Below the pieces are notes generated by a model. The model was not told where the DNA came from, made no database searches, and was given only the letters and a program-made list of their open reading frames with translations. Both the position numbers and the translations under genes were made by a program. A stretch of DNA of 64,000 nucleotides from Chiloscyllium plagiosum (taxonomy: Eukaryota): NCBI RefSeq assembly GCF_004010195.1, contig NC_057719.1, positions 14,658,416 through 14,722,415 on the forward strand. The letters run 5' to 3'. This document shows, in pieces, positions 1 through 64,000 of the stretch. How positions within the stretch are numbered: position 1 is the stretch's first letter; every line of letters begins with the position of its first letter.

Positions 1-165
1 CACCTATTGTACTCTATGCTAAGTTCTCCCCACCCCCACTCCCTCTCATTTATCTCTCCACTCTGCAGGCACCCTGCCTCTATTCCTGATGAAGAGCTTT
101 TGCCCGAAATGTCGATTTTCCTGCTCCTTGAATGCTGGCCGACCTGCTGTGCTTTTCCTGCATTT
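1..165 (+). mobile_element. PLE 3'-terminal (pLTR) fragment, family A, with HHR motif at 86-113
   Basis: ttc-CTGATGA-a-gagc-tttt-gccc-GAAA-tgtc followed by ctgctcc..gatgctgcc..cctgctgtgcttttcc; the same sequence ends the PLE at 61709-61882. Confidence 0.75.
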
Positions 166-169
166 TCTA

Positions 170-520
170 CAAGATGCACTGCAGAAATTCACCAAGACGC
201 CTTCGAGAGCACATTTCAAACCCATGACCTCTACCACCTCGAAGCACAAGGGCTGCAGATACCTGGGAATATCATCTGTAAGATCCCCTCCAAGCCATTC
301 ACCAGCATAATTTGGAAATATATCGCCATTCCTTCAGTGTTGCTGGATCAAAATCCTGGAACTGCCTCTCTAAAAACACAGTGGGTTTACCTACACGCAT
401 GAACTGCAGCGGTTGAAAAGATCAGCTCACCAACTACCTTCTCAAGAGCAACTAGGGACGGCCAATAAATGCTGGCCCACCAGGTGATTCACAAATCCCG
501 TGAACTGAATTTAAAAATCA
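170..520 (+). mobile_element. Decayed LINE 3' end (CR1/L2-like) sharing its tail with SINE family 2
   Basis: Ends agggacggccaataaatgctggccc..atcccgtgaactgaattt, the same tail as the SINE copies at 15195-15490 and 43465-43797. Confidence 0.55.
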
Positions 521-984
521 CATTATGATCATGTACAAAAAGTGTCGTATGAATGCGAGAAATGTTTGTAGTATGTTGAAAAATGTTTCAAAATCAAGAC
601 AAGTCAGTGCTATAAAAATGCTCTGGCCTCAGTGGAATATTGGGCATAGCACTTTTGGAAGGAAATCATAGCATTAGAGGCTAGAAATGATTTAGCAGAA
701 TTATCCAGAGATGAGAGGCTATAGTAATATGGACAGATTATAGAAGCTTGGGGTGATTTGCTCATTTAAGAGATGATTAAGAGGAGACTTTTTAGAAAGG
801 TGCAGTCGAGACTGAGCAGACACGAGATACCATTTCCATGGGTGGAAGGTTTGAGAATCTGAAGATATTGATTTACTTAGCATAGACTCTCGTTCTTGAG
901 AGCTTCAAGGTGAATACAGAGTGGACTCCCGGGCTCAGCGTGGACTCCCAGCCTCGAGGCCAATACAGACTTGAAGCTTTGAGG

Positions 985-1325
985 TGAAGCCCAGCGCAGT
1001 CTGGAGGCTAGGCCCAGTACGGTTTGGAGGTAAGGCCCGGTGCAGTCTGGTGGCAGGCCTGATGTGGTCTGGAGGTAAGGCCCAGTATGGCCTGGAGGCA
1101 AGGCCTAGTGTGGTCTGGAGGTGAGGCCCAGAGCAGAATAGAGGTGAGGCTCAGTGCAGTCTGGAGGTAAGATCCAGTGCGGTCTGGAGGCAAAGCCCAA
1201 TGCTGTCTGGAGGTAAGGTCCAGTGCGGTCTGGAAGTGAGGCCCAGTGCGGTGTGGAGAAGAAGCCCTGTGCAGTCTGGAGATAAGGTCCATGCAGTCTG
1301 GAGGCTCAGTGCCAGTATGGCCTGG
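985..1325. repeat. 23-bp minisatellite, about 14 copies
   Basis: Unit ggcccagtgcagtctggaggtaa repeated with substitutions; explains ORFs 877..1101 and 1008..1292. Confidence 0.85.
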
Positions 1326-2454
1326 GTTATTCTGAACTTTTTATTGCTTTATTTTTCTAACTTATTCCCATGACTTTTGTACTTAAGAATCTGTACCTCT
1401 GGACATTCGTACCTAAGATGTCACCATAATTGAAAAACTTTTCATGTGACAATAAAGCTAATTCTAATTCTAACAAAAACATGTTATGCACCTAGAAGGC
1501 AGCACTTAACAGTATGATGAAGAAAGACATATAGTGGGATTGAAAGGAGAATTGGATAAGCACTTTAAGAAAATAAAAGAACTTGCAGGACTGAAGGGAA
1601 AGAGCAACAGAACTGGACTAGCTGAGTTAATTTTATAGGGAACTTATGTGGATACAATCGACTGAATTATGTCCTTCTGAGCTGTAATAATGCTCTGATT
1701 CTATAATTATAAGTTTGAATGCGATTCTACATCAGAACTTGGTTATAAAGTTTTGTTTGAAGAAGACTTTTATTAAACACAAAATGTTGACCCTGGGTTT
1801 CTCTGCTCAGGCACTGCCAGATCTGTTGGGTTTCTCGAGCACTTTCTGTTTATATTTCAGAACTCCAGCATCCACAAGACTTTTATTTGTTTTGATGATA
1901 CCTTATCCTTTCTGAAGCTGTTTAAAAGTAAAATCATTCTTGAACCCAAGACTTTGGCTACTCATACTTTAACCCTCTTTGTCAGCTCAGAGCTCATTTT
2001 TGTGTATTATAATTCTGTGAAGGGATGTGGGCGTCACTGATTGGGTCAGCGTTTATTGCCCATTACCACACCACACTCAGTCTGTCTCTGCGACCTTATC
2101 CATTTCCCTCCAAGTCTCATGCTCTTCTCTTCTCACTATTGCCTGCAACATCTTCCTTCCCTAACTAGCAGCTACCCCAGAGTCTGATGCCACTACCCCT
2201 TCATACCCTCTGTGCTGCCTACTCACTCATTCAGGACCAGCAATTATAGCTGTGCCACCTATGTTTATCCTTCATAATACATGCTTCGCTGCCTCTCTAA
2301 TTGCATGAGGAAAACAGAGCACAATAGCGCAGAAAGACTCAAGATGAGTTGTGTTCTGCCCACCATTTTGCCACAGTCCCTTTCTGAGATGAGGGCCCTG
2401 ACACGTGTTTCCATGATGAAGAGAGCTCAGATAGACAAGAGCTGTAATCATTGG

Positions 2455-2817
2455 AGCAGAGGGGTTTGAGGGGGGTTATAATTACATAGAATTGTGAAAG
2501 GCATAGACTGGGTAGACAGGAAGGAACTTTTCCTTTTGGTAGAGGAATCAATGGCAAGAGGGAATAGATTTAAGGAGAGGGGTGGGACGTTACGAGGATG
2601 TGAGGAAATATGTTTTCACCTAGACAGTGGTAATCTCGAACTCACTGCCTGTAAAGAGGTGCAGAAGCAGGATCCCTCATAACATTAAATAAGTGTTTAA
2701 TTGTGCACTTGCATGACAAGGCTGGGAAATGGGATTAGTATACTTAGGTGCTTGTTTTTGACTGATGTGGACTCAATGGACTGACGAGCCGTTTCCTGTG
2801 TTGTAGACCTCTATGAC
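2455..2817 (+). mobile_element. CR1 LINE 3' fragment
   Basis: Decayed RLRGDLI/KGIDRVD coding end plus 3' UTR ending ctctatga. Confidence 0.75.
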
Positions 2818-2946
2818 AAAGTGAAGACTTCACATGCTGGAGATCAGAGACAAAACAATGTGGCACTGGAAAAGCACAGCAGGTCAGGAAGCTTCTGAGG
2901 AGAAGGAAGGTCAACGTTTTGGGCATAAGCTCTTCATCAGGAATGT
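2818..2946 (-). mobile_element. PLE terminal fragment, family A, with HHR-like motif
   Basis: Reverse complement reads attcctgatgaagagcttatgcccaaaacgttg...cctgacctgctgtgcttttccag. Confidence 0.7.
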
Positions 2947-4004
2947 GTGACTCTATGACTCGATGACTCTGACCACCCTGATTAAGGCCTGGACTGGTAT
3001 TGGAAGCTACTGTTGACTTTAATGTGTAGGCATCCCCTGAGTGACTCCCCTTAACAGATACCTGCTGACAAGCTTTCTGGCTTTGTGTCTGTTTTAAACT
3101 GCAAGGTAAGAAGGCACCATTAGTGTATATCTGGCTGTGGGGCATAAAGCTCTGCAAGACAAGAGATGCTGAGAGCATCCAGGCAGGCTCAGAGTAAGGA
3201 AGTGAAGAGACCAGAGATGCAGCCTTTGTGTAGTCCAGGAGCTGGGGGCATAGTCCTGAGCACACAGTGTCTTTGCTGCAGCAGTACAATGATAGCTGAC
3301 AGCCAGACGGCGATGCAACATGGAAGTGCAGAAATGATCTGTAAGTGAATCAGAGATATGCCGTAGGGTTCGTAGAGGCTGGTACATTAGATGGCAATGT
3401 CTGTGGATGTGGCATGCATGTGATTGGTGCCCATGGAGTATGCCCTGAGGCATTGGCACCTGATTTCCAACATAGAGATCCTTGATGACTTTAGCTTCCA
3501 TGTATCTGCTTTTGCGTCTCTCTGTGTGGACTCTCAATGCGCTGTCACACCATCAAGCAGCAGTTTGTGGCCACACAGGAGACTAATAGATGGAGGTCTG
3601 CACTGACAGCGGGAGCAAGGGGTAGCATTGGGATGTTGCTGATACCTCTGATTCTCTTGGTTGAACATCCCTAATTCTTAGCTCCCTCGATAAGCAAAGG
3701 TTTAGCTACCAAAGAGTTATCCAGAAGTGGCTGTGCCATTGAGGTGCCACATACACAGAGAATCAATGCCAGATGATGTCCAGAGAGTAACCAGCCAACA
3801 TGCCTGTGTGCTGCACCTTTCATAGGCCTGAGACCTAAAGACCATGAGAAATAGGAACAGGAATCGACCATTTGGCTTCTTGAACCTGCTCTGTCATTCA
3901 ATATGATCAACATGATCCTGCATTCCTCATGTCCACTTTCCTGCCCTTTCCCTTGATTGCCCAACTGGTCAAGAACCCATATCAGCTTAAATATACACAA
4001 TGAG

Positions 4005-4540
4005 TCATCTTGAGGTTGTACAGGACATTAGTGAGGCCTCTTCTGTAGTACTATGTCCAGTTCTGGTCATCCTGTTATAGATAGGGTCGTTGTTATTAAG
4101 CAAGAGAGGACTCAGAAGAGATTTACCAGGATGTTTCTGAGTAAAGAAGTTTTGAGTTATTAAGAAAGGCTGAATAGGCTGGGACCATTTTTTCACTGGA
4201 GCATAGGAGGTTGAGAAGTGACCTTATAGTGATTTATGACATCATGATATGATTAATGGTGAGTGTCTTTTCCCTGGGATGGGGTATTTCAAGACTGGAG
4301 GGCATATTTATAAGGTGAAAGGAGAGATTTAAAAAAGGCATGGGGGCAACTATTTTTTACATGTTCTATGAAAGTGAGGAAGCAGTGAATCAGGCACAGT
4401 TACAATGTTTAAAAGGTACTTAGATAAGTAGATGAACAGGGAAGGTTTGGAGGGATGTGGAGCTTAGCTTGGGATTATGTTCAGCATGGACTAGTTGGAC
4501 CAAAGGGTGTGTTTCTGTTCTGTATGACTCGATGACTCTG
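4005..4540 (+). mobile_element. CR1 LINE 3' fragment
   Basis: Decayed ORF2 C-terminus (VQFWSP/ERLNRLG-like) and (tatgactc)n tail. Confidence 0.8.
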
Positions 4541-5045
4541 CCCCCACAAAGCTCTGTGGTAAGGAGTTCCAAAGATTATCAGAGAGAAGAAATTCCTCCT
4601 TATTTCAGTCTTAAATTGGTGCTCCTGTATTTTGAGACTATGCCCTCTGGTCCTAGACTCTCCCATGGTGGGGGAAACATCCTCATAGTATTTACCTTGT
4701 CAAGTCCTTTAAGAATCCTTTATGTTTTAATGAGATCACCTATTATTCTTCTAAACTCCAGTGAGTAAACTCTTAACCTATTTGATCTCTGTTCGAAAGA
4801 CGTTCCCTCCGTAGCGGGGATCATCCCAGTGAACCTTCTCAGAGCTGCCTCCAATTAAAAGATATCTTTCCTCACATAAGGGGACCAAAACTGCTCACTA
4901 TCCACCAGATGTGATCTCACCAGCACCTTGCACAATTGCGGTAAAACATTCCTCCTCCTATACTCCAACTCAAAACAAAACAAAATAAGGGCCAACATTC
5001 CATTAACCTTCCTAATGTTTCATGTATAAGTCTCCCCAAGTCTCT
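4541..5045 (-). mobile_element. Older CR1-type LINE fragment
   Basis: ORF 4481..4666 GESRTRGHSLKI..FKTEIRRNFFS is the typical CR1 ORF2 C-terminus. Confidence 0.7.
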
Positions 5046-5210
5046 TTGTGTTGATTCCAACATTTTCCAACAATATCTGTAAGGATAACAGCCCGTGGTT
5101 AACTGTTTTAATGCCTCCCTCCCATTAATTTCCTCCACTACTCCTAGCCTAGATTTTTCAAAATAATTTTCTAAATTTGTCTTTTACACATTAAAAACCT
5201 AATTTATGAA

Positions 5211-5530
5211 AGATTAGATTAGATTAGATTACTTACAGTGTGGAAACAGGCCCTTCGGCCCAACAAGTCCACACCGCCCCGCCGAAGCGCAACCCACCCA
5301 TACCCCTACATTTACCCTTTACCTAACACTACGGGCAATTTAGCATGGCCAATTCACCTGACCTGCACATCTTTGGACTGTGGGAGGAAACCGGAGCACC
5401 CGGAGGAAACCCACGCAGACACAGGGAGAACGTGCAAACTCCACACAGTCAGTCGCCTGAGGCGGGAATTGAACCCGGGTCTCTGGCGCTGTGAGGCAGC
5501 AGTGCTAACCACTGTGCCACTGTGCCGCCC
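5211..5530 (-). mobile_element. HE1-type tRNA-derived SINE, well preserved
   Basis: Minus strand: A box TGGCACAGTGG, B box GGTTCAATTCC, central tgtgtggagtttgcacgttctccc domain, CR1-like tail ending (ctaat)n. Confidence 0.9.
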
Positions 5531-6044
5531 ACAGATCAGCTCTCAAATGCATCTTTTCAACGAACTGTGAAAACAATTTAACTGAATGGTAAGTGGACAG
5601 AAAGAGATTAACTATGCTGTTCCCTTTTAAAAGCCTAATGTTCAATTGTTGGTACAGCCCACTCCCTCACAGTTTAAGCCACTTACTCTTCTCACTTTAA
5701 CTGTGGACGCCAGACATTTTCATCCGCATTGTCCACCTAATTTCCAGCACAATGTGAGGTGACAGTGAGAGTCCGCCTTTCAATGGTTTCCAACCAGAAC
5801 CTGATGGTGAGCCCCAAAATATCCACAACCCTTTCCAGTGGGTCATCCCATCTACCCTATAACATATCCCCCTTCCCAATGTCCTAACGCAACTCATCTA
5901 TGTTCACCTACACCTGCCTACCCATTCTCATTCAGTCTCTGGCATAGGAGCCAACTGTGCTGGAGTGGTCATTGACTTGAAATCAGGGTCTCGCTGACGG
6001 TGAACAAATGCCCCCTGCCACATTGAATCCGTCCTGACCATACT

Positions 6045-9000
6045 AAACCCCTTTCACTACTGTACTGTACCCCGTTCACCATTGTACTGCACCCCTTTCA
6101 CCACTGTACTGTACTCTTTTCACCACAGTACTGTACCTCTTTCACCACTGTACTGTACCCCGTTCACCATTGTACTGCACCCCTTTCACCACTGTACTGT
6201 ACCCCTTTCACCACTGTACTGTACTCCTTTCACCACTGTACTGTACCCCTTTCACCACTATACTGTACTCCTTTCACCACAGTACTGTACCCCTTTCACC
6301 ACTATACTGTACCCCTTTCACCACAGTACTGTACTCCTTTCACCATTGTACTGTACCCCTTTCACCACTGTACTGTACTGCTTTCACCACTGTACTGTAC
6401 CCCTTTCACCACTGTACTGTGCCCATTTCACCACTATACTGTTCCCCTTTCACCACTGTACTGTACTCCTTTCACCACTATACTGTACCCCTTTCACCAC
6501 TGTACTGTATTCCTTTCACCACTGTACTGTACCACTTTCACCACTGTCCTGTATCCCTTTCACAACTGTAAGCACCCCATTTCACCATTGCACTGTACCC
6601 CTTTTACCATTGTACTGTACCCCTTTCACAACTGTACTGTACCCCTTTCACCACTGTCATGTACCCCTTTCACTACTGTATTGTACCCCCTTTTACCATT
6701 GCATGTACCCCTTTCACTACTGTACTGCACCCGTTTCACCACAGTATTGCACCCATTTCACCACTGTACTGTACCCCTTTCACTACTGTACCCTTTTACC
6801 ATTGCATTGTACCCCTCTCACCACTGTACTGCAGCCCTTTCTCTACTGTACTGTACCTCTTTTACCATTGTACTGTACCCTTTTCACCATTGTACTCTCC
6901 CCCTTTCACCACTGTACTGTACCCCTTTCACCACTGTACTTCACCTCTTTCACAGTTGTACTGTATCCTTTCACCAGTGTACTGTACCCCTTTCACCATT
7001 TACTATAAGCCTTTCACCACTATACTATACCTCTTTCACCACTGTACTGTACCCCTTTCACAATTTACTGTAAGCCTTTCACCACGATATTATACCTCTT
7101 TCACCATTGTACTGTACCCCTTTCACCACTATACTGTACCCTTTTCACCATTGTGCTGGACCGCTTTCACCACTGTACTGTACCCCTTTCACCACTGTAC
7201 TGTACTGCTTTCACCACTGTACTGTACCCCTTTCACCACTGTACTGTATTCCTTTCACCACTGTACTGTACCACTTTCACCACTGTCCTGTATCCCTTTC
7301 ACAACTGTAAGCACCCCATTTCACCATTGCACTGTACCCCTTTTACCATTGTACTGTACCCCTTTCACAACTGTACTGTACCCCTTTCACCACTGTACTT
7401 CACCTCTTTCACAGTTGTACTGTATCCTTTCACCAGTGTACTGTACCCCTTTCACCATTTACTATAAGCCTTTCACCACTATACTATACCTCTTTCACCA
7501 CTGTACTGTACCCCTTTCACCACTATACTGTACCCTTTTCACCATTGTGCTGGACCCCTTTCACCATTGTACTGTACCCCTTTCACTACTGTCCTGTACA
7601 CCTTTCACCATTGCACTATAACCCTTTTACCACTAGACTGTACCCCTTACACTACTGTACTGTACTCCTTTTACCATTGCACTGCATCCCTTTCACCACT
7701 GTACTACACCCCTTTCACCACTGTACTGTACCCCTATCACCACTGTACTGTACCCCTTTCACCATTGTACTCTACCCCTTTCACCATCGTACTGTATCCC
7801 TTTCGCCACTGGACTATACCCCTTTCACCATTCTACTGTACTGTATCCCTTTCACTACTGTACTGTATCCCTTTCACTACTGTACTGTACCCTTTTCACC
7901 ATTGTACTGCACACCTTTCACTACTGTACTGTACCCCTTTCACCATTGTACTCTACCCCTTTCACCACTGCACTGTACCCCTTTCACCATTGTACTCTAC
8001 CCCTTTCACCACTGCACCGTACCCCTTTCACCATTGTGCTCTACCCCTTTCACCATCGTAGTGTATCCCTTTCGCCACTGGACTATACCCCTTTCACCAT
8101 TCTACTGTACTGTATCCCTTTCACTACTGTACTGTATCCCTTTCACTACTGTACTGTATCCCTTTCACCACTGTACTGTACCCTTTTCACCATTGTACTG
8201 CACACCTTTCACTACTGTACTGCACCCCTTTCACCATTGTACTCTACCCCTTTCACCACTGCACTGTACCCCTTTCACCACTGTACTGTACCCCTTTCAC
8301 CACTATACTGTTCCCCTTTCACCACTGTACTGTACCTCTTTCACCACTGTACTGTACTCCTTTCACCACTGCACTGTAACCCTTTCACCACTACTGTACC
8401 CATTTCACCATTGTACTGCACCCCTTTCACCACTGTACTGTTCCCCTTTCACCACTGTACTTTACCCCTTTCACCACTGTACTGCACCCCTTTCACCACT
8501 GTACTGCACACCTTTCGCCACTGTACTGTACCCCTTTCACCACTGTACTGCACACCTTTCACCACTGTACTGTACCCCTTTCACCACTATACTGTTCCCC
8601 TTTCACCACTGTACTGTACCTCTTTCACCACTACTGTACCCTTTACACCATTGTACTGCACACCTTTCACTACTGTACTGTACCCCTTTCACCATTGTAC
8701 TGCACCCCTTTCACCACTGTACTGTACACCTTTCACCACTGTACTGCACCCCTTTCACCACTGTACTGTTCCACTTTCACCATTGTACTGTACCCCTTTC
8801 ACCACTATATTGTTCCCCTTTCACCACTGTACTGTTCCCCTTTCACCACTGTACTGTATCCCTTTCACTATTGTACTGCACCCGTTTCACCACTGTACTG
8901 TACCCCTTTCACCACTACACTATACCCTTTCACCATTGTACTGCACCCCTTTCACCACTGTACTGTACCCCTTTCACCACCGCACTGTACCCTTTCACCA

Positions 9001-9262
9001 TTGTACTGCACCCCTTTCACCACTATATTGTTCCCCTTTCACCACTGTACTGTTCCCCTTTCACCACTGTACTGTATCCCTTTCACTATTGTACTGCACC
9101 CGTTTCACCACTGTACTGTATCCCTTTCACTATTGTACTGCACCCGTTTCACCACTGTACTGTACCCCTTTCACCACTACACTATACCCTTTCACCATTG
9201 TACTGCACCCCTTTCACCACTGCACTGTTCCCCTTTCACCATTGTCCTGCACCCCTTCCCCC
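6045..9262. repeat. 22-bp satellite/minisatellite array, about 3.2 kb
   Basis: Unit ctgtactgtacccctttcacca repeated roughly 145 times (length divided by unit) with variants. Confidence 0.97.
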
Positions 9263-9454
9263 AATTCTGAAGTCTCTGCTGCTGAGGCTGCATTTGCTCT
9301 GACCCCTTAATTTCTCTGGTTGGACCAGACAGTGTGACCATGGCCCAACCCTTGACCAAAATGACCTGAGAACCCCAGGCATGACATGTTGCACTGCTAG
9401 TGTGTCTAGATCCAATGCATCTCCCTGACTGAATTAATCTTACAACCTCAGCCT

Positions 9455-9560
9455 CCGTTCTGACGAAGAGTCACTTAACTCAAAATATTAACTCTCTTTT
9501 CCTTTACAAATGCGGCAAGATCTGCTGTGTTTTTCCAACACTTTCTGTTTTTGTTTCTAG
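9455..9560 (+). mobile_element. PLE terminal fragment, family C, degenerate HHR at 9457-9492
   Basis: gtt-CTGACGA-a-gagtc-actt-aactc-aaaa-tatt-aac then ..gatctgctgtgtttttccaac. Confidence 0.6.
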
Positions 9561-9744
9561 TATATTCTCTCCAGTATGAAAATCCAAAGTCCAGAAATAC
9601 CAATTACCTGTAAATTGTTTAAACAGACACCAATGACCCACAGATTCTCTATTCAATTGTTTGCACACTGAATTTGAGAAGGTGTAGCTTCACCTGATCT
9701 TTGCGCTGGGTCAGAAAATGGTGGCTATTTCAAGTATTGGTGTT

Positions 9745-10085
9745 TCTGGCCAACAGTAGTAGTACCATTGGATTGTTAATCTAGACACCTGGCTGATGTT
9801 CTGGGGAGTGTGGTTTTAAATCCTGCCATGGCAAATGGTGTAATTTGTATTCAATAACAATTTGTATTTCAGGTTCTCCTGATGACTATGAAACCATTGT
9901 TGATTGTTGGGAAAACCCACCTGGTTCACTCATGTCCTTCAGGGAAGGAAACTGCTATCCTTATTTGCTTTGGCCTACATGTTACTTCAGTCCCACAGCA
10001 AAGTGGTTGACTCTTAATTACCCTCTGGGCAATTAGCGATGAGCAATAAATAGTGGCCTGGCCAAGACACCCTCATTCTAAAAAT
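9745..10085 (+). mobile_element. SINE family 2 (tRNA-like head, LINE-derived tail)
   Basis: Shared gatgactatgaaaccattgttgattg / agggaaggaaactgc / ctctgggcaattag blocks; other copies at 15195, 26810 and 43465. Confidence 0.7.
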
Positions 10086-11046
10086 GCAGCACAGATTTAT
10101 AAAGTTAATTGTTTTCTGCCTCTCATTGTCTGTCTCTGCCAGTCTACATCTACGTCCCTCTTAACCTAATTCTTAATGGCTCACTTGGATGCAGTCTCTT
10201 TCTCTGACCCTCTCTGTTGGTCTTGCTCTTTGGCAAGCTACTTCTGTCTGTTTCTGTCAGTGTCCCTCTTTTGCTATCTGCAATTTTCTCCATCCGTCTG
10301 ACTCTCGCTCTCTCCCTTCCTCTTGCAAATTCACTCTCTGGATCCCAGGGCGGAAACATGTAAGATCCAATCTTTGGACAATCAAAACATTTTTTATTCC
10401 TGTTTTCATAATGGTTATCAAAGCTTTATATTCATGTTTATAACTTAGACGTGTTCTGGTTCATACACTAGGTGGTAAGGCATTTGAATGTCATTATATA
10501 AAGCAGACAAAATCAGAATTCGCTTGGTCCCAAGCATTCAGAACATTAGACGTTATAGAGCACAATCGGATCTCCCTCAATGTTATTCAGATGATTGAAG
10601 GGATATGCTGATTCATAATGAAGGAGTTTTGGGACCAACATTTTCTTTATTCTTATTAGCACTGAGTTATGGTGACAGGATACATCACATTCCATTTGGT
10701 TGCATGATATCAGGGGACTTTAGAGAACATTGACACTTGTGTACTGGCCAAAATATGACATCTAAAGTGTAGTATCTGATGTTTGGCTGGAATTAAATGT
10801 TATATTCACTGAAAGTGTACGTTGCATGGATAGATCATGGAAAATGTGAGGCAAAAAGTTCTTCGATCTGATAGGCTTTTTACCCTCAGCAGTTAAAATA
10901 ACAGATTAACAGGCTTCTGGATAAATGCTTCACACTTAGATATAATTGTCTATTATAAATATACAATGTATATCTTAAGTAGTTAGATATATTGCTTTTC
11001 ATAATCCCACAGCTGTCAGGAATATATGCTTAGCAGGTATTGGAAT

Positions 11047-11553
11047 AGAGTTATAGAGGCATGGAGATGTACAGATGGAAACAGACCTTTTATTCCAACT
11101 TGTCCTTGCCAAGAAGATATCCTATATTAATCTAGACCCGTTTGCCAACATTTGGCCCATATCCCGCTAACCCTTTCCTATTCATGTACCCATTCAGAAG
11201 TCTTTTAAATTTTATCAGTCTCCACCATTTCCTTTAGCAGCATATTCCATACACACACCATCCTCTGTGTGAAAAAGTTGCCCCTGAGGTCCCTTTCATA
11301 TCTTTTCCCTCTCACCTTAAACCTATACCCTCGAGTTCTCTACTCCCCTACCCTGGGACAAAGACTTTGGCTCTTCACCCTATCTATGCCCCTCATGATT
11401 TTACAAACCTCACCAAGGTCATCCCACAGCCTCCAATGCTCCAGGGGGAGAAGCCCCAGCCTATTCAGCCTCTCCCTGTAGCTCAAACCCTCCAACTCCA
11501 GCAACATCCATGCAAATCTTTTCTACACCCTTTCAAGTTCAACAACATCTTTC
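11047..11553 (-). mobile_element. CR1 (HER1-like) LINE 3' fragment
   Basis: Closely similar to the reverse complement of 63040-63527. Confidence 0.85.
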
Positions 11554-12769
11554 TGATTTCAATCATCAGTGTAATTAAATTCTCAAAAGAATAAAAAGAG
11601 GGCATGTGTTACCTTTTCTATGCTGCATTGACAAAATACACATTAATGTAACAGAAATATCTGTTGCAAACTCGCTAATACCAAACTGTTTACAAATTGC
11701 AGCACACATGCAAGTCTCGACCTGAAAGGTTGTATCCTGTACAATCATCAAGTGAACCTATTACATTCTGAAAACGAAGAATTATTCTAAACTTTTATAA
11801 GTCACCATGCAATACCACCTTTATGTCATTACACAGAAGGTAGACTTTCATTATGGGCATCAAGTGGGCATAATATTGGTAACATGCCAACCCAATGCAG
11901 CATTAACAGGGTAAGGCACTTTCAATTTTCTTTTTAACTTAACCTAGTTTTTTAATCAAACTGTTCAGAGATGTTATCACACACCTCTGGAGCAGGTGGG
12001 AATTGAACCCAGATCCCCTGGTTCAGGACAGACCACAAGAGGTCCACAAGTCACTTTTAATTCAGACTTTTTAAAAATGAGTAACAGGTGTCAAATAGTG
12101 TAGTTGACCAGGGAATCCTCAGGGAAAATCTCCCAACTGTAACTCAGCAGTTAACCAGCCAGCAGGTTAGGTTTGTTTTGGTATGGGTCAGGATTGAGAA
12201 AGGGCTGTAGTGATCTGGAAGACACTTTGGGATACAGAAAGTTATGTGTACCCGAATTGTTGCCTGTAGAAAAGATGGTAACTTTTGCCATAGAGTATAA
12301 CCATTTACAATACCAAAGATCAGGGTTAAGCTATTTTTCTTACTAAATGTGTAATAATCAAATCTTCTAAGAATTTGCTTTAGTCTCATATTTCATTAAC
12401 TTTCCTACTTAAAGGTGACATTAGAACACCAGAGGGAGCCGGCAGAGTTTGAGTGTTGTGGAGAGCAAGTCGTATTATCAGAAAGAGGACTATCTTCAGT
12501 GAACTTTGCAACATGACGATCAAATATCACAAAGAAGAGTTTTATCAAACTTCTATGTGTTCGTCAAAAAGTTGATGCAGCGAAGTAACCTGCCTCAACG
12601 CAAAAAAGATTCAAAATGCCATGTAGCAAAACAAATGCCCCAAGTGGTGGAGATTGCAGGGACTCGACAACAACAACTTGTGTTTATACAGCTCTATTAA
12701 CCTGGTTAAAAATGACCACATGCTTCATAGTGACATTAGGAAACAAAATTTGCCAACAAGAAAATATTG

Positions 12770-13180
12770 GGACAGGCCCTTCGGTCCAGCCAGTCCATGT
12801 CGAACATTATCCCAAACTCAACTAGTCCCACCAGCCTGCTCCTGGCCCATATCCCTCCAAACCTTTCCCATTCGTGTAATTATCTACGTGTCTTTTAAAT
12901 GTTATAACTGTGCCTGCATTCATCATTTCCACACGTGAACCACCCTCTCTGTAAAAAAATTTCCCTCATGTCTTTTTTTAAAATCTCTCTCCTCTCACCT
13001 TAAAAATATGCCCACTGGTGAAAAAAATCCCAGTTGGATAAGTACATGAAGAGGCAAGGTTTGGAGGGATATGGGCTAAGCACAGGCAAGTGGGACTAGT
13101 TTAGTTTGGGATTGTGGTTGGCATGGTCTGGTTGGGCTGAAGGACCTGTTTCTGGGCTGTATGACTCTGTGACTCTATGT
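12770..13180. mobile_element. Two opposed CR1 3'-end fragments
   Basis: 12770-13015 is minus-strand 3' UTR; 13035-13180 is plus-strand 3' UTR with tatgactctgtgactctatg tail. Confidence 0.65.
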
Positions 13181-15194
13181 GGCAGGCAACGGCTTACCAG
13201 CAGACAGTCCCAATTCTAAAATACATAAAATACCCACCAAGGTGTCAGTGTCTGAGCTGGATGAGGGCATAGGAGACAGCCTTGCCAATGTTTACCCCGA
13301 GGGATCCATGCTCTCTTCATCAGAGCTAGGGGTCAGAATGCTCTCCTGACCACTGCCAAAAGGGCCATTTCACTGGTACCTGCAAGACACATCGCACAAG
13401 ACACAAGACCCAGGTTTAAATGTGGGTTTACTGTGTGAGTTGCTGTACAATAAACAAAATTCATACTTGGTTGTCAGGACGTCTTTGCATTTCCACAGGA
13501 CCTGACCAGACCGAGAACCAAGACCTGCACATAGGAGGTGCGTCGCCCGGTACAGGGAATCCCACCACCTATCTTCTGCTCATTTCCATCCCATTGTGGG
13601 CCATCCCTGTAATGAAAGGGAGAAGTTGTGTGAGATAATGTTGGGTGGCATAACTGTTGGCGAATGAAGGATTATGGGGAAAAGGCAAGACAGAGACGTT
13701 GAGGATTATCAAATCAGCAACAATCTCATTGAACAGTAGAGCACACTTGTTGGGCTGAATGGCATGCCTTTTCTCCTATGTCTGATGGTTTTGTGGTGCT
13801 AATACAGACAGGTGAAAGGTGGCAAGGTGTCCTGAGTGGGTGAGTGGGTACAGCATACGGGGTTAGTGATCTGGGGGCATTGGGATGGGTGAGATTGAGT
13901 AAGGAAAGGAGCTGCATGTGGAAGTGAGAGTGACAGAGCATGAGGCTTGGTAGGAGGTATGTCAGTAACAGAGACAGAGTCAGAGTGGGTAGCGGACTGA
14001 AGTTAAGTGGCACTTACTCTCACAGATTGGAAGAGGTCATTGACCTTCATCCTGCATTGCTGGTCCATCCTCTGAACCTTGTAGCCCAGACTGACACGGG
14101 TAACGACCACCAGCCAGGAAGCAGAAGATTGTGGCATGGTCTCCCCACACAATCTGAGGGAAGAGAACATCTCTCCTCTATGCCACCCTATCCATCAGGC
14201 CATCAAGCATGGGCACCAATTTCCTCTCGTCTGCCACTGTCCACCAGACAGTGTGTATTTAACCATGCAGGGCAACCTTGGAACGCTAATGTTTGTCCAA
14301 GTATTGCAATGGTGCCATCCAAATGCACAATGGCATTTTAAAGATGGCACCGGGAATACTGGCCTCTTCCAAGATATCTGGCCAATAGCAAACTCTTCTG
14401 GCTAAGGCAAATGGGAGAATCAGGATAACATCGGACAAGAGGAGGACTATAGGGATGGAGTAAATACTGAATGAACAGTGTTTGGGATGATAATGCAGGG
14501 AAACCAATTAGGCCTCACAGACAGAAGCCGCCCACGAAACCGGCCAAAATATTCAACTGAAGAGTCACTGATACGGGGTAGGCCAATCAGAACAAAGATA
14601 AGAAGATATTTCTTCACTTAGTGAGTGGTGAGCTTGTGAAACCTCAACCACATCAAGTAGCTGAGGCCAAAACATTGAATGCTTTCAAGGAGGAGTTAGA
14701 TGTAGTTCTTGGGGTGAAGGGACTAAAGGGTATAGGACGACAGCAGGAACTAGGGACTGAGTTAGATGATCATATTGAATGGAGGAACAGGCTCAAAGGG
14801 CCGAATGGCCTACTCCCATTCCTGTTTTCTACATATCTACGTCTGGGATTAACAGGTCCAACCAACAGAACATCTTCCCAAAGAGAAATGTGGATTGGAA
14901 AATTAATCATGGATCAACTGAGAAAAAGGGTGAATTAAATAAGGCAAGTTCAATGTCATATCAGATACCAAATGAGAAATATAAAGAGGGTAAGGAAGAC
15001 TGGATGGAAGAAAGATAAATAAGAAAGTTCACATCCTAAATGAATCAGACTCCACATTTGTGCTAGTCATTTTACAGTGTCAGAGAGGTTGATTGACAGT
15101 CATTAAGATGAATCATAACTTCAAAAGGATAAGTCCATTTGTCATTATTTTCCGAAAGTGTCTGGATTGCATTAGTTTACATTCGCTATGCATA

Positions 15195-15490
15195 ATATGG
15201 ATGGTCTAGTGGCATTATCACAGGACTGTTAATCCAGAGACTCAAGTTCAAATCTTACCATGGCAGAATTTGAATTCAATTTTAAAAAACCCTGGAATTA
15301 AGAGTCTAATGATGGCTTGGAGAAAAACTCCTCTGTTTTGTTAATGCCCTTTAGGAAAGGAAACTGCCATCCTTACCTACCTACATGTGTCTTCAGAGCC
15401 ACAGCAATGTGGTTGACTTTTAACTGCCCTCTGGGCAATTAGTGATGCTGGCTTACCAGTGACACCCACATACTGTGAGTGAATTTAAAC
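15195..15490 (+). mobile_element. SINE family 2 copy
   Basis: ggtctagtggcattatc..gttcaaatc head; ctgccctctgggcaattag..cccacatactgtgagtgaattt tail. Confidence 0.7.
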
Positions 15491-17214
15491 TGCAGCAATC
15501 ATGTGTGTATGACTGGTGAAGCAGGTTCAAGCTCTGCCTGGAATTATATTATTATTATTATTGATGAGTTTGGTGGCTGGAGGCTGGAGGTGAGATAGTA
15601 GTCAGAGAGATACAGTGGCTTCCCTCCTCCACTCTGATAAAACCTGCAGCTGGGGTTTTTCTGTCTCATCGCCAATCGGGGCCTGTGTATTGAGGAGAGG
15701 AGTCTCAGCCCACTGCTACCGGCATTCACTCCACGGTGGGAAAGGGAGGCCTATCACGTGCCAAGCCTGACAAGCAAACCTTGGTGCCTTTGCTTGCTAG
15801 CTCCAGGGAAGGTCAAGTCCCATTGCTCAAAGGTGCTCAGCACTTGATTGGTGGGCCCATCCTCAGCATAGGTGAGTCTGCAGCTAGCCAAGCCCTGATG
15901 TTATCTCTCACTCATCCATCTCCCAATCCTGCATCCCTCCTTGATCAAATAACCTGTATTGTTGTAGACCAGCAGTAACCATAAAGGTGCTGCTAAGTAC
16001 AGAAGAGTGCCCAGCTTTTAATTAGTCAACAGCTCTTGGTGTGCGGGCCTTTGACCCCCAGGGTCCTTGATCCTGGGGTGGCCAGAGCAGGCCTGTGCAG
16101 CACATGAGAAGCATAAGATGTGGTGGACCTTCCAAAAAACAGGCAACGTGGGGTCCTCTCCAGCTCTCCAGTCAAAAGCCCTTACCTTCACAAGATCTCA
16201 TCCATCGTGTGTGGTAAGCAATTGTAATCCTTGTGGTTTAACTTGGCATTGGTCTTCAAAGTACCTGTGCCCCACCAACTCTGACAGTTTGTCTAAAACC
16301 ACATTAACTTCCCATCTAATTAAAGGATATGGTAGCATAGAGGTTACTGTTACGAGACAACAGTTTCAGAGGACGGATGATCAAAAAACATGGGCTCATA
16401 TCCACCGTGGTTGCTGGGCAATTTAAACACAACTAATCAAATAAATCCCTAAGGGCAGCCAGAACATAAAACTACCAGATTCCTGTCATAAAAACCAAAC
16501 TGGTCACAGCTGTCCTCATAGAAAGGAAATCTGTTGACTCAACCCACGTGATCTATGTGGTACTCCAGATGCACAACAACATGATTGACTCTTAGCAGTC
16601 CTTCAGAGAAGTCTAAACACCAAATCATTGTGTTCAAGAAAGTGGCTGAGGGAAACTTTGTCAATAGAGCTGCACGGAAAAAGTTGGCTTTCTGAATAAC
16701 ACTGTAAAGACCATTTTTGTGTTTATTTTTGGATTCTGCATTAAAAATGGGAAAAGCTGCTGCTTTGAAGCAAGGAACTTGTAAAAAGATGTTTGATGTT
16801 TTGAAAACATGCTCCTGGAACACACTGTGAGTCGTATCAGCAATATTGCCTTATTCAAGCAATGAGAGAGCATTTCAGACAGAATGGCACTGTCTCTCTG
16901 AGTTTGAGAGAATTTTAGCATCATTGAGATTTCTAGCACAGAAAAACAATGCCCTTCAGCCCATCGAGTCTGCACTCGTCAAAGACCAGCACCAAACTTT
17001 TCGAATCCCATTTTTCATCACGTGTTAGATATGCTTTGGCATCACAAGTGCACATCTAAATACTTTGGCTTTTGATTTTGATTTTATTACCACATGTATT
17101 TTACAGTCAATATACAATAAAATACGGTGAAAAGCTTTCATTTGTCACCACAATATAGTGCCATTCTGAATTATTTAGGAACAAGGAATAAAAAAGGTGT
17201 AGATTGAAGAGAGT

Positions 17215-17398
17215 TGAAGAGTGTGGTGTTGGAAAAGCACAGCCGGTCAGGCAGCATCTGAGGAGCAGGAAAATCAACATTTCGGGCATAAGCCCTTCAT
17301 CAGGACAGTCTGCTCCTTGAATGCTACCTGACCTGCTTTGCTTTTCCAGCACCACACTGTTCAGCTCCGATCTCCAGCATCTGCAGTCCTCACTTTCT
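17215..17398. mobile_element. Fold-back mini-PLE, family A, with 17-bp TSD
   Basis: Inverted arms around an HHR (minus, 17275-17305); TSD tgtagattgaagagagt (17198-17214) / tgtagtttgaagagagt (17399-17415). Confidence 0.8.
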
Positions 17399-17760
17399 TG
17401 TAGTTTGAAGAGAGTCCATCAGTCCTGAGACAGCTTCAGAAACACCTGCACTGCCAACCCTCTGCCACTGCCACGCCGCTGTCTACACCGGACCCAATCA
17501 ACATCATAATCGCCGATTCTCAGATGTCATCTCTGCCACTGGGCCGATACTCCTCCACCGCCACCTCCTGCACTGGGGAAGGAACATCAGAATCACGTCT
17601 CTTGTCACTTGGCCAACCTCATTGATGTTGCCATGATGCCTTTCCATCACCATTTTGCTACTGCCCGTGTCAGACTCAACCAACAACAAAGTTGTCAATC
17701 CTTGGGCACCATCTGGACCTACCTTGCCTCCACTGATGTAGCAGCCGCCGATTCCAGGTC

Positions 17761-18541
17761 TGTCATGAGGGATTTTGTACAGAGATGGATTTTTGATAGG
17801 CTTTTTAATCAAGACAAGTTGTTGTGGACTCAGGAGGGCTCAGCATAGTAACAGCCACCTGATTGGTTCACTGGCAGGAGGCCTCACCTGTGCATGGACA
17901 ATATAGCAGAAGCATTCCGTCTCCGAAGAGAAGGCATCTACCTTTCTCTCTCCGTTCTGTGTGGAGAAGTAATAGTTAATCCTGAGTAGCTAGATACTCT
18001 CCTTCACCTTTTTCCAGAAGTTGTTCTGTCTGCAAATTCCCCGTTGAAAGGAAATAGAAAAAGACCACCTTCAACCACTGAATGAAAGACTGAGAATCAG
18101 TGTATCTACAACATCGTGTTATTAGCAAATAATCAGAAGGGGTTGAAAGAAAGCTAAAAGAAAGCAACTCATTGATGTCTGTGATCCAGTCTGGTGCCAG
18201 AACTGACTTTGTTTTCCCCTTCTGTACTAATAATATTTGTGTCTTGTTTCTTTGTGTCTGTGTGAGAATGTTAAGAAAGATGGCACACTTTAAGCTACAG
18301 AGTTATAGTAGCAACTGAACTTGTCTTTTTTTTTGTTATTGGTTAAAAATGTTTAGTTATAATGAATATTTACTTTCTTGAGCATGGTAGAGCCCTCGTG
18401 GACACATTCATTCTCCCTGAATTAAACAGGTTCAGCAAGATGGGGCATTTCAGCAATTTAATCACATTTTCACATTTGTAATGAGCCCTGGTATAGTGGA
18501 GCTTGATTTCCATCACACTATCCCAGCGAGACGGTGAAACA
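17761..18541 (+). mobile_element. Possible solo LTR
   Basis: Begins TGT, has an LTR-like composition resembling 42725-43336, and has a candidate ACA end; no matching TSD found. Confidence 0.3.
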
Positions 18542-18663
18542 GAACCCACAAACCACAAATGTAAGTGCAAATTTTGTCTGCCTTGATTTTGTTGTGGGTG
18601 TCCTTCTGCACGTTGAAAGACACTTTTGTTTGAGAACAGTTCACAATGAAGAGCCACCCACAT

Positions 18664-18926
18664 GGGCGACACGGTGGCTCTGTGGTTAGCACTGCTGCCT
18701 CATAGCAGCAGGGACTCAGGTTTGATTCCACCCTCGGCTGACTGTCTGCGTGGGGTTTGCACATTCTCCCTGTGTCTGTTTGGTTTCCTCCCACATTCCA
18801 AAGGTGAGCATTGGCCATGGAGAATGCAGGTTTATGGGGATAGGGTTCTGGGTGGGATCCTTTTTAGAGGGCTGGTGTGGAGTCAATGGGCCAAAGGGCC
18901 TGCTTCCACTCTGTAGGGATTCTATG
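18664..18926 (+). mobile_element. HE1-type SINE
   Basis: ggcgacacggtggctctgtggttagcactgctgcctc head; ctgtagggattctatg tail. Confidence 0.85.
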
Positions 18927-19619
18927 TGCAAATAGCTCTTCCACTGGAGCTTGAACTTGTGCATTGCTTGATCCCAGTAATGCATTTTGAATTAGTCATT
19001 CAAGTGATTCGGACTGGGCTCGGCCAGCATTTATCGTCCGTCCCTGACTGCCGAGAGGGCAGTTAGGAACAGGAAAATAGGAACAGGAGTAGGCCATTCA
19101 GCCCCTTGAAGCCTGCTCTATCATTCAATAAAATCATGGCTGAACTGTGGCCGAACTCCTTCCTGGGGAAAGTTCTTATAAACTTTGCTCACCTTAACTG
19201 ACTTTATTCCCTGCCCCCCCCCCCATATATTTTGCAGTAACAATGAATGGCGTCATTTACAAGTCTCGCTACTTTGCAACTCTATTCTTGGATGAGGTTA
19301 TCCTCATCAAAAACATGCAATGCTGCCTCAACCAGCTTGAATGCTTTTGCTATCCTCTCAGTGGTTCAGTGGTTGTAAATGTTGGAGGAGCAAGAATTTC
19401 AAATTCATCCTCCTTCCTGCACTATTCCATCTGGTGTAGCTTCTCATTGGTAAATGCTGTTTCCAAAACTTCCATGACATCCCTTTTCATTAAACCCAGC
19501 TTTCTTCACCTTTCTTCTGACTTGCTTCAGGGACATCCTATTTGATTTCGAAGTCATGAAGGTCAATTCCATATTCAGATCAAATTCGCTTTCACGCATC
19601 AATCACACAGTCATGATTG

Positions 19620-22243
19620 GGAGATGCCGTTGTTGGACTGAGGTGGACAAAGTTAAAAATCACACAACACCAGGTTATAGTCCAACAGGTTTATTGGGAA
19701 GCACTAGCTTTCGGAGCGCTGCTCCTTTATCTGGTGGTTGTGGAGAATAAGATCGTAAGACACAGAATTTATAGCATATGCTTACAGTGCGTTGTAACAG
19801 AAATTATATATTGAAAAAGATCTGGATTATTTGTTAAGTCTCTCTTCTTTTAGAATGACCATGTTGGTTTCAGTTCTTTCATATGTGAATCGCAGAACAT
19901 TTAAAATGTACATTCTCAAGTGAACTTTAACAACTGGTGTCATGTTGGCCCAGATAATGTATTGAAGGTGTGAGCTGTCCTGTGTGAGGCTGTCTGTGCC
20001 AGAATGCTCAGACTGATTCTAATCTAAAAAATGGATTTACAGAATCTTACATGGATTCATGCAGGTTTTGAGCAAAATAAAATGTAATTCTGCAAGTACA
20101 AATTCACCCCACAAACTTATATGTATTTGTGTGTGTATGTGGGCCTGCAGGTGGGTGCAGTGGTTATGAGTGTCTGTGAGAGGGTGTGTGTATGTGCATG
20201 AGTGTGAGTGTAAAGGGGTATAAGTCTGTGAAAGAGTGTGTGTGTGTGTGTGGGAGTGTATGTGTGAGCGTATGAGAGAGAGCTTGTGTATGAGAGACAG
20301 TCTGCATGAGTGTATGGGTCTGTCGGGGTGTGTGGGTGTGTGCGTGCAGTGAGGTCACCCGTAGTGTGACATGAACCCCATGGGTACCGAACTTGGTTAT
20401 CAGCCTCTGCTAGGCCACTTTGCATTGTTGCCTGTCCTGAAGTCTGCCTCGGAGGGCGGTCACCCTAAGGTCCGAGATTGAATGTCCTGGACCGCTGAAC
20501 TATTCTTCGACTGGAGATTTGATGACATTGACGACATTGATGACAGTTTTTTCCTCTGGACCCACGGCAAGGAGTCACTGAAGCAACTACAGAGTGATAT
20601 CAACGAGTTTCATCCCACCATCAAACTCACCACGGACTACTCTCTATTATCTGTCTCATTCTTGGACATGTGCATCTCCAACAAGGATGGGCACCTCAGC
20701 ACCTCATTCTACCTCAAACTCACATCGCTACATTTCTCCAGCTTCCACATGAAACATTTTAAAACAGCCATCCCCTATGGACAAGCCCTATGCATACACA
20801 GGATCTGTTCAGATGAGGAGGAATGTGATGGGCACCTGGAAGTACTCAAGGATACCCTCATAAGAACGGGGTACGTGCTCAACTCATCAACTGCCAGTTC
20901 CGACCTGCCACAGTGAGAAACCGTGATGACCTCCTCAGGAGACAGACACGAGCTGCAACCGACAGGGTACCCTTCTTTGTTCAGTACTTCCCAGGAGCCG
21001 AAAAACTACACCATGTTCTACGCAGCCTTCAACACATTATCGATGAGAATGAGCACCTCGCCAAGATCTCAATTTCTTGCCTTTAAACAACCATCAAACC
21101 TCAAACAGATCATTGATCGTAGCAAACTGCCCGGCTTTCAGGGCAACACCATACAACTCTGTTACGGTAGACGCTGCAAGACGTGTCAGCGTGTGGACAT
21201 GGATACCACCATTACACATGGGGACACCTCCCACCATGTACATGGCAGGTACTCATGCGACTCAGCCAACGTTGTCTATCTCATGCGCTGTAGGCAAGGA
21301 TGCCCTGAGGCATGGTACATTGACGAGACTGAGCAGATGATGAATGGACACTGCACAACAATCAAAAGACAGGAGTGTTCCCTCTCAATCGGAGGACACT
21401 TCAGCAGTCAGGGACATTCGACTTCGGACCTTCGGGTGACCGTTCTCCAAGACGGACGTCGGGACAGGCAATAGCGCAAAGTGTTCGAGCAGAGGCTGAT
21501 AGCCAAGTTTGGTACCCATGGCGATGGCATCAACCGGGACCTTGGGTTCATGTAACACGACAGGTGACCCCACTGCACTAAACACACACACACATGCACA
21601 CAGACACACACGCACGCACACAGGCACATACACGCATACAGACACACAAACACACACATGCACACAGACACACATGCACACACACACACACGCACACGTA
21701 CACTCACACTCACAAACGTACACACACTCTCTCACAAACACTCATAACCACTCCCCCATACACACACCTGCATACACACACAAATACATATAAGTTCGTG
21801 AGGTGAATTTGTACTTGCAGAATTACATTTTATTTTGCTCAAAAACTGCATGAATCCATACAAGATTCTGTTTTTTAGATTAGAATCAGTCTGACCATTG
21901 TGGCACAGACAGCCTCACACAGGGCACCTCACACCTTCAATGCATCATCTGGGCCGACATGACACCAATTATTAAAGTTAACTTGAGAATGTAACTTTAA
22001 AAAAGTTTTGCAATTTACATATGAAAGAACTGAAACTAACATATTCGTTCTAAACAAAAAAGACACTTAATAAACAATCCAGGTATTTTTCAATGCATAA
22101 GTTCAGTTACATCACACTGTAAACTTTTGCTATAAATTCTTCACCTTACACTCCACAACCACCTGAAGGAGCTGTGCTCCGAAAGCTAGTGCTTCCAAAT
22201 AAACTTATTGGACTATAACCTGGTGTTGTGTGATTTTTAACTT
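19620..22243 (+). mobile_element. Penelope-like element (family B), 5'-truncated, with a long inverted terminal repeat
   Basis: RT C-terminus (WRFDDIDD..FHPTIKLT..SFLD..KTAIPYGQALCIHRICS, 20482..20916) and GIY-YIG (NVVYLMRCRQGCPEAWYIDET, 20923..21474), both disrupted; about 19645-20510 is an inverted copy of about 21395-22243. Confidence 0.9.
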
Positions 22244-22589
22244 GAATCACAGACGATTGAGTAACTCAGTCGAGAGTGTGGTGCTGGAAAAACACAGCTG
22301 GTGGGCCCACTCTCACTGATAATATCAATGCCATTCTTAATGTTGAAACAATGCCAACATTCCTTGATCGAGGGCTTGTCATTGCCATCAATTCCTGGAT
22401 CAGTTGGCAAACGTCTTCCTCAGATCGTGGGCCTTGAAGGGCAGCTATCACTCCTTGGCCCATTAGCTGCACAAGGGAAGTGATGGTAGTTGTCCTTGGA
22501 GAGATCAACAAAGTTTGCAGGGGAATTATTCAGCAGAAGAAGGATCTTGAAGTCCAGATATTATTGGGCTCAGAATGAACATTGTTGAA

Positions 22590-22940
22590 TCAATCAGCCA
22601 ACCCAAAGTCTCCAACTCTTAACCCTCATTATCACTTTGTCAGCTTCTCTTCTGTCCTGGCTTACCACCAATAAGTCCTTGTTTACCTTATCCCTTTCAT
22701 ACCTTTCTTTCTCTCTCTGTTCTCCATCTCCATCTATTCGTTCACTTCTCCCCCCAGCCCTCCCTCACCCTCAACCTCATCTTCAACTCTTTCCTGGCTG
22801 CTATCAGTTCTGATGAAGAGTCACTGGACTCGAGATATTAACTCTGCTTTCTCCCGACTGATACTGCCAGACATGCTGAGTTTTGCCAGCAATTTCTGAT
22901 TTTGTTTCAGATCTCCAGCATCCACATTTCTTTGTTTTAT
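22590..22940 (+). mobile_element. PLE 3' terminus, family C
   Basis: Similar to 50720-51010, which follows PLE coding sequence. Confidence 0.7.
22806..22843 (+). ncRNA. Minimal hammerhead motif, family C (GAAA mutated to GAGA)
   Basis: AGTT-CTGATGA-A-GAGTC-ACTG-GACTC-GAGA-TATT-AACT: 4-bp stem I and 5-bp stem II. Confidence 0.65.
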
Positions 22941-22989
22941 TACAATACTGTCCATTGCTACTGTCTGGACTGCCAAGGGAACAGATGGA

Positions 22990-23830
22990 AGAAAGACACA
23001 GGAGGTTAGAGTTTGAACTATATATCTGCCAATTGATGTGGTTGTGGTCAACCACATTGAGTTGACAGAGAACCATTGCACTGAAAGTTCACCCTTGACT
23101 AGCCCTTCAAAACCATTGGGCTTTCTGAGTGGTGCGCCGTCAGTGTTTCTAATATGTAGTCTCTTGTAGCTTCTCCTCCAAAAAGCAAAGTACATCGATG
23201 TTTAGCCACCTTAAGTCATGGTGCAGACTTCTCCTCAGCAGTATTGTAAGTGCTGGAAGACATTCTTTTCCCATGCAGTCCTGTCTCACCAGGCTCACCA
23301 TCTGCTTCAGGCTATCATCGTTTTCTTCAATCAATTCCTGCAATAATGTGGGAAGTGTTTCTGTGGCTTTAACACCTGCTGGGGCTGCGTCACCAGTCAT
23401 CTTAACAGGGTGCAGCATCGCTCTATATTTGAAGCAGTCAAGCCACCCACCACTGGCATGGAGAGGTTTCACATCAGAATTGTTTGAGTCAAACCCTTCT
23501 ACAGGCTTCTAGCTTGCTTTTGTATCACAATTGAAGAAAAAAGAGCGACACATTTTTTGGAATTTAAGGTTCAATTTGGGATGTTATCAATTGTTTCAAA
23601 TCGTCCATCACCTCAGGGTTTGAGTTGCATTTAACAACGCTGAATATTTTGCTACTTGCTTCAGTTTTATCAGCATCCCATTGTACATACGGGAAACATT
23701 GAGAGCCACAGCTCTTCGGATATCCACTTTTTGCTCACCACACTCAAACCTAGAGTGTACGCCTCATTTATCTCTTGGTGGAATTGGTACCTGGTGTTCT
23801 TAGCAAAAATCTCATTATTTGTCAAGGCTA
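22990..23830 (-). pseudogene. Decayed Tigger/pogo-family DNA transposase (HTH_psq, CENP-B HTH, start of DDE_1)
   Basis: Across frameshifts: FECGEQKVDIRRAVALN; IVIQKQARSL; LHASGGWLDCFKYRAMLHPVKMTGDAAPAGVKA; KRMSSSTYNTAEEKSAP*LKVAKHRCTLLFGG..HHSESPMVLKG, collinear with Tigger1/TIGD1-type transposases. Confidence 0.85.
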
Positions 23831-23930
23831 GAGCATGATGGATGGACGTGCCATCAGACAGGTAATGGCCAAACATGCTAAACTTTGGAATCAGTTCACA
23901 ACTGTACTGGCATGCACCTATTGGAAAGAT

Positions 23931-24120
23931 AAAACCAGGTTATAGTCCAACAGGTTTATTTGAAATCACAAGCTTTTGGAGCAGCGCTCCTTCATCAGGT
24001 GACCTCACAAAGGGGCAGTGCTGCGAAAGCTTGTGTTTTAAAATAAACCTGTTGGACTATAATCTGGTGTCGTATGACTTCTGACTTTGTCCACCCCAGT
24101 CCGATACTGGCACCTCCATG
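23931..24120. mobile_element. Fold-back mini-PLE, family B, with 12-bp TSD
   Basis: Inverted arms ccaggttatagtccaacagg / cctgttggactataatctgg; HHR on minus strand at 23966-24002; TSD tattggaaagat (23919-23930) / tattggaaaaat (24121-24132). Confidence 0.8.
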
Positions 24121-24801
24121 TATTGGAAAAATGGGTAGTGAAGTAAACACTGCGTTATGGTGAAAATTGTGTTAATCGAAACTGATTTGATTGACGATTA
24201 TCTGTCGTGATTTGATAAAGTCACCGTTTCTAATGCCTAATGGACAAATAACCTAGGGAGGACTGATTGAAGGCAATTGGCAAAGGAACCAGAGGTGACT
24301 TGAGGAACAATTGTTTTTACAGAATGCCTGGTTAGGATTTGAAACATACTGCCTGATAGTGTAACGGATCTAAATTCAGTAGTAGCTGTCAAAAAGGAAA
24401 TTCAATTAATACTTAATAGAGAGAAGCAAAATGCAAAATATAGGGACGTGAAGGGGATTGAAACTAACTGGATCATTCAGAAGAGTTGATGAACTGAAGG
24501 GCATTTTTCTACATTGTACTGTTTAATGACTCTATAGAGTAAAAATATCCCAAAATCCTTCACAAAAGTATTGTCCTGAAATATCTGTGGAAGCTCAATG
24601 TAATTGAGAGTCCGCCAACTGGCCCATGGTCCCCATTTGCTTATTAGAACAAAGGCTGCAGGCAGGCTTGGTCAATACAGGCCAACCTTAATAATGCATC
24701 TGTCACATCTTGGCTATCAATGTTGGAGCTGAGGTGACTCTCCTTTCCACCGACTTCCCACTATCTGCTATTTTCAATTGGTGTCAAGAGGGTCAAGAGG
24801 A

Positions 24802-24930
24802 TTCCCAAAGAAGGGCTTATGCCTGAAACGTCAACTCTCCTGCTCCTCGGATGCTGCCTGACCTGCTGTGCTTTTCCAGCACCACACACTTGATTCTAAC
24901 CTTCCAGCATCTGCAGGCCTCACTTTCGCC
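24802..24930 (+). mobile_element. PLE terminal fragment, family A
   Basis: cccaaagaagggcttatgcctgaaacgtc...ccagcatctgcaggcctcactttc. Confidence 0.75.
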
Positions 24931-25279
24931 TATTTTCAATTAGTGTCTGCCTATACCTCAGGCAAGAAATGGCTAGACAGTTCTAAGATTTCACTAAAAC
25001 ACAAAACATTATTGAAACAGCAGATCTGTGAAGGGTTAGCATTAAAGAGTTAACCTTAGAAGCCCAAAATGATTTTGCAGAAATACCCATGTCAGAAGAG
25101 TGAACTAGTCTGTTTTCTCCAACAACGTTGTCTGAGCTGCTGAGCAAATTCAGTAGTTTATGTTCAAAGTTCAGGTTCCCAGCTGTTTATTTTTGTGCTT
25201 TTGCTTGTGAGGTACACTGGAAATCTTAAGGACGCACTGACTTCCTCAGCAGAATTGCTTATCTTATTGGATGTAGCTT

Positions 25280-26030
25280 GTAAAGTAGCAGCAGTCTCAG
25301 CTCTGAGGCAGAGAGTTGTGGGTTCAAGTTCCACTCCAAATATTTGAGCACATAATGCTGGCTGGCATTCCAGTGCAACTGGGAGAATGTGAGATGACCC
25401 TAAACGTCCAACTTGGGCTCTCATTGGATAAACGTTAAGACAAAAAAAAACTTCACAATTTGAGGAAGACCAAATCATGTATGCCCAGGCTGATTTTATT
25501 TTTTTCTAAAGCAAATAACATTAAAGAAAAACATCAGCTGATTGTTCTCATTTTGCTGTTTGTGGGATCTTACAGTGTGCTAATTGACCACCATGATTTT
25601 TTTTAACAGTAGAGCACTGAGTATACTTCAAAACCTAATTCACTCAGTGTAAGATGCTTTCATAGAATCCCTACAGTGTGGGAGCAAGCCCTTTGGCCCA
25701 ACAAGTCCACACCAACCCTCTGAAGAATAACCCACTCAGACCCATTCCCCTACCCTAGATTTACCCCTGACTAATGCACCTAACCTACACAGCCTTGAAC
25801 ACTACAGGAAATTTAGCATAGCTAATTCACCTGACCGGCACATCTTTGGATTGTGGGAGGAAACCCACACAGACACGGGGAGAATGTACGAACTTCACAC
25901 AGGCAGTCGCCTAAGGCAGGAACCAAATCCAGGTCCCTGGCACTGTTAGATGGCAGTGCTAATGACTAAGCCACTGTGTCACATGTCTTAACTTGTCCTG
26001 AGGTAATGAAAGACCTTATGTAAAAGGAGT
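25280..26030 (+). mobile_element. Old Deu-domain-like SINE (SacSINE1/AmnSINE-like), interrupted by an HE1 SINE
   Basis: gtgggttcaagttccactcc B box, tgagcacataat.., gctgtttgtgggatctt block, L2-like tail gtcctgaggtaatgaaagac. Confidence 0.55.
25661..25982 (-). mobile_element. HE1-type SINE
   Basis: Homologous to 5211-5530. Confidence 0.85.
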
Positions 26031-26214
26031 TTTAAAAAAATATGTGTACCTGATTTTTGAGGGTGTGGACCAGGGGAGTATTTTTGTACAAAAGACAATA
26101 GATGTTCCCTTTTTCCTCATTTCCCTCTAACCCTGCAGGGTAGCTGTTTCCTCTTTAATGCAGTACTTTACCATGGAAACTGATTCATATGACAGCAGTA
26201 TCACAAAGACTTCT

Positions 26215-26757
26215 GGGGTGGTACAGTAGTTTCGTGATTAGCACAGTTGCCTCACAGTTCCAATCGCCCAGGTTTGATTCCAGCCTTGGTTGACTGACTG
26301 TCTGGAGTATGTATGTTCTCCCTGGGTCTGTGTTGGTTTCCTTCCACAGTCCAACTATATGCAGAAGGCGCTGGAACAGCTCAGCAGGTCAGGCAGCATC
26401 TGTGAAGAGAAGTTAAGGTTAACATTTTGAGTCAGAAGGGTCACTGGACCCAAAACATTAACTTTGATTTCTCTTCACAGATGCTGCCAGGCCTGAGCTT
26501 TGCCAGCAACTACTGTTTTTATTTCTGACTTATAGCATCCGTACTTTTTGGTTTTCAAAGATATGCAGGTTGGGTGAATTGGCCATGCTAAATTGCCCAC
26601 AGTGTCCAAGATGTGCAAACTAAGTGGGTTAGCCATGGAGTATGCAGGGTTAGGGGGATAATAGGTCTGGGTGGGATGCTCCTCAGAGGGTCGGTGGGGA
26701 CTCGATGGATCAAATGGCCTGTTTCTACACTGTAGGGATTCTATAGTATTCTATGAT
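26215..26757 (+). mobile_element. HE1-type SINE interrupted by a family C fold-back mini-PLE (26365-26560)
   Basis: The SINE halves join across a duplicated atatgcag (26357-26364 / 26561-26568). Confidence 0.8.
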
Positions 26758-26809
26758 TCTAAACTAGCTGCCCCAAACCTTTCAGAACAATCCCTCCATA
26801 GAAGGGGAT

Positions 26810-27115
26810 GTGATGGCCTTGTGATATTGGCGCTGGACTATTAATGCATAGTCTGTCATAATGTTCCAGGGACTTTGGTTCAAATCCTGTGTTGACTACA
26901 AAATTAAGAATTTAATGATGACCATGAAATCATCGGCAATTGTTGGAAGAACCCATCTGACTCATTTCCTTTGGGGAAGGAAATTGCTATCCTTATCCAA
27001 TTTGGCCTGCATGTGACTCTAGACCCACAGCAATGTGATTGACTCCTAACTTACCTCTGGGCAATTAGGGATAACCTAGCCAGCAACACCTGCATCCCAT
27101 GAATGAATTGAATTA
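26810..27115 (+). mobile_element. SINE family 2 copy
   Basis: gatggccttgtgatattg head, ggttcaaatcc B box, catcccatgaatgaatt tail. Confidence 0.7.
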
Positions 27116-27174
27116 AGAAACATTGAAAATAGGAGCAGGAATAGGTATTCAATCAGAGGTTATGCATTAATGAT

Positions 27175-27385
27175 GAGAGTGGGGAGCTGGAAAAGCACAG
27201 CAGGTCAGGCAGCGTCCGAGGAGCAGGATAATCGATGTTTCGGGCAAAAGCCAGTCATCAGGAAAGGGCTCTTGCCCAAAATGTCGATTCTCCTGTTCCT
27301 CGGATGCTGCCTGACCGGCTGTGCTTTTCCAGCACCCCACTCTCGACTCTGATCTCCAGCATCCGCAGTCCTCACTTTCTCCTTT
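27175..27385. mobile_element. Fold-back mini-PLE, family A, with perfect 12-bp TSD
   Basis: About 80-bp inverted arms meeting at back-to-back HHR motifs; TSD tgcattaatgat at 27163-27174 and 27386-27397. Confidence 0.85.
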
Positions 27386-28124
27386 TGCATTAATGATCCT
27401 ACTCACAATGCTTTCACAAAGCATCCCTACTCAGTCTTTTTTAAAAAAGCATAAATAGTCATGAAGCATGATGATTTATGCCAATATCGCTTTTGCATCA
27501 TTTCCTCTATTTATGTTGTTATACAGATATTTTCTTCAATTATTTTATGCTGATGACATTCCCACTGGAATATCTTTCTAAAGGGTGACAATGTCAGGGG
27601 TCTGGATTAATATGAGCATGACAGACATCAGTCTGAAAGCATTCCTCCAATCTGTCAAGCATGGAAAAGTTTCCAAGGTTATTGACGTCATACATGTGCA
27701 CCATCTAAACAAAAATATTCAGCCAACTCATTCAAAATGTCCAAAGGAAGTTAGAAATTAGGATCCTGCATCCTGACAATTTAATACTTTAAAAGGAAAC
27801 CTTGCTCTCGTTTTGTGAGAAGATACCACTAATTCTGATTTGACACATACAAATTGCAGGTCGAAAATTTCACTTTGCTGTAGCTCCATGATCACCTCTC
27901 ATGTTCAACCATTTAATTACCACATCCTTGAATTACCACATCCTTAAATCAATTATTTATGAAGCAACTGGTCTTCTAAACTTCAGTTGAATCTTGCTGT
28001 GCTAAACCCGTTTGTTCTGTGATGGAAAAAACACAGATATTGTTGGAGAAACTGTGTAGAGCATCTGTAGTAGAGAAAGCAGAGTTAACGGTTTGAGTCC
28101 AGTTCCCTTCTGTTCTGAAGAACA

Positions 28125-29135
28125 AAGAACAATACAGCACAGGAACAGGCCCTTCAGCCCTCCAAGCTTGAGCCAACACATTTTGCCCTTCCATACTAAA
28201 TCTGTCGTCACTTACAGGATCTGTATCCCTCTATTCCCTTCCTATTCATGTATTCACCCAGGTGCTTCTTGAACGCTGCTATTGTGTCTGATTCCACCAC
28301 CTCCTGTGGCAATGTGTTCCAGGCACTCACTATCCTTTGCGTGAAAAACGTGCCTCGCACCATCTCTTTTAAAATTAACTCCCCCTCCCCTGCACCTTGA
28401 ACCTGTGTCCCCTAGTAATTGACCCCTCCACTCTGTGAAAAAGCCTCATACTTTCCACTCTATCCATGCCATTCACAACCTTATAAACTTCTATCAGGTC
28501 ACCCCTCAACCTCCTGCATTCCAGTGAAAACAAACCCAATCTATCCAACCTTCCTTCATAGATAAAATCCCCCAGACCACACAACATCATGGTAAACCTT
28601 TTCTATACTCTGTCCAAAGCATCCATACCATTTTGGTAGTTTGGTGACCACAATTGTATGCAATATTCCAAATGTGGCCTAACTAAAGTTCTATGAAGCT
28701 GCATGGCTTATGCCTGAAATGTTGATTCTCCTGGTCCTCAGATGCTGCCTGACCTGTTGTGCTTTTCCAGTGCCACACTCTTGACTCTGATCTCCAACAT
28801 CTGCAATTCTCAGTTTCTCCTTCCTGTAGCATAACTTGTCTATCCTTATACTCAATGCCCCTTTCAATGAAGGCAAGCATGCCATAAGCCTTTTTTATTA
28901 CCATATCTACCTGCGATGCCACCTTCAATGATCTATGGACCTGCACACCCAGTTCCCTCTGAATTTCAATAGGCCATTCACTGCACAATGACCTTCCAAA
29001 ATGCATCACCTCACATTTGTCCAAGTTAAACTCCATTTGCCATTTTTACACCGTGCCTCCAATTTATCTATATCCTGCTGAATCCTCTGACAATCCTCCT
29101 CACCATTTGCAACTCCAACAATCTTTGAATCGTCC
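28125..29135 (-). mobile_element. CR1 LINE fragment with an internal family A PLE insert (about 28705-28822)
   Basis: MEFNLDKCEVMHFGR..LGVQVHRSLKVASQVD; LFSLECRRLRGDLIEVYK. Confidence 0.85.
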
Positions 29136-30519
29136 GTAACTCAAAATGTTAATTCTGCTTTCTGTCCACGGATGCTGCCAGACTTGTTGAGTTTCTCCAG
29201 CATTTTCTGTTTTTATTTCAGATTTACAGCGTGTACAGTTCTGTGATCATAGAATCCCTACAGTGTGGAAGCAGACCATTTGCCCCATCAAGATTTGGTC
29301 TGTTGAGGCCCATCAGAGAGATTGGTTTCACTCGTTGTGAAATAGAGGAGATAGCCATTGCCTAATAATTTATATGCTAGAACTATGACTTTTTTTCCTA
29401 TTGTAACATCGGCCCATGCTATAGAAATATATAAGATAATAAGCAATAGGAATAGAAGTAGGCCTCTCAGCCTGCAAGCCTGCTACACCAATCAATAAGA
29501 TCTTAGAGGATCTGACATTCTTAATGTCCATTTCCCTGCCTTTTCCCCTTAACCCTTGATTCTGCCTTGATCAAGAATCTATCTCAGCCGTAAACACACA
29601 AAAGGATTCTGCTTCCACAGTGCTCTGGGGCAAGGAGTTCCAAAGATTATCAACCCTCTGAGAGCAGAAATTCCTCCTCATCTCAGGCTTAAATTGGTAC
29701 CCCTCAAATCCGAAAGTGCCAACTTTGACAAGTGGAGTATTCTCCTTCCCAGCATTAGGATTTTGCACTTTGTATAAGGAGAAGGTAGAAATAGTGAAAA
29801 TGGAATACCTTTCAGATCCATGCTGTTCACAATTGCACTGATTCTTGTTTGAGAAACGGTGAATTTTGATTCTTTCATTTTGTCAATCACTATCATGAAG
29901 CATGTTTGAAAAAGGACACATTTTTTATATTATTAGACCTGTTTATTAATCATTGAAAATTCCCTTATGTCTTCACCATCACTGCGCAGAAAATATCACA
30001 TTTTCAGAAAAGTCAAAACCTTCATCACTTAAAAAAATAAGTTAAAACTGTTTTCATAAACGTATTATTTACTTAACCTATAAAGTAAGGTTAAAGAAAT
30101 ACCACTAATAAAGTTGCCGAGAAGCAGCTGGAGCTATTCATCATTGTTTTACAACAGGAAAGAAGAATAGTTATAATTTACAAATCATTTAGTGATGGGC
30201 CAAGCCTATCCATTTTTTTTAACCAAAACACAGGGTGCCGCTATCGTACACAAGTTATCTATTACATAGTAGAGATTGTACTGTGCTTTAAATACTCTGG
30301 TGTTAACACTTGTGCCTACATCCATCTGGGAAAGTTAAGAAGATGAAAGCTGAGTCTCGTCAACTAGAGCATTTGTGACATGTGATAAATCTGTGTTTGT
30401 ATGTGTGACTTTGTGTGCATGGATATAACTCACCAGGCAAGAACTGATACACTCCAAAAGGACTCATCCTGTCAATTGACTTCAACAAAAACAAAAAGCA
30501 GAATGTGAAGCCATAATTT

Positions 30520-30930
30520 TGCCAGGGCAGGACTTGCACTATAAATGGCAGGGCCCTGGGGAACAAAGAGATCCAGAGTATAGGTTCATTGCTCCTTGAA
30601 AGTAGAGTCACAGGTAGACAGGGCAGGTGAAGAAGGCTTCCAGCATGCTGGCTTTCATTGTCAGAGCACTGAGTATCGGAGTCAGGACGTCTTGTTGCAG
30701 CTGTACAAGACAATGGTGAGGTCACATTTGGAACACTGCATGCAGTTCTGATCATGCTACTATAGAAAGGATATAATTAAACTAGAAAGAGGACAGAAAA
30801 GGTTTACTAGCTGGACTGGAAGATTTGAGTTATAAGGAGAGATTGGATAGTTTGGCACTTTTTTATGTGAAGCATAAGACACTGAGGGGTGGCCTTATCG
30901 AGGTCTATAAAGTGGTGAAAGGCACAGATG
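30520..30930 (+). mobile_element. CR1 LINE fragment
   Basis: Similar to 62775-63195. Confidence 0.75.
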
Positions 30931-31115
30931 TAACACTAAATTGAGGAACACTAAAGGATCTAAAATTGTAATTGGTGCCATGTACAGACCCCCTGGTAGC
31001 ATCTCTGAAGTGCTAGATTGTATAAGTGCAGAAATGAGGCCAAGTGTAGAGCCAGAGTAGTGTTAAACAGGGGATTTTAACTTTAAAATAGATTGGGAGA
31101 GGCAGACAAGCACCT

Positions 31116-31742
31116 CATAGAGTCATAGAGATGTACAGCATAGAAAAAACCTTTCCGTCCAACATGTCCATGCCAACCAGACATCCGAACTGAATCTAGT
31201 CCCACCTGCCAGCACCCAGCCCATATCCCTCCAAACCCTTCCTATTCATATACCCATCCAAATGCCTCTTAAATGTTGCAATTGTACCAGCCTCCACCAC
31301 TTCCTCTGGCAGCTCATTCCATACACATACCACCCTCTGCATGAAAACGTTGCTCCTTAGGTCTCTTTTATATCTTTCCCCTCTCACTCTAAACATATGC
31401 CCTCTAGTTCTGGACTCCCGATCCCAGGGAAAAGACTTTGCCTATTTACCCTATCCATGCTCCATATAATTTTGTAAAACTCTATAAGGTCACCCCTCAG
31501 CCTCTGACTCTCCAGGGAAAACAGCCCCAGCCTGTTCAGCCTCTCCCTATAGCTCAAATCCTCCCACCCTAGCAACATCCTCGTAAATCTTTCCTGAACC
31601 CTTTCAAGTTTCACAACATCTTTCCGATAGGAAGGAGACTAGAATTACACGCAATAGTCCAACAGTGGCCTAACCAATGTCCTATACAGCCGCAACATGA
31701 CCTCCCAACTCCTGTACTCAATATTCTGACCAATAAAGGAAA
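31116..31742 (-). mobile_element. Younger CR1 (HER1-like) 3' fragment nested in the older LINE
   Basis: KLERVQERFTRML..RLRGDLIEFYK..RVVCVWNELPEEVVEAG; (tatgactc) tail. Confidence 0.9.
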
Positions 31743-32739
31743 AGATAGAATTTCTGGAGTATGTCTGGGATTGTTTCCTTCAGCATAATATCCTGGACGC
31801 AAAAAGAGGACAAGCAATATTGGATTCAGATATGAGTAATGAGAAAATTTAATTAATAACCTTACTGTGCATGAACATTTATCAAATGCATGACAACAGA
31901 CTATGACCCTGATCTCCAGCATCTGCAGTCCTCACTTTCTCCTTATAGTTCAAACCTATTGAACTTTAACCTGATGTCATGTGATGTTTAACTTTGTCCA
32001 CCCCAGTCCAACACTGGCACCTCCATTTATCAAATAGTGATCACAGCACGATCGAGTTTAATGGAGCATTTGAAAACAAAAACATGAGTCACCTTACTTG
32101 AGTTTTAGGTTCAGGTAAAGCTGACTTTAACAAGATAAGACAGTGACTGTCCACAGTAAACTAAGAAAATCTGTTAATGAGTAAAACAACTGAAGAACTG
32201 TGGAGGGTGTTTAAAAAACACTTAACAAAATGCAAAACCAATTTATATCCCTGAGAGGGAAAAGCTTCACTTGACAGAAAAAAAACAGCCATGGACAAGA
32301 AAAGAGATAAAGGCCTGGATAAAGCTAAAAGAAATGGCTTCCAAAAATGCAAACTAAAAGCACAGATCCTACGGAATAGAAAAGATGCAAAAACCAGCAA
32401 AGCCACAAAGATCTCATAAGAGCTACAAAAGGAAATTTTCAAAATAAACCTGCCAGCGGCATTAAAATCAAGAAAAAAATTTACACTTACATAAAGTGAA
32501 AGAGAGTGGTCAGGAGCAATGTTGACCCACTAAAGACTGAAAATGGGATATTGTCAATGATTGTGGGGGGAAATGGCAGACATGTTGACTAATTACTATA
32601 CTTCAGTACTTAATCGAAAGGGATGATAGCTTATTGCAACTCTCGTGGAAATTAATGGTGAATTGGGAACAAGGATTGAACAAAATTAATGCAAGAGAAA
32701 CATGGAAACATCAATTGAGGAAATTAATTGAATTAAACC

Positions 32740-32859
32740 GTGACAAATCCCCAAGACTGGACAGTGACAAATCCCCAGGAAATGACAGTGACTATTCCCC
32801 AGGACTTGACAGTGACAAATCCCAAGGGCATGACAGTGATTATTCCCCAAGACTTGACA
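32740..32859 (+). repeat. 5 x 24-bp tandem repeat inside CR1 ORF2
   Basis: gtgacaaatccccaagactggaca-type units at 32740, 32764, 32788, 32812 and 32836. Confidence 0.9.
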
Positions 32860-34529
32860 GTTCCCATCGAGGGTGTTCAAGGAAGGAGGGGACAACATTG
32901 TGGATGCCCTAACTGTAGTCTTTCAGAGTTCCCTACATATAAGAGTCATCGCTCTGGATTGGAAAATCACACATATCACTTGACTTTTGACGAAGGGTGA
33001 AAGAGGAAAACCAGGGGCGTACAGACCAGTTAGCCTAACACCTCTGGTGGGGAAATTGTTGGACTCTTTAAGCAAGGATGAGGTAACTGAACAGCCTGAA
33101 ATTTTTCATTAATCAGGGAGAGCCAGCATGGATTCATAAAGGGTAGATCATGTCTGAAAAAAAAGCCAAATGGATTTTTTTGAAGAAGTGACTAAGGTAA
33201 TGGACAATCTCTATGGAAATTTTCTATATCGACTTTCGGAAGTCACTTGATAAAGTTTTACATTAAGTAAGGTAGAAGCACAGAGAATTGAGGGCAAATT
33301 ACTGACATGGCTGGAAATTTGACTGAATGGCAGGTGACAGAAAGTAAGGAGAATGTGTAGGTACTCAAATTGGCAGGATGTGACCAGTGCACAAGGGTCT
33401 GTGTGAAGACTTCATTATTCGCATTATTCATCAACAACTTGGAGAATGGCATAAAAAGTCATATATCCAAATTTATTGATGACGTAAAGTGAGGTAGAAT
33501 TGTAAATGATAGAATAAAATTACAAAGGGATATTGATAGATTAAGAGAAGGGCAAAACTGTGGTAGATGGAGATGAACTTAAGCAAGTGTGCATCATTTT
33601 GGACTGATGGAGGAGAGATCAGATCCACTTTCTAGATGGCACGAAGATAAATACAATGGATGTCCAAAAGGATTTGGTGGGTTCAAGTACATAGATTTTC
33701 AAAATGTCACAAATAGGAACAGAAAGTAATCAAGAAAACTAATGGGATGCTGGCATTATGTAAAGAAGACTGGAGTACAAAGATACAGACGTTATACTGA
33801 AATTATACAAAACCCTGATTAGACATCACCTAGAGTACTGTGAGCAGATCTGGGCACCACACCTTAACAAGGATATATTGGCTTTGGAGGAAATACAATG
33901 TAGATTTATGGGAATGATACCTGGACTCCAGGGGTTAAGTTATAAGGAGAGATTAGACAAATTAGGCCTGTTTTCTCTAGAATTTAGAAGGCTAAGGGTG
34001 ATCTGATTGAAGTTGTTAAGATTGTAACAGGAAAAGACAGGGTAGATAAATGATTTCCACTGGTTGGGAATTCTAGAGCGAGGACAAATAGTTTAAAACT
34101 GAGGGCCAGGCCATTCAGGAGAGATGTTGGGAAACTCTTCTACACACAAAGTCTGGTAGAGGTTAGGAACTCTCTTTTACAAATGACAGTGGCTGTTGAC
34201 TCAGTTGGTAATTTCAAATCTGAGATAGATACATTTTTGTTAAGCAAAGGTATTAAGGGATATGAGCCAAAGGCAGCTGTATGTAGTTGGACCACAGATC
34301 AAACATGATCTCATCAAATAATGGAACAGGCCCCAGGGGGCGAAATGGCCCACTCTGTATTCCTAGCTTAAAAATCATCTGTTCAACTGCCAATGTTAAT
34401 ACTACCAGTGCAATAAAGGTTACAATGTCATCTCATCTTAATGAACAATTGAGATAGATCTGCATAACCTTACTTTTTGCTTTTAACTTTTTGGGCTCCC
34501 CTCTTATTTCTAACCTGTATCCTGGAGTC

Positions 34530-34808
34530 CTTACAATCCCCAGTCACATTTGGCCCATTGAGTCTACACAAAACCTCTAAAGAACATCCCACCCAGACTT
34601 ACCCTTTGCATGTAACACTGCATTTCCCATGGCTAATCCACCTAACCTGTACTAGCTTGAAATGTGGAAGGAAACCGGAGCACCCAAAGGAAACCCATGC
34701 AGGGAAGAATGTACAAACTCCACACAGACAGTCGCCTGAGGGTGGATTCGAACCCAGGTCCTGGTGCTGTGAGGCAGCAGTGCTTTCATTGAAACACCGA
34801 GCTGGCCA
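34530..34808 (-). mobile_element. HE1-type SINE
   Basis: Homologous to 5211-5530. Confidence 0.8.
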
Positions 34809-35154
34809 CATATGTATGCGTATCATGTTAGTACTTCTTCTTAATCAATGAGACTGGTTAAATTGTCTCCTTTTGAAACATAAATTCATTTGAGTCTGGG
34901 GGAAAGGTATCAACAAGGGAATGGATCCTTTTAAAATTAAATTTGTTGCAACCAACTGAGGGGGCAGATATATAAAGAAGGGAAGTCAGTCTGTCCTTCT
35001 TCACTCGAGAGCTTAATAATTTTGGATTTTTTGTTTGGATATGTACCAACTTGGGGAACATGGCATGGGAACTTTTTGTAAAAAAATTGCATCACTTTTT
35101 TGAAAGGCGAGTTAGTTTAATGTCATATTCAGTGGGAGGATAAGGGAAAATGTG

Positions 35155-35350
35155 GTGAAAAGAACAAATGCTGGAGGTCACAGCAGGTCAGGCAGCATCC
35201 ATGGAGAGAGAGCAAGCTAATGTTTCAAGTCTAGATGAATCTTCATCAGAGCTGAAGTAAAGTGTGGAGGGGACAGTATTTATGCTATAGTTGCAGGGGG
35301 CGGTTGTGGGGTGTAGCGTGCTGGGGAGAAAAGATGGTGATAGCATGTGG
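35155..35350 (-). mobile_element. PLE terminus, family C variant, with HHR at 35215-35253
   Basis: Minus strand: AGCT-CTGATGA-A-gattc-atcta-gactt-GAAA-catt-AGCT, then ..gatgctgcctgacctgctg. Confidence 0.7.
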
Positions 35351-36433
35351 TGACTGTATCTATGTCTTGACAATCGCCAGAGTTACAGATGAATTAGTGA
35401 ACAATTATATTCCTGCTGTTGTTGATAGAATTGCATTAGCTTTTCACCCTTGTTTGAGTCATGGGATCAAGACTGCAGCTAGAATTTTAAGACTTTTGAA
35501 ATGAACTGACAAAATTTACAGAACACATCTAAAACTGATCTCCGCTGTCTAATGGATAATTTGTGTACATTTACTAAGATGATGCATTTCCATACCAATA
35601 AATGCAAATTAAGAGTGAGAAGGGAAGTCAATCTTTCAATGAAACCATAATACATGTTATCAGGGAAGAACAATGAAATACCCAATTTCATTGCAATCAA
35701 GGAGATCCTTTCCCAGATAGAAATGAAACAAATTGAGTTGATAGGGATCCATATACGAGAAAAGGGCCAAATGTAGTAGACTCTTTCCTGTTTCTAACAA
35801 GTCTGCAGTAAAGACAAAATGGAAACATTAACGTAGTACATCCAAAGATTTGTAGCTAACAGAATTTCCATTACATCTCAGTAATCTGTAGGTTGTTGAC
35901 AGTCTCAGAGCAATACCATTTCTGCTCTAGATCTGACCTAGTAATTAAAACAAAATCTACTGATTGGGTGCAGAAGTGCACAAAGCTGGGCGCACATATG
36001 GACCATTTCAACGTTTGGACTAAACCCAGGTAGTGAGTCAGGCTCAGCTTCTCGGACTTCAGGACAGCATGAAAAAAACATGAAACAATCAGAAATATAA
36101 ACAGTGGAAATTGTTGTAACCAGGTATGGAGTGATGATTCACCTCCCCGCTTTTTAACTCCCATCTGGTCAGTTGTAACAAATTATTTCATTTAACCATG
36201 CAGCTATCCCACTTCAATTAAAATGTCATACTGGTCAAAAAAAAGCCCCAATTGCAAGGTTTCCTTGTTTCAAAGTAAGAGGAATTTTTGCTGCACACTC
36301 ACCGATAAAGATTTTTTAAAATGCCATTGAACACACAGACAAGAGCACTAATAATTTTAAAAGGAACAGTGTAAAGGCTGGAAGAATATAAACTCTGCAG
36401 TTAAAACATTATTAGAGTTTTTGATGTGTTAAA

Positions 36434-37372
36434 TATTCCCTCCAACAATTTGCCCACCACCGATGTCATGCTCACTGGACTATAGTTCCCTGGCTTGTCC
36501 TTACCAACCTTCTTAAACAGTGGCACCACATTTGCCAACCGCCAGTCTTCCGGCACCTCATCTGTGACCATCGATGATACAAATATCTCAGCAAGAGACC
36601 CAGCAATCACTTTTCTAGTTTCCCAAGAGTTCTAGGGTACACCTGATCAGGTCCTGGGGATTTATCTACCTTTATGCATTTCAAGACATCCAGCATTTCC
36701 TCCCCTGTAATATGGACATTTTGCAAGGTGTCGCCATCTATTTCCTTACAGTCTATATCTTCCATAGCCTTTTCCGCAGTAAATACTGATGCAAAATACT
36801 CATTTAGTATCTGTCCATTTTCTGCCGCTCCACACAAAGGCCACCTTGCTGATCTTTGAGGGGCCCTAATTGTGAAACTTGAAAGGGTTCAGAAAAGATT
36901 TACAAGGATGTTGCCAAGGTTGGAGGATTTGAGCTATGGGGAGAGGCTGAACAGGCTGGGGCTGTTTTCCCTGGAGCATCAGAGGCTGAGGGGTGACCTT
37001 ATAGAGGTTTACAAAATTATGAGGGGCATGAATATGATAAATAGACAAAGTCTTTTCCCTGGGGTCAGGGAGTCCAGAACTAGAGGGCGTAGGTTTAGGG
37101 TGAGAAGGGAAAGATATAGAAGAGACATAAGGGGCAACTTATTCACACAGAGAGTGGTATGAGTATGGAATAAGCTGCCAGAGGAAGTGGTGGAGGCTGG
37201 TACAATTGCAACATTTAAGAGGCATTTGGATGGGTATATGAATAGGAAGGGTTTGGAGGGATATGGGCCGGATGCTGGCAGTTGAGACTAGATTGGGTTG
37301 GGATATCTGGTTGGTATGTACAAGTTGGACCGAAGGGTTTGTTTCCATGCTGTACATCTCTATGACTCTATG
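36434..37372. mobile_element. CR1 LINE with an inverted 5' segment
   Basis: 36434-36866 is minus strand (VDKSPGPD..EDWRLANVVPLFKK) joined directly to plus-strand 36868-37372 (KLERVQKRFTRM..tail). Confidence 0.85.
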
Positions 37373-38538
37373 ACGAACAGTTATTTAATTGTTGACCCAC
37401 ATCCTCAGCAGTGATGAAGTTTGTGGAGATCTTTGACATCTTGGTGAATTTTACCAATTATCATTTTCACTAGATGCTGTCTTTTGAGATGCTGAGGAGA
37501 AACCAGGGAGACAATCTTTCAGTCCTTGAAGTTATCAATCATGCTTTTTTTTCTTCCTGCCTTGTTGCTCAAAAGCAGCTCTTGAAATATTCAGTGTGTA
37601 TTCCTGAGTCTGACTTCATTGTCTTTTGAAGATAGATCATTTGCAGGTGAGCCCTTCAATGTGTGAAGTTATTTACTTATCTATGCTACTTAACTCTGCC
37701 TATATTGCTCGCAAGACAAAATGTTTCACTGTGCCTCGGTACACGTGACAATAAATTCAATACAAGTGTGAATTAAAGCAGGTCCTTTGTTTCTTGATGC
37801 CTGATTGTCTGAGTTTCCTGATGTGTTGATTGCCTGGTCTTTGTGTCTTTGGATAAAATGCTAATTCCAATGCAGACAGTTTCACTTATTTCACATTCTC
37901 CTCCTCTTTCACCAATCATATTTGCATTTTAGGGCAGTATTTTCACTTTGTTAAGAAAATAGTTTAGTCCAAGCAAAGTCTCAGGTAAAACAATCAGAGG
38001 ATAGGAGCTAAAATTTGGTAATCCACAAACATAAGAAAATATAAATAGTACATAAAGAGCAGAAAGAAAACAATTACAAAAATTATTTTGGGATAGAAAT
38101 TGATGTACAAAAATGGCCACAACATTTTTAAAATTTGACAGAAGCATAACTGTACCTAAACTGCTCAGGTTTTGGTCAGATTTGAAAGAAACCTGAATCA
38201 GGAATGATGTCTTTTTCATATGTAAAGAGGGGATTACTGTCTGTCATTGATGACTTTGTTTAGGTGATGAGGACTGAAGAACAATTTCAGTTGGTCCGTG
38301 GATCTCTAGTCTGTGTATATGCTTTTCATAAAGCTCTGAGTCTGAGTGCAGACCAGAATTTACTTCTTCAGGGCTAAACTAAATAGAGTTTGATGATAGA
38401 TAAGTAGATGAATATGAACAGATCTCGGCCAAGCGCAGGCAGGTGGGACTAGTTTAGTTTGGGATTATTGTCAGCATGGACTGGTTGGACCGAAAGATTT
38501 GTTTCCATGCTGCATGATTCTATTACTCTATGACTGTA

Positions 38539-39017
38539 GCCATGATGCCGTGGTGCTGGGGTGGACAAAGTTAAAAATCACACAACACCAGGTTATAGTG
38601 CAACAGGTTTATTTGGAAGTACTAGCTTTTGGAGCGCTGCTCCTTCATCAGGTAGCTAGTGGGGCATGATGATAGGACGCAGAACTTATAGCAAATTTAT
38701 AGCTACTCCTCATGAAGGAGCAGCGCTACAAAAGCTAGTACTTCCAAATAAACTTGTTGCATTATAACCTGGTGTTGTCTGATTTTTAACTTTGTCCACC
38801 CCAGCACCTTGTCATCATGGCTACAAACAGACTTAACAGCCATCTAGATTTGTTCAATATATAGTATCAGTTGCATGCCACTATGAACATGTACTATAAA
38901 TTCTGTCTTATGATACTGTCCCACTAGCTACCCAAAGAAGGAGCAGCGCTCCAAAAGCTAGTACTTCCAAATAAACCTGTTGGACTATAACCTTGTGTTG
39001 TGTGATTTTTTAACCCA
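38539..39017. mobile_element. Non-coding family B PLE-derived element: one inverted and two tandem HHR-bearing units
   Basis: HHR-like motifs at 38620-38654 (-), 38709-38740 (+) and 38929-38963 (+); TSD atgactgta at 38530-38538 and 39018-39026. Confidence 0.8.
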
Positions 39018-40074
39018 ATGACTGTAATTAAACTGTTGGATACCAACACTGTTATTGGAAATTTCCACTTCCTACATTCTATTTTGTCATTTATATTTCA
39101 TGCTGGGCAATATTTCTTGCAACACCAGTCATTATAAAGGCTTTGTGTCACAGTGATGAACTTGGGCAAAGGTTAACTTGTGTTTTTACCAGGTATGATA
39201 GAGAAACATTATTGAAAAATGCCATCACAGCAAGAAGAAAAATTGCCTCTTAACCAGGAAGATTCACATTTTAATCCAGTGATGTTCTGGTTTTCCGTAG
39301 TTGCAAGTCATGCATTGTGTGGCACAGTGATTCTGGTTTAGAAATAACTGAGTTAAGGGAGGCACATGAGTTTGTTTGGCGAATGACTTATGTGTCAGTC
39401 AGTATAACATGGGATTCAATATCCGCCTGTCAGTAAGGCTAACGTGGGGCCTATCTACCCACCCAGTCTTCAATAAAATCACAGCCTAAGCCCGGAAGCC
39501 CTTAGCCCTGGTAAACCTTGAATAATCAAGGATGCGACTCAGAGGAGAAGAAATAATGAGTGAGTTGAGTTAAAAGCAAGTTTAAAATAATTCTCTCTTA
39601 TCAGAAAAGTATAAGACCAACAAGGATAGTCAACATAGATGATGCTACCACAACAAGATCTGCAAAATGGAAATCTGTCCTTTACACATGATATCATTGT
39701 GACTAAGAAGTTAATGTGCTCTGCCAAACTGTTACTCATAACTGTAACAAGCTGCACTTAAAGTTTAAGTTGGAAAGAAAATTTTACAGCATCCCACTTG
39801 CCTGGAGCTTACTGGAAGTTTACAGTAACTTTAAAAATCTTGTCAGCATCTCATTGTGATCCACGGTGCTTAGAAAGGTGGGACCTATCAGTCTGAGCAT
39901 TTCTCACAAATTGATTTACAAAAGGCTATCTGTAAACCTGTCAATATTCCTCCCTTTGCCAAGATTATTTTTTTTCTTTTTCGCATCGTCCAGTATCTCT
40001 GCCTCTTCTACTTTATATCCAAATATAAAATAATGACTGCTGGAATATTCCAAATAAAGAAAAAGAACAAGGAA

Positions 40075-40574
40075 CAAAGAACAGTATAGCACAGGAACAG
40101 GCTCTTCGGTCTATCAAGCCTGCACTGATACTTGATGTCTTTCTAAACTAAAATCCTTTTGTCTTTATGCAGGCTGTATCCTCTATTCCCTGCCTGTTCA
40201 TATCATCTGTCAAGATGCCTTTTAAATATTGCTATTGTATCCACTTCCACCATCTCCTCTGACAGTGCATTCCAGGTTCTTACCACCCTCTGTGTAAAAC
40301 AAAATGCCTTTCGCATTCCCTTTAATCTTACCCTATTTTAGCTTAACCCCATGCCCCTATTTCTCCCCTGGAAAAAAGGCACTGACTAGCTACTCTATCC
40401 ATGCATCTCATAATTTTGTAAACTTCCATTAAGTCACCCCTTATTCTTCGACATTCAAGTGAAAACGACATTCATCGCTCGTAGCTAATACCCTCCAAAC
40501 CAGGCAATATCCTGCTAAACCATTTCTTCAAAGCCTCCATATCTTGTGATAATGTGACGACCAGAACTGTGCAC
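40075..40574 (-). mobile_element. CR1 LINE 3' fragment running into an assembly gap
   Basis: Similar to 28125-28680. Confidence 0.75.
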
Positions 40575-41074
40575 NNNNNNNNNNNNNNNNNNNNNNNNNN
40601 NNNNNNNNNNNNNNNNNNNNNNNNNNNNNNNNNNNNNNNNNNNNNNNNNNNNNNNNNNNNNNNNNNNNNNNNNNNNNNNNNNNNNNNNNNNNNNNNNNNN
40701 NNNNNNNNNNNNNNNNNNNNNNNNNNNNNNNNNNNNNNNNNNNNNNNNNNNNNNNNNNNNNNNNNNNNNNNNNNNNNNNNNNNNNNNNNNNNNNNNNNNN
40801 NNNNNNNNNNNNNNNNNNNNNNNNNNNNNNNNNNNNNNNNNNNNNNNNNNNNNNNNNNNNNNNNNNNNNNNNNNNNNNNNNNNNNNNNNNNNNNNNNNNN
40901 NNNNNNNNNNNNNNNNNNNNNNNNNNNNNNNNNNNNNNNNNNNNNNNNNNNNNNNNNNNNNNNNNNNNNNNNNNNNNNNNNNNNNNNNNNNNNNNNNNNN
41001 NNNNNNNNNNNNNNNNNNNNNNNNNNNNNNNNNNNNNNNNNNNNNNNNNNNNNNNNNNNNNNNNNNNNNNNNNN
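40575..41074. other. Assembly gap (500 N)
   Basis: Run of N. Confidence 1.
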
Positions 41075-42724
41075 GACTCGCCAACTTTAAATGGTCATTG
41101 GATAGGCAAATGGATGAGAATGGAATAATATAGATTAGATGGGCTTCAGATTGGTTTCACAGTTCAGCGCAACACCGAGTGCTCAAGGGCCTGTACTGCA
41201 CTGTAATGTTCTATGTTCTATGTTCTACAATTGGTTACTGGCCTCCATTCAGAAAAACACCCTTCCACAGCTACTCCCTGTCTTCTATGATTAAACCAGT
41301 TCTGTTTCCATGTTAGCAGATCATTGTGCATCCCACATGACTTCACCTTCTGTATCAGGGGCTTGACCCTGAATCAATGAAAGAAAAGTGCACACATGCA
41401 AGGAAATAATATGAATATATATCCACCAACATATGATCTGACCAACATTACAAGATAGACTTTCCTGAAATCAGGTTTACAGGTTGGAATTTTTGAGTGA
41501 AGCAACATATTTGTAAAAAAATGATAATGATGCCCATTCATAGTACATCCTTAGAGTTTCAGAATTTTTAAACAAAGCAAGGATATATAATATTTATCCT
41601 GAATTTTTGCGTTCAGTGGAACTTTGGTGAAGCAAACGAAAAATTGCATGACATCTGCACTCCACATTTTTTCTCTGCATTGATCGTTCCTTAGGTAATC
41701 TTTCTGCTCCTGGGTAATACGAGAAAAATTCAACAGCCTCCCTCTCAAGAATCTAATGTTTCATCTTGACTCGGTGACAAAATGTTCAAGCGCACTTTGA
41801 AAAACTTTGAATTTTAACTTTTTACTGGCACTGATTTTGTCGCGTAGGACAGCCATGGGCAGATACCTGCTCCATTCATCAGTGTTTTCTGATTTTCCTT
41901 CTGTATGAGATGCTACTACTTTATTCCACATGCTTTCCGTCTCTTACCTGACACATCCCATGATGCTGAAGCACATCCATACGGAGGAATGGAAGCGGGA
42001 CATGTTATGATGTACTTTCAATGGGGCCTCCCAACACATTAAGATTATGCAGCAAAAACATTTGGAAAGGCAATGAGACAAGTCCAGTATGACTGTTCAG
42101 AACTAAAAGTTGTTGGAAAATAAGATTTTTTAAAAATACTTTTGACAGAGGCAGTGGAGGAGAAAGAATGCAAATGATATAATGGTCCAGAGCAAAATCA
42201 AAGTGTTTGTTTCTAGTGGAGAAAGGGAAGAAAAGATATAGAGAGGGTTTAGATTAAGATGTGAAAGGAATCATAGAATCCCTGTGGAAGCAGGCCATCG
42301 AATCTACACTGACTCTCTCTTTAATACACTGTGTAACTTGTTCTCCACAGTTATCTGCGGCAAGCAGTTCCACAGATTCATTAGCCTCTAGCTGAAGAAA
42401 TTCCGCCTCATCTCAGTTCGAAAGAGTTGTCCCTTCACTCTGAGGCTGTGCCCTCAGGTCCTAGTTTCTCCTAACAGTGTAAATATCTTTTCCGTTTCCA
42501 GTCTAGTCAGTATTCTGTAAGTTTTGATGAAATTCCTCCTCATCCTCTAAAACTCCGTCGAGTACAGACTCAGAGTCCTCAACCTCTCCTTATATGATAT
42601 TTATGTTGCACTTATTCAAGGAAGCCAGGACATTGTTTATTCAGCCCTCACAATTGTTGACTCCTCTTCTGTATCATAACCACAGCTATCTTTTCCTGCT
42701 TACAACTGCACTCCCTCTCCCCTT

Positions 42725-43336
42725 TGTGACAATACAATGATTTTAAGAGGTGAGTTTGTCCTGGTTTGTTGTTTGAAGAGATGTTTTAAGACAGAGGTAA
42801 CGAGCTGTGCATTTGAATCCAATACAGTAGATGGCTTGTGAAGTCTTGGGGTGTTTGTTTAATGTTGCAACCACAGAAACAGCCTGAATGTGTGGGCCCC
42901 AGCTCCCACAGAACCAGGGTTTTTAGTTTTCGCTTTTCAGTACCAGTTACTGGGATCCTGAAGCTGTGTTTGGAAGCTGCAGCATGTCTCTCTCTCCCCT
43001 ACTATCTCTCTCAGAGTTTTCCCTTGATGTTTTTTCTTCCCTCCTGGACTGGAGAATTGCCTGTGAAACAATCTATTTAACTGAATTTGCCTTTGCCAAG
43101 AATAATCTCTCATTCTGTTAAGTTTTCTAATAGGGTTAATTATTCCAATTTCTTCTTTCTTTTGTTGTATTTTAACTACACTGTACGAATAAAGTGTACT
43201 TTGCTTTAAATATTGCAGTTTGACCAATTGAATTGCACCCAGAATGCAACGCCTGGCATGTGCATTTAAAATAAAAAACGGTTAGTGTCTAGGCTGTCTT
43301 CTTCATATAGTTTGATGCTTGGTCTGGTCCATAACA
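42725..43336 (+). mobile_element. Solo LTR (probably Gypsy-type)
   Basis: TGT...ACA termini, 4-bp TSD cctt (42721-42724 / 43337-43340), internal AATAAA near 43188. Confidence 0.7.
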
Positions 43337-43464
43337 CCTTTGTTACCAACCCTCTATTTCATGGTCTCTTCCTCCCTCCAAGACCCCCACCTTCAATGTC
43401 TATCTCTTTCCTGCTGTCAAATGCACTCACTCTCTTGCTCTTTTGTTTACAATATCATTCCATG

Positions 43465-43797
43465 GAGAGGTAACAGCCGAGTGATATTATCACTCTTAAC
43501 TGCGAAACCTAGGTAATGTTCCAGGGACTTGGGTTTGAACTCTGCCACAGCAGATTGTGAAATTTGAATTAAATAAATATCTAGAATCTATGATGACCAG
43601 GAATCCATTATTGACTGTTGGAATAAACCCACTGGGTTCACCAATGTTCTGTAGGGAAGGAAACTTGTGATCTGGCCTACATATAACTCCAGATCCACAA
43701 CAATGAGGTTGATTCTTAACTGTCCTCTGGGCAATTAGGGTTGGGCAATAAATGCTGGTCGAGCCAGCGACACCCCTCATCCCGCGAAGGAATCAAG
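43465..43797 (+). mobile_element. SINE family 2 copy
   Basis: Same blocks as 26810-27115; tail gggcaataaatgctggtcgagccagcgacaccc. Confidence 0.75.
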
Positions 43798-44246
43798 AAG
43801 AAACATCTCCCCTCTTGACTGCAGCCTCTTTCTCCCTCTCAAATGCAGTTTCTCTCTTTCATCTTGATCTCAACCTCTCTGATGCTTAAAATTACCTTAT
43901 TCCTTCCCCTCCTGAGAATGCTGTCCATTCCCCTAGACTTTATGGGATGTCTCTCACATGTTATTGCAGGCTCTCACCTCTTCAATTTCCAGGAGAACCT
44001 CTTTCAGAGTTTGAGCCTCTCGCACTTGTTTTCCTCACTGGTCTACCCCATGCTGTAGTTGTCAGTTTTCAGTCTTTATAGCAGTCTGCCTTCTTGCCCA
44101 CAGATACTGGGATCATTGCTACTAGCAAGAGAGCCCTCATTATGAAAGCTTGTCCCTGGTTTAAATTTTGGGAATTCATGTGATGTTCCATCTTCAACAT
44201 GCTGCTCCTGTAAATCAGCTCAAGGTGAAAAACAGGCCTGGCACTC

Positions 44247-44556
44247 ACAGAATCCCTACAGTGTGGAAATAGACCCTTCGAACCACTAAGTCCACACTGA
44301 CCCCCCAAAGAGTATCCCTCCCAAACCCATTCCCCTACCCTGTTACCCTACATTTACCCCTGACTAATGCACCTAATCTACACATCCCTGAATACTATGA
44401 GTAATTCACCTAGCCTGCATATCTTTTGATTGTGGAGGAAACCCAAACAGACACAGGAAGAATATGCAAACTCTACATAGACAGTCGCCCTAGGGTGGAA
44501 TCAAACCCGGGTCCCTAGCGCTGGGAGGCAGCAGTGCTAACCACTGAGCCACCATG
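44247..44556 (-). mobile_element. HE1-type SINE
   Basis: Homologous to 5211-5530. Confidence 0.85.
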
Positions 44557-45154
44557 CAATGTTGGGAGCATTATTCCAGAAATTGATATACTTGTCTTAA
44601 AACCAACTGGACACAGAAACAGAAACAATTCCTGATATTTTGGAGATCAAAACACACAGGACTTAGAACAGAAACATAGTGAGCTATCTGATCAAATAAA
44701 TGTATAAATTGCAAACAAATATAAGCAAACTATCATTTCTTAATGATATTGCAAACACCACTGCCTTCAAATGTGCATTTTATTTCCATAGTTTAAAAGC
44801 TATTTTGGTTTTGAGAAAGTATCATTGCAGCTAGAAAGAAATATTATATAGTAATTGTGTTCAGGGTATTATATATAGTTACAGATGCAGATTATTTCCA
44901 TCGGCTCTTTTTAAAGGTTGTTCTTCATGTTGGCTGGCAAACATTTGGAGAGCTTATAATTTGGATGATGTGGATTTGGAAGACAGAGTGGAAATGTCAA
45001 TGGACCTGTTATCCAGAACCCCAGGCAAATGTTCTGGGCACGTGGATTTAAGTTCCATCATGGCTGATGATGAAATTTGAATGCAGTAAACTTGGAGATA
45101 AAAAAAATTTAACCATGCAACCATTGTCCATTGTTGTAAAAACCCATCAGGTCA

Positions 45155-47082
45155 TAGATAGGAGAGATTGAACGAATCCTCAGAAGAATATAAAGACAGT
45201 AGGAATATACTTAACAGGGAAATCAGGAGGGCAAAAAGTGGACATGAGGTAGTTTTGGCAAATAGAGTTAAGGAGAATCCAAAAGGATTTTATAAATACA
45301 TTAAGGACAAAAGGGTAACAAAGGAGAGAATAGGGCCCCTCAAAGATCAGCAAGGCAGCCCATATGTGGAGCCGCAGGAGATGGGGAGATACTAAACAAG
45401 TATTTTGCATCAGTGTTTACTGTGGAAAAGGAAATGGAAGATATAGAACATAGGGAAATAGATGGTGACATCTTGAAAAATGTCAATATTACAGAAAAGG
45501 AGGTGCTGGAAGTCTTGAAATGCATAAAAGTGGATAAATCTCCAGGGCCTGATCAGGTGTACCCTAGAACTCTATGGGAAGCTAGGGAAGTGCTTGCTGC
45601 GCCTCTTGCTGAGATATTTGTATCATCAATAGTCACAGGTAAGGTGCCAGAAGACTGAAGGTTGGCTAACATGGTGCCACTATTTAATAGAAGAGGAAAA
45701 GGAAACGCCAGGGAACTATAGACCGGTGAGCCTGACATCGGTGATCGGCAGGTTGTTGGAGGGAATCCTGAGGAACAGGATGTACATGGATTTGGAAAGG
45801 CAAGGACTGATTAGGGATAGTCAACATGGCTTTGTGCATGGGAAATCATGTCTCACAAACTTGATTGAGTTTTCTGAAGAAATAATAAAGAAGGATTGAT
45901 GAGGGCAGAGCATTATACACGATCTGTATGGACTTCAGTAAGGCGTTCAACAAACTTCCTCATGGGAGACTGGTTACCAAGGTTAGATCTCATGGAATGC
46001 AGGGTGAACTAGCTATTTTGGATACAGAACTGCCTCAAAGGTAGAAGACAGAGGGTGGTGGTAGAGGATTGCTTTTCAGACTGGAGGCCTGTGACCACTG
46101 GAGTGCCACAAGAATCGGTGCTGGGGCCACTGCTTCTCGTCATTCATATAAATGGCTGGGATGCGAGCATAAGAGGTACCGTTCGTAAGCTTGCAGATGA
46201 CAACAAAATTGGAGGTATAGTGGACAGCGAAGAGGGTTACCTCAGAGTACAAAGGGATCTTGAGCAGATGGGCTAATGGGTTGAGGAGGCAGATGGAGTT
46301 TAATTTAGACATATGTGAGGTGTTTCTTTTTGGAAAAACAAATCTTAGCAGGACTTACACACTTAATGATAAGATCCTGGGGAGTGTTGCTGAACAAAGA
46401 GACCTTGGAGTGCAGGTTCATAGTTCCTTGAACGTGGAGTTGCAGGTAGATAGGATAGTGAAGAAGGCGTTTGGTATGCTTTCCTTTATTGGTCAGAGCA
46501 TTGGGTATAGAAGTTGAGAGGTCATGTCGCAGCTGTCCAGGGTATTGATTGGGCCACTTTTGGAATATTGCATGCAATTCTGATCTCCTTCCTATCGGAA
46601 GAAGTTGTGAAACTCAAAAAGGTTCAGAAAAGATTTACAAGGATGTTGCCAGGGTTGGAGGATTTGAGCTATAGGGAGAGGCTGAATAGGTTGAGGCTAA
46701 GTGCCCCAGGCAAAAGGGTGACCTTACAGAGGTTTATAAAATCATGAGGGACATGGATAGGATAAGTAGACAAGATCTTTTCCCTGGGATGTGGGAATCC
46801 AGAACTAGAGGGTTTAGGGTTGGAAGGGAAAGATTTAAAAGGGACTAAGGGGCAACCTTTTCACACAAAGGGTGGTGTATGTATGGAATCAGCTGCAGAG
46901 GAAGTGTTGGAGGCTGGTACAATTACAACATTTAAAAGGCATCTGGATGGGTAAATTAATCGGAAGGGTTTAGAGGGATATGGGCCAAGTGCTGGCAGGT
47001 GGGACTAGATTAGGTTAGGATATCTGGTTGGCATGGACAAGTTGGACCGAAGGGTCTGTTTCTGTACTGTACATCTCTATGA
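45155..47082 (+). mobile_element. CR1 (HER1-like) LINE, about 1.9 kb, disrupted RT, inserted into a family 2 SINE
   Basis: KENPKGFYKYIK, VDKSPGPD, GVPQESVLGPLL, KLADD; SINE halves at about 44995-45152 and 47083-47220. Confidence 0.92.
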
Positions 47083-47266
47083 TCCCCTTTAAGGAAAGAA
47101 ATCTGCCACCCTTAACTATCTTTATTGACACTTGACTCCAGATCCACAAAAATGTTCTTAATGGCCCAATGGGAAATGAGGAATGAGCAAGAAATGTTAG
47201 CCTAGCCAATCTATGAACAAGTTTTGTCAAAAAAACAAATGCCATCTCCATTGCCTTGAATATTCT

Positions 47267-47537
47267 TTAGATTAGATTACTTACAGTGTGGAAACAGGCC
47301 CTTCGGCCCAACAAGTCCTCACCGACCCACAACCCATTCCCCTACACCTAATACTACAGGCAATTTAGCATGGCCAATTCACCTGACCTGCACATTTTTG
47401 GATTGTGGGAGGAAACCCACACAGACATAGGGAGAATGTGCAAACTCCACACAGAGAGTCGCCTGGGGTGGGAATTGAACCCAGGTCTCTGGCGGTGGGA
47501 GGCAGTAGTACTAACCACTGTGCCATTGTGCTGCCCA
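47267..47537 (-). mobile_element. HE1-type SINE
   Basis: Homologous to 5211-5530, including the (ctaat)n tail. Confidence 0.88.
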
Positions 47538-48407
47538 CCACATTCTGGTGAAATATTCCTTGCTGAAACAATCCACAATACAAGAAGGTTCCTGCCTCCT
47601 TATCTCCCTAAGGTAAGGTTGCTAACCCTCCAGGATTACTATGGAATCTCCAGAAATTGAAGATTAGTCTCCAGGATATTATCAAGAACAAAAACCCACA
47701 GAAAAGTAATCACGACATTTAAAAAGTTGAGTTTAATTGTCTGCTAACATTTTCATTTATTCATAACAAAAGTATTAGGAAGGGTTTTACTTTGTGGAGA
47801 GGTTAGAGACGGGTGGGTATGGAGCTTTTGTTTTTCAAGAAAAGGTATATCCCATTTGTATTCAGTTTAATAACATTTGGGCTAATTGTCCATACACCAG
47901 GACAATCTGGCTAGACACTGATTCTCAATGGTACACTGGACTAGTTATTGGCTTCAGCACTTTGTTTATCATGGCGTGTTGGTTTCGTTCCCACATTCCC
48001 AGTCGATGCAAACAACATTTGACCTGGCCCAGCCCAAACAGCCTGATCCCTGCTCATGCACTCTTTGTGTTGTTTCTTGTCCTCATTTAGTGCAGCTGCT
48101 GAGTTGTTGTTTGTGGTTTCCTTTAAAGTTTCCTTTAAAGGATTACTGCTGGAATTAGATTGAGGTACATCAAATGTTATGCAAATATTATCCTTTTTTA
48201 ATACAATGTTTAACATATTTCTTATTCATTTAATCTGTCCTTGGATTTTACTGTCCAAAATCCGAGAAAGTCCAAAATCCAGTAGTGTCCTGTTCCCAAG
48301 TGTCTGTGAATGACCAACCTAGTAATTTTAAAATGTTTACTAAATTTCCTCTTAGCTTTTTCTTCTTTAGATCAAATACTTGCACTATCTCATCTCAGTC
48401 ACCTTTT

Positions 48408-48655
48408 AGGGTGGCATGTGGCTCAGTAGCAAGCCCTGCTGTCTCACAGCGCCAGGAACCTGGATTCAATTCCAGCCTTGGCAAATGCATGGGTTTCCTC
48501 CGAGTGCTCCAATTTCCTCTTGTGGTCCAAAGATGTGCAGCTTAGGTGAATTAGCCATGATAAATGTGGGGTTATAGGGAATGGGATAGTCTTTGGAGAG
48601 TTGGTGTGGACTTGATGGACCAAATGGCTTGATTCCACACTGTACGGATTCTATC
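48408..48655 (+). mobile_element. HE1-type SINE, diverged
   Basis: gtggctcagtagc..ggattcaattcc head and gtccaaagatgtgcag core. Confidence 0.75.
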
Positions 48656-49744
48656 GCTGAGAACGCCCTGATCGATTCATGTTGTGCAACCTGAACTGGA
48701 TGCCAAAAACAATTTTTAAATTTTTTACAAACTTACAGACAGTCTGCTACTTTCTTCTACGACAATTGTCAAAAGAACCTGAGAAGAGAGGAGGAGAAAA
48801 GAATTGTGCCGCAAAGTCTTATGATCTGAAGTGAGATTTTGGAACAGGTAGTAGAAGGACATTAAAGTATAACTTGAAGAAGGGAATAAAATAAGTCCTT
48901 ATAATAGAAATAATTGCAAGGTAATGAGGGATAATGAGGGAAGTAGAACAAACTGGATCACTATCTTAATGAACCAGCAGAGGCACAATTGACTGAATGG
49001 TCTCCTCAGCTGCATTGTTCAGCAACTTTATGATCTGCATATCCTACTTTATCTCTTCGAACTATATTTTCTGCCTCCGCACTACATTCTATATGCCACA
49101 TGGTTTTCTTTACGCTAATTTTAATGACAAACATGATGGATTCGTTACTGAAAATACAAGAGAGATTATATTATTAGGTTTCAAACTATGCATTGACTTC
49201 TGTTGCTAAGCATAGCTACTTAAGTTATTTACTTGGAACACAGTGGGCAATAAATACAGCAAAGCATCATTAACTGAGGAACTGTGGACCTATTTGCTGG
49301 CATTACTCCAATAGTGAACTTTATACTGATTGGAAGAAATGTAGCTGTGCCAGAGGATATTACTGCTGCACCTTGGCTGTAGTATCTGTACAAATGTTTT
49401 TTCTCTGACTTCTCCTTGGTTTTCTTGCTTTACTTTGAGATTTCTACTTTGCTCCAATCAAAGTGTAAAGTTGCTATCCCATTTAAGATCAGGATACAAC
49501 TCTGTGCTCTTGCTGTGGAACATCCATGTATTATGCCTAGAGTTGATATCAGGGAGCAGATTTCCATATTTGTTGGGGGTATCAGGAAAAAGTACTTATC
49601 CCATCTTCTATTCTAGCCTTGGTCTTGAGATTACCAGGATCCCAGGAGGAAAATCCAGTAAAAATTGTGAAAATGCACACTTTTCTGACCTGCTTTGTTT
49701 CCCTCAAGAACAATGCTCCAGTAAGACCAGTATGTTCATTTCCA

Positions 49745-51010
49745 AGTATTTCTGAGGAAAGGCTGGACACCAGTATTCACCACACACCCACTGACCCCAA
49801 CAATTACCTGGGCTATACAGCCTCACACCCTGCTTCCTGTAAAGACTCTATTCCCTTCTCCTGGTCTCCCTCCAGTGGTGCATCTGTTCTGTTAGTGCCT
49901 CTTTCTGCAAGGAAGCCTCTGAAATGTCCACTTTTCCCCTCAATGGAGGGTTCCCTGCAACTATGGTTAACAGGGCCCTCAGTCATCTCCCACACTCTTG
50001 ACCTTACCCCTTCTCTTCCCTCCCACAACAACAATAGGATCCACCTTGTCCTTACCTATCACCTCATCACACATCCAAAAGATTGTAAGCCACCATATTT
50101 GCTACCTTCTGTGAGATGCCACCACCAGACACATACTCCCCTCTTCTCCTTTGTTAACATTCCAGAAGGACTGCCCCTTCCAGGATACTGCCCCCACATC
50201 CCTACACCTCTACACACCCCATGGCACCTTACCATGCAATTGCAGAAGGTGTAACACTTGCCCATTTACTTCTTCCCTCCTCACTACCCTAGGCCCCAGA
50301 CACACTTTCCCAGTGAAACACCAGTATGGTATAGTGATTTGCCAGCATTTCATTCATCTGGTCTCATGTAATCACTGCTCACAATGCTGTCTCATCTACA
50401 CTGGGGAGACAAAAAGCAGACTGGGTGACCGCTTTGTGGAGCACCTCTGTTCTCTCTGTGAAAATGCTCTGATTTTCCTATTGCCTGCTACTTCAACACA
50501 CCACCGTGTTCCCTGGTCATTATCTCTGTTCTGGGCCTGTGACAGTGCTCCAGCGAAGTTCAGAGCAAACTGGAAGAACAGTACCTCATTTTCCACTTGG
50601 GAAACCTGCAGCCTTCAGGACTCAATATCGAGTTCAATAACTTTAAGGCCTGATTATCTTTACCAGTGTCCTTACCTCAACCCCCACACACCAGGCCCTG
50701 TCATCACATGAGCTGCTTTCTTCCTAACCAACCCATTTTCACCAACTAATGGTCCATATTGTAAGCTTTCCTTTCCCCCCGGCTTACCATTATCCATCCC
50801 TTTGTCTGTCCAATTGCTGTTGTCTCTGGGCTCCATCTCCATCTATTGTTCACTCCTTCCCCCTCCCCTCAACTCATCTTCAGCATATGTACCAATGTTT
50901 TCCTAGCTAGCATCAGTTCTGAAGAAGGGTCACTGGACTTGAAAGGTTAACTCTGATTTCTCTCCACAGATGCTGCCAAACCTGCTGAAACTTTTCATTA
51001 ATTTCTGTTT
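49745..51010 (+). mobile_element. Penelope-like element (family C), decayed RT C-terminus + GIY-YIG + HHR-bearing 3' end
   Basis: RLDTSIHHTPTDPNNYLGYTASHPASCKDSIPFS; CSQCCLIYTGETKSRLGDRFVEHL; HHR at 50915-50952. Confidence 0.85.
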
Positions 51011-51631
51011 AAGTATTACTATATCTTTATATTTTTTTTCCTGCACTCTTTATTCTAAGTTTCAATCCCTAAATGGCAGAAATAGACTCAGAGTGGCCAG
51101 GTTTATCTCATTTCATGGTCATCATCAGACTCAAATTAGATTCAAATTCCATGGCAGGATTTGAACGCAGGTCCCCAGAACATTACTGGCGTCTCTGAAC
51201 AATACCAGTGATAATGCCACTACCCCATCAGCACCTCCTGAAAAATAATGGGTTGCACATTTAAGACAGAGATGAGGAGAACTTTCTTCTCTCAGGGTGT
51301 GAATCTGTGGGCATTTTTACCAAAGTGGGCTTTTGAGGCTTAGTCATTAAGTATATTCAAAGCTGAGCCAGATAGATTTTCAATCACTGAGGGAATCATG
51401 GATTATGGGGAAAAGATAGTTGAGTTGAAGATGATTAGATCAACCATGATCCCAATGAATGGTGGATCAGATTAGGTGGGCTGAACGACCTTCATCTGCT
51501 CCTTTGTGTTATGGACCTCTAACTGTGCTGCTTGGGGGCTAGTTTTTGTTTTGATCCTGTACCTGTTTGGTCTTGATATACATAGTCACTAAAATCTGGC
51601 CCTAGGAGCTTGAGACAAGTTAAGGTGATCA

Positions 51632-51915
51632 CCTAACCCTAACCCTAACTGTTAACCTAATCCGAAACCAAAACCTAACTCGAGTCTTAACTCTAGCCCT
51701 AGCCCTAGCCTCAACCCTAACCCTAACCATAACCCCGCCAATCCTAACTCTAGCCCCAACCCTAACCCTAACCATAACCCCCCAACCCTAACTCTAGCCC
51801 CAACCCTAACCGTAACCATAACCACTCTAACTCTAGCCCCAATCCTAACCGTAACCATAACCCCCTAACCCTAACTCTAGACCTAACCCTAAACCTAGCC
51901 ATAATTCTAATTGTA
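51632..51915. repeat. Degenerate interstitial telomere-like (CCCTAA)n array
   Basis: ccctaa hexamers mixed with ctctag, ccccaa, ccgtaa and ccataa variants. Confidence 0.85.
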
Positions 51916-53132
51916 AACCTATTGCAATCAGTGGATCCACAACATTTTCCCTTTGTTTAGTTTGATGATTAGGAAATTTCTATGTTCCACTGAATTCCCA
52001 AAATGTGCTCAGGGCATGCGATAAGGCATACTGGGAATGCAAATTTGTCATGGCTACCTATTATGGTCATTGATTTGCATAAGTATTTTATAGTAATGAT
52101 TCACAGTTTTAGGGTCACATCTCCCCTGCTCCTAACTTCTTAATTTTTGTGGAAAAGTATATCTCTAAATAGGATTGTGCTGCCTTCCTCTTAATCGCGT
52201 CAATATTGTCAGTGAAATTGGTAAAACTGACCCCTTTCATTCAACAAGATCCTGTTTTTGGATTTTGAAACTGAGTTTTCCACCACAAGATCACAGAACT
52301 GAAGCAAAAACTTAGATTTTAACAGTAATTATCCAGCATGAAGATGAGGGTAGCAAATCGTCACCATTTTCATAGCCTGTCAAATGTACTTTTCTGTAAT
52401 TTAATTGCTGAAACAATATACAGCCAATTGATTATAATTTGAAACTTGAACTACCATCTGAGGTATTCTGGAGTTGGTGGAATAAGGCCAATATATTGAT
52501 GGAAACTCATTCTAATAGTTCAAATAATCTAACTGTTCAATTGCTCACCGTTTATTCTGCGCGGTGTGATCAAACTTTGAACAGGCTGTCACCCTTTTCC
52601 AAAAGCAAAAAATTACATTTGTTCTATACTTGTGGTCTTGTGAACATTTTGACTGACTGGGGAAGTTAATAACTTCAAATATATTGTGCTACTGATGAAA
52701 ACCTAAATGTTTTGCATACAAACATTTCACCCAACAATTACTCTGGTTTTCTTAGTCTGAGGAATCAATTGCTTGCTCCCTGGTCAGTACATTTTAGTTA
52801 CCTGGTCACTTACTGACAACACTCAGGACAATGTATAATTTATCATTTAATTATAATTTATATAATTACCATATAATTTGTCACCAACCAGTTGTGCTGA
52901 TCCTTGGTGGGAGTCACATGTCACCTCATCTTCTAAAGTTCCCTCATGTGAAAAGGTGTATAAGTGAAGAGTTTGGAGTTTGACAGGAATTTTTTAAATT
53001 ATTTATTCGCAGGATCTGGGCATTGCTGACTAAGGCAGCATTTATTGCCCATCTCTAATTGTCTGGAGGGCAGTTAAGAATCAACCACATCCCTATGGGT
53101 CTGGAGTCACATGTAGGCATTTTCCTTCACTG

Positions 53133-53670
53133 AATTTGATTTGATTTGATTTGATTTGATTTATTATTGTCACATGTACCTGGGTACAGTGAAATGTTTT
53201 GGTTTGCATGCAGTACAGGTAGATCATATCAAACAAAGATCATAGGGTGACTGAACAGAGCGAGGAATACAAGGTTACAGCAGCAAAGAAGGTGCACAAA
53301 AAGTAAGATCAACGTTAGGATTCGAAAATTATGAGGTCCATTCAGAAGTCTAAAAAAGCAGGGATGAAGCTGTTCTTGAGCCTGTTGGTACATGTGTTTA
53401 AACTTTTGTATCTTCTGCCCAATGGAAGAGGTAGGAAGAGAGTATTACTGGGATGGGAGGTGTTGGCTGCCTTTCCAAGGCTGCGAGAAGTATAGATGGA
53501 GTTAATGGATGGAAGATTGGCTTGAGTGATGGACTGGGCTGTGTTCATAACTCTGTATAGTTTCTTATGGTCCTGGGCAGAGCATTTGTGGTAGCAAGCC
53601 ATGATGCACCCAGATAGAATGTTTTCTATGGTGCATCTGTAAAAGCTAGTGAGGGCCTTTATAGACAGGA
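53133..53670 (-). mobile_element. Rex1/Babar-type LINE 3' fragment, inserted into a family 2 SINE
   Basis: LTSFYRCTIENILSGCI..SHPSNTLFLPLPLGRRYKSL..RLKNSFIP; tail gtgacaataat(aaatc)n; SINE halves at about 52995-53130 and 53680-53825. Confidence 0.85.
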
Positions 53671-53824
53671 GTGAATGCCCAATACTAGATTCATGGTCAT
53701 CAATAGACACTTAATTCCAAATTTTCACTCAAATCAAATCCCACCATCTGCTGTGGTAGGTGTCTCCAGAACATAACCCAAGTCCCTAGATCTACAGTTC
53801 AGCAGGTAATTCCACTAGGCCATC

Positions 53825-54091
53825 ACCTTGTTGGAATAGCCACTCTAATTTTCATTCTCCCCTGCTTTCAAAATGTCATCAAATATTAGGAATGTAACTC
53901 ATTTTTTTGCTCTCTGTCTGTAGTTTGGAGTTCCCTGGATGCTGCCTGACCTGCTGCGCTTTTCCAGCAACACATTTTCAGCTCAACCTTGTTGGAATAC
54001 CCACTCTAATTTTCATTCTTCCCTGTTTTCAAAATGTCATCAAATATTAGGAATGTAACTCATTTTTTTGCTCTCTGTCTGTAGTTTGGAG
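53825..54091. repeat. 106-bp direct duplication flanking a 55-bp family A PLE fragment
   Basis: 53825-53930 is nearly identical to 53986-54091; insert 53931-53985 = ..ggatgctgcctgacctgctgcgcttttccagcaacac.. Confidence 0.9.
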
Positions 54092-55436
54092 CCTGTGTTA
54101 AACTCACCTGATTCACCCTCGGGTATGGTCATGGGATAAGTAAGTCACTTCTTACTTGATCGCAAGGTTATATTAAACCAAAGGCCTAGACTGTCTTCTT
54201 GACAGCTTACAAAGGCTGCACTTATAGCATATTTTGAGCGAACCATTTACGCAGCCATTACCAATTAATCCTCCCTTTCACACAAAAACAAACTCTGTAC
54301 TGTTGTCTTCATGTTGTGACTTTACTTGAGAAACAACCACATTTACAAGTTGTAGGTTTTCTTGTGAATGTTGCTCTCCTTTAGGCTCCTCTGTGTTGAC
54401 AAGACTGTTGTAAACTAAAGCAGCTGAGTCTTCTATTTGTCTATAATCTCTCAGTCAATGACTTTACTGTCTGGAAGCTTCTTATGAAAATCTGTGAAGC
54501 TTTGTTTGTTTTATACCTGAAGATGTGACAAATTAAGAAAGCAAGGCCTCAAATCTTTTAGAATATCTCAGCTTATATAAACAAAAACGTTAATGTCATC
54601 TGGTGTAAACACAGTATAGGCAGGACTTCCATTTATATAGAATCCTTCATTATCCCAGAATCTGCCAGAATGTTTTACCACCACTGAAGTGCTTTTGGCA
54701 TGTAGTCACTGTTGTAATGTATGTAAGAAGCCCAGAGGAGAGCAGATGTAAGCAATGGTAAGGATTTATTTTAAGCATCAGCAGATTCTGAAGGCCATAA
54801 TTCCCCTCTTGGAGAATCACATCAGAACGCAACAAGGCAACAGTCAAGTCCAATGAGAGCCCCATCAAAACATCATTTTCTGTCAGAGTTGGGCCCATTT
54901 ATACAGAAATAAAAATTTTATCATTCCATTTTATCATTTTATCTATGGAGCATCTGTAAAATCGGTGAGGGTCCTTACAGACATGTCAAATTTCCTAATC
55001 TGCCTGAGGAAGATACTCCCTAATTGGGGAGTGAACTGTTTGCTTTAATATACCTTATTGGAGATGTCTTGGTCAATAACATATGATGTAATCGCTTCCA
55101 TAAAATTACATTGCATCCTCGAGCACAGAAACAAACTGTTTGCCCACCAGATACATATGTCAGTATTTAAGCTCCTCACAAGCTCTTTCTTGTCCTTTTA
55201 TTTTAATAATATATTTTTATTAAGAAAATATAGATTTTTAAATGTTACAACAAATACAAAACAATGCAATTCAAAACAGTACAAAAATAGTACAAAAATA
55301 AATCCAAATAATAAAAGAAATTTCTTGTCCTTCTTTATCCAACTTCATCCCCATCTCTCCCCATTGCTTTTATTTATATGTATTTATCTCATTTCCCTCT
55401 AAATGGATCGAAGAGTATTGCTGGCAAAGTCAAGTC

Positions 55437-56130
55437 TTATCAAAGCATTTCGTCTTGCATTCATAGAGTCATAGAGCATGGAAGCAGATCATTCAGTTCA
55501 ACTCGCTCATGCTGACCAGATATTTTAAGGCAATCTATTCCCTTTGCCAGCACTTGGCCGATGTCCCTTTAAACCCTTCCTATTCATATACCCATCCAGA
55601 TGCCTTTTAAATGTTGCAATTGTACCAGCCTCCACTACTTCCTCTGGCAGCTCATTCCAAACACGCACCATTTATCAGGACAATTCACAGGAAATAGCAA
55701 AGCAAATGGAGAAGAACGTTTACTCTGTATATCAGGTTATTGCTGATTCGTTGGCGAGTGGCCTCTGGTTGGTCCAATTAGAGATCTTCCCATGAAGACT
55801 GCTCTAATCAATGATGACCAACAGTGAACTGGTGTTCCCCACAAGCTCTGAGGCCTAATTCCCATCATTCCAGCTGTATAGATGTAGCTAAAACCACGGA
55901 CTACCCAGTGGAGAGTCTGTTCAAGACTCTTTAAAGAAGAAGTTGGAGACAGGAATTCTCGAAATGGTGCTCTTCACTGTCTTGGTTACCTGAATCGGTT
56001 CATCTGCACTGGAGAGCCTTTTATTGGTTCTCCAACTTTTCCAAAGTGGTAATATATATTTAGAGAGCTCAATCTCTGTAAACCTAGATAGTTAGCAGCT
56101 TTGCAATGCTGGCCCTCAATTTATATATGG
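55437..56130 (-). mobile_element. Putative old PLE 3' end (GIY-YIG remnant + HHR), split by a CR1 3' fragment (55465-55668)
   Basis: KVGE..NKRLS..QMNRFR-like remnant near 55990-56045; the HHR core can be rebuilt across the CR1 insertion. Confidence 0.45.
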
Positions 56131-56424
56131 TAATGGAATTTTAGCATTTTCCTTTTACCAGAGGAGCCTAAAGACATCTTCTATCTGGTTTTACCTCATT
56201 ATAGTGTATAACTGTTGTATGAAAGCAATATATTGGGATAGGATTCTGTCCTTTGCCTCTTGATTTCATCATCAAAAAAGAGTCGCAACATTGCACTCTG
56301 TAAAGCTAATAAGAATTGGGAAGAGATTTTCTCTGAATGGACAGATTAGTGGCTGGGACTGAGGTAGGCTCATCATCCCACTGCGGATGGCAGATGGGAT
56401 CTCTAAGTTGGAGAACCAATAACA

Positions 56425-56880
56425 GCCTGGGACGGCAACTGCTCTGCCCAGGAACGTAAGAGACTACAGAAGGTGGTTTGCACAGCCCAGACCATCACAG
56501 AAGCCATGGACTCCATTTACATTTCTCATTGCCACAGAAAGGATGCCAACATCATCAAAGGCCCCTCCCACCCCGGTAAGGCTCTCCTACAACCTATTCT
56601 GTCAGGAAAAAGATACAAAAGCTTGAACACAGGCATCAGCAGGGTCAATAACAGCTTCTCCCCTGCCATTATTAGACTGTTGAATGGAGTTCTCTAACTT
56701 CAAATAATGTTGATCTTGCTTTGTGCACCTCCTGTACAGCCATAACCCATTTGCCTAACTCTATCTAAGTATCCTATTAGCCTGTATATTCTTGTTTGCT
56801 ATGATCTGCCTGTACTGCTCGCAAAACAAAACTTTTCACTGTACTTAGGTAAATGTGACTACAATAAATCAAATCAAATA
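56425..56880 (+). mobile_element. Rex1/Babar-type LINE 3' fragment
   Basis: TAQTIT..SIYISHCHRKDANIIKGPSHPGKALLQPILSGKRYKSL..NSFSPAIIRLLN; (aaatc)n tail. Confidence 0.85.
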
Positions 56881-58329
56881 AAATAGTGTCATGATCAGTC
56901 CCTGGGTAAGGTTCCCTTATTTGTTGTGGTTCCTGATGAGGGTCTCACAAATTGTCAGACTCCTACACGAATAAGGGAATGCACTGGCTCCCCTTCATCA
57001 GGACCTCAGTTGCTTGGCAACAAGATTAATTGTAAAAGGATCACGTCCCATGTGTATTCATCAATTTTACCCAGACCAATTAATTCATGTTTCCAAAGAT
57101 CATTTTACCAGGTTTCCTTGAATTAATGAAAGAATGAGTTTATCATTTACAATGTACAACTCACACACAGATTAGACTTGAGAGGGAAGTGAAGAAAGGC
57201 ACACATTGAAAAGCTTGCAGATGCGTCTCTGAATGCCATGAAAAGCAGATGTTAGAATAAGGTGTAAGCCATTCAGGACTGAGATGAGGAAGAGTTTCTT
57301 CACACAGAGAATTGTTAACCTGTGGAATTCTCTCCCACATAAGGCCTGTTAGATATATCTTCAAAAAGGGAACTGGATGTGGCCCTTACAGCTAAAGGGA
57401 TCAAGGAGAGAAAGTGGGAGTGGGATACTGAAATTGCACGATCAGCCATGATCTTACTGAATGGCAGTGAAGGGTCCAAGGGCCGAATGGCCTCCACCTG
57501 CAACTATTTTCAATATTTCTATGTTGCTGCTGGTACACAGCATGACCAGTATCACTGATGTTGATAGGTGAACAATTATATTCAAGATGCTTGGCATCAC
57601 ATGTCAGCAGAATGTTTTGTTTTCTTTTGACTGTGGTTTCACTTATAGCAGTCCGAATGACATTCTTTTTGTCCCCTGCAGAGCAGGGGTGTTTAATGGC
57701 TGTTCTCAAGCTATGACCAACAAAGCACATTATTCCATACATTAGCACACAGACCACTAACACACCGACCAGTGATGAAGTTCTGAAGTTTGGTTTGATT
57801 TAGCCAAGAAAAGCAAGAAAAGCTTAGCTAAATATTTTATTAGGAAATTAAAAAGCTTTGGCCTTTGAACAACTATGGACAATTTGTGCAAGAAGTAGAC
57901 TTGACCTTTCTTGTTTATTGCCTTCATAACTTCCAAAACGCTAACTGTAAGTTGAGTTCTTAGTTCACAATTTGCAAAGGTGTCTTATTGCTGACAGAGT
58001 TTAGGTAGGATGCCAGTGACAATACTCTGATATAACTTATAATTGCTATTCTATAACAGTATTTAGACACAAACTCTGTAAAAATCACAAATATTTGAGC
58101 TGGTGTGATCGTCAAAAATGCAGCTCAGACGTATAACTGACATCCTTACTCCTCAATGTTACTGTTTGCATTATATACAGAAGAATTATATCTGTAAACC
58201 AATCCATCATTCTGTCTATCCATCCATCCAGGTGTGTCTATGAGGAGGAGGAGGAGGAGGCATAAGCTGTCAAGGGATACAAAATAATCACTGAGTTGGC
58301 AAAACATGACAGATGGGATATGGTCTGCA

Positions 58330-59060
58330 TATATGTGAAGGTCTCCATTTTGGAAGAAAAATAGGGAAAAAACAGAATATGTGAAAAACCAAATTGGCAC
58401 TCTTGCATCCTTGTGGACAAACGATAGAAAGTTAATTTACAAGTAGTGCAAGCAATATTGCAATTAGTAACTGATATGCTGACCTTTCTTGGCACATTAT
58501 TGAAGTATAAAAGTGATGTTGTCTTACTCCGTTGGAGAAGGCCTTACTGAAATTGCACCTGAATTACTGAATACAGTTTTGATCAACCTGCCTGAAGAGA
58601 CATGTTTCATGGAGAATGCAACAAGGGTTCACTTAACTGATTACTGTAATGAGAGGATGTCTTAGGGGGAGAAATTGTGTAAAGGCTAGACCTATATTCC
58701 CTGCACTAGAAGTACAGAGTCAAAAGGTGTTATGATGGAAAAGCACAACAGGTCAGGCAGCATCCGAAGAGCAGAGAGTCAACATTTTGGGCATAAGCTA
58801 CACTTTTCGACTCTGTACTAGAAGTATGCAAGGTAATCTCATTGCAGCAGAACACTTTTTCTCCTGATTGTGGTATCTAGAAGTAAGGTGGTGTAAAATG
58901 GTGGGTCAGCCATTTAGAACGGAAATGTGGAAAAATATCCACACTGAAAGGCTTGCAGATCTTTAGAATTCTCTAACCTGGAGAGCTGTGGGTGTTCGAG
59001 CACTGAGAATATTCAAGATAGAGATCAGGAGATCTTTCAACATTAAAGATTGATTGGATC
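58330..59060 (+). mobile_element. Old CR1-type fragment containing a family A mini-insert (58715-58812)
   Basis: Decayed ORF2 C-terminus; the insert has short inverted ends and TSD ctgcactagaagta (58701-58714) / ctgtactagaagta (58813-58826). Confidence 0.6.
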
Positions 59061-59249
59061 AAATTCCCTGTTTTTCTACTGCCAAGTGAAAAATGTGGAG
59101 GCTGCCAAGGAAACACTGGCATCCCCATGACCAATGGCCAACAGCGGGGTGACAGACTGGCCAAGTTGTAGACTCCAACAGAAGATGAGGTGTTGGGGGC
59201 AGGAGGTGAGGGGGCTCTGGCATTTGAGAGGCCGTGAGAAGAATATGAC

Positions 59250-59900
59250 CTGTTGTGGTTCCATTCGCCGAGCTGGGAATTTGTGTTGCAGAAGTTTCGT
59301 CCCCTGTCTAGGTGACATCCTCAGTGCTTGCGAGCCTCCTCTGAAGCACTTCTGTGATGTTTCCTTTGGCATTTATAGTGATTTGTACCTGCTGCTTCCG
59401 GTTGTCAGTTCCAGCTGTCTGCTGCAGTTGGGTCCAGGTCGATGTGCTTATTGATTGAATCTGTGGATGAGTGCCATGCCTCTAGGAATTCCCTGGCTGT
59501 TCTCTGTTTGGCTTGTCCTATAATAGTAGTGCTGTCCCAGTCGAACTCATGTTGCTTGTCAAATGTTTTTGATGTATGGTAGTGTGGCTAGTCCTTTGGG
59601 TTGTGACATGTCCTCATTCCGTTGTATTTCCCTTAGGCATCTGTTGATGAAATTGCACGGGTATCTGTTTTTGGTGAATACATTGTATAGGCGTTCTCCT
59701 TACTCTTTTTGCAGTTCTGGTGTACTGCAGTGTGTTGTGGCCCTTTTGAACAGTGTCTTGATGCAACTTCTTTTGTGTGTGTTGGGGTGGTTGCTTTCGT
59801 AGTTTAGGACTTGGTCTGTGTGTGTGGCTTTCCTGTATCCCATTGTGGTGAATTGGCCGTTTGGTGTTCTCTGTACATCACATCTAGGAATGGGAGTTGA
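59250..59900 (-). mobile_element. Penelope-like element (family D), internally deleted, HHR at 59288-59327
   Basis: YRKATHTDQVLNYESNHPNTHKRSCIKTLFKRATTHCS (PLE RT C-terminus); minus strand GCA-CTGAGGA-T-gtcacct-agac-aggggac-GAAA-cttc-TGC. Confidence 0.8.
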
Positions 59901-60273
59901 CCTCAAGTGTACAATAAAATCTCATGGAGAGGTGCTTCTGATGAGTTTAGGAGCCTGTTAAAGAGGACCCTTCCCACCAGCCACCAGACAATGCAGGAAA
60001 ACCTGCACAGCCGTGCACTTGGCATGGAAATCTCCCATCGTGGTCAAACACTGGAGGCAGTCAGATGAGACCCTGTAATGAACATTCACTATCCACATAA
60101 GGACCCCAGTTGGGTCCAACGGCAAGCAGACCAGTCCCCAATAACCCCTTGCTGCTGATTGGTGGCACTCCATCTGCTGACTTGAATAAACTCTGTTTTC
60201 ATACCATCAAATTGGGTACATCCTAGCTGAGGCCTTGAGGATAAGGGTAGTTAAAGCCTATGCAATTAAGGGA

Positions 60274-60365
60274 TAAAGTTAAAAGTCACACAACACCAGG
60301 TTATGGTCCAACAGGTTTATTTGAAATCACAAGCTATCAGAACGTTGCTCCTTCTTTCGGTGAAA
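60274..60365 (-). mobile_element. Family B PLE terminal fragment
   Basis: aaagttaaaagtcacacaacaccaggttatggtccaacaggtttatttgaaatcacaagc. Confidence 0.7.
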
Positions 60366-60924
60366 TAAAATTAAGGGGTAGGATCAGGATGGAAGAGGAT
60401 AGCATTGAGAAAGAAGAGTAGTCATAGTCGGGTGGAATGATGGTGAAAGCCCAATGTGACGTATCCAGGAACTCCTGTTTCATATTTTCTTGGATACTTT
60501 GTGCTTATATATAAAAGGTTTTGCATATAGTACACATCCATCACCTATCGGGTAGACATACAAATGTTTGATTTTTTCTTTGTTGGCTACATAGAACAAT
60601 TGATCTTCCATAATTACACCGGCATCACTCCCCAACTCTCCCTCCGCTACGTTGATGACTGCATTGGCGCCACCTCATGCTCCCGCGAAGAGGTTGAGCA
60701 ATTCATCAACTTCACCAACATACCTGGACCATCTCTGACACCTCCCTCCCCTTCCTGGACCTCTCCATCTCCATAAATGACAAACGACTTGACACTGACA
60801 TTTTTTACAAACCCACCGACTCCCACAGCTACCTGGATTACACTTCTTCCCACCCTATCTCTTGCAAAAATGCCATCCCGTATTCCCAATTCCTCCGCCT
60901 CCGCCGTATCTGCTCCCAGGAGGA

Positions 60925-61708
60925 NNNNNNNNNNNNNNNNNNNNNNNNNNNNNNNNNNNNNNNNNNNNNNNNNNNNNNNNNNNNNNNNNNNNNNNNNNNN
61001 NNNNNNNNNNNNNNNNNNNNNNNNNNNNNNNNNNNNNNNNNNNNNNNNNNNNNNNNNNNNNNNNNNNNNNNNNNNNNNNNNNNNNNNNNNNNNNNNNNNN
61101 NNNNNNNNNNNNNNNNNNNNNNNNNNNNNNNNNNNNNNNNNNNNNNNNNNNNNNNNNNNNNNNNNNNNNNNNNNNNNNNNNNNNNNNNNNNNNNNNNNNN
61201 NNNNNNNNNNNNNNNNNNNNNNNNNNNNNNNNNNNNNNNNNNNNNNNNNNNNNNNNNNNNNNNNNNNNNNNNNNNNNNNNNNNNNNNNNNNNNNNNNNNN
61301 NNNNNNNNNNNNNNNNNNNNNNNNNNNNNNNNNNNNNNNNNNNNNNNNNNNNNNNNNNNNNNNNNNNNNNNNNNNNNNNNNNNNNNNNNNNNNNNNNNNN
61401 NNNNNNNNNNNNNNNNNNNNNNNNNNNNNNNNNNNNNNNNNNNNNNNNNNNNNNNNNNNNNNNNNNNNNNNNNNNNNNNNNNNNNNNNNNNNNNNNNNNN
61501 NNNNNNNNNNNNNNNNNNNNNNNNNNNNNNNNNNNNNNNNNNNNNNNNNNNNNNNNNNNNNNNNNNNNNNNNNNNNNNNNNNNNNNNNNNNNNNNNNNNN
61601 NNNNNNNNNNNNNNNNNNNNNNNNNNNNNNNNNNNNNNNNNNNNNNNNNNNNNNNNNNNNNNNNNNNNNNNNNNNNNNNNNNNNNNNNNNNNNNNNNNNN
61701 NNNNNNNN
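60925..61708. other. Assembly gap (784 N)
   Basis: Run of N. Confidence 1.
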
Positions 61709-61755
61709 CACCCTCCTCTAGCTTATCTCTCCACGCTTCAGGCTCTCTGCCTTTA

Positions 61756-61790
61756 TTCCTGATGAAGGGCTTTTGCCCGAAACGTCAATT
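61756..61790 (+). ncRNA. Minimal type-I hammerhead ribozyme motif with intact core
   Basis: CTGATGA (61759-61765)-A-GGGC-TTTT-GCCC-GAAA-CGTC (61786); stem I is weak in this copy. Confidence 0.7.
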
Positions 61791-61909
61791 TTGCTGCTCC
61801 TCGGATGCTGCCCGAACTGCTGTGCTCTTCCAGCACCACTAATCCAAAATCTGGTTTCCAGCATCTGCAGTCATTGTTTTTACCAAACAAATTCCATTCC
61901 ATTGCTCTA

Positions 61910-63527
61910 CACTGTAGGGAAATAGATGGTGACATCCTGCAAAATGTCCAGATTTCAGAGGAGGAAGTGTTGGATGTCTTGAAACGGTTAAAGTTAGATA
62001 AATCCCCAGGACCTGATCAGTTGTACCCAAGAACTCTATGGGAAGCTAGAGAAGTGATTGCTGGGCCTCTTGTTGAGATATTTGTATCATCGATAGTCAC
62101 AGGTGGGGTGCCAGAAGACTGGAAGTTAGCAAATGTGGTGCCACTGTTTAAGAAGGGTAGTAAAGACAAGCCAGGGAACTATAGACCAGTGAGCCTGACC
62201 TCAGTAGTGGGCAAGTTGTTGGAGGAAACCCTGAGGGACAGGATGTACATGTGTTTGGAAAGGCAAGGACTGATTAGGGATAGTCAATATGGCTTTGTGC
62301 GTGGGAAATCATGTCTCACAAACTTGATTGAGTTTTTTGAAGAAGTAACAAAGAAGATTGATGAGGGCAGAGCAGTAGATGTGATCTATATGGAGTTCAG
62401 TAAGGCGTTCGGCAAGTTTGCCCATGGAATACAGGGAGAACTGGCCATTTGAATACAGAACTGGCACAAAGGTAGAAGACAGAGGGAGGCGGTGGAGGGT
62501 TGTTTTTCAGACTGGAGGCCTGTGACCAGTGGAGTGTAACAAGGATCGGTGCTGGGTCCTCTACTTTTTGTCATTTACATAAATGATTTAGATGCGAGCA
62601 TAAGAGGTACAGTTAGTAAGTTTGCAGATGACACTAAACTTAAGGTGTAGTGGACAGCGAAGAGGGTTCCCTCAGATTACAACAGGATCTGGACCAGATA
62701 GGCTAGTGGGCTGAGAAGTGGCAGATGGAGTTTAATTCAGATAAATGTGAGGTGCTACATTTTGGGAAAGCAAATCTTAGCAGGACTTGTACACTTCATG
62801 GTAAGGTCCTCGGGAGTGTTGTGGAACAAAGAGACCGTGGAGTGCAGGTTCATATCTCCTTGAAAGTGGAGTCACAGGTAGATAGGTTAGTGAAGAAAGC
62901 ATTTGGTATGTTTTCCAGTATTGGTCAGAGTATTGAGTACAGGAGTTGGGAGGTCATGTTGCAGCTGTACAGGACATTGGTTAGGCCACTGTTGGAATAT
63001 TGCGTGCAATTCTGGTCTCCTTCCTATCGGAAAGATGTTGTGAAACTTGAAAGGGTTCAGAAAAGATTTACAAGGATGTTGCCTGGGTTGGAGGATTTGT
63101 GCTATAAGGAGAGGTTGAACAGGCTGGGGCTGTTTTCCCTGGAGTGTCGGAGGCTGAGGGGTGATCTTATAGAGGCTTACAAAACTATGAAGGGCATGGC
63201 AAAGTCTTTTCCCTGGGGTCGGGGAGTCTAGAACTAAAGGGCATAGGTTTAGGGTGAGAGGGGAAAGATATAAAAGAGACCTAAGGGTCAACTTTTTCAC
63301 GCAGAGGGTGGTACGTGTATGGAATGAGCTGCCAGAGGATGTGGTGGAGGCTGGTACAATTGCAACATTTAAGTGGCATTTGGATGGGTATATGAATAGG
63401 AAGGGTTTGGAGGGATATGGGCTGGGTGCTGGCAGGTGGGACTAGGTGGAGTTGGGATATCTGGTCGGCATGAACAGGTTGGACCGAAGGGTCTGTTTCC
63501 ATGCTGTACATCTCTATGACTCTCTGA
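61910..63527 (+). mobile_element. CR1 (HER1-like) LINE, about 1.6 kb, relatively young, RT disrupted
   Basis: LDKSPGPD, DWKLANVVPLFKKG, NYRPVSLTS, SCLTNLIEFF, SKFADD, LEYCVQFWSP, RLRGDLIE; in-frame stops; ctctatgactc tail. Confidence 0.95.
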
Positions 63528-63844
63528 CTATATAAGGGAGAAACATCTGTGATTAAACTCAACTGGACAGACTCTGAGAATTTGTTGCACAATAGTCTTC
63601 ACTCAAATACTTGCGGATCTTTGGAATTCTCTAACCCAGAGAGCTGAGAGTGCCCAAGCTTTGAGTGTATGGAAGGTAGAGATTGGGAGATCATTCAACA
63701 CTAAAGACTGAATTGATCTGGCACCAGATTCCATGCTCCACCACTCCCAGGCAAAGAAAATCAATAGTAGAATGATACCTATCTGATTTCCAGTGAGTGG
63801 GCCACAGGACGTTTGACAACAGAGTACTGTAAAACAGGCAAATC

Positions 63845-64000
63845 TTTAGTTACAGATAGGATTAATGGTAGTTGTCTTTCCCCTAGGATGGGGAATTTCA
63901 AGACTAGGAGATACAATTTTAAGGTGAGAGGAGAGCGATTTAAAAAAGACCATGTGGGCAAATGTTTTACACAGAGGCTGGTTTGCATGTGGAATGAACT
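63845..64000 (+). mobile_element. CR1 3' fragment, cut by the window end
   Basis: Similar to 4250-4360. Confidence 0.7.

What the first reader, a model, noticed from the sequence alone, without database searches (positions are those of the whole stretch)
81..61790. Dispersed minimal hammerhead ribozymes in four to five unrelated PLE-terminus families
Seen: more than 15 motifs of the form stemI-CUGANGA-N-stemII-GAAA-NNUH-stemI'. Family A (GGGC-UUUU-GCCC): 86, 2915, 17275, 24805, 27235, 61759. Family B (GGAGC-AGC-GCUCC): 19702, 22160, 23966, 38620, 38709, 38929. Family C (GAGUC-ACUG-GACUC): 9457, 22806, 26425, 35215, 50915. Family D: 59288. Probable family E: 55437/55683. Stem II sequences are unrelated between families but always pair. 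Families A-D each have a copy directly downstream of PLE RT and/or GIY-YIG coding sequence. Established: PLEs carry minimal type-I hammerheads in their terminal repeats. Inference: this genome holds very many such motifs, about one per 4 kb here, which standard repeat annotation would not label. Whether these families are already described cannot be judged from the window.
Basis: partly seen in the sequence, partly recalled or inferred. Interest (0 to 1): 0.8.

Follow-up and report, generated by a model that had tools for sequence, protein, structure and literature searches.

The report
Penelope hammerhead stubs in a shark
The window is strewn with mostly decayed end-pieces of Penelope-like jumping genes that carry a known tiny hammerhead-ribozyme motif; this shark-like genome holds about 229,000 intact-looking cores, and many stubs begin four bases before the motif, likely the capped start of an uncut RNA.

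Summary
[quoted passage not shown] Of 18 listed A-D sites, 7 keep an intact catalytic core and 3 also an unbroken helix II; the rest are worn, mostly by CpG decay. 'Always pair' fails, A and C are related, and family E is unconfirmed. A-D each have PLE coding sequence upstream (A-C Neptune-type, D Poseidon-type). Genome-wide, a core-only pattern gives 229,115 hits against 927 for its control; about one PLE end per 3.3 kb. Neighbouring copies are inverted, not tandem, so most stubs cannot form cis dimers. The extra result: 5' ends of A-C stubs pile up just before the ribozyme (family A mode at -4; 19 versus 2 at the cut site), 29-32 bases behind a TATA-like box, with an excess of non-element G at the junction (71 G to 29 A). 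That suggests reverse transcription running off the cap of uncleaved RNA. Earlier scan notes saw the pile-up; my look-up found none on the G. Cleavage and RNA ends are untested.

The parts
86..113 (+). Family A hammerhead motif, core intact, helix II broken
2913..2940 (-). Family A motif, G12 lost by CpG decay; copy starts at -4
17211..17398 (.). Family A inverted pair; minus-strand motif 17276-17303 has intact core and helix II, plus-strand arm is tail only
24801..24934 (+). Family A stub starting four bases before a motif (24805-24832) with two core changes
27175..27386 (.). Family A palindrome; minus-strand motif 27234-27261 core intact, helix II broken
60576..60922 (+). Family A PLE reverse-transcriptase fragment, followed by an N gap (60925-61708)
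   Evidence: relatives 87-93% identical in a bamboo shark for the same family's RT
61715..61872 (+). Family A 3' end: weak TATA-like TTATCT (61723-61728), initiator-like stretch with A at 61755, motif 61759-61786 (core and helix II intact, helix I broken), tail
19620..20513 (-). Family B inverted 5'-truncated copy with tail; motif 19705-19733 has two core changes
20482..21543 (+). Family B broken RT thumb, C-x4-CxxC linker and GIY-YIG region
22131..22243 (+). Family B 3' end: TATAAAT (22131-22137), motif 22163-22188 with a 3-base core deletion, no tail
23927..24123 (.). Family B palindrome centred on the motif's 5' edge (motifs 23970-23998 minus, 24004-24032 plus), both decayed
38535..39010 (.). 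Three family B ends (38623-38651 minus, 38709-38737 plus, 38932-38960 plus), all with G12 lost
60271..60363 (-).
9454..9557 (+). Family C end; motif 9460-9489, G12 lost
22714..22938 (+). Family C end; motif 22810-22839, one core change
26362..26555 (.). Family C palindrome; both arms truncated inside the motif, no CUGANGA
35181..35255 (-). Family C stub; motif 35219-35249 core intact, helix II broken
49547..50708 (+). Family C broken RT thumb, C-x4-CxxC linker and GIY-YIG region
50913..51010 (+). Family C 3' end: initiator-like TCAGTT (50913-50918), motif 50919-50948 with core, helix II and 4-bp helix I intact, palindrome changed
59311..59663 (-). Family D (Poseidon-type) endonuclease-end fragment and 3' UTR with TATAAAT at 59377-59371
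59291..59324 (-). Family D motif: core intact, 7-bp helix II with one internal mismatch, 3-bp helix I; ATG at the start of helix II
55437..55683 (-). Proposed family E: half-motifs at 55683-55674 and 55462-55437 flanking a CR1 fragment; unconfirmed

Best explanation
These are end-pieces of at least four Penelope-like retrotransposon families whose terminal repeat carries a minimal hammerhead motif, and most are decayed stubs likely made when reverse transcription began inside the RNA about 100 bases downstream and ran off the RNA's capped, uncut 5' end just in front of the motif. In a full-length RNA the motif is present twice; the two copies would pair through their 4-base palindrome (ACGU or AGCU) to complete helix III and, probably with help from the element's protein, cut after GUC, GUU or CUA. 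Such a cut would remove the short capped leader and free a unit-length RNA. The scattered stubs sit alone or back to back, so they would not form such dimers in cis and they decay after insertion. Shown: motif anatomy, link to PLE coding sequence, copy number, arrangement, 5'-end pile-up, G excess in one listing. Inferred: internal priming (from the lizard element in vitro), start-site position, cap copying, any cleavage.
For: Anatomy matches the published minimal motif: bulged base before a G-C closed helix II, palindromic 15.1-16.1, helix I 2-4 bp with different pairs per family (UC/GA, CAC/GUG, AGUU/AACU, GCA/UGC). 47 of 53 core-pattern hits in 762 kb of sampled DNA have a helix II of 4 bp or more that the pattern did not ask for. 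229,115 versus 927 control. PLE coding upstream in A-D; tandem repeat-ORF-repeat at L154. Family A, 156 copies from 80 position-chosen loci plus the window and two flanks: 39 inverted pairs, 0 tandem within 400 bases; 5' ends 19 at -4, 11 at -3, 2 at the cut site +28 (p=1e-4). C: 34 of 83 at -5..-1; B: 33 of 103 at -10..-1; D: 0 of 42 between -12 and +45. TATA-like box at -34/-33 in 6 of 7 long C copies and -40..-36 in 20 long B copies. Junction base before A(-4): 71 G, 29 A in the first 100 of 8,012 hits (counted by eye; expected G share 0.41, p=1.5e-9; 52 of 81 after removing explainable cases, p=2.4e-5); long copies have only C or T there (51 of 51). PMC11167929: ribozyme mutants do not change insertion, no RNA reads end at the cut site, two internal RT starts.
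Against: The G excess rests on one listing from the first 30 Mb of one contig; in held loci it is 8 G to 6 A (p=0.17), and B and C show only 1 G of 3 informative cases each. Ends are spread from -12 to -1 and many A stubs start at -5 to -11. Family A has only a weak TATA-like word and only a 2-bp helix I in most subfamilies. None of 30 near-full-length A copies starts at -4 or at +28; the four that reach the upstream repeat start at about +38 to +97. Monomers do not fold into the active shape. No RNA data were examined.
Confidence: 0.62

Rival explanations
1. Same elements and same known motif, but the 5' pile-up is a copying artefact: the polymerase pauses or folds back just after the helix II hairpin, where short self-complementary words (TTCC/GGAA) allow template switching, and the RNA really starts further upstream.
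For: Half of family A copies are in inverted pairs, many joined at TTC microhomology; 66 of 100 breaks at -3 carry C, largely from such joints; ends are spread over about 10 bases. Self-priming on an antisense template was proposed for rotifer PLE palindromes (PMC3846280, passages).
Against: Family D has a longer hairpin yet no pile-up; the pile-up shifts with TATA spacing between B and C; breaks at -2 and -1 show 6 G to 11 A against 71 to 29 at -4 (Fisher p=0.011; different samples).
Confidence: 0.27
2. The ribozyme cut defines the template's ends: unit-length RNA is cut, circularised and copied round the circle, and stubs are early terminations on the circle.
For: Model proposed in PMC4209133 (Discussion read); explains tandem copies such as L154 and the 26 of 156 A copies that run past -60. 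It can coexist with the best explanation.
Against: A circle has no end at -4 and no cap; no excess of ends at +28 (2 of 156); PMC11167929 found uncut RNA to be the main substrate in vitro.
Confidence: 0.15
3. The stubs are a separate non-autonomous family (SINE-like or retrozyme-like) transcribed from solo copies and active as ribozymes.
For: Uniform 95-130-base size and about a million copies; solo repeats that keep the upstream TATA box could make short RNAs.
Against: Stub sequences match the ends of long coding copies of each subfamily; stubs lack the upstream promoter-like words; no tandem arrays; G12 is lost at the CpG rate (80% kept, like other CpG sites at 65-76%).
Confidence: 0.08
4. 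Chance matches to a short pattern.
For: The motif is short; Rfam gives no hit.
Against:: controls at or near zero and unasked-for pairing.
Confidence: 0.01

Closest known systems
Minimal type-I hammerheads (min-HHR) in the pseudo-LTRs of metazoan PLEs (Cervera and De la Pena 2014, PMC4209133; parts 1-2 of 4 read)
   Same: Core, bulged base before helix II, G10.1-C11.1, no helix III but a palindrome, several families per genome, mostly solo copies of truncated PLEs, pairs on opposite strands.
   Different: About 229,000 core matches here against about 4,000 (coelacanth) and 9,000 (Xenopus tropicalis) there, with different descriptors; helix II 4-5 bp and helix I 2-4 bp in A-C, shorter than their schistosome families; no shark is mentioned in the parts read.
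Poseidon element of Anolis carolinensis (Frangieh et al. 2024, PMC11167929; parts 1-2 of 4 read)
   Same: Family D has the ATG at the start of helix II and two alternative 3' ends about 37 bases apart, as in that element's tail.
   Different: A-C are Neptune-type; in A the first ATG of the long frame lies about 40 bases past the tail. That paper does not report 5' ends piling at the ribozyme or a cap-derived G in the parts read.
Insertion architecture of endonuclease-positive PLEs: 5' truncation, inverted copy, optional tail, TATA/Inr-like words in the repeat (PMC8557442, PMC3846280, PMC2377424; passages)
   Same: [quoted passage not shown]
   Different: In Drosophila virilis the promoter is TATA-less and an intron lies between start site and ribozyme; here the inferred start is at the ribozyme's first helix.
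Non-LTR retrozymes (PMC7229834 passages; bioRxiv 10.64898/2026.07.22.740005 part 1 and passages)
   Same: Type-I hammerhead, PLE-related, high copy number (axolotl up to 120,000).
   Different: Those are head-to-tail arrays of 170-400-base units with mostly canonical hammerheads; here 0 tandem neighbours among 156 A copies.
Extra G at 5' junctions of full-length L1 insertions (PMC11702581, one passage)
   Same: G not encoded by the element at the junction, read as a copy of the cap.
   Different: Here it is on 100-base stubs and only shown for family A.

Membership tests
PLE minimal hammerhead | Conserved core CUGANGA...GAAA...UH | tested here: met
   Met by family-type copies; by 7 of 18 listed window sites
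PLE minimal hammerhead | Unpaired base after A9, G10.1-C11.1 closed helix II | tested here: met
   47 of 53 sampled hits have 4 bp or more (the closing G and C were part of the pattern); helix II differs between families
PLE minimal hammerhead | Palindromic 15.1-16.1 segment instead of helix III | tested here: met
   34 of 53; ACGU in A, C, D and AGCU in B, departures mostly CpG decay
PLE minimal hammerhead | Helix I of about 4-5 bp | tested here: inconclusive
   C 4 bp, B and D 3 bp, A mostly 2 bp (36 of 53 sampled hits), one A subfamily 4 bp; a 2-bp helix I is published for D. virilis
PLE minimal hammerhead | Located in the terminal repeat flanking a PLE ORF | tested here: met
PLE minimal hammerhead | Self-cleavage as dimer or with protein | not testable with these tools
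   needs in vitro assay
Neptune-type PLE (A, B, C) | C-x2-5-CxxC linker between RT and C-terminal GIY-YIG | tested here: met
   C-x4-CxxC read in all three; Nematis shares this linker (PMC8557442 passage)
Neptune-type PLE (A, B, C) | RT groups with named Neptune elements in a tree | not tested
   no named reference sequences held
Penelope/Poseidon-type PLE (D) | No cysteine linker before the endonuclease; ORF starts in the ribozyme | tested here: met
   RT about 30% identical to A; no tree built
Non-LTR retrozyme | Head-to-tail tandem units each with a hammerhead | tested here: not met
   0 tandem pairs among 156 A, 1 among 28 B, 0 among 36 C; no such array in the window
Rfam hammerhead families | Match to a covariance model | tested here: not met
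   no hammerhead hit at E<=1

The most novel reading that the evidence does not exclude
Hundreds of thousands of stubs are fossil strong-stop cDNAs that map the Neptune transcription start to the first strand of the ribozyme's helix I: the hammerhead sits at the very cap end of the RNA, uncut capped RNA is the template for reverse transcription, and cleavage would act as a self-decapping switch. A jump from the cap to the 3' repeat would also explain how PLEs rebuild their promoter-bearing repeat, an open question.
Probability: 0.4. Interest if true: 0.62.

Novelty: new member of a known kind. Interest (0 to 1): 0.33.

Why it matters
The motif itself is published, so the catch adds a host and a number: more intact-looking minimal hammerheads than in any count I saw in the papers read. 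What could matter is the insertion record. How PLEs are copied, what their ribozyme does and how the terminal repeat is regenerated are unresolved; a fixed start site at the ribozyme's edge with a cap signature gives base-level predictions that 5'-end sequencing and an in vitro assay can test.

Tried and rejected
First descriptor demanded too much and found 1 site; relaxed. Rfam: only microRNA-like hits on palindromes. Pfam missed the decayed window frames and found RVT_1 and a weak GIY-YIG on better copies. Cleavage-defined 5' ends: no peak at +28. Search for a complete family A 5' end: 20 long loci, then 30 and 30 more; none starts at -4 or +28; the assembly has gaps inside young copies. Independent check of the G excess in held loci: same direction, not significant. 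Family E: one genome match, itself (that search skips common words), none in 1.48 Mb held. Monomer folding gave no active fold, z between -1.85 and +1.34. A splice boundary at the ribozyme edge was considered; stubs show unrelated upstream sequence rather than a shared exon (listing, not tested formally). Lunse et al. 2017 on dimer cleavage is not held; known only from the review PMC6765202 (passages). Searches for prior description in sharks or of cap run-off in PLEs found none, but the library lacks most subscription papers and Repbase or Dfam entries; supplements of PMC4209133 and PMC11167929 were not opened and may bear on both.
Full report
Setting. The window lies in a 3.56-Gb genome. The family A reverse transcriptase is 87-93% identical to proteins named from a bamboo shark and at most about 59% to the rest, so the host is taken to be a shark (inference). 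Numbering below: C3 of the hammerhead core is 0; in family A cleavage would give a 5' end at +28.

Observation. All 18 listed A-D sites hold family copies and the window has 29 PLE ends. A strict descriptor gives 3 hits against 0 in 12 shuffles, a one-mismatch descriptor 7 against 0.33. Only 7 of 18 keep the whole core, 3 of 18 also an unbroken helix II, none every feature (with 35249 re-read). The commonest damage is CpG decay of G12. Proposed family E is two half-motifs around a CR1 fragment, has no pairing helix II and no second copy. Rfam has no match.

Family anatomy. From intact copies held: A has a 4-bp helix II, ACGU palindrome, GUC site, helix I mostly 2 bp; B a 5-bp helix II, AGCU, CUA site, 3 bp; C a 5-bp helix II, ACGU, GUU site, 4 bp; D a 7-bp helix II with one mismatch, ACGU, GUC, 3 bp. 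B, C and D rows come largely from loci picked by a family pattern, so their uniformity is partly built in; the unbiased check is, where 47 of 53 core-pattern hits pair in helix II and 34 of 53 keep the palindrome. This is the minimal motif of Cervera and De la Pena (PMC4209133, parts 1-2 read), who report low cleavage even in dimers.

Link to PLEs. tblastn places RT or endonuclease sequence upstream of one copy each of A (across an N gap), B, C and D; ungapped A examples and a repeat-ORF-repeat tandem about 3.1 kb long exist elsewhere. A, B and C carry a C-x4-CxxC linker, the Neptune/Nematis mark (PMC8557442, passage); D lacks it and has its ATG in helix II like the Anolis Poseidon element (PMC11167929). 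A and C share their 3' segment and 56-64% RT identity, A and B 39%, A and D 30%. No tree was built.

Abundance. Tight family patterns: A 18,413, B 3,552, C 288, D 4,040, controls 0. A family-free core pattern: 229,115 against 927, one per 15.5 kb; 80 position-chosen 10-kb loci give 53 in 762 kb, in agreement. Counting worn copies, 230 ends in 762 kb, one per 3.3 kb, roughly a million by extrapolation. Published counts I saw: about 4,000 and 9,000 minimal motifs (PMC4209133), over 6,000 type-I motifs in a coral and up to 120,000 retrozyme copies in axolotl (PMC7229834, passages). Descriptors differ, so this is not a proven record.

Are the scattered copies working ribozymes? Probably not. The motif needs a same-strand partner. 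Among 156 A copies, 39 neighbouring pairs within 400 bases are inverted and none tandem; B has 1 tandem pair in 28, C none in 36 (the short 'convergent' distances there are back-to-back pairs whose projected anchors overlap). G12 is kept in 80% of 94 anchored copies, close to other CpG positions (65-76%), although the anchoring filter favours core positions. Monomers fold helix II only or a wrong outer helix.

Where copies begin. Copies were found by the segment downstream of the cut site and aligned to long copies. Family A, 156 copies from the 80 loci, the window and two flanks: 19 start at -4, 11 at -3, 45 in -5..-1, 2 at +28, 26 run past -60. C: 34 of 83 in -5..-1. B: 18 of 103 in -10..-6 and 15 in -5..-1. 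D: 34 of 42 run past -60 and none starts between -12 and +45. B, C and D totals include pattern-picked loci. Long copies show TATAAA-like words at -34/-33 in C (6 of 7) and -40..-36 in B (20), a weaker TTATCT near -36 in A, and at -53 in D; the A at -4 (A, C) or -8 (B) lies 29-32 bases behind and in an initiator-like context (consensus and spacing recalled, not from a call). Genome-wide, 8,012 intact A copies have a purine at -5, where long copies have only C or T (51 of 51); the first 100 are 71 G and 29 A by my count, against an expected share of 0.41 (p=1.5e-9; 52 of 81 after dropping 11 inverted-arm and 8 duplication cases, p=2.4e-5; 49 of 78 after also dropping 3 near-duplicates, p=9e-5). 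Breaks one base later show 34 G and 66 C in the first 100 of 5,435. An extra G marks cap copying in full-length L1 insertions (PMC11702581, one passage). Against: held loci give only 8 G to 6 A, B and C show no G excess on 3 cases each, ends are smeared over about ten bases, and none of 30 near-full-length A copies starts at -4.

Mechanism. The lizard element starts reverse transcription at two internal sites downstream of its ribozyme, does not need cleavage to insert, and cleaves only with protein (PMC11167929). B and D copies here end at two positions about 35-40 bases apart (by inspection). If A-C RNAs start at the ribozyme's edge, priming on the 5' repeat runs off the cap after 95-130 bases and leaves a stub headed by an uncut hammerhead; fold-back gives the inverted twin; priming on the 3' repeat gives long, randomly truncated copies. 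D would start further upstream or use its 5' repeat less. The ribozyme would act only in full-length RNA, as a dimer of the two repeats, removing the capped leader. All of this paragraph beyond the mapped ends is inference. The main rival is pausing or template switching at the hairpin.

Novelty. The motif and its PLE context are published; the scan's own notes report the same families and the 5' pile-up in other pieces of this genome, which is not independent support; my pile-up result was obtained before reading them. A look-up for cap or untemplated bases in this genome's notes found nothing, and paper searches found no description in sharks or of cap run-off in PLEs, within a library that lacks most subscription journals. 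Verdict: new member of a known kind, interest 0.33; the cap run-off reading, probability 0.4, would deserve about 0.6.

Noticed in passing
window 6047-9257: 22-base tandem repeat, about 146 copies, strongly strand-skewed; gives long false open frames.
   Followed up: no
window 23152-23508 minus: 119-residue open frame in unique sequence; Atlas look-alikes include DDE_1/Tigger-type clusters at 0.92-0.93, Pfam only a weak unrelated hit: probably a DNA-transposon relic.
   Followed up: partly
window 61908-63533, 45331-47082 and many shorter pieces: CR1-type LINE fragments (RVT_1 hit), the other dominant repeat; one piece splits the proposed family E motif.
   Followed up: partly
window 12772-13182: Two LINE fragments in inverted orientation forming a long hairpin; source of the Rfam microRNA-like hits.
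   Followed up: no
window 50949-50975 and family A-C 3' segments: Downstream of the cut site C has a branch-point-like word, pyrimidine run and CAG directly before an ATG; A and B have similar acceptor-like words further on. Possible intron end in the PLE leader, or just pyrimidine richness.
   Followed up: no
window 24805, 38932, 60359: Three copies in two families read CCAAAGA or CGAAAGA at the first core box, hinting at an older subfamily with a changed core; only 3 of the first 100 intact B matches had C at U4.
   Followed up: partly
L019:9735 and 9 more sampled copies: A second Poseidon-type family (D2) with its own helix II and a 4-bp helix I, absent from the window.
   Followed up: partly
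window 51632-51904: Degenerate CCCTAA-like telomeric repeat patch inside the chromosome.
   Followed up: no
window 53825-54091: 106-base direct duplication (97% alike) flanking a family A tail fragment at 53930-53984: unusually long for a target duplication.
   Followed up: no
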